Both the position numbers and the translations under genes were made by a program. The notes beneath the pieces were generated by a model. It was not told the origin of the DNA. It saw nothing but the letters and a program-made list of their open reading frames with translations, and made no database searches. From positions 1 through 19,738 of the forward strand of contig JBKGZT010000024.1 in the NCBI GenBank assembly GCA_046543235.1: a stretch of DNA of 19,738 bases, in the 5' to 3' direction. This DNA is from Candidatus Acetothermia bacterium. GTDB taxonomy: Bacteria > Bipolaricaulota > Bipolaricaulia > M55B111. This document shows, piece by piece, positions 1 through 19,738 of the stretch (position 1 is the stretch's first letter; the number at the start of each line of letters is the position of its first letter).

Positions 1-46
1 ACCGGCGTCTCGTCAGGTCGTTGGTGTTTTTTCGTTGTTTGGTCAT
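1..46 (-). CDS. 5' end of a gene running off the left edge, with a twin-arginine (Tat)-like signal peptide; product unknown (ApbE flavin transferase is one possibility)
   Basis: Minus strand reads AAGGAGG-AAAA-ATG (ATG at 44-46), then MTKQRKNTNDLTRRR. The next codon begins with T, which is compatible with RRRF. Too short for the ORF track. It starts 19 bp after the CPBP stop codon. Confidence 0.7.
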   Translation of the reverse strand, partial: MTKQRKNTNDLTRRR

Positions 47-65
47 TTTTCCTCCTTTTATTGTC

Positions 66-677
66 TCAAATCGGTATTATCAAAAATATCAGAACGCTCC
101 AGACCGAATGCGAGATGACTACGGGCAGCAGTTCGCCCTCCCGCGCGTAGAACCAGCTCCATCCCAGCCCGGCTACGAGCGCGGCCACAACAAGCGTCAG
201 GTTGAGAGACCAGACGTGGACGATGGCATACAGCAATGCTCCTGCAAATATACCAATCAGCCCGCCGTAGTTGTCCTCCAGCCACCTTTGCACTGTACCG
301 CGCCAGAAGATTTCCTCTCCGGGACCGATAATGAGCGCCAGCAGAAGACCTATAATGGGCAGCGCTGCCGAATCGGTATTGCCGTAAACTTCGGCGATCT
401 CGCTTTCGGCAAATGGAATAATTTCCACTATCAATAAATTCCCAAGCCAGAACACCCCGTACAGCATAAGCGCAGAAACTACTCCTAAACCTACGTTTCT
501 CGCCGTCAATTCACCAAACGGCTTATAATTCTTCCAAGAAATCAGCGACGTTATAGCAAGTATCGCTACGGAACCGGCCATCTCCAGCCAGAAGTTAAAC
601 GGGTTCAGGTAAAACGACACGAACCAGAGCCCAAATGCCATGATTACCATGGATGGCACCGTAATACCTCTTTTCAT
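66..677 (-). CDS. CPBP-family (CAAX protease type II / Abi) intramembrane glutamic endopeptidase
   Basis: Multi-pass hydrophobic protein with the CPBP motifs GEEIFWRG, YAIVH and SHSVW. Start moved to the ATG at 677 (MKRGITV), just after the menA stop, with AGGA upstream. Confidence 0.85.
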   Translation of the reverse strand: MKRGITVPSMVIMAFGLWFVSFYLNPFNFWLEMAGSVAILAITSLISWKNYKPFGELTARNVGLGVVSALMLYGVFWLGNLLIVEIIPFAESEIAEVYGNTDSAALPIIGLLLALIIGPGEEIFWRGTVQRWLEDNYGGLIGIFAGALLYAIVHVWSLNLTLVVAALVAGLGWSWFYAREGELLPVVISHSVWSVLIFLIIPI

Positions 678-687
678 TCTTCCGTTC

Positions 688-1572
688 CTATAAGACAACT
701 TCAAGCAAAATCGAAACCGTCAACAAACCACTAAAGGCGACGTCAAGCCGGGCGGTTCGGGCGTCGGCATCGTCGGGTATCTCTTCGACGAAGGTCTTAA
801 GTAGCTTGTATGCCAGGGGGAAGGACAGGAACACAAGAGCGCCCCATGGGCTCAACACTTCCTCCAGGATCAAATAGCCAAGAACCGAATAAGTCCCGAC
901 GGTAATGAGCAGGTACAATACGACGGCGTCCCGTTTATCCAGCAGGTTTGCGATCGTGTTTACCCCGGCTTTTTGGTCGTAAACCCTGTCCCTCAAGTTA
1001 TTCGCCAGGAGAGTCAGGGCGACCAGCAGCCCCAAGGGGATCGATACGAGAAATGGCAGGACGCCGATAGAACCCGATTGTACGTAGTAAGCACCCGTGA
1101 CCAGGAGTGGTCCCCAGACCAGAAATACGGCCACTTCGCCCCAGCCCCAGTACTTGTATTTTACCCCGCCGGTGTAGGAGTAACCCAAGACCACTCCCAA
1201 TATACCGATGGCCAGAACCAGTGGGCCAGAAACGTACGTCAGGTATAAGCCGATAACTATTCCCACCAGGTACATCCCCGAAAAATACGCCCTTATCTCG
1301 TTCGGTTCAAACCACTCTTCTACGAGCGGCTGTTGCCTGTACCTAGTAGTCGGAGACCCCTCTCTGTCCACTTCTTCCCGGAAATCGTAGTAATCGTTCG
1401 TCAGGTTTACAGCTCCGTGCAGCATAACTGTTCCGATTGCAACGAGTACCAGACGTAGAGTGTGGAAACCTCCCGTTCTCGCCGCCAGCAGCGACCCCAC
1501 CAGCACAGAACCCAAAGTCATCGGGAAGGACCAGGGGCGGCTACTGATCAGCAGGGCCTTGGCTTTGTTCAT
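688..1572 (-). CDS. menA: UbiA-family prenyltransferase, 1,4-dihydroxy-2-naphthoate polyprenyltransferase (MenA-like)
   Basis: N-terminal SRPWSFP, Asp-rich motifs NLTNDYYD and ANNLRDRVYD, KYxGWGE, and several TM helices. GGAG RBS upstream. Confidence 0.85.
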   Translation of the reverse strand: MNKAKALLISSRPWSFPMTLGSVLVGSLLAARTGGFHTLRLVLVAIGTVMLHGAVNLTNDYYDFREEVDREGSPTTRYRQQPLVEEWFEPNEIRAYFSGMYLVGIVIGLYLTYVSGPLVLAIGILGVVLGYSYTGGVKYKYWGWGEVAVFLVWGPLLVTGAYYVQSGSIGVLPFLVSIPLGLLVALTLLANNLRDRVYDQKAGVNTIANLLDKRDAVVLYLLITVGTYSVLGYLILEEVLSPWGALVFLSFPLAYKLLKTFVEEIPDDADARTARLDVAFSGLLTVSILLEVVL

Positions 1573-1593
1573 CTGTTCCCTCGATCTCCTCCG

Positions 1594-2682
1594 TTAAGAG
1601 AAGTCATCAAATAGGATATCGTCCTCGTCAACGCCGTAATCCTTTAACAGATCGATCGTCGCATCCATCATCGGAGGAGGCCCACAGAGGTAACCCTCCA
1701 TGTCCCATTCCTCCTGGAGATAGTCGTCCATAACCTCGGTAATCAATCCTACTTCTCCATCCCATTCCGGCTGAGACGAGTCAAGGGCCGGAACGTAGTT
1801 AAAGTTTTCGTGTTCCTCGGCCAGTTCATGAAGGTCCTCGTGGTAGTAGAGATCCTCCCGGGTCCTGGATCCGTAGAAGAGCCAGATCTCTCGATCCGTC
1901 CCCTCTTCCAGTTCCGAGAAGACGATTGACCTCAGCGGAGCGAGACCGACTCCTCCAGCTACCCCAATTATCTTCGCGTCGGTGTCCTGAACGTAGAAAT
2001 CCCCGAAAGGTCCGGTAAATTCTACTTCCTCACCTTCTTCGAGCTCATGGAGATAAGTGGAACCCAGCCCCCCTTCGATCAACTGTACCGTAAGCATGAC
2101 CTCCTCATGGACGCTCTCTTCCGAAGCAATCGAGTAGGCCCTGTCCACGGTATCTCCATCCGCCGGGACTTGAACCTGAACGTACTGGCCGGCTTTGAAG
2201 TCGATCGTTTCGGGCTCCTTTAGGTCGAATATAATTTCCTTGATCGAGGGGGTGACATCTCTGGTGGAGAGAACCTCGGCCTGGTACTTCTCGACCTCGA
2301 GGTATTTTGGCTCTATTTCCACCTTCATGTCTTCCCGAACCTTGACCTGACAGCTCAGGCGTACGCCATTTACGAGCTCTTCCCTCGTAAGCATCGGCTC
2401 TTCAGTCGGAAGGACGGGACCGCCACCTTCTTTCACCCTGGCCGTACAAAAACCACAGCTTCCCTGCCCACCGCAGGCGGAGGGGATATAAATCTCGTTT
2501 TGGGTGAATGCCTGAAGGAGAGTCGAACCCCCCTCGACCACGAACTCCTCTTCCCCGTCGTTCACGTCAACTGTAACGTCCTCGTATTCGGCGAAGAGCT
2601 TGTTCGCAATTACTAGCACCACGGCCAGGGAGCCTGCAACTACGTTAAGTACAATTATCGGACTTACATAACCCATCATCAC
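1594..2682 (-). CDS. nqrF: NqrF-like NADH-oxidising subunit (N-terminal TM anchor, [2Fe-2S] ferredoxin domain, FAD- and NAD-binding domains)
   Basis: SACGGQGSCGFC...RLSCQ [2Fe-2S] motif, RAYSIA FAD motif, AGGVGLAP, YLCGPPPM and C-terminal FDDF. It lies directly after the nqrE-like gene. Confidence 0.85.
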   Translation of the reverse strand: MMMGYVSPIIVLNVVAGSLAVVLVIANKLFAEYEDVTVDVNDGEEEFVVEGGSTLLQAFTQNEIYIPSACGGQGSCGFCTARVKEGGGPVLPTEEPMLTREELVNGVRLSCQVKVREDMKVEIEPKYLEVEKYQAEVLSTRDVTPSIKEIIFDLKEPETIDFKAGQYVQVQVPADGDTVDRAYSIASEESVHEEVMLTVQLIEGGLGSTYLHELEEGEEVEFTGPFGDFYVQDTDAKIIGVAGGVGLAPLRSIVFSELEEGTDREIWLFYGSRTREDLYYHEDLHELAEEHENFNYVPALDSSQPEWDGEVGLITEVMDDYLQEEWDMEGYLCGPPPMMDATIDLLKDYGVDEDDILFDDFS

Positions 2683-2695
2683 GTCATCACTCCAG

Positions 2696-3277
2696 TTACT
2701 GTATTCCTACCATTCCGGAGAAACCGAGAAAGGCAAATGCCATAATCCCGGCTATCAACATCGTAATCCCCGGGCCCTGCAGGGGTTTCGGTACGTTCGC
2801 AAACCTCAGCTTTTCCCTGATAGAAGCCAAAGAAACTATGGCAACCATCCACCCGATCCCGCTACCGAGCGCGAAGATTATCCCGGTAAAGAAGGCGTAA
2901 TCCCTCAGTATCATGAACAGAGATACTCCCAGAATGGCGCAGTTTACGGTTATCAGAGGCAGGAAGACCCCCATAGTTGTATAAATGGAAGGGAAAAACC
3001 GCTCAATTACCATCTCAAGTACCTGAACGGTAGATGCGATAACTATTATGAAGGCGATGTACTGCAGGTACTCCAGTCCATAGGGAACCAGCAGGTAGTG
3101 GTAGACCGGCCAGTTGACTGCACTTGTAACCGTCATTACAAGGGTTACCGCAACTCCCATCCCCCATGCGGAAGAGAGCTTCTTGGACTGAGAAACGAGC
3201 GGGCACCAGCCAAGAAAATACCTGAGGGCGATGTTATGCGCGAATATAGCGGCAATAAGTATGGAAACGTATTGCAT
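2696..3277 (-). CDS. nqrE: NqrE / RnfA-family membrane subunit
   Basis: NIAL..FLGWCP, FLPLITVNCAILG and the NqrE-type C-terminus IREKLRFANVPKPLQGPGITM..AGIMAFAFLGFSG. Confidence 0.85.
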   Translation of the reverse strand: MQYVSILIAAIFAHNIALRYFLGWCPLVSQSKKLSSAWGMGVAVTLVMTVTSAVNWPVYHYLLVPYGLEYLQYIAFIIVIASTVQVLEMVIERFFPSIYTTMGVFLPLITVNCAILGVSLFMILRDYAFFTGIIFALGSGIGWMVAIVSLASIREKLRFANVPKPLQGPGITMLIAGIMAFAFLGFSGMVGIQ

Positions 3278-3278
3278 T

Positions 3279-3878
3279 CTACTCCTCCTCCACGGGCGAG
3301 ATAGATCTTTCGACCCAGATCAGCAAACCGAGCACCAGAAAACCGCCGGGGGCCAGGATCATGCTAACCCACGGCGTCCAATCTGCTCCAAGAACCGAGA
3401 CACCAAACAAAGTGCCAAACCCCAGAAGCTCCCTAACCACCGACATGGCAATCAGGGCAACAGCAAATCCGGACGCAACGCCGGCGGCATCGACGACCGA
3501 ATCCCAGGGCGAGTTCTCGCTGGAAAATGATTCGAGTCGGCCGAGAATTATGCAGTTCGTAATTATCAGCCCGACGTATGCACCCAGAGCTTCGCTTAGC
3601 GGCATGAGGAAGGCCTGCAGGAAGATATAGACGAGCGTGACAAAAGTAGCGATAACCAGCATGAAAACGGGTATTCGTACCCTTCTCGGTACGGAATCAC
3701 CAATGACGGATACGATAAAGGAGCTGGCCGTGAGGACGAAAAAGACTGCAACTCCCATAGTCACTCCGTTTGCTACCCTGTTCGTAATCGCCAGAGTTAT
3801 ACACAACCCCAACATCTGGCGGAATACCGGGTTATCCTCCCATAGTCCTGCCATAAAGATGTCTTTGGTGTTATTCAT
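3279..3878 (-). CDS. nqrD: NqrD / RnfE-family membrane subunit
   Basis: NPVFRQMLGLCITLA, YVGLIITNCIILGRLE, VRELLGFGTLFG and LAPGGFL. Confidence 0.85.
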   Translation of the reverse strand: MNNTKDIFMAGLWEDNPVFRQMLGLCITLAITNRVANGVTMGVAVFFVLTASSFIVSVIGDSVPRRVRIPVFMLVIATFVTLVYIFLQAFLMPLSEALGAYVGLIITNCIILGRLESFSSENSPWDSVVDAAGVASGFAVALIAMSVVRELLGFGTLFGVSVLGADWTPWVSMILAPGGFLVLGLLIWVERSISPVEEE

Positions 3879-4485
3879 TGCCCAAACCCTCCATCACTTC
3901 ACCTGTCAGCACTTGGTTCTTCATTTGATCCACTTCGTCGTTGACAATTTCCTGTACGGCCTTGCTGGTCCGGGTCGCCCCGGTAATACCGTCTACCTCG
4001 TTTTCTCCTTCAGCGCCGCCCTGGACGATCCTCAATTCGGGCCGTACCTTCTTTCCGTCAAACTGATCGAGGAACCAATCCTCGGTGATCCTCGCTCCCA
4101 GACCCGGCGTCTCCTGCTGGCTCAGTATCTCCAATCCGACCACTGTCTCCAGGTCGGGCTTGAACGAGATTATTCCCTCGATCTGACCCTGGAATCCGGA
4201 ACCGGTCAACCTAAAGCTTATCGAGCTCAACTCTCCGGAGTCATCGTAGCGGAAGTACACGTCCCGGCCGTCTATCGTTTTGGATTCAAACTCGGACTTG
4301 AACTTCTCCTCCAGGTTTTCATCCGTATAATTAACCTTGGCCGACTTCAGCACGGACTCTCGTAGCTTCCTGGCCTGGTTCGCCTGTATTATCGGCCTGG
4401 TAGTGACGTTGACAAAACCCAGGACAGCAGCGCTTACCGTCGCAACCAGGACAAGTACCGTCACCATCCATATTTCTTTCTTCAT
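3871..4485 (-). CDS. nqrC: NqrC / RnfG-family FMN-binding subunit
   Basis: N-terminal TM helix, GSGFQGQI, ETPGLGARI and the covalent FMN motif DGITGATRTS. Confidence 0.85.
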   Translation of the reverse strand: MKKEIWMVTVLVLVATVSAAVLGFVNVTTRPIIQANQARKLRESVLKSAKVNYTDENLEEKFKSEFESKTIDGRDVYFRYDDSGELSSISFRLTGSGFQGQIEGIISFKPDLETVVGLEILSQQETPGLGARITEDWFLDQFDGKKVRPELRIVQGGAEGENEVDGITGATRTSKAVQEIVNDEVDQMKNQVLTGEVMEGLGNE

Positions 4486-4500
4486 TTTATCACCGTTACC

Positions 4501-5586
4501 TTATTTATAAGGTTTCTGAACTGGTCCAAACCGGAAAGTTATAACCATCTCATCCATCAGCGGAGCGAACATGTTCATAAGGAGGATTGAGAACATCACT
4601 CCCTCGGGGTAGCCGGAGAAAGCCCTCACGGATACCGTCATCACGCCGAGAAATACCCCGTACACCCAGCGGCCTTCCTTAGTGGTTGGCGAAGAGACGG
4701 GGTCTGTAGCCATGAACATGGCCCCAAACATCAGCCCACCCGCAAGCAACTGGAATACGGGAGGGGCAACCTGGTTTGGCCAGAGGTAGGTTCCAAGCAA
4801 CGAATACAGAAAAACCGAGCCCAGATAAGAAACCGGAATTCGCCAATCGATGATCTTCGTCATAATGAGAAATATCCCGCCAAGAATTACCAGCAAGGCG
4901 GAGGTTTCACCCAGACACCCGGGTATCGTACCGAAGAAGAGCTCCCGAAGAGGTGCGAGGGTTCCATCGTTGGCAAAAGAACCGAGGGGCGTAGCCGTGG
5001 TGGTAGCATCCACGCCGTATCGGGTAAAGCCCGCCCATCCTCCTGTAACCGGCTTTATCCACTCAGAAGACATTGCTACTGGAAAGGTCACGGTCAGGAA
5101 GACCCGGCCGACGAGCGCCGGATTGAATATGTTATACCCGGTACCGCCGAAGACCTCCTTACCAATGATGACCCCGAATATTATCCCGACCGCTACCATC
5201 CACAGCGGGGTACTCGGGGGCAGAATCAGGGGAAAGAGTATACCGGTAACCAGGAACCCTTCGGTTATCTCCTCCTTTCTGATCAGGGTAAACGTCACCT
5301 CGGCTATCCCACCTGCGACGTAGGATACTACGATCATCGCCAGAGCCCGCCACCCGTAGAAATAGATCGCCGCCAGCGTGGCAGGAAGTACCGCTAAAAC
5401 TACGGCAAACATATACCGTTTGATCTCTATATAGTCACGCAAAAAAGGACTCTCCGAGGCGGCTTCTCCTTGGTGAAAGACTATTGCCCGGATCGTCTCG
5501 ACTACTTCGGTTATATGCTTGAGATAGGGGTGACCTTCCGTATACTCTGCGAGATCCGACATCAGTTCGTCTAGTTTATTCAACAT
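4501..5586 (-). CDS. nqrB: NqrB / RnfD-family membrane subunit
   Basis: EGFLVTGILFPL, KEVFGGTGYNIFNPALVGR, FMN site DATTTATPL, PGCLGETS, FMATDPVS and YPEGVMFSILLMN. The N-terminal extension (PFLRDYIEIKRYM) resembles NqrB. Start set at the ATG at 5586 behind GAGGTG. Confidence 0.85.
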   Translation of the reverse strand: MLNKLDELMSDLAEYTEGHPYLKHITEVVETIRAIVFHQGEAASESPFLRDYIEIKRYMFAVVLAVLPATLAAIYFYGWRALAMIVVSYVAGGIAEVTFTLIRKEEITEGFLVTGILFPLILPPSTPLWMVAVGIIFGVIIGKEVFGGTGYNIFNPALVGRVFLTVTFPVAMSSEWIKPVTGGWAGFTRYGVDATTTATPLGSFANDGTLAPLRELFFGTIPGCLGETSALLVILGGIFLIMTKIIDWRIPVSYLGSVFLYSLLGTYLWPNQVAPPVFQLLAGGLMFGAMFMATDPVSSPTTKEGRWVYGVFLGVMTVSVRAFSGYPEGVMFSILLMNMFAPLMDEMVITFRFGPVQKPYK

Positions 5587-7069
5587 CTTCACCTCTATCT
5601 TGGTTTAGTCCAAGTTCAGCAGGTTTTAGCCCTTCCTCGGTTTCTTCGTACTTAACGTAGTTATCGATTTCCCCTGGCTGGGATTTCTTAGCGTCTTTCA
5701 GCGTCTCGCTCAAAGGTAGCTTGGACGGGCAGACGTAAGAGCACAAGCCGCAATCCACGCAGCGCTGAGGCTGGAGCCTGTTAACCTCGTCCACCATGTC
5801 GTGAGTATGAGTCTTGTATATCTGGAAGGGTAGGATGTCCACAGGACAGACTTCGCTACAGTAGCCACAATAGACACATGGTCTTTCCTCGCCGTGGAGC
5901 CCCGCATCTGACTTCTTCTTTTTATCGGGGAAAAGGGCAGACAGAAAGGCGTTGGTGTAAGAGTTCTTGGTCAACCCCGTCTGGATCCAGGCCAGCGTAT
6001 CGGTCTCCTTCGGCTCCTCAAGGCGGGTGAGAGAACTGTTCCCTTTGCCAACCGGTATATCAAGGTCATCCAACCTGATCCCGGTTAATGCTCCTCCGAG
6101 TATGTTCACATAGTCACCGTCCGTAGAGATATCGCTCCTTATAACTCTTCCCAGAGAACTACCAATTGGAACTTCGTAAAGGGCAGAATTTGCCCCTGGC
6201 CCGGTCAGACTAAACCTGTTCCGGACAAAAGGTACGCCCTCTTCCACGACTCGATAAGTTAGCAGAGGTACCAGTTCGTCCAGAGCGAGTATTCCGTGCT
6301 CGAGCAAAAAGCCCCCGGCATCCAGCCCCTCGACTCCCAATAGATCTCGGGCCAGGTACTTCGATTGATCCAGGTAACTTTCTCCGCTTACGGCATGAAC
6401 TTTGATCCTCTGACCCGACCCCATATCTTCCATCTCCCGGTAGGTCTCTTCGTCCAGAGCGAAGTGCAGCTGTGCATCCGGAAAACTTCGGGCAAGAATT
6501 CTAAGTCCCTTTTTGAAACTGGAAAGCTCATCTCCGTAATTAACCAGATGCCTGGCGAATGGAGAAATCCTAACTCCGTTTATCAGAATGGAATTGACGC
6601 TATCGGGCGGGAAATATGAGCTATTGAATTCGGTTGGAATCCCGGTCTGCCCAAAACCGGTAACTCCCCCCAGGTAAAGCAACTCCCTTAAGTTGGCGGG
6701 CTCTTCCTTCTCCCAGCTCACACCCTTTCCGGTAAGCTCCAGTCCCCCTTCCGCAGCAATTTTTACGGCAGGGATCATGTCATCAAGCCACTCCAGGGTT
6801 TCCTCGTGAAAGTATTCCAGTTCAACGATCTCCGCTACTTCGCCGTTCACGCTGGAATGAACCGGGGTGGATAGGGAGTTGTCATTGCGGGCAATTATCT
6901 CCCCCGCCTCGACTTTCTCTCCTTCACCTACGGATGGTTCCAGGGCAGACCCAAAGCCTCCTTTCAACGGTATAACCACTTCGTCCAACTTGCTAACCCT
7001 TCTAAAGGTCAGCTCGTCGTCCTCGTCCAGCTGGGTAAGATCTAAGCCAAATGTGTTCACTGTATTCAC
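5576..7069 (-). CDS. NqrA/RnfC hybrid subunit with two C-terminal [4Fe-4S] motifs
   Basis: RnfC/NqrA N-terminal barrel (VVIPL..GFG...V..GEKV..GE.IA...PVHSSVNGEV), an NqrA-like segment WIQTGLTKNSYTNAFLSALFP...LHGEER, and CVYCGYCSEVCP plus CVDCGLCSYVCP. The start is either the GTG at 7069 or the GTG at 7060 (behind GGTGA). Confidence 0.8.
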   Translation of the reverse strand: MNTVNTFGLDLTQLDEDDELTFRRVSKLDEVVIPLKGGFGSALEPSVGEGEKVEAGEIIARNDNSLSTPVHSSVNGEVAEIVELEYFHEETLEWLDDMIPAVKIAAEGGLELTGKGVSWEKEEPANLRELLYLGGVTGFGQTGIPTEFNSSYFPPDSVNSILINGVRISPFARHLVNYGDELSSFKKGLRILARSFPDAQLHFALDEETYREMEDMGSGQRIKVHAVSGESYLDQSKYLARDLLGVEGLDAGGFLLEHGILALDELVPLLTYRVVEEGVPFVRNRFSLTGPGANSALYEVPIGSSLGRVIRSDISTDGDYVNILGGALTGIRLDDLDIPVGKGNSSLTRLEEPKETDTLAWIQTGLTKNSYTNAFLSALFPDKKKKSDAGLHGEERPCVYCGYCSEVCPVDILPFQIYKTHTHDMVDEVNRLQPQRCVDCGLCSYVCPSKLPLSETLKDAKKSQPGEIDNYVKYEETEEGLKPAELGLNQDRGEDVE

Positions 7070-7315
7070 CGTCTCGTTGGAATTTTAATTGTTAACCTTT
7101 TCCTGACAAATATCTTGAAAAATTCGGGAAGCTCCCCTCCAGTAATAGGTCAACGCGTACAACGCGGAGGAAAAGACTACCCCCTTCTTACTCACGTAAA
7201 TCGATCTCAGGTGCCAGCAATATAATTACTAACGAAAATAATAAACATCCCTAAACTAGATTATAAATTCGTACCGATCTTCCCGACGAAGCCTTATAAT
7301 TTTGTTATTGTGAAT

Positions 7316-7343
7316 ATTATAGATAAGAAGGTTCCTTTGTCAA
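7316..7343 (-). promoter_or_regulatory. Sigma-70 promoter of the nqr-menA operon
   Basis: Minus strand has a perfect TTGACA (7338-7343), a 16-nt spacer and TATAAT (7316-7321). A Rex-like half site TTCACAA follows immediately (7308-7314). Confidence 0.75.
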
Positions 7344-7458
7344 TCAATATTATAGTCATATGCAAGAAACCTGGCATCGCCTGACCAATGGGGCTACCAG
7401 TAGGAATTTATCCAGCCCGCCTCCTTTCGTAATCAGTAGGAGTTTTATTACAATTTCT

Positions 7459-8466
7459 TTATCCAGAGATAGCCTCCCCAAGATAGCTTTCCCCTTTTAC
7501 CTCCCCACCACTCACGTATCTCGTTATTGACTCAAGTGCCTCCCTTGATTCACAGGCGATCCCTTCTGGCAGGGATTCTATCGCTTTATCGGCAAATAGT
7601 CTGGAGTAATCAACCGTCCTGTCAACTGCAGCGGAGCTCTTAATTATCCTTATCCCTTCCCTTATCTCTTCCTCCGAAGGATCCTCTTTTCGCAGGAGTT
7701 TTCTGAGGAAACTACCACGGTTCCCTTCCTCCAGAGCGATCATTGTGGGCAAAGTAAGGGTGCCCTCTTTCAAGTCGTTGCCGGGTTCTTTACCCAGTTC
7801 GTCCCGCCGCCCGATGAGGTCCTTCAAATCGTCGGCAATCTGGAAGGCAAGCCCAAGGTTGAGACCGAACTTTTCCATTCTGGCTCTCTCCCCTTCGTCG
7901 GCACCGGAAGCCTTGGCACCGAGCAGACAGCTCTTGCCCATTAAGAGAGCCGTCTTGTGACGAATGACTCTCAGGTAATCCATGAAGGAGAGGGTCGTCT
8001 TTCTTCGATATACCGTCTGGGAGGCCTGACCCCTGGTCATCCCCAGAGCCGCCTCCAGGAGGTGTTTCAGGTACTTACTATCCTCCAGTTTTGTCAGAGA
8101 GTTGGCGGCAAAGGTGTAGAGTAGATCGCCGCTCAAAACGGCAACCTTGTTGCCCCACTTGTAGTTCACCGCTTCCTTTCCCCTCCGTAGATCGGAATCG
8201 TCGATAACGTCGTCGTGAACGAGAGAAGCCATGTGAACGAACTCAACCGCGATCGCGAGCGGCCGAGCCTTTTCGAAGTCGTAGTCGAACATCTTTCCCG
8301 AAAGCAACACAAGGGCTGGCCTCAGCCGCTTTCCACCGGAATTTAACAGGTAAGAGGAACTATCCGTCAGCGGCTCGAGGTTGGAGTCGACGAGCTCTTC
8401 CAGCTCTCTTTCAAGCTCGCTTAAATCCTCCTCTATCGGCCCCAGCAGCTTAAGCATCGTCGTCAT
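7459..8466 (-). CDS. Long-chain trans-polyprenyl diphosphate synthase (HepT/IspB-like)
   Basis: GGKRLRP, FARM ASLVHDDVIDDSDLRRG, KTALL, SARM AFQIADDLKD and GKEPGNDLKEG. Start set at the ATG at 8466 behind GGAGG; the ATG at 8457 is an alternative. Confidence 0.9.
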   Translation of the reverse strand: MTTMLKLLGPIEEDLSELERELEELVDSNLEPLTDSSSYLLNSGGKRLRPALVLLSGKMFDYDFEKARPLAIAVEFVHMASLVHDDVIDDSDLRRGKEAVNYKWGNKVAVLSGDLLYTFAANSLTKLEDSKYLKHLLEAALGMTRGQASQTVYRRKTTLSFMDYLRVIRHKTALLMGKSCLLGAKASGADEGERARMEKFGLNLGLAFQIADDLKDLIGRRDELGKEPGNDLKEGTLTLPTMIALEEGNRGSFLRKLLRKEDPSEEEIREGIRIIKSSAAVDRTVDYSRLFADKAIESLPEGIACESREALESITRYVSGGEVKGESYLGEAISG

Positions 8467-9190
8467 CGATACTCGTTCCTCCCTCTCCACAGTGGATAGC
8501 AGCTACTCCCCCCAGTAAGTTCTCGTAACGCACGTTAATCAACCCGGATTCTTCTAAAATCTTCTTCAAGTCTTCCTGATCCGGGAACTTCCTGACTGAT
8601 TCCGTAAGGTAGCGGTAGGGCGCCGTGCTTCCGTGTATGACTCCACCGACCAGCGGCATAATGTAGTTGAAGTAAATAGAATAGAAGTGGCGAAATACCG
8701 GAACCGTCGGGCTAGAAAGTTCGAGGTTTACCACTTTTCCTCCTGGTTTCACTACTCGTTCCATTTCCGAAACTACGGATTCGATGCTTTCGACATTTCT
8801 CAATGTAAAAGCCGAAGTCACGAGGTCAAAGTAATTCGTGGGGAAATCCAGCGACTCTCCCCTACCCTCGATAAACCTGACCCTGGAGCTATACCGAGAG
8901 GGTAGACCCTCCCTGGCCCTTTCAATCATCTCCGGGGTAATATCTACCCCCACTATCTCTTCAACTGGAAGGTGATCAGCCATTAAACGGGTAAGTTGTC
9001 CCGTCCCGCATCCTATTTCCAGAACTCTCCCTCCTTCCGCCGTAGGAGCTTTTTCGACGAGCTCGTTTCTCCAGCGTCCGATCTGGCCAAACGATATCAC
9101 CGTGTTGACCCGGTCGTAATTCCGGGCAATATCGGTGAATATCTTTTTGACTCTTTCGTTCTTGCTTTCGTAGTCCCTGGTATGATTCAT
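8450..9190 (-). CDS. menG: Demethylmenaquinone methyltransferase (MenG/UbiE family)
   Basis: VKKIFTDIARNYDRVNTVISFG, SAM motif VLEIGCGTG, FTLRNV, RVVKPGG and YRYLTESVRKFP. Confidence 0.9.
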   Translation of the reverse strand: MNHTRDYESKNERVKKIFTDIARNYDRVNTVISFGQIGRWRNELVEKAPTAEGGRVLEIGCGTGQLTRLMADHLPVEEIVGVDITPEMIERAREGLPSRYSSRVRFIEGRGESLDFPTNYFDLVTSAFTLRNVESIESVVSEMERVVKPGGKVVNLELSSPTVPVFRHFYSIYFNYIMPLVGGVIHGSTAPYRYLTESVRKFPDQEDLKKILEESGLINVRYENLLGGVAAIHCGEGGTSIDDDDA

Positions 9191-9431
9191 TTGATGCGCT
9201 TAACTCGCCCTTGGTCGGTCCGGCTCCTGACGGTTTGTAGGTCGTTAAAAGAGTTGATGAATTTTACTGGAATACCGCCAATCGAACAAGAGAACGGTTC
9301 CGCCCCTGAAGCGGTCCATCTTTTCATTTCCGTTCCCCGCTTGAGTAATTCAGAAAATGAAACTACCATTAGCTGTTTAACTAAATATTTGGGAATTTCG
9401 CCCGTCTGCGCCAAAAAACCGGAGAAAAATA

Positions 9432-11138
9432 ATGGAGAACGACGTAACTTTTCTTCACCCCCCGAGCGTATTTGACTTCAGGGAGAGACCTATCCTCTGG
9501 GGACCGATTAACGATCTCGTCCCCTCCAAATCGGTCTTCGAGATGTATCCAATAGGGTTCGTCTCCATGGCGTCCACGCTGGAAAAAGAAGGATTCAGGA
9601 CCGACATAACCAACGTCGCGCTAAAAATGTTGAGGAGCCCTGATTTCGATCCAAAAGTATATTTACGAAAACTCGATTCCCGGATCTTCGCGATAGATCT
9701 CCACTGGCTCCCTCACGTCCACGGGGCAATTGAGCTAGCCAGGCTCTGTAAAGCAGTCCACCCGGATACGCCCATTCTGATGGGAGGACTCTCGGCTTCT
9801 TACTACCACGAGGAAATACTGGAAGAGATTCCGGAAGTGGATTTCGTGCTCCGGGGCGACTCGGTCGAAACTCCCCTCGTGAAGTTAGTGCGGGAATTTA
9901 ATGGCGGGCGAAACTACGAAGAAATTCCGAACCTGAGTTACAGAACGGATTCCGGCCCGAAGGTAAACCGGCTAAAGGCCGTACCGGCCGAGCTGGATTC
10001 CTTCTCCCTCGATTATGACTACGTTCTTCGGAGCCTGCTCAGGACGAAATCGTTAGATATTATGCCCTTCCAGGAATTCATTAAGAAGCCGATGATGACG
10101 GTCCTTACCCGGAAGGGATGCAACAGCAACTGCCCTGGCTGTGGCGGTTCTCGGTACTCCTACTCGGAGGTCTGCAACAGACGGAATGTCGCTTTTCGCT
10201 CCCCGAAGAAAGTTGTCGAGGATCTCAAAAATATATCCGATTACAAAACGCCTGCTTTTGTCATCGGAGATTTGAGTCACCCCGAACCGAACTACGGCCG
10301 TGAGATCTTCAGACTCCTGAGGGATGAAGATCTGGGTATTCCTGTCGTCTTCGAGTTCTTCAACCCCCCCAAAGAGGACTTCCTCAACGAACTGGGAAGC
10401 TCCGTGGAGAATTTTAGCATCGAGATGTCTCCCGAATCCGGAGTGGAAGAGGTCAGGCAGGGTGCCGGACGGGAATACGGCAATGAAGAACTGAGAAACG
10501 CGATAAAGTGGTCCTTCGAGTCCGGTTGCAAACAGTTCGATCTCTACTTCATGATAGGATTAAGCGGCCAATCGAGAAAGACCCTTTCGGATACCATGGA
10601 GTTCATCGACGACTTGCTGGGTAAAAACGAGGACGGAAACCTGATTCCCTTCATTTCGCCCTACAGCCCCTTCCTTGATCCCGGTTCACTTGCTTTCGAA
10701 TTTCCCGAGAAGTACGGCTTCACCAGATACGCCGAAAGCCTGATGGATCACTACAAGCTTCTGGATGAAGGTCTTACCTGGAAGGACTTCCTGAGCTACC
10801 GAACCGACGAACTGAGCCGGGAAGAGCTGGTAGACGTAACGTACGATTTCGCCGTCGAGCTCGCAGGGATCAAGGAAAGACATGGTATAATCACCCCCGA
10901 TAAGCTGGAAGAATTGAAGGAAAAGATTCATCTATCCAAAAGGATGATACGTCTCGCCGACGCAAAAGAGGATGGTTTGCTCGACGACGGCAGTGTAGAG
11001 GCCTCCCTGGTGGAACTCAAGGAAAGGCTCCTGATCGATCGTGACGAGCTCGACTGGTCCGACGGAATCACCGCTGAAAGGGTTTTCGCAGTAACGAGAA
11101 AAGTGCTGAAAAGCTTTTTCACCAGGGAAAGCGGTTGA
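9432..11138 (+). CDS. Cobalamin-binding radical SAM protein, resembling the Ta0216-type family (function unknown)
   Basis: N-terminal B12-binding-type domain (FLHPPSVFDFR...FEMYPIGF, IDLHWLPH, MGGLSASYY, DFVLRGD), CX3CX2C motif CNSNCPGC, SPESG and FMIGL. GGAG RBS 7 nt upstream. Confidence 0.85.
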   Translation: MENDVTFLHPPSVFDFRERPILWGPINDLVPSKSVFEMYPIGFVSMASTLEKEGFRTDITNVALKMLRSPDFDPKVYLRKLDSRIFAIDLHWLPHVHGAIELARLCKAVHPDTPILMGGLSASYYHEEILEEIPEVDFVLRGDSVETPLVKLVREFNGGRNYEEIPNLSYRTDSGPKVNRLKAVPAELDSFSLDYDYVLRSLLRTKSLDIMPFQEFIKKPMMTVLTRKGCNSNCPGCGGSRYSYSEVCNRRNVAFRSPKKVVEDLKNISDYKTPAFVIGDLSHPEPNYGREIFRLLRDEDLGIPVVFEFFNPPKEDFLNELGSSVENFSIEMSPESGVEEVRQGAGREYGNEELRNAIKWSFESGCKQFDLYFMIGLSGQSRKTLSDTMEFIDDLLGKNEDGNLIPFISPYSPFLDPGSLAFEFPEKYGFTRYAESLMDHYKLLDEGLTWKDFLSYRTDELSREELVDVTYDFAVELAGIKERHGIITPDKLEELKEKIHLSKRMIRLADAKEDGLLDDGSVEASLVELKERLLIDRDELDWSDGITAERVFAVTRKVLKSFFTRESG

Positions 11139-11182
11139 ACGGCGAGACCCGTTTAAATAAAGCACTTGGGGCTTTATCATAA

Positions 11183-11200
11183 TTGTGTGAACTATCACAA
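11183..11200. promoter_or_regulatory. Rex operator upstream of rex (autoregulation)
   Basis: 18-bp imperfect palindrome TTGTGTGAACTATCACAA versus the consensus TTGTGAA-N4-TTCACAA. It lies just after a CATAAT -10-like hexamer and before the rex RBS. Confidence 0.7.
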
Positions 11201-11215
11201 AGGGTGAAAAAGCTT

Positions 11216-11842
11216 TTGAGTAGACCGGAGTTCCCAAGAGAGACGATTAGAAGACTGCCACTCTACCTCAGGTGTCTCAACCGGCTGTTAATTCTGGGAG
11301 AAAAAACTCTTACCTCCAAGGAGCTTTCAGAATACCTGGGGGTAAAACCGGCCCAGTTAAGAAAGGACTTTTCATATTTCGGCGACTTCGGAACCCGGGG
11401 GGTCGGTTACGACCTGGAAAACCTCGTAAGCGAGATCAGGAGCATCCTGAGACTTGAAAAAGAATGGGAACTTGCCGTTGCCGGCATTGGAAACATCGGC
11501 GACTCCATTCTCGATCACCTTGAATTCAACCAACCTGGTTTCCGGATTACGGCGGCTTTTGACGAGGAACCCAAAATTATTGGCTCAACAGTTAGAGGAA
11601 TTAAAGTTCAAAACGTCTCGGAAATAGAAGAAGCTCTATCCGGAAATGAGATCCAGCTGGCCTTGCTCGCTGTATCTTCGGTCGAAGCCAGGAAGGTCGC
11701 TAACTCTCTTGTCAGCGCCGGAGTCAAGGGAATTATCAACCTCGCGCCGATATTCCTCAACCTGCCGGAAGAAATAGAAGTCGCGCAGATGGATCTATCC
11801 AGCGAGCTGGGACAGCTCGTTTACAACCTGAGAAAAAAATAA
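11216..11842 (+). CDS. rex: Redox-sensing transcriptional repressor Rex
   Basis: ETIRRLPLYLRCL, QLRKDFSYFGDFGTRGVGY winged helix, Rossmann motif AGIGNIG and GVKGIINLAP. Probable start is the TTG at 11216 behind AGGGTGA; the GTG at 11204 is an alternative. Confidence 0.93.
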   Translation: MSRPEFPRETIRRLPLYLRCLNRLLILGEKTLTSKELSEYLGVKPAQLRKDFSYFGDFGTRGVGYDLENLVSEIRSILRLEKEWELAVAGIGNIGDSILDHLEFNQPGFRITAAFDEEPKIIGSTVRGIKVQNVSEIEEALSGNEIQLALLAVSSVEARKVANSLVSAGVKGIINLAPIFLNLPEEIEVAQMDLSSELGQLVYNLRKK

Positions 11843-12145
11843 GCGAAGCACAATTTCTTCAACTCTACACGGAAACGTAATTACCGGTAAAAATCTTTTC
11901 CAAGTCTTCCCCGTCGTTATACTCCATTTAGTTACCCAAAAACCTCGGAGTATTTTTCCCGGAAAGTTCTTCTCAAACGTGTTGAAGACATTCTCCTTAC
12001 CTCCTGACGTATAACGTTCTGACTAATTTCATCTGGTTAATCCGGACTACGACAAGTTTGTCCGGCATTCAGATTACCTTTTTATATGGCAGATGCGAAA
12101 CATCCGGGACGTAAATATTTGCCGGAAACCCAACGCAACCAAAGC

Positions 12146-12173
12146 TTGACATGCGGGGAAGTTGCCTTATTAT
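12146..12173 (+). promoter_or_regulatory. Sigma-70 promoter of the chaperone-psrABC-rhodanese operon
   Basis: TTGACA (12146-12151), a 16-nt spacer and TATTAT (12168-12173). Confidence 0.7.
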
Positions 12174-12175
12174 AT

Positions 12176-12193
12176 ATGCGAAAGTTTTCACAA
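12176..12193. promoter_or_regulatory. Rex operator overlapping the predicted psr transcription start
   Basis: ATGCGAAAGTTTTCACAA matches 12 of 14 conserved positions of TTGTGAA-N4-TTCACAA and begins 2 nt after the -10 box. Confidence 0.75.
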
Positions 12194-12302
12194 CCTCTTA
12201 TATTTTCAAGGTTTATGTTTAAAAACTGCGTATATTCACCGGTGACACGCCACTATGACAAACGGAGAGAGCGCTAAAACAAAACAGATCTACGGGGATA
12301 CC

Positions 12303-12953
12303 ATGAAAAAAACAATCAAGGATTGGCGACCCGTCCTGTATAAATTGGCCGCAACCGGTTTCTCCTATCCCGGCCTCCCTCTTGCAGAATCCCTTACCTC
12401 CGGAAAGTTCCTTTTCGGTATGGAAAAGATCTCCAAAGGTTATCAGCTTGGACTCGGAGCCGAAATAAGAGAGGTCGAGAAAAACCTATCAACTGAAAAC
12501 CCCAAGGAACTTCTCGGAGTACTCGAAAGCGAGTACGTAAGGCTATTTCTGGCCGACGTAGGAGGGGCAAAGGTAAATCCCTTTGGCTCTCACTACCTAG
12601 ACGGCAGAGTCATGGGTAAAAGCGTTGATAAGGTCGTTAGAAAATTCGGCAGGGCCGGAATGGCCAAACGGGAGGGCTACCAGGGTCCGCCGGACGATAT
12701 TGCAGTCGAGCTCGAGTACTTGTTCAAGGTTACACAAATGGAGGACAAAAGCTCCCCTAAACACCTTTCCGAGCACGCCGACTTCTACGACGAACTACTC
12801 GGCCCGTGGCTGGGGGAGTTTACCGAGGCGGTAAAGAACGAAACCGACATGGAATTCTACGCGGTACTGGCGGACTGGGTTTGTAAGGGGCTGGAAGCCG
12901 ATCGAGAACTAATCGAAAACCTTCTCAAGGAAGGAAATATCCGTGGAGTTTGA
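12303..12953 (+). CDS. TorD/DmsD-family molybdoenzyme maturation chaperone
   Basis: EYVRLF, NPFGSHY, PPDDIAVELEYL, LGPWLGEF and FY..LA. It sits directly upstream of a Tat-exported molybdoenzyme. Start set at the ATG at 12303 behind GGGGA. Confidence 0.8.
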   Translation: MKKTIKDWRPVLYKLAATGFSYPGLPLAESLTSGKFLFGMEKISKGYQLGLGAEIREVEKNLSTENPKELLGVLESEYVRLFLADVGGAKVNPFGSHYLDGRVMGKSVDKVVRKFGRAGMAKREGYQGPPDDIAVELEYLFKVTQMEDKSSPKHLSEHADFYDELLGPWLGEFTEAVKNETDMEFYAVLADWVCKGLEADRELIENLLKEGNIRGV

Positions 12954-12991
12954 GAGGAAAATAACCACGATCAGGGGGTAACAAAGTCAAA

Positions 12992-15283
12992 ATGACCGAA
13001 TTCAACAGAAGAGATTTTCTCAAGCTTTCTGCCGCAACTGCCGGTGCTCTCGCCCTTCAGGGTACGGGGATTATGGAGGACCGAGAGGTCAGGGCCGCAC
13101 CCAACTACTGGTGGGAGGAAGAAACCTCCACCAAGTTCAGCTATTGCGACATGTGCTACTGGAACTGCGGAATAAAAGCGGAAGTAACCGACGGTCGAGT
13201 TGCGAAAATTTACGGCGACGAGAACGACCCGCTTAGCCAGGGCAATCTTTGCCCAAGGGGGCAGGCCGGAGTCCGACAGGTATACAACCCTGATAGGTTA
13301 AAGCAACCTATGATAAGTACCGGGGAGCGAGGAGAAAAAAAGTACAGAAAGGCGAGCTGGTCCGAAGCCCTCGACTACACGGCCGAGCAGCTCCACAAGG
13401 TCAGCGAAGACTGGGACGGCCCCGAGTCAATCGCCTGGCTGAATCACTGTACCAGCGGCTCCTGGTTTAGCCATATAGCCGCCGCCTGGGGAAGCCCGAA
13501 CACAGGCGGTCCCGCACATTCACTCTGCCTCGGCTCCCGTGAGATCGCTTCCCAGTTGACCTTCGGTTTACCGGTTGGCGAGCACATGCCGGTGGATTGG
13601 GAAAACACAAAATTTATTACCTTAATCGGAAACCATATCGGGGAAAACACTCACAATACTCTGATGAAGGATTTCATGAGTGCAGTAGACGGGGGTGCCG
13701 GACTTGCTGTGGTCGATCCCCGCTACTCTACCCCGGCAAGCAAGTCGGACTACTGGTTGCCGATCAAACCCGGTACGGACACGGCACTCCTACTTTCCTG
13801 GATAAACCTCTTGATCAGGGAAAACCGCTACGACAGGAACTACGTGGAAGAGTACGCGACCGGTTTCCAGGAACTGAAGAATCGGGTTCAGGATTACACG
13901 CCGGAATGGGCAGCTGAAATAACGGACCTCGAGCAGAGAAAGATAGAAGAGGTCGGAAGGGAAATGGCTCGTTACCGACCACACGCTGTCGTTCCTCCAA
14001 ACAGGAAGGCCTCCTGGTACGGCAACGATACTCAGAGATTGAGGGCACTTTTCATCCTCAACGCCCTGCTCGGCAACTACGGCCGTGAAGGTGGTTTCTA
14101 CTTTAGCTCGGAACCCTGGATTGAGGATTACTCCTTCCCCTCCATGAAACTCGACAACTCCGGAGGCGGCTGCGGCGGAGGCGGGGGCGCTCTCGGAGAA
14201 GATACTTTACCGGAAGACGTCAGGGATAGAGCTGATAGAAAGGGCGAGAAGTTCCTCTACGGCAGCCTGTCCGAGCCGGAGTTGATCGAAGCAATGGCCT
14301 CCGAGGATCCCTACCCGATAAAGGGGCTCGTCGTTACGGGGAATAATATATTCCACTCCGCCCCGAAAAAGGAGAGGACCAAGGAAGCCCTGAAAAACCT
14401 TGACTTTTACATGGCGATGGATATATTGCCTCAGGAACACGTGATGTGGGCTGACGTGGTGCTGCCGGAATCGACCTACCTGGAACGCTATAACGACTTA
14501 TTTATCGGCCATCATAAATCCACCCCCTTCATAAGTTTTAGAGAACCGGCAGTTGATCCTCTCTACAACACCAAGCCAGGCTGGTGGATAGCGAAGGAAC
14601 TGGGTGAGAGGCTCGGATTCGGGGAGTACTTCCCTTTTGACGATTTCGAGGAATACCTCAACGAAAGGCTCGATCCCCTCGACCTTTCCGTCGAGGACAT
14701 GAAGGAAAAAGGAAGGGCCAAACAACCCCAGTTAAGCCAGCCCTACCTGGAGGATTTCGAATCTCAAAATCAGGATCCACCTTTCGGGACGCCCAGCGGA
14801 AAAATCGAACTATACTCGGAGCGGCTCGAGGAGAACGACCTGGATCCCGTCCCCACCTATGAGGACCCGGAAGAGCCTCCGGATGGGTTTTTCAGGCTCC
14901 TGTACGGTCGTTCCCCGGTCCACTCGTTCTCGCGTACTCAGAACAACTCCTGGCTTTCCGAAGTCGATCCGGAAAACGAGGTCTGGATCAATTCCGAAGC
15001 CGCCGAGGAGTTGGGATTGGAAGGAGGAGAATACGTGGTACTGGAGAATCAGGACGGGAATAAGTCGAGGCCGATTAAAGTCAAGAAGACCGAGAGGATC
15101 CGTGACGACTGTGTTTACATGGTCCACGGTTTCGGACACGACACCCCGGAAATGGAGAGACAGGACGGTAAGGGGGCAAGCGACATTGAGATGCAGAGCG
15201 ATTACGCACTCGATCCCATCTCCGGATCGGTGGGAATGAACGTAAATTACGTCAGGGTAGCAGAGAGAGGAGGTATTTCCTGA
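12992..15283 (+). CDS. psrA: Polysulfide/thiosulfate reductase catalytic subunit (PsrA/PhsA-type bis-MGD oxidoreductase)
   Basis: Tat signal NRRDFLK, FS0 motif CDMCYWNC...LCPRG, Cys metal-ligand region HSLCLG, GNHIGENTHN, ADVVLPESTYLER, TPSGKIEL and a C-terminal MGD domain (GRSPVHSFSRT, VYMVHGFG). Confidence 0.88.
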   Translation: MTEFNRRDFLKLSAATAGALALQGTGIMEDREVRAAPNYWWEEETSTKFSYCDMCYWNCGIKAEVTDGRVAKIYGDENDPLSQGNLCPRGQAGVRQVYNPDRLKQPMISTGERGEKKYRKASWSEALDYTAEQLHKVSEDWDGPESIAWLNHCTSGSWFSHIAAAWGSPNTGGPAHSLCLGSREIASQLTFGLPVGEHMPVDWENTKFITLIGNHIGENTHNTLMKDFMSAVDGGAGLAVVDPRYSTPASKSDYWLPIKPGTDTALLLSWINLLIRENRYDRNYVEEYATGFQELKNRVQDYTPEWAAEITDLEQRKIEEVGREMARYRPHAVVPPNRKASWYGNDTQRLRALFILNALLGNYGREGGFYFSSEPWIEDYSFPSMKLDNSGGGCGGGGGALGEDTLPEDVRDRADRKGEKFLYGSLSEPELIEAMASEDPYPIKGLVVTGNNIFHSAPKKERTKEALKNLDFYMAMDILPQEHVMWADVVLPESTYLERYNDLFIGHHKSTPFISFREPAVDPLYNTKPGWWIAKELGERLGFGEYFPFDDFEEYLNERLDPLDLSVEDMKEKGRAKQPQLSQPYLEDFESQNQDPPFGTPSGKIELYSERLEENDLDPVPTYEDPEEPPDGFFRLLYGRSPVHSFSRTQNNSWLSEVDPENEVWINSEAAEELGLEGGEYVVLENQDGNKSRPIKVKKTERIRDDCVYMVHGFGHDTPEMERQDGKGASDIEMQSDYALDPISGSVGMNVNYVRVAERGGIS

Positions 15284-15846
15284 TGACCAGTTACGCGCTA
15301 GCAGTTGACTTGAAAAAGTGCGTGGGCTGTAAGGCCTGCGTGATTGCGTGCAAGGCAGAAAACGAGGTCCCCGATGGCGTATTTCGCCTGACTACCTACG
15401 AAGTCGAGAAGGGATCATTTCCCGAAGTCGATACGGAATTAAGACACGATCAATGCAGGCACTGTGAAACCGCACCCTGCGTTTCCGTCTGCCCCACAAA
15501 GGCCAGTTACACGGACGATGAAGGGTTTGTTCGAATTGATTACTCAAAGTGTATCGGGTGCAAGGCCTGCATGGTGGCCTGCCCTTACGATGCCCGCTTC
15601 ATCAACCCGGAAGGCGGCTACGCCGACAAATGTACTTACTGTATTCACAGGGTCAAGGAAGGTAAGGACCCCGCATGCGTCAATACCTGCCCGACCGGCG
15701 CGAGGGTCTTCGGGGACCTGGACGACCCAGACAGCGAGATAAGAAAGAGGATCCGGAACAACAGGGTGTCGGCACCCAAGGAGGAAGCGGGCACAAAGCC
15801 CAAATTCTATTACCTAAACAAAGAACTAGAGGAGGTGAAGACCTAA
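15283..15846 (+). CDS. psrB: Four-cluster Fe-S subunit (PsrB/NrfC type)
   Basis: CVGCKACVIAC, CRHCETAPCVSVCP, CIGCKACMVACP and KCTYC...PACVNTCP. TGATG overlap with psrA. Confidence 0.9.
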   Translation: MTSYALAVDLKKCVGCKACVIACKAENEVPDGVFRLTTYEVEKGSFPEVDTELRHDQCRHCETAPCVSVCPTKASYTDDEGFVRIDYSKCIGCKACMVACPYDARFINPEGGYADKCTYCIHRVKEGKDPACVNTCPTGARVFGDLDDPDSEIRKRIRNNRVSAPKEEAGTKPKFYYLNKELEEVKT

Positions 15847-16700
15847 TGGAAATTAGTGTCGCAAACGGCATACAGCATATCTGGGAGTGGCCGGTCGCTC
15901 TACATTTCGTCCTCTCCGCACTTGTCGGTGGCCTGATTGGAATTGCCGGCTTCTCCAGGTTGATAAACAGGGATCAAGCAGCCAGAGTCGCCACGTATAT
16001 TGCTTTCCCACTTCTGATAGTCGACCTACTGATTCTTTGGCTGGACTTAACCAGGGGTCTGCTTGCGTTCTGGTTGTTTCTCAGCTTTAGAGCAACGGCC
16101 GCCATCAGCTGGGGATCCTGGGCCCTGCTGCTGACTTCGCTCGTGAGCGTTATCTACCTGGCCGAATACTTAGGTTATCTAAAACTTCCCCGGGCCGCTG
16201 ACAACGTGATCAACTGGAGCGCCATGGGGCTGGCGATCGCAGTTACCACCTATACCGGAGCCATGCTCACTTCAAGTATGGCGGCAATGCCTCTCGCGAG
16301 TTCAATGCTGCTCGCTCCCCTCTTCTCTGTCTCCGCGATCGCGATGGCCGGCGGTTTGCTTGAACTGGTCAACGTGGAGCGAACGATTTCCGCCTGGGCT
16401 CTTACGATCGCTTCAGTCGCGTCCGCCGTTCTATTCGGTTTTTACGTGGGAGAGTTATACGGCGGGAACCTTTCGGTGCAGGAAGCCTACGCCCACCTGG
16501 TCGGAAACTACGGGCTGATATGGTGGCTAACAATCGGTATCGGCTTCGGCCTGCCGGCAGTGCTGGCGGTGGCCTGGATGACTTCCCAGACTCAAAGAAA
16601 AAAGCTCATCTGCTGTGTCACAAAGGCTGTTGCACTATTTTCACTATTTGGCGGAGCAGGTATTAGGTTTGTTCTTTTAATGGCCGGACAGGGCCATTAA
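15846..16700 (+). CDS. psrC: NrfD/PsrC-family quinol-oxidising membrane anchor
   Basis: Real start is the ATG at 15846 (TAATG overlap with psrB, GAGGAGG upstream). Motifs WEWPVALHF, LWLDL, SWGSW, TYTGAML and GIRFVLLMAGQ; about 8 TM helices. Confidence 0.85.
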   Translation: MEISVANGIQHIWEWPVALHFVLSALVGGLIGIAGFSRLINRDQAARVATYIAFPLLIVDLLILWLDLTRGLLAFWLFLSFRATAAISWGSWALLLTSLVSVIYLAEYLGYLKLPRAADNVINWSAMGLAIAVTTYTGAMLTSSMAAMPLASSMLLAPLFSVSAIAMAGGLLELVNVERTISAWALTIASVASAVLFGFYVGELYGGNLSVQEAYAHLVGNYGLIWWLTIGIGFGLPAVLAVAWMTSQTQRKKLICCVTKAVALFSLFGGAGIRFVLLMAGQGH

Positions 16701-16737
16701 GAAAATCAATCAAAGGCACATCTGGAGGTGTGCAGAC

Positions 16738-17196
16738 TTGAACACTTTTAGCAGGAAAACTCTGTCAGTACTGACGCTCTTTCTTGTAGTGCTATTTGCT
16801 GGCTCTCTGGCAGTTACGGCTCAGGAGGAGCCCGTAGTTGGCGCAGTGGACGAATTTCTAAACGATGTCCACGAGGAGGGCTTTTACCTGGCGGACCAGG
16901 AGGAGGTCAATAAACAGCGGAAGGTAAGACCGAACCTCTTTATCCTGGACGTAAGGACTCCGGGCGAAGTAGAGGAAGGAACCGTCCCCGGAGCCACGAC
17001 CATCAGGCTCAGTGAACTCGCACGGAGCCTGGACGAACTGCCCGAGGACAAGGACACCACCATGTACGTTTACTGCAAGGGCGGGGACAGAGCAGCCTAC
17101 GCAGTTGCTATTCTCCATACTCTCGGATACACTGAGGCATACAGCATGGGCGGCTTCGTCGACTGGAAGGAAGCCGGCTACCCGGTAGAAGAATAA
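16738..17196 (+). CDS. Exported single-domain rhodanese / polysulfide sulfurtransferase (Sud-like)
   Basis: TTG start behind GGAGGTG, Sec-type signal peptide (..SLAVTA-QE), ILDVRTPGE, active-site loop YCKGGDRA and GGFVDWKEAGYPV. Confidence 0.85.
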   Translation: MNTFSRKTLSVLTLFLVVLFAGSLAVTAQEEPVVGAVDEFLNDVHEEGFYLADQEEVNKQRKVRPNLFILDVRTPGEVEEGTVPGATTIRLSELARSLDELPEDKDTTMYVYCKGGDRAAYAVAILHTLGYTEAYSMGGFVDWKEAGYPVEE

Positions 17197-17213
17197 TACG
17201 ATTCAAGGATTAA

Positions 17214-17249
17214 AAGAAAAAGGCTCCCGGAAACGGGAGCCTTTTTCTT
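17214..17249. terminator. Bidirectional rho-independent terminator between the convergent psr and aor operons
   Basis: Perfect 16-bp inverted repeat AAGAAAAAGGCTCCCG-GAAA-CGGGAGCCTTTTTCTT with a GNRA loop and U-tracts on both strands. Confidence 0.92.
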
Positions 17250-17260
17250 ATTACTTCCTT

Positions 17261-17542
17261 TTACTTCTTTTCTTCGAAGTACCAGCTATACAACAACCCC
17301 ATATCTGACGGGAATAAGGCAACTCTATTACCGTCTTTTAACTCACGGTTAAGAGAAGAATACTCTCCATCGACGAACACGTGACTAACGCCTTCTCCTT
17401 CCAGTTCAAAATCCGCCAGCAGATCCTCTATACTCGAACCTTGTTCCAGTTTTAGATCAAGTAGTCCGACGGAGGAACTGACCTTATCCAGCTCAGGAGC
17501 GAGGTCCCTGAAATCACCGTAGAGCCTGACAGAAACTTCCAT
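17261..17542 (-). CDS. MoaD/ThiS-like beta-grasp protein without a C-terminal Gly-Gly
   Basis: MEVSVRLYGDFRD...SIEDLL...VFVDG...LKDGNRVALFP pattern, ending ...FPSDMGLLYSWYFEEKK. The ATG at 17542 follows GGAGGA and the stop of the upstream moaD. Confidence 0.7.
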   Translation of the reverse strand: MEVSVRLYGDFRDLAPELDKVSSSVGLLDLKLEQGSSIEDLLADFELEGEGVSHVFVDGEYSSLNRELKDGNRVALFPSDMGLLYSWYFEEKK

Positions 17543-17543
17543 C

Positions 17544-17825
17544 TTATCCTCCACCTATTGGTGGGAATATGGCAACGTTATCGCTTTCTTCCAGCTCCGT
17601 ATCGTTTCCGGAGAGAAAGCTTATATTTCTCCCGTTTACCATTACAGTTACCCCGCTTTTTAACTCGGGCTCCGGTCCGTTCTCCTCCAGGATCGAGTTC
17701 CCCAGCTCTTCATACTTATCTGCCAGCTTATTCAACAGTTCTCCTGCCGTATTTGCCTCAACTTCAGTCGCTGAGTCACCGGCTTTATCCCTGAAAGTAG
17801 CGAAGAACTTTACTTTAACTCCCAT
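17544..17825 (-). CDS. moaD: MoaD/SAMP-type ubiquitin-like sulfur carrier
   Basis: VKVKFFATFRD, VMVNGRNI, DTEL and C-terminal AIFPPIGGG. Confidence 0.88.
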   Translation of the reverse strand: MGVKVKFFATFRDKAGDSATEVEANTAGELLNKLADKYEELGNSILEENGPEPELKSGVTVMVNGRNISFLSGNDTELEESDNVAIFPPIGGG

Positions 17826-17839
17826 CAGTTACCCTGCTT

Positions 17840-19591
17840 TTAGGATTCTTCCATGCCCAGCCCACCAAATACCTTGTCCAGTTCTTCATCGGAAACGTCA
17901 AATACGTCGTTATGAGGGGGGAGTTCCTCTTCCCGCATGAACTCCGGCAGTCTGTCGTCTTCCTTGGTGAATCCAGCCCTTGAATTGAATTTCCTCTCCG
18001 TTTCTATGATGTTCTTTCCTATCTCCGGTATATCGTCTACCGTAAGATCAGCACCGAGGACTCCATTTACTTCCTCGACCATACCTTCCAGGCCTTCGGG
18101 GATGTCAAGTACTGCAAAAGCAGTAAATAGACAATGACCGGTGGTGTCAATCACTGCGGTGCTGTACTGCAGGTTCCGCGACATTTCGGCCTTTTCCGGA
18201 TCGAGCGGATCGGCATCTCCTCCGACACCCATTATTTCCGGAGCTATTGCGTAACCGGCTGTATGGTCCGCCCCCATCGGAGTCGTCGCATACGTCGTTC
18301 CGATACCCTTGATCGCTCTCGGGTCGTATGCCGGCATCGCCTGACCCTTGACAGTTGGAATCCTTTCCACTCCGAATGCATTCCCGGTGAACTCCGTACC
18401 ATTGACGAGAATTCTTCCCAGAGGAGTTCCTTCCCGAACTTCATTCATCAGTTCCAGGGCGCCTTCTTCGTCTCCGAATTCCTTAACTCCTCCTTCCATG
18501 GCAACCGCGATCGTGTTACCGGTTTCGATAGTATCCATACCGAGGTCGTTGCACTCCCAGTTTAACTCCCCGATGGTATCCAGGTCGTAGATACCGGAAT
18601 TCGGGCCGAGTGCCCAGACGGATTCGTACTCGAGAACGCCGACCTCCTCTCCGTCTTCGTTTTCCCAGATTTCCGAACAGCCGATCAGACAGCCCGGACT
18701 ACACCTATGGGGGTTTTCTCCGCCCCTCTCCTTGATCTCTTCGGCCTTCTTTTCACCGGAAACCCGGGCCGATCTATCGTCTGATCCTCGGGAGAAGTTG
18801 TCCTGTGGCAGACCTCCGGACTCGTTGATTATATTTATCAGCACGTTAGTCCCGTAGCTATTCAATGCCCCGCCGGGTTTTGTCACGTCGTGTTCGGTGA
18901 GCGCATCGGCTAGCTTCTTTTTCCCGCGATCGAAAGTCTCTTCGTCCTCTATCTCCACACCGTTCGCTCCTTCGTCATCAACCAGTACAAACTTAAGGCC
19001 GCGAGAAGCCATGACTGCTCCAAGTCCGCCTCTACCGGCGTATCTGCTGGGTTTTCCTTCCATATCGTTGAAAGCGATGCCGGAATTGGAACCGGCCAGT
19101 TCGGCCGCAATACCGGCGCCACAGACACCGAGGTCTTCGCCAAACTCTTTCTCAATTCCCTCGAATGCCTCGTAGAGTCCTATTCCGCTCCATGGGTCGG
19201 CGTCAAGAAGTTCCGCCCCGTCATCGGTTAGTTTCAAGCATTTATATCCTTCACCTTCGGTCCGTCCCTCCACCACGATCGCGGCCACGTTTAACCTCGC
19301 CAGTTTCTGAGCAAAACTAGTTCCGGCATTCGCCTCCTTTATTCCACCAGTAAGGGGCGACTTTCCGCCGACCGAAATCCTTCCCGAAGTAGGGGCGCTG
19401 GTTCCGGTCACGATTCCCGGAGCAAAAACTAGCTTGTTATGTGGTCCCAGCGGATTCGAGGTCGGTGGAACCTCGTCCGCGATAATGCTGGACGTTAGAC
19501 CTCTCCCGCCAAGCGCGCGATAATCTTCCGGTAGATCTTCAAATGAAAGTTCTTCCTTTGCCATATTGACACGAAGTAACTGTCGAGCCAT
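17840..19591 (-). CDS. aor: Aldehyde:ferredoxin oxidoreductase family (tungsten oxidoreductase)
   Basis: LGGRGL, KSPLTGGIKEANAG, AGRGGLGAVM, Fe-S Cys CSPGCLIGC plus GHCLF, LEYES, GMDTIE, VKGQAMPAYDPR, GADH and DDRLP. The real start is the ATG at 19591 behind AGGAGGT. Confidence 0.92.
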   Translation of the reverse strand: MARQLLRVNMAKEELSFEDLPEDYRALGGRGLTSSIIADEVPPTSNPLGPHNKLVFAPGIVTGTSAPTSGRISVGGKSPLTGGIKEANAGTSFAQKLARLNVAAIVVEGRTEGEGYKCLKLTDDGAELLDADPWSGIGLYEAFEGIEKEFGEDLGVCGAGIAAELAGSNSGIAFNDMEGKPSRYAGRGGLGAVMASRGLKFVLVDDEGANGVEIEDEETFDRGKKKLADALTEHDVTKPGGALNSYGTNVLINIINESGGLPQDNFSRGSDDRSARVSGEKKAEEIKERGGENPHRCSPGCLIGCSEIWENEDGEEVGVLEYESVWALGPNSGIYDLDTIGELNWECNDLGMDTIETGNTIAVAMEGGVKEFGDEEGALELMNEVREGTPLGRILVNGTEFTGNAFGVERIPTVKGQAMPAYDPRAIKGIGTTYATTPMGADHTAGYAIAPEIMGVGGDADPLDPEKAEMSRNLQYSTAVIDTTGHCLFTAFAVLDIPEGLEGMVEEVNGVLGADLTVDDIPEIGKNIIETERKFNSRAGFTKEDDRLPEFMREEELPPHNDVFDVSDEELDKVFGGLGMEES

Positions 19592-19648
19592 CCTGCCACC
19601 TCCTGTTTTGAGTATTGTAAGCGAATTGGCCGAACATCGCAAAAGAAC

Positions 19649-19666
19649 TTGTGATTTAAATAACTT
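19649..19666. promoter_or_regulatory. Possible Rex-like operator upstream of aor
   Basis: TTGTGATTTAAATAACTT is 18 bp with a symmetric core GTGATTTAAATAAC. The left arm is close to the Rex consensus and the right arm is degenerate. Confidence 0.4.
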
Positions 19667-19738
19667 TTTCTACACTGCTTTACTCCCACTTTTATTTGCA
19701 ATCCTTTGGACCCTGGTTATACTTACTTTAGTAAATTA

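Follow-up and report, generated by a model that had tools for sequence, protein, structure and literature searches.

Does one stretch of DNA from an uncultured salt-lake bacterium encode a respiratory chain that runs from NADH through a quinone to a sulfur compound, and is that chain a single unit governed by the repressor Rex? We addressed this in the window, a 19,738-nucleotide stretch that makes up one entire contig in a genome bin of Candidatus Bipolaricaulota (87% complete). The host belongs to a hypersaline lineage of this phylum, which has been described as acetogenic or fermentative. Profile and sequence searches recovered within positions 66–17,196 each gene that a sequence-only reading had named, on the minus strand from CPBP to menG and on the plus strand from the radical SAM gene to the rhodanese gene (Table 1). 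That reading had taken the genes for one block, but the locus divides into two units and is not an indivisible module. Unit A comprises two minus-strand transcription units, menG-ispB and nqrA'BCDEF-menA-CPBP, with a divergent gene for a TIGR04190 B12 radical SAM enzyme; the CPBP gene follows menA in nine family loci. Unit B consists of rex, a Rex box and then torD-psrABC-rhodanese. One 20,418-base contig of a public sequencing run, which may be the source sample of this genome, spans the rex-psr junction. We think it reasonably probable that the locus is an accessory respiratory island whose two units together form an electron sink: NADH would be re-oxidised at the expense of a sulfur compound, and the gain in energy would be modest at best.

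Table 1. Features of the locus, in window coordinates, with the evidence for each.
Feature	Position	Strand	Evidence
CPBP/CAAX-type intramembrane protease	66..704	-	PF02517 58 bits; last gene of nqr-menA operon
MenA-type 1,4-dihydroxy-2-naphthoate (or menadiol) polyprenyltransferase	688..1572	-	TIGR00751 109.8 bits (cut-off 102); PF01040
NqrF	1594..2682	-	TIGR01941 307 bits (cut-off 295); Fer2, FAD_binding_6, NAD_binding_1
NqrE/RnfA membrane subunit	2696..3277	-	nqrE 228 bits vs rnfA 210 bits; Cys25, Cys113
NqrD/RnfE membrane subunit	3279..3878	-	RsxE 205 bits, nqrD 194 bits; Cys26, Cys109
NqrC/RnfG FMN-binding subunit	3871..4485	-	PF04205; rnfG 104 bits, nqrC 84-92 bits
NqrB/RnfD subunit	4501..5592	-	nqrB 319-328 bits vs rnfD 297 bits
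A subunit, RnfC-like (RnfC/NqrA intermediate)	5576..7069	-	RnfC_N and Fer4 domains
nqr operon promoter	7316..7343	-	TTGACA-16-TATAAT; 12/12 consensus match
Long-chain polyprenyl diphosphate synthase (IspB/HepT-like)	7459..8490	-	PF00348 231 bits
MenG/UbiE demethylmenaquinone methyltransferase	8450..9190	-	TIGR01934 222 bits (cut-off 158); PF01209 217 bits
TIGR04190 cobalamin-type (class B) radical SAM	9432..11138	+	603 bits (cut-off 500); divergent from menG
Rex box 1	11183..11200	+	3 mismatches; just after -35/-10-like pair 11152-11180
rex, psr-associated paralogue	11216..11842 (ORF from 11183)	+	NF003995 235 bits (cut-off 126); GxGxxG present
psr operon promoter	12146..12173	+	TTGACA-16-TATTAT; 11/12 consensus; -35 and -10 conserved in 10 aligned relatives
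Rex box 2, operator abutting -10 of psr promoter	12176..12193	+	2 mismatches
TorD/NarJ-type chaperone for Mo enzyme	12255..12953	+	PF02613 71 bits
PsrA/PhsA catalytic Mo-bisPGD subunit	12992..15283	+	TAT_signal match, Fe4S4 Cys motif
PsrB, four-cluster ferredoxin subunit	15283..15846	+	Fer4_11 90 bits; 16 Cys in four cluster motifs
PsrC, NrfD-type quinol-oxidising membrane anchor	15846..16700	+	PF14589 55 bits, PF03916 45 bits
Exported single-domain rhodanese (Sud-like sulfur carrier)	16738..17196	+	PF00581 57 bits

The terminal reductase is of the true Psr/Phs type, with its chaperone and an exported rhodanese, as had been proposed: PsrA matches Thermus thermophilus PsrA (2vpw) over its full length with 914 bits (E 1e-273). 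PsrC, whose listed reading frame begins at 15675 and whose plausible start is Met58 (about 15846), is the sole NrfD-family match in this genome. Among the quinol-oxidising anchors searched in five family genomes PsrC alone was found, with cytochrome bd, NarI-type cytochrome b, Sdh_cyt and cytochrome b561 giving no match in five genomes. The rhodanese has a hydrophobic, signal-peptide-like N-terminus and a single Cys113 in the active-site sequence CKGGDRA. The cassette shares with T. thermophilus PsrABC (2vpw-2vpz), Wolinella succinogenes Psr with Sud, and Salmonella PhsABC the A, B and C subunits, TAT export, a four-cluster B subunit, an NrfD-type anchor, an accessory rhodanese and a TorD-type chaperone. 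It differs from these systems in its predicted dedicated Rex repressor and its acetogenic or fermentative phylum, and its PhsA equivalog score (484 bits) is under the curated cut-off (694). That shortfall is one reason to ask whether the enzyme reduces tetrathionate, arsenate, selenite or an S/N-oxide, so that the chain would not be sulfur respiration; sequence does not reveal what a Psr/Phs/Ttr/Arr-type enzyme reduces, and a related pump locus has an ArrA-like enzyme instead. We consider this unlikely, since the 914 bits to Psr stand against 132 to ArrA and 65 to the TtrA model, and an exported rhodanese follows psrC both here and in six relatives. A rhodanese next to Psr is the arrangement of the sulfur-transferase-assisted Psr of Wolinella. 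We infer a sulfur substrate for Psr.

We scored Rex boxes against the consensus TTGTGAA-N4-TTCACAA and found both sites that the earlier reading had placed, at 11183 and 12176. The first sits 16 bases ahead of the likely rex start at a promoter-like site matching 9 of 12 positions, and a box with at most four mismatches lies upstream of rex in all ten rex-bearing family loci. At the position of the second, a box with at most two mismatches recurs in 10 of 10 torD-upstream regions, and rex adjoins this region in all eight whose contig goes on. Eighteen of the 19 invariant alignment columns fall within 12148–12193, promoter and operator forming the only conserved island there. A third match lies inside torD (12720, three mismatches). 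Counts by themselves say little: three matches in the window compare with 0.69 expected (six of 200 shuffles reached three), and the two sites genome-wide with at most two mismatches compare with about four expected by simple arithmetic. What makes the boxes credible is that they sit on promoters and that relatives conserve them.

The idea of a Rex-controlled module is overstated and holds for only part of the locus. The psr promoter and rex carry conserved boxes, and Rex control of both is well supported. The nqr promoter, by contrast, has in this window only a half-site directly after it, ATTCACAA, and no credible full Rex box; the -10-adjacent element has five mismatches to the consensus here and three in G015, at most a hint of Rex control of nqr. 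The menG/radical-SAM divergent region contains no credible box, and control of either gene was not seen. PMC5317091 describes Rex as repressing NADH-oxidising genes at low NADH/NAD+ and, quoting Ravcheev et al. 2012, gives for Rex regulons the same consensus, operators overlapping promoters, rex autoregulation and NADH-oxidising targets, all of which the locus resembles. Its target sets it apart, being an operon for polysulfide reductase to which one rex paralogue is dedicated (a second rex, 45% identical, lies on contig C16), and "Rex regulon" and "polysulfide" were not found together in the literature searched.

The NQR-like complex bears NqrF and is co-operonic with menA, ispB and menG, in agreement with the sequence-only reading. 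NqrF, by its domains the NADH input module, combines a membrane helix, a 2Fe-2S ferredoxin domain with Cys70/76/79/111 present and an FAD/NADH reductase domain. The pump subunits all score between NQR and RNF models. For comparison with NqrB/RnfD, the same nqrB and rnfD models give the genome's canonical RnfD 208–228 and 324 bits, and its residues E98, D297 and D347 in the window's NqrB correspond in alignment to E144, D346 and D397 of the Vibrio cholerae protein. NqrC/RnfG has a flavinylation-type motif, DGITGAT (residues 164–170); a search for the flavin transferase ApbE found it in two of four relatives but not in this genome. The A subunit has eight Cys in two CxxCxxCxxxCP [4Fe-4S] motifs, both invariant in 14 aligned relatives. 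Its counterpart of the RnfC FMN/NADH motif (GGAxFPT) is degenerate, a domain search gave no Complex1_51K match, and its best solved relatives are RnfC 7zc6 (92 bits) and NqrA 7xk3 (45 bits). Judged from these features the pump is NQR-like, having NqrF, yet both RnfC-type [4Fe-4S] motifs persist in its A subunit. Because a canonical Rnf with RnfB and full RnfC lies elsewhere in the genome, on contig C47, the NqrF-bearing pump is an extra, different complex.

With V. cholerae NqrABCDEF the pump shares a set of six genes arranged A to F, an NqrF with 2Fe-2S, FAD and NADH sites, the four Cys of D/E, motifs of the flavinylation type in both B and C, and conserved acidic residues in NqrB. It differs from published NQRs in its two [4Fe-4S] motifs, which they lack, NqrA being described as free of cofactors. 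RNF (RnfABCDGE, ferredoxin:NAD+ oxidoreductase) has a homologous membrane core and A subunit; here NqrF replaces RnfB in the operon, and the A subunit lacks the Complex1_51K domain and an intact GGAxFPT motif. The NQR operons of Vibrio and Prevotella differ from this one, which includes menA, ispB and menG. According to PMC12174285, NQR reduces menaquinone in an anaerobe. That paper and PMC8516057 describe in Segatella/Prevotella bryantii an NQR with fumarate reductase that likewise re-oxidises NADH in a fermenter towards an anaerobic quinol oxidase; the terminal enzyme here is Psr instead.

The same pump type recurs in metagenomes: of 78 non-Bipolaricaulota loci, 40 reach nqrE, and nqrF follows nqrE in 26 of these 40. 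Among the 78 loci, its neighbours include rex (6), menA (4), ispB (11) and a TorD-type chaperone (3), and one locus also carries an ArrCBA-like Mo reductase. In three of the six rex-bearing loci, the operon or cluster that contains rex and pump genes is preceded by a Rex box with at most two mismatches. In some loci NuoE/NuoF-like modules replace the FNR part of NqrF, so the input end of the pump is plastic. This plasticity would also suit an Rnf-like ion-coupled transhydrogenase variant, not a quinone reductase, in which NADH still enters at NqrF, the A-subunit clusters pass electrons to a cytoplasmic acceptor such as ferredoxin, a thiol/disulfide or another protein, and the adjoining quinone genes serve other enzymes. 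The invariant CxxCxxCxxxCP motifs, dispensable for a quinone-reducing NQR, point the same way, as do RnfC as best solved relative and the existence of relatives that have the complex but no recognised quinol oxidase. We nonetheless hold this to be distinctly unlikely: menA is translationally close after nqrF and ispB-menG lies directly upstream in 11 of 11 family loci, menA or ispB flanks the pump again in 14 distant metagenome loci, the RnfC FMN/NADH site is degraded, by score the B and E subunits resemble NqrB and NqrE more closely than the genome's own Rnf does, and a canonical Rnf is already present.

A quinone-reducing pump raises the question of where the quinone comes from. MenA has Asp-rich motifs and UBIAD1 (8djk, 130 bits) as best solved relative; the polyprenyl synthase scores 268 bits against the HepT model, under its cut-off of 457. 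The locus had been called self-contained, a claim that fails on the ring, since searches of 19 family genomes recovered no known naphthoquinone-ring pathway. None of 41 class genomes gave MqnA/D, none of the 19 family genomes gave MenB above its cut-off, and in this genome neither MqnC nor MenD passed the cut-off. The quinone head group must then come from outside or by an unknown route, and the chain is not autonomous. The cell apparently cannot make the ring itself, and the precursor is probably scavenged DHNA or menadione, with a quinone as the likely acceptor of the pump. Salvage of DHNA or other menaquinone precursors occurs in bacteria that keep only MenA and MenG, such as group B streptococci. 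The locus shares with these menA, menG and a polyprenyl synthase without a ring pathway; it differs in that the salvage genes sit inside a respiratory pump operon, with no importer identified.

The TIGR04190 enzyme has a CxxxCxxC motif at residues 230–237 and no sequence relative in the PDB; its predicted structure (pLDDT 86) is nearest to the folds of TsrM, TokK, MgmA, OxsB and CysS. Judged by its gene context, the enzyme probably has a part in tailoring the quinone, for which an additional C-methylation would be the simplest form. This role would resemble that of MqnK/MenK/MenK2, HemN-like class C radical SAM menaquinone C-methyltransferases, in adding a naphthoquinone methyl group that lowers the potential; 8-methylmenaquinone plays such a part in Wolinella polysulfide respiration. 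TIGR04190 belongs to another fold family, class B cobalamin-type, and no HemN_C protein was found in five family genomes.

Conservation separates the two units. Gene order of unit A is the same in 11 of 11 family contigs spanning it (nine complete, two cut by a contig end), relatives that are kin rather than independent samples; in G008 nqrF is on a separate contig. The rex-psr cassette adjoins unit A in four genomes and is on another contig or not found in at least four. In G003 it lies on a different contig, between sugar-transport genes and rex, and in G002 it is duplicated. In G008, G009 and G012 (84–90% complete) unit A is kept and psr was not found, so unit A must also work without Psr; G008 and G012 yielded no other quinol oxidase. 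These cases suit a reading in which rex-psr-rhodanese is a self-regulated movable operon, Psr uses any quinol and adjacency means nothing, as do the rex and operator that the cassette brings wherever it is found and the different rex paralogue beside the radical SAM gene where psr is absent. We find such independence improbable. All ten psr-bearing family genomes have at least part of unit A, and none of the four without it (G011, G013, G016, G017) has psr. The searches brought up no further quinone reductase: complex I is absent (the sole NuoD-like gene belongs to an Mbh/Mrp-type hydrogenase complex), and no cytochrome b561-type hydrogenase or formate dehydrogenase anchor was found. In a distant metagenome lineage, too, this pump type has a Mo reductase with a TorD-type chaperone as its neighbour.

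Gene identities, operon layout, promoter and operator conservation and phyletic patterns were observed directly and suggest how the proposed sink would work. Unit A would make a prenylated, methylated quinone from a ring precursor supplied by neither known route. NADH would enter at NqrF, and electrons would pass through the NqrD/E iron centre and the NqrC and NqrB flavins to the quinone while the pump exports Na+ or H+, the ion being a presumption. The TAT-exported polysulfide/thiosulfate-type Mo reductase would then oxidise the quinol via PsrC, with sulfane sulfur supplied by the exported rhodanese. At low NADH/NAD+, Rex would occupy the operator abutting the -10 of the near-consensus psr promoter; when NADH builds up, Rex would leave and the sulfur sink would be made.

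By textbook potentials, NADH to polysulfide spans about 60 mV only, and electron transfer from menaquinol to polysulfide or thiosulfate is uphill at midpoint potentials. A complete ion-pumping sulfur respiration, as first proposed, overstates what this span allows. The interpretation first proposed is partly supported, the locus being in our judgement a real and partly new form of an NQR-quinone-Psr electron sink, and the small span means that disposal of NADH fits it better than high-yield respiration.

Gene calls, profile matches and motif reading showed every gene named by the earlier sequence-only reading to be present and intact. The genes form two units. Unit A comprises menG-ispB, nqrA'BCDEF-menA-CPBP and a divergent TIGR04190 B12 radical SAM gene; the psr cassette comprises rex, a Rex box and torD-psrABC-rhodanese. 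The bin (G000), in which the window forms the entire contig C4, measures 1.32 Mb in 97 contigs and is 87% complete. The window's DNA is present in public runs labelled as hypersaline lake or microbial mat metagenomes, which may be its source. Among the public runs listed for 5000-14900, none with this DNA is an RNA run. A single 20,418-base contig of one run (X3) spans 9439-14000. A structural break at 12308-12422 was rejected, the unitig breaks in three runs being a 115-base two-allele bubble inside torD; these three runs and X3 all belong to one study, which may be the source. The two alleles, side by side in the three runs, differ at five positions in this 5' part of torD and represent strain-level variation within the population.

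Features of the two units, with coordinates in the window
Feature	Position	Strand	Remarks
CPBP-type protease gene	704-66	minus	
menA	1572-688	minus	TIGR00751 above its cut-off
nqrF	2682-1594	minus	TIGR01941 above cut-off
nqrA'	7069-5576	minus	followed by nqrB, nqrC, nqrD, nqrE
gap 3' of ispB, before nqrA'	390 bases		perfect sigma-70-type promoter TTGACA-16-TATAAT at 7343-7316, minus
ispB-like polyprenyl synthase	8490-7459	minus	PF00348
menG	9190-8450	minus	TIGR01934 above its cut-off
TIGR04190 B12 radical SAM gene	9432-11138	plus	
rex	likely start 11216, end 11842	plus	
gap rex-torD	413 bases		promoter TTGACA-16-TATTAT at 12146-12173, plus
torD-like gene	12255-12953	plus	
psrA	12992-15283	plus	
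psrB	15283-15846	plus	
psrC	about 15846-16700	plus	
exported rhodanese	16738-17196	plus	

Further recurrent features lie at both ends of the window. Positions 17261-19642 hold a tungsten/molybdenum aldehyde:ferredoxin oxidoreductase (AOR) gene, then a MoaD/SAMP-like gene and a second ThiS-fold gene; this ThiS/MoaD/AOR trio is kept on the far side of psr and stands directly after rex in relatives without psr. At the other end, contigs of five relatives (L023, L024, L025, L029, L032) start within ~150 bases of the window start (window 1-150), just outside the CPBP gene, and such a repeated break in assembly points to a repeat or variable region left of the block.

The pump genes follow the Na+-NQR subunit order A, B, C, D, E, F on the minus strand, from 7069 down to 1594. 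NqrF scored 307 bits against TIGR01941 (cut-off 295) and carries a membrane helix, Fer2, FAD_binding_6 and NAD_binding_1 domains, and the motifs Cys70/76/79/111, RAYS and GxGxxP. Also shared with Na+-NQR are flavinylation-type motifs in the C (DGITGAT) and B (DATTTAT) subunits, the four cysteines of the D and E subunits (Cys26/109 in D, Cys25/113 in E), and the acidic residues E98, D297 and D347 of NqrB, which align with Vibrio cholerae E144, D346 and D397, residues that we take to matter for the ion path. No ApbE flavin transferase was found in G000 at its 87% completeness; it occurs in two of four relatives, at contig ends.

The A subunit does not fit an NqrA without redox cofactors, since it has two intact CxxCxxCxxxCP motifs; in the available parts of a 2025 review and a 2014 origin paper, NqrA carries no cofactors. 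It scored 84-118 bits against NqrA models (cut-offs 321-450) and 159 bits against the rnfC model, below the cut-off of 246, and among solved structures it is closest to RnfC (92 bits), with NqrA at 45 bits. The RnfC motif GMGGATFPT reads GFGQTGIPT, and no PF01512 (Complex1_51K) match was found in it. The operon differs from RNF in this respect and in having no RnfB: the only RnfB of the genome lies in a separate cluster on contig C47, a canonical Rnf with a full RnfC (531 bits). Compared with this Rnf, the window's B, C and E subunits are shifted toward NQR models (B, nqrB 319 vs 208; E, nqrE 228 vs 196). According to the same parts of the two sources, NQR arose by loss of RnfB, loss of the cofactor sites in RnfC and gain of NqrF. 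The window complex resembles the intermediate of this scenario, with NqrF present, RnfB absent and the iron-sulfur motifs kept.

Homologues of the A subunit with the same motifs were found in records labelled Omnitrophota, Planctomycetota and Poribacteria, among others. Of 78 metagenome loci from outside Bipolaricaulota, 40 reach nqrE, and 26 of these have nqrF behind it; in other loci the FNR half of NqrF is swapped for NuoE/NuoF-like genes. The pump is accompanied by ispB in 11 of the 78, by menA in four and by a TorD-type chaperone in three, and one locus combines ArrCBA-like genes, chaperone, ispB and pump. This repeated company of ispB and menA is the best evidence here that the pump's acceptor would be a prenylquinone. 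A literature search combining Acetothermia and Nqr returned only work on other phyla.

Two locus types among these metagenomes show how the architecture varies. At L154, L155 and L201, nqrE is followed by a gene for a shortened NqrF with just the membrane helix and the 2Fe-2S domain, which is fused to, or stands before, NuoE-, ferredoxin- and NuoF-like genes (in L201 also a NuoG-N-like gene), with rex and/or menA-ispB alongside. At L203, L199 and L209, the same pump type is immediately preceded by genes for an ArrC/ArrB/ArrA-like molybdenum reductase, a TorD-type chaperone and a polyprenyl synthase and has a MobA/MobB gene downstream, an architecture like the window's with another terminal reductase. 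The ArrA-like enzyme scored 1191 bits against the ArrA model, without reaching its cut-off of 1600.

We mapped the window's proteins onto contigs of the family relatives to compare gene order. The order CPBP-menA-nqrFEDCBA'-ispB-menG with the divergent radical SAM gene was found on 11/11 spanning contigs (nine complete, two cut by contig ends); in G008, nqrF is absent from the operon and located on another contig. A rex gene lies 3' of the radical SAM gene in 10 of the 11 contigs having that side. The psr cassette follows rex in G000, G015, G018 and G010 (in G010 up to torD, where the contig ends). In G003, G009 and G012, the rex is a different paralogue (45-48% identity to the window's Rex) with ThiS/MoaD/AOR genes directly behind it, and G008 has neither rex nor psr at the unit A locus. 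The cassette also occurs elsewhere: G003 carries it with its own rex on a separate contig, adjoining sugar-transport genes, and G002 has two psr cassettes. The single block proposed for 66..17196 is therefore better described as two units, since the contig maps of relatives show the NQR/quinone/radical-SAM block linked and in constant order, whereas psr is separable and partly unlinked from it.

PsrA is present in 9/19 family genomes, and G010 carries the rest of the operon. All ten psr-bearing genomes have at least part of unit A, and no psr was found in the four genomes without unit A (G011, G013, G016, G017); the genomes being kin, this is a pattern and not a statistic. The pump and quinone genes are retained in G008, G009 and G012, genomes in which searches found no psr. 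Among the class genomes searched, nqrF is limited to the family and MenA-like genes occur in several families. In G012 (contigs C58, C69 and C77), we observed two TIGR04190 and two NqrF genes, one of the former (693 bits) adjoining menA on C69; this may reflect partial duplication of the block or a bin (contamination 5%) that mixes two strains.

Rex boxes were scored against the consensus TTGTGAANNNNTTCACAA, as given in the available part of PMC5317091, which cites Ravcheev et al. 2012. The boxes at 11183 and 12176 were recovered where they had been placed from sequence, with three and two mismatches. Their number alone is weak evidence: the window holds three matches against 0.69 expected. 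Genome-wide, there are two sites with at most two mismatches against about four expected by our own arithmetic, which is no enrichment, and we therefore relied on box position and conservation instead. Upstream of torD, a box with at most two mismatches was found in 10/10 available regions, from two genera. In the alignment of these regions, mean column identity is 42%, and 18 of the 19 invariant columns fall within 12148-12193, the stretch of the -35 and -10 elements and the box. With the operator directly adjoining the -10, the layout is that expected for a repressor-controlled promoter, and rex adjoins the psr cassette in all eight cases whose contig continues. Upstream of rex, a box with at most four mismatches is present in 10/10 loci (at most two in five, three or four in five).

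The nqr promoter carries only a half-site, ATTCACAA, right after its -10; read as a full box, it has five mismatches in the window, four in G010 and three in G015. The divergent region between menG and the radical SAM gene in the window holds nothing better than six mismatches to the consensus. The sequence-only reading had placed the whole module under Rex. Predicted Rex control is well supported for psr and rex, may extend to nqr, and is unsupported for the quinone genes. In distant metagenome lineages, rex stands beside the same pump type in six loci, in some co-operonically, and a box with at most two mismatches precedes an operon or cluster with rex and pump genes in three of the six; a Rex link to such pumps is thus recurrent. 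No paper combining 'Rex regulon' with polysulfide was returned by a literature search.

The same scans gave further observations on candidate regulatory sites. In the divergent menG/radical-SAM regions of L024, L025, L027, L028 and L030, the five relatives in which this region is longest (502-1537 bases as scanned), an 18-base ATGTAAC-N4-TGCACAA is conserved with small variations. It lies four to five mismatches from the Rex consensus and may be the site of another regulator. At the four of these loci that reach far enough (G003, G008, G009, G012), no psr follows rex. G000 has a second rex, on contig C16. The only other G000 box with at most two mismatches lies at about 1423 of contig C49 (L135), ~176 bases upstream of an operon that encodes an MttB-family methyltransferase and a BCCT transporter, with a SAM synthetase gene on its other side; the operon may be under Rex control and serve methylated amines or glycine betaine.

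The terminal reductase resembles PsrABC/PhsABC in its TAT-exported Mo-bisPGD A subunit, four-cluster B subunit and NrfD-type C subunit. PsrA matched Thermus thermophilus PsrA (2vpw) at 914 bits (E 1e-273, residues 5-757), with the next solved relative at 207 bits, and carries a TAT_signal (twin-arginine) match and an Fe4S4 motif. Against the PhsA equivalog NF012032 it scored 484 bits, below the cut-off of 694. PsrB has 16 cysteines, and PsrC is an NrfD-type anchor (PF14589 and PF03916), the only such gene in G000. The exported rhodanese encoded next to psrC points to sulfane sulfur. An in-frame TGA in the PsrA gene of G015 was rejected as selenocysteine and is a natural stop codon.

With MenA (TIGR00751) and MenG (TIGR01934) above their cut-offs and a PF00348 side-chain synthase, the window covers prenylation, C-methylation and the side chain of menaquinone. 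Naphthoquinone ring genes (men or mqn), for which the sequence-only reading had pointed to the rest of the genome, were not found in G000: MqnC gave no match and the only MenD candidate is a 48-bit ThDP-enzyme match. Across the genomes searched, which are 70-99% complete, MqnA/D (PF02621) was found in 0/41 of the class, 23 of them at least 90% complete, and MenB above cut-off in 0/19 of the family. The lineage would therefore scavenge a naphthoquinone precursor or use another ring route.

No cytochrome bd, NarI-type cytochrome b, Sdh_cyt or cytochrome b561 was found in five family genomes. The only NuoD-like gene, on contig C40, was rejected as complex I and belongs to an Mbh/Mrp-type hydrogenase-like complex. 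Given these results, among those searched, G000 has no recognised quinone reductase besides the NQR-like pump and no recognised quinol oxidase besides Psr. In G008 and G012, which keep the pump and quinone genes without psr, no other quinol oxidase was found. The C40 complex (L138) comprises a NiFe large-subunit-like NuoD, NuoC, NuoH and Mrp antiporter subunits, with FNR-like, Fer4_22 and four-cluster subunits upstream, and resembles ferredoxin-dependent hydrogen- or sulfur-reducing complexes. Judged by titles and the opening of abstracts, the literature on Bipolaricaulota and menaquinone held nothing on this locus.

The radical SAM protein scored 603 bits against TIGR04190 (B12-binding/radical SAM, Ta0216 family; cut-off 500), with PF02310 and PF04055 domains and its CxxxCxxC motif at Cys230/234/237. 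Literature searches on TIGR04190 and Ta0216 found nothing, and a PDB profile search with the family alignment gave no match at E <=0.01. A structural model (pLDDT 86) is closest in fold to TsrM (E 1.5e-19, TM 0.58), then TokK, MgmA, OxsB and CysS, which are cobalamin radical SAM enzymes, mostly methyltransferases. It differs from the class C, HemN-like MenK/MqnK (HemN TM 0.25; no HemN-type model among its NCBIfam matches), and no HemN_C protein of that type was found in five family genomes, so that comparison with MenK/MqnK would be one of proposed function and not of family membership.

We surveyed TIGR04190 gene neighbourhoods at 77 loci from other lineages. UbiE/MenG lies directly downstream in six and MenA/UbiA close upstream in five; four Dehalococcoidia loci (L049, L050, L058, L103) have the gene between nuoC and nuoD of a complex I operon, and one has it flanked by a polyprenyl synthase and nuoA. 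In eight Methanomassiliicoccales loci it stands beside a UPP synthase. The remaining neighbourhoods, 53/77, have no such neighbour, the commonest others being MoxR ATPases (10) and thioredoxin-like genes (5). Of the genomes in the class, G012 has a second paralogue next to menA, and G020 has menA-ispB ahead of the gene. Our best guess is that TIGR04190 tailors the quinone, most simply by an extra methylation; it may alternatively act in polyprenyl-chain chemistry.

Redox potentials bear on what such a chain could yield. With NADH at ~-320 mV, menaquinone at ~-74 mV, polysulfide/sulfide at ~-260 to -275 mV and thiosulfate at ~-400 mV, NADH and polysulfide lie only a short way apart, and Psr would oxidise quinol uphill unless a quinone of lower potential is used or the membrane potential assists. 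These values speak for a Rex-gated NADH sink more than for a high-yield respiration, and the uphill Psr step gives a rationale for a methylated quinone. The chain proposed from sequence, from NADH through menaquinone to polysulfide, is thus partly borne out: the genes of an NQR-quinone-Psr chain are there, no known ring pathway was found, the two units are linked in only some relatives, and Rex control over the quinone genes is unsupported. The locus is, with partial support, a new variant of the chain from NQR through menaquinone to an anaerobic reductase, notable for its iron-sulfur A subunit, its TIGR04190 enzyme and its missing ring pathway.

A broader joint reading is possible, and we regard it as rather doubtful taken whole. 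It would see in these pumps a widespread, undescribed NQR class with RnfC iron-sulfur clusters, a living RNF-to-NQR intermediate that reduces menaquinone and is commonly wired to Rex. TIGR04190 would provide a cobalamin-dependent naphthoquinone tailoring that replaces class C MenK/MqnK, its low-potential quinone making quinol oxidation by Psr feasible, and Bipolaricaulia, without known ring pathways but with menA, would live on community-supplied naphthoquinone precursors or a hidden third ring route.

An NqrF-type complex with iron-sulfur motifs, here and in many metagenome loci, opens the loss of RnfC cofactor sites to experiment. TIGR04190 is a large cross-phylum family for which we found no literature, and the window locus is among the clearest contexts pointing to quinone chemistry. 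Bipolaricaulota (OP1/Acetothermia) have been modelled, in the available part of PMC11287216, as acetogens and fermenters that gain energy via Rnf and hydrogenases. If the interpretation is true, one hypersaline lineage would gain a respiratory outlet and take part in sulfide production through quinone-based, NADH-fed sulfur reduction that is induced when NADH is in excess, and its apparent lack of ring synthesis would tie that outlet to quinone precursors from its neighbours.

Follow-up and report, generated by a model that had tools for sequence, protein, structure and literature searches.

Six genes of a Candidatus Acetothermia bacterium (phylum Bipolaricaulota) probably encode an NQR-type, redox-driven ion pump of an early-branching lineage, with a quinone as acceptor and an A subunit that bears iron-sulfur clusters. 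The genes lie tightly packed in nqrABCDEF order at 1594..7069 on the minus strand of the window (the whole 19,738-nucleotide stretch that was analysed), with neighbouring subunit genes overlapping or separated by at most 21 nt. Order and content agree with the preliminary description, which had reported these six genes without an RnfB, and all six reading frames were recovered in place with their translations.

The operon and its subunits

The features discussed below are as follows.

66..704, minus: CPBP/Rce1-like intramembrane protease (family scans), final gene of the array
688..1572, minus: MenA-like prenyltransferase, UbiA family, 21 nt downstream of F
1594..2682, minus: subunit F, 362 aa, compact NqrF
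2696..3277, minus: subunit E, 193 aa, NqrE/RnfA
3279..3878, minus: subunit D, 199 aa, NqrD/RnfE
3871..4485, minus: subunit C, 204 aa, NqrC/RnfG with N-terminal anchor (FMN_bind)
4501..5592, minus: subunit B, 363 aa, NqrB/RnfD
5576..7069, minus: subunit A, 497 aa, RnfC/NqrA homologue
5726..5761, minus: second CxxCxxCxxxCP motif of A, residues 437-448
5843..5878, minus: first CxxCxxCxxxCP motif of A, residues 398-409
7316..7343, minus: candidate promoter, TTGACA and TATAAT separated by 16 nt, about 250 nt upstream of A
7459..8490, minus: long-chain polyprenyl diphosphate synthase (family scans)
8450..9190, minus: UbiE/MenG-type quinone C-methyltransferase
11183..11842, plus: Rex, NADH/NAD+-sensing repressor
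12255..17196, plus: Psr/Phs-type reductase cluster

Family scans along the operon give RnfC/NqrA, RnfD/NqrB, RnfG/NqrC, RnfE/NqrD, RnfA/NqrE and NqrF in turn, and find no RnfB-like gene within it. The MenA-like and CPBP protease genes continue the same tight array 3' of F, and the candidate promoter is a consensus match only, agreeing with sigma-70 at 12 of 12 positions. In profile scans A to E score as intermediates of the Nqr and the Rnf models, and these five of the six subunits lie below the NCBI Nqr equivalog cut-offs, which F alone passes.

By its sequence, F is a true NqrF: at 307.4 bits it clears the TIGR01941 nqrF cut-off of 295, and it carries Fer2, FAD_binding_6 and NAD_binding_1 domains, and has an N-terminal hydrophobic helix that can be read in the sequence. 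Its residues 9-175 and 181-361 match residues 8-175 and 210-406 of Vibrio cholerae NqrF (8a1t_F), and the four cluster cysteines, RAYS, the NAD loop and the C-terminal DDF correspond in the alignment. The earlier view of F as membrane-anchored and shorter than canonical NqrF is borne out, and the length of 362 aa is explained by about 34 FAD-domain residues missing relative to the V. cholerae protein. Among the operons compared, this insert, of roughly 30 residues, is confined to canonical NQR and, of the iron-sulfur types, to that of the Desulfobacterales.

Subunit B scores 319-328 bits on nqrB models, below their cut-offs, and 297 on rnfD. It had been described as compact with an NqrB-like N-terminal extension. 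In length it indeed stands between the genome's own RnfD (318 aa, 45 aa less) and canonical NqrB (395-442 aa), and its residues 30-93 show only a weak match (E 0.035) to the N-terminal arm of NqrB from V. cholerae. A Gly-Gly pair aligns with G140/G141 of that protein, residues to which we assume a role in quinone binding; the pair is present here, in 9 of 12 canonical NqrB and in the majority of iron-sulfur-A operons, and absent from all four Rnf operons and from loci L042 and L079. B also keeps residues aligning with E144, D346 and D397, of which D346 is a riboflavin ligand in V. cholerae according to the available portion of PMC10643135. Subunit C, at 204 aa, is RnfG-sized as previously noted (canonical NqrC being 253-282 aa, except for one 644-aa ORF call); it aligns most closely with RnfG and scores 104.3 bits on rnfG (cut-off 102) and 84.5 on nqrC (cut-off 144). 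The flavinylation motifs are kept as DATTTAT in B, which is of the RnfD type when aligned to V. cholerae NqrB and Clostridium tetanomorphum RnfD, and as DGITGAT in C. Like the sub-threshold Nqr scores of A to E, it counts against the proposed pump that the flavin transferase ApbE was not found in this 87%-complete assembly, though it is present in 4 of 12 congeners. Subunit D belongs to the Rnf-Nqr family, reaching 205.1 bits on the RsxE subfamily (cut-off 184) and 183-194 on nqrD, below cut-offs, and E scores 228.3 bits on nqrE (cut-off 247.55) and 209.8 on rnfA (cut-off 229.3). The translations of D and E each hold two cysteines, presumably at the positions of the membrane [2Fe-2S] ligands.

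Iron-sulfur sites on subunit A and the electron acceptor

Textbook NqrA is without RnfC-type 4Fe-4S motifs. Subunit A of this operon consists of an RnfC_N barrel, an NqrA-type insert and a C-terminal ferredoxin domain for two [4Fe-4S] clusters (matches to RnfC_N and Fer4_7), and scores 158.6 bits on rnfC (cut-off 245.95) and 83.7 on nqrA (cut-off 321.05). Sequence matches in the PDB are best to RnfC chains (E 2.6e-25), the nearest folds are RnfC (TMq 0.66-0.69) and then NqrA (0.58), and A aligns with V. cholerae NqrA across residues 281-459. All eight cluster cysteines are kept: C398, C401, C404 and C408 of the first motif and C437, C440, C443 and C447 of the second show no variation across 18 relatives and the RnfC of this same genome. 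We infer that A houses two [4Fe-4S] clusters that it owes to its RnfC ancestry. Both motifs had gone unnoticed in the preliminary description, and they are the strongest evidence for placing the operon between Rnf and NQR.

Other RnfC features of A have changed. The NAD motif is lost, NAAECEPY of RnfC aligning to NGVRISPF, and the FMN loop is altered from GMGGATFPT to GFGQTGIPT. The pocket that takes up FMN in RnfC is nevertheless conserved in its changed form, with Y132, G135, G143, P145 and S151 invariant, which suggests that it is not simply decaying. Of the 12 genomes compared within the genus, 11 carry the gene for A.

The most likely acceptor, judged from gene context, is a prenylated naphthoquinone. 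The MenA-like gene, the sole UbiA-family gene found in the genome among the families searched, barely passes TIGR00751 menA (109.8 bits, cut-off 102.15), and the UbiE/MenG gene scores 222.2 bits on TIGR01934 (cut-off 158.35). Synteny of UbiE, polyprenyl synthase, ABCDEF, MenA-like gene and CPBP protease, the last following MenA each time, is preserved in four related loci (L010, L011, L012 and L014), and a fifth (L013) holds it from UbiE as far as F; ABCDEF, the MenA-like gene and polyprenyl synthase also occur together in four Omnitrophota/Elusimicrobiota loci. Against this, neither MenB over cut-off nor PF02621 (MqnA/MqnD of the futalosine pathway) was found in any of the 21 related genomes searched, this genome included, so a naphthoquinone head group would have to be salvaged or made by a pathway not yet known, unless the quinone has a different head group. 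The menaquinone acceptor proposed earlier thus finds support in these flanking genes, here and in relatives, and in a Psr/Phs cluster with an NrfD subunit on the contig, and finds none in the ring pathway.

The missing ring pathway also lends some weight to a different and rather unlikely use of the same complex, in which the clusters of A would be a working exit from the riboflavin to an acceptor, soluble or protein, whose potential lies above that of NADH, instead of to membrane quinone, or a second entry for reduced ferredoxin. The cluster cysteines are invariant among relatives only 32-71% identical to A, and 4Fe-4S Pfam domains occur in all 120 homologues among the matches listed, which argues for selection on the clusters; the conserved though altered FMN pocket would fit too, and the acceptor of operons published as 'NqrBCDEF without NqrA' is called unknown in the available text of PMC4148951. 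However, the MenA-like and polyprenyl synthase genes accompany the operon in two distant clades, joined in its own clade by UbiE, B retains the NqrB-type Gly-Gly and the riboflavin ligand, and no conserved candidate partner gene stands beside A. Moreover, in V. cholerae the quinone lies 11.6 Å from the riboflavin, at the rim of NqrB, so that no further wire is needed (PMC10643135, in the portion available).

Position relative to Rnf and canonical NQR

We built a quick tree of 59 operons and a careful maximum-likelihood tree of 40 operons from 750 columns of B, D and E, rooted on Rnf. In the careful tree the first split among NqrF-bearing operons separates the operon's Bipolaricaulota clade from all the others (99/98). 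Canonical NQR, represented by Planctomycetota and Desulfobacterota genomes only, picked by the nqrA cut-off, nests deep within a grade of iron-sulfur-A forms; the subunits nest in neither the canonical Nqr nor the Rnf clade. The Rnf-to-NQR intermediate first proposed is therefore supported, in the sense of an early-branching living lineage. Characters outside the tree (in A the FMN loop and iron-sulfur motifs, in F the insert, and the lengths of B, C and F) shift in the same order. A single clade of all iron-sulfur-A operons, a group defined by that feature and tested for monophyly after inspection of the tree, was rejected (AU test, p-AU 5.8e-49).

The stem of the Bipolaricaulota clade is long (0.64), and the outgroup consists of four long-branched Rnf operons (1.2-1.7) from three genomes, so attraction toward it may affect the basal placement. 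It is improbable, in our judgement, that the position is an artefact of such attraction on a fast-evolving lineage, or of a derived NQR that regained the RnfC ferredoxin domain through recombination with rnfC, for which the genome's own rnfC could serve as donor and for which one iron-sulfur-A operon (L083), placed inside the canonical clade, might speak. The tree omits A yet orders the forms as the motifs of A and the F insert do, and the AU test rejects one clade of them; A is just 23% identical to the genome's RnfC; an NqrA-type insert beside the first cluster motif is common to A, all other iron-sulfur-A proteins and canonical NqrA; and canonical NqrA retains a remnant of the second 4Fe-4S motif at the matching place, as expected under loss rather than gain.

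The genome holds one other Rnf/Nqr-type locus, a complete rnfDGEAB plus rnfC on contig C47, whose subunits pass Rnf cut-offs (rnfC 530.6 bits). This separate Rnf operon was absent from the preliminary description. That an ordinary Rnf, a ferredoxin:NAD+ oxidoreductase, is formed by borrowing the C47 RnfB with F as an accessory is very hard to sustain, for although A, C and D score on Rnf models as well as or above Nqr models and the genome encodes an RnfB, that single RnfB sits within its own complete locus, the NAD motif is gone from A, the input position is taken by an F above the NqrF cut-off, and just 1 of 63 related operons with B, D and E has an RnfB-like gene.

Like V. cholerae NqrABCDEF (PDB 7XK3, 8A1T), then, the operon has the gene order, the F domains and ligand residues, the aligned B residues, the flavinylation motifs and the insert in A; in contrast to it, both 4Fe-4S motifs of A are complete and the FMN loop of A is RnfC-like and full-length, B, C and F fall short of their canonical counterparts by about 45, 55 and 50 aa, and the setting is anaerobic and tied to naphthoquinone-type genes rather than ubiquinone. 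With Rnf (C. tetanomorphum 7ZC6, Acetobacterium woodii 9ERI, Azotobacter vinelandii 8AHX) it shares the rnfCDGEA order, both A clusters, an A nearest RnfC in sequence and fold, an RnfG-sized C and the RnfD-type motif in B, whereas NqrF replaces RnfB, A has its altered NAD and FMN sites and NqrA-type insert, B has the NqrB-type Gly-Gly, and a true Rnf is encoded separately.

The iron-sulfur-A form occurs in at least 587 loci, and 47 of the 63 related operons with B, D and E carry A to F with an F of at least 300 aa. Operons of this kind are found in Omnitrophota, Planctomycetota, Spirochaetota, Desulfobacterales and others (loci L016-L089), and share with ours the two motifs of A and an NqrF-type last gene; our clade branches first, has its own synteny, adjoining a B12 radical-SAM gene and Rex, and has the longest RnfC-like FMN loop, in common with the Omnitrophota clade. 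No description of the form was found in the literature searched. Two systems can be compared by description. The 'NqrBCDEF without NqrA' reported for Pseudothermotoga thermarum, P. lettingae and Clostridium ultunense (available portions of PMC4148951 and PMC5924567) likewise concerns anaerobes with an Rnf and an Nqr-like operon, the A of which went unrecognised. No other published cases were found to match the remark in the preliminary description that similar atypical operons had been noted in some anaerobes. In Segatella (Prevotella) bryantii, a strict anaerobe, a menaquinone-linked NQR treated as canonical and six-subunit feeds a quinol-dependent terminal reductase (PMC12174285, as far as the available text goes). 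NCBI labels an A of our type '4Fe-4S dicluster domain-containing protein', and given that label an iron-sulfur A gene could have been overlooked in the 'NqrBCDEF without NqrA' genomes.

Proposed electron path

As an NQR-type pump, the complex would oxidise NADH on F, at its FAD and then its [2Fe-2S] cluster. From there electrons would reach the membrane [2Fe-2S] between D and E, continue to the FMN attached covalently to C and arrive at B, passing its FMN before its riboflavin. Like Vibrio NQR and Rnf, the complex would use this flow to export Na+ or H+. The two clusters of A are probably still wired to the riboflavin of B, as an exit path to the quinone or as a side store. The quinone would be a prenylated naphthoquinone, and the products of the MenA-like, UbiE/MenG and polyprenyl synthase genes beside the operon would complete it.

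The likely quinol oxidiser is the Psr/Phs-type cluster, which encodes a TorD-like chaperone, a TAT-exported molybdopterin subunit (PhsA 484.2 bits, below the cut-off of 694), a 4Fe-4S subunit, an NrfD-type membrane subunit (NrfD and NrfD_2) and a rhodanese. Its NrfD-family gene is the only one found in the genome among the families searched; cytochrome bd was not found in the genome, and the sole NuoH-like gene belongs to an Mbh/Mrp-type cluster. Rex scores 235.2 bits on NF003995 (cut-off 126), and its gene adjoins the operon in L010-L014; in L017 and L045 it immediately precedes A. Pump and reductase together would form a short respiratory chain from NADH to a sulfur compound under Rex control. 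Since this NQR-type pump keeps the iron-sulfur sites of its Rnf ancestor on A, the operon looks like a surviving early stage in the origin of NQR from Rnf.

The operon and its A subunit

The A–F operon is real and well defined. Its assembly comprises 1.32 Mb in 97 contigs and is 87% complete, and the window is the whole of its 19,738-bp contig C4. Eight genes are packed into one minus-strand array in which neighbours from A to F overlap or lie at most 21 nt apart, and the open reading frames at the A–F coordinates, together with family scans, bear out the subunit sizes and gene order given in the preliminary description.

Features of the window (A is the RnfC/NqrA homologue)
704..66, minus: CPBP protease gene
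1572..688, minus: UbiA-family, MenA-like gene
2682..1594, minus: F, 362 aa
3277..2696, minus: E, 193 aa
3878..3279, minus: D, 199 aa
4485..3871, minus: C, 204 aa
5592..4501, minus: B, 363 aa
7069..5576, minus: A, 497 aa
7343..7316, minus: perfect match to TTGACA-16-TATAAT, inside the 390-bp gap upstream of A
8490..7459, minus: polyprenyl diphosphate synthase, farther upstream of A on the same strand
9190..8450, minus: UbiE/MenG methyltransferase, farther upstream of A on the same strand
9432-11138, plus: B12-binding radical-SAM protein, TIGR04190 (603 bits)
11183-11842, plus: Rex
12255-17196, plus: Psr/Phs-type cluster
17544-19642, minus: aldehyde:ferredoxin oxidoreductase (AFOR_N + AFOR_C), then a ThiS-family protein

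Textbook NqrA is described, in the accessible parts of PMC12174285 and PMC9588780, as free of redox cofactors, with neither FMN nor Fe-S. The window's A departs from this cofactor-free state: it joins an RnfC_N barrel to a 4Fe-4S dicluster domain and carries the motif CxxCxxCxxxCP complete twice, at residues 398-409 and 437-448. The complete cluster motif was present in none of the 11 canonical operons with a recovered A gene (12 high-scoring operons were fetched). The solved relatives nearest A are RnfC chains (7zc6_C, E 2.6e-25), and the match to NqrA 7xk3_A (E 6.8e-11) spans residues 281-459 only. An AlphaFold (AF2) model of A is good at residues 14-353, and its fold is closer to RnfC (TMq 0.66-0.69) than to NqrA (0.58); pLDDT falls below 50 across the ferredoxin domain, and the model is silent on cluster geometry. 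In alignment with C. tetanomorphum RnfC, NAAECEPY corresponds to NGVRISPF in A and the loop GMGGATFPT to GFGQTGIPT; from this, A seems to have lost the NAD site and to have a modified FMN loop. A Pfam scan returned no Complex1_51K match in A.

Annotation of A is inconsistent, NCBI naming it '4Fe-4S dicluster domain-containing protein' and JGI 'RnfC' or 'NqrA'. Such mixed names may conceal this family from genome surveys, and papers may, given this naming, list such operons as plain 'Nqr' or 'Nqr lacking NqrA'. In their accessible text, MAG papers list merely 'Nqr', and 'NqrBCDEF without NqrA' appears for Pseudothermotoga and C. ultunense (PMC4148951, PMC5924567). The soluble proteins are strongly acidic (F with pI 4.05 and a D+E residue content of 21.5%; A with pI 4.59) and the window DNA occurs in sequencing runs from hypersaline lakes and microbial mats, which together fit a salt-in halophile. 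Among the runs listed as containing the window, none is of RNA.

Family scores in bits, with cut-offs in brackets
A: nqrA models 83.7-117.5 (321-450); rnfC 158.6 (245.95)
B: nqrB 319.2 (349.9); rnfD 297.2 (207)
C: nqrC 84.5 (144); rnfG 104.3 (102)
D: nqrD 183.3 (244.85), NqrD 194.4 (235); RsxE 205.1 (184)
E: nqrE 228.3 (247.55); rnfA 209.8 (229.3)
F: NCBI NqrF equivalog TIGR01941 307.4 (295)

By score, A to E lie between the Nqr and Rnf families, with B, C, D and E all below the NCBI Nqr equivalog cut-offs, and F passes that for NqrF. F has a membrane helix and the Pfam domains Fer2, FAD_binding_6 and NAD_binding_1, and its ligand residues align with those of 8a1t_F. Compared with V. cholerae NqrF it retains the four cluster cysteines, the NAD loop, RAYS and, at its C-terminus, DDF; its FAD domain is shorter by about 34 residues. 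The translations of D and E each contain two cysteines, placed, as read from the sequence, where the ligands of the membrane [2Fe-2S] cluster would be expected. The flavinylation motif is DATTTAT in B, which is RnfD-like, and DGITGAT in C. In alignment, B conserves the positions of V. cholerae NqrB G140/G141, E144, D346 and D397, of which D346 is given as a riboflavin binder in the accessible part of PMC10643135. ApbE (PF02424) had no match in the 87%-complete assembly; PF02424 was matched in 8/21 related genomes and in 4/12 within the genus. The genome's Rnf likewise requires ApbE.

No RnfB polyferredoxin was detected in the A–F operon by family scans. The genome's only RnfB over cut-off lies on contig C47, in a separate rnf locus. 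There, rnfD, G, E, A and B, as well as an rnfC in convergent orientation (530.6 bits), exceed the Rnf cut-offs, and tblastn with all subunits finds these two Rnf/Nqr-type loci only in the assembly. The idea that A–F is an Rnf borrowing the C47 RnfB is rejected in view of this full rnf locus, and that of a canonical NQR misread as a variant is rejected on the cut-offs, the A motifs and the trees. By the A-subunit criterion and curated cut-offs, the window operon lies outside canonical NQR; we class it as an early-branching variant whose A subunit is of the iron-sulfur kind. It most probably works like NQR, and we infer its cofactors, function and ion specificity.

Distribution and branching order of iron-sulfur-A operons

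A word-indexed HMMER search with A as query gave 419 proteins at E ≤0.001. Among the matches listed, 4Fe-4S Pfam domains occur in all 120 A homologues, and identities run at 55-74% in Bipolaricaulota and then at 31-37% in Omnitrophota, Planctomycetota and Poribacteria. By name, the nearest homologues are assigned to Candidatus Bipolaricaulota. With patterns built on the two cluster regions of A, we then scanned a single genome of each species for loci and confirmed at least 587, of which the best 80 were analysed. Both cluster motifs are present in A of 80/80, an outcome built into the search patterns. B, D and E follow A in 63 of these 80 best loci; a complete A–F set with an F of at least 300 aa is found in 47 of those 63. 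The F match is shorter in nine (three are of a 149-aa type, and contig ends could cut some of the rest) and absent in seven, some of which contig ends may explain. An RnfB-like gene occurs in one of the 63, at locus L042.

An independent view, in which the cysteines were not required, came from scanning with the nqrA model. The 251 Planctomycetota genomes gave 31 matches at 390-593 bits, 14 at 83-136 and one partial at 205; the 251 Desulfobacterota genomes gave 3 at 473-514, 4 at 260-310, 5 at 96-122 and one further partial match at 205 bits. All four mid-tier Desulfobacterota A genes (260-310 bits; one is locus L087) carry both motifs. Of 12 genomes in the window's genus, 11 have the A gene.

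Six loci (L083, L087, L073, L086, L065 and L116; Desulfobacterales and one unclassified) have B, C and F of canonical size, and both A cluster motifs despite near-canonical nqrA scores where measured. In six others (L035, L040, L018, L032, L039 and L084) F is reduced to a helix plus [2Fe-2S] (149 aa) or is fused to a NuoE-like domain (319 aa).

Two operons with altered F
L035, 7071-13700: iron-sulfur-A operon with altered F
L040, 14173-17328: iron-sulfur-A operon with altered F

By domain scan, a neighbouring gene of about 600 aa in L035 and L040 is NuoF-like (Complex1_51K + NADH_4Fe-4S + Fer4), and L018 and L084 have a comparable rnfC-like match of about 600 aa (BLAST only). In operons with altered F, another NADH input module seems to have replaced the usual one.

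For the trees, B, D and E were each aligned with MAFFT and concatenated to 750 columns, with A deliberately excluded; the outgroup was four long-branched Rnf operons from three genomes, and the canonical set came from 12 genomes in two phyla. A quick tree (IQ-TREE LG+C20 PMSF; 59 operons after removal of 24 near-duplicate or incomplete ones), rooted on the Rnf operons, forms a ladder. After Rnf comes the pair of loci L042 + L079, followed by the window clade, an Omnitrophota/Spirochaetota/Elusimicrobiota clade and locus L058, with no order among these three. Next are the loci L051 + L057, a compact Planctomycetota clade, a Desulfobacterales iron-sulfur clade and, last, canonical NQR, with the iron-sulfur operon L083 nested within it. 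In a careful run of 40 operons (supports as ultrafast bootstrap / SH-aLRT), L042 + L079 are sister to all NqrF-bearing operons (99/96), the window clade, whose stem is long, is sister to every other NqrF-bearing operon (99/98), and canonical NQR lies deep, behind branches with supports of 100/99, 96/95, 100/100 and 100/99. Forcing 41 iron-sulfur-A operons, a group chosen after the tree was seen, into one clade changed the log-likelihood by -222 units (p-AU 5.8e-49).

The sister pair (L042:9821-16581 and L079:1-3809) has an A that is over the rnfC cut-off (313 bits) yet carries the NqrA-type insert. Its sixth gene is chimeric, with a membrane helix, an NqrF-like [2Fe-2S] (Fer2) domain and two RnfB-type PF04060 domains, and its seventh has a [2Fe-2S] (Fer2) domain followed by about 270 residues without a Pfam match. 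We dropped a reading of L042 as 'RnfB plus NqrF' on these domain scans, which give the chimeric sixth gene and, by Pfam, a Fer2-only seventh.

Characters of A, the F insert and subunit sizes were kept out of the B+D+E tree, and these characters agree with its order. B has no Gly-Gly in any of the four Rnf operons, in L042 or in L079; the pair first appears in the window clade and continues in the later branches. In F, an FAD-domain insert of about 30 residues is confined to the Desulfobacterales iron-sulfur type and canonical NQR.

Characters of A by group
Rnf: FMN loop GxGGAxFP; NAD motif AECEPY-like in 2/4 shown; NqrA-type insert absent; both cluster motifs in the genome's own RnfC and the reference L120, one complete in the references L119 and L121
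Window and Omnitrophota clades: FMN loop full length but changed (GxxGIPT); NAD motif lost; insert present; both clusters
Planctomycetota compact and Desulfobacterales: short NqrA-like FMN loop; NAD motif lost; insert present; both clusters
Canonical NqrA: short FMN loop; NAD motif lost; insert present; first cluster lost, remnant of second

Median lengths of B, C and F by group
Window clade: 363, 204, 360 aa
Omnitrophota/Spirochaetota/Elusimicrobiota clade: 356, 193, 356 aa
Compact Planctomycetota clade: 364, 212, 364 aa
Desulfobacterales type: 394, 245, 456 aa (F 405-586, inflated by long ORF calls)
Canonical NQR: 409, 261, 410 aa

Quinone-linked genes and a proposed respiratory setting

The order UbiE, polyprenyl synthase, A–F, MenA-like, CPBP is repeated in four related loci (L010, L011, L012 and L014) and, up to F, in a fifth (L013), and A–F with the MenA-like and polyprenyl synthase genes is found again in four Omnitrophota/Elusimicrobiota loci (L019, L021, L023 and L045). 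The MenA-like gene scores 109.8 bits against TIGR00751 (cut-off 102.15); the better-scoring model, NF004617 'prenyltransferase', is below its own cut-off. In the Psr/Phs cluster, the TAT-exported molybdopterin subunit is nearest PhsA, at 484.2 bits, short of the cut-off of 694; the other genes encode a TorD-like chaperone, a 4Fe-4S subunit, an NrfD-type membrane subunit and a rhodanese. TorD and PsrA follow Rex in L014 too.

No UbiA-family or NrfD-family gene was found in the assembly beyond those of the window, cytochrome bd was not found there, and the assembly's only NuoH-like gene is part of an Mbh/Mrp-type cluster on contig C40, which removes complex I as a candidate second quinone reductase. 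Thus, for the families searched, the window contig holds every quinone-linked gene found. The C40 cluster (L125:1323-12091, minus) has NiFe large-subunit-like, NuoB/C/H-like, MbhD/E, MnhB and MnhE modules, with FNR-like and Fe-S genes upstream. We read the gene content as a putative electron route from NADH through quinone to a sulfur compound. This suggests that a compact NADH-to-sulfur-compound chain may operate beside Rnf and an Mbh-type complex in a small-genome bacterium.

MenB over cut-off and PF02621 (futalosine pathway) were each found in 0/21 related genomes, this one among them. The genomes do have MenA-like, UbiE and polyprenyl synthase genes, a pattern that suggests salvage of the naphthoate head group, use of a different one or some other route. 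The menaquinone acceptor deduced earlier from menA has support from gene context: the MenA-like, UbiE and polyprenyl synthase genes and the Psr/Phs cluster speak for it. The lack of a match to MenB over cut-off, to PF02621 and, in this assembly, to ApbE tells against a simple menaquinone story. The TIGR04190 radical-SAM gene adjoins ubiE and Rex in the window and in L010-L014, and its product might be a candidate quinone modifier.

A scan with a Rex-box consensus gave three matches at up to 3 mismatches, with 0.69 expected and 6 of 200 shuffles reaching three. One site, with 2 mismatches to that consensus (12176-12193), lies just upstream of the TorD-like chaperone gene, and none of the three is upstream of A. 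Rex control of the A–F operon was dropped on this absence and the weakness of the scan.

A possible path from Rnf to NQR

In the accepted origin of NQR, as the accessible parts of PMC4014512, PMC12174285 and PMC9588780 give it, an rnf operon was duplicated, RnfB was lost, an FNR-type reductase was gained and RnfC decayed to the cofactor-free NqrA, an account built on comparing two end states. The model in PMC4014512 has the RnfC cofactor sites lost after RnfB loss, and its accessible text shows no intermediate. A full-text search of the main text of openly available papers gave no NqrA with Fe-S clusters and no rnfC-like gene paired with NqrF.

Another way to view the iron-sulfur-A operons is as living steps from Rnf to NQR, of which the window form would be the earliest NqrF-bearing one sampled, with the clusters of A still a working wire; we put this forward tentatively, as a possibility that we would not bet on. 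NqrF would have taken the place of RnfB in situ, and the NAD site of RnfC would have been lost after NqrF arrived. The FMN loop of A would then have been shortened, B, C and F enlarged and, as the last step, the clusters of A lost. Early forms would use the two [4Fe-4S] clusters of A to carry electrons from riboflavin to the acceptor, with quinone or another acceptor reduced at A; direct transfer from riboflavin to quinone at the rim of NqrB would have come later.

The intermediate states themselves occur in living genomes, in an order common to the tree and to independent indels. The order of the changes, possible menaquinone reduction by early NQR and the role of the A clusters thereby become testable on extant proteins.
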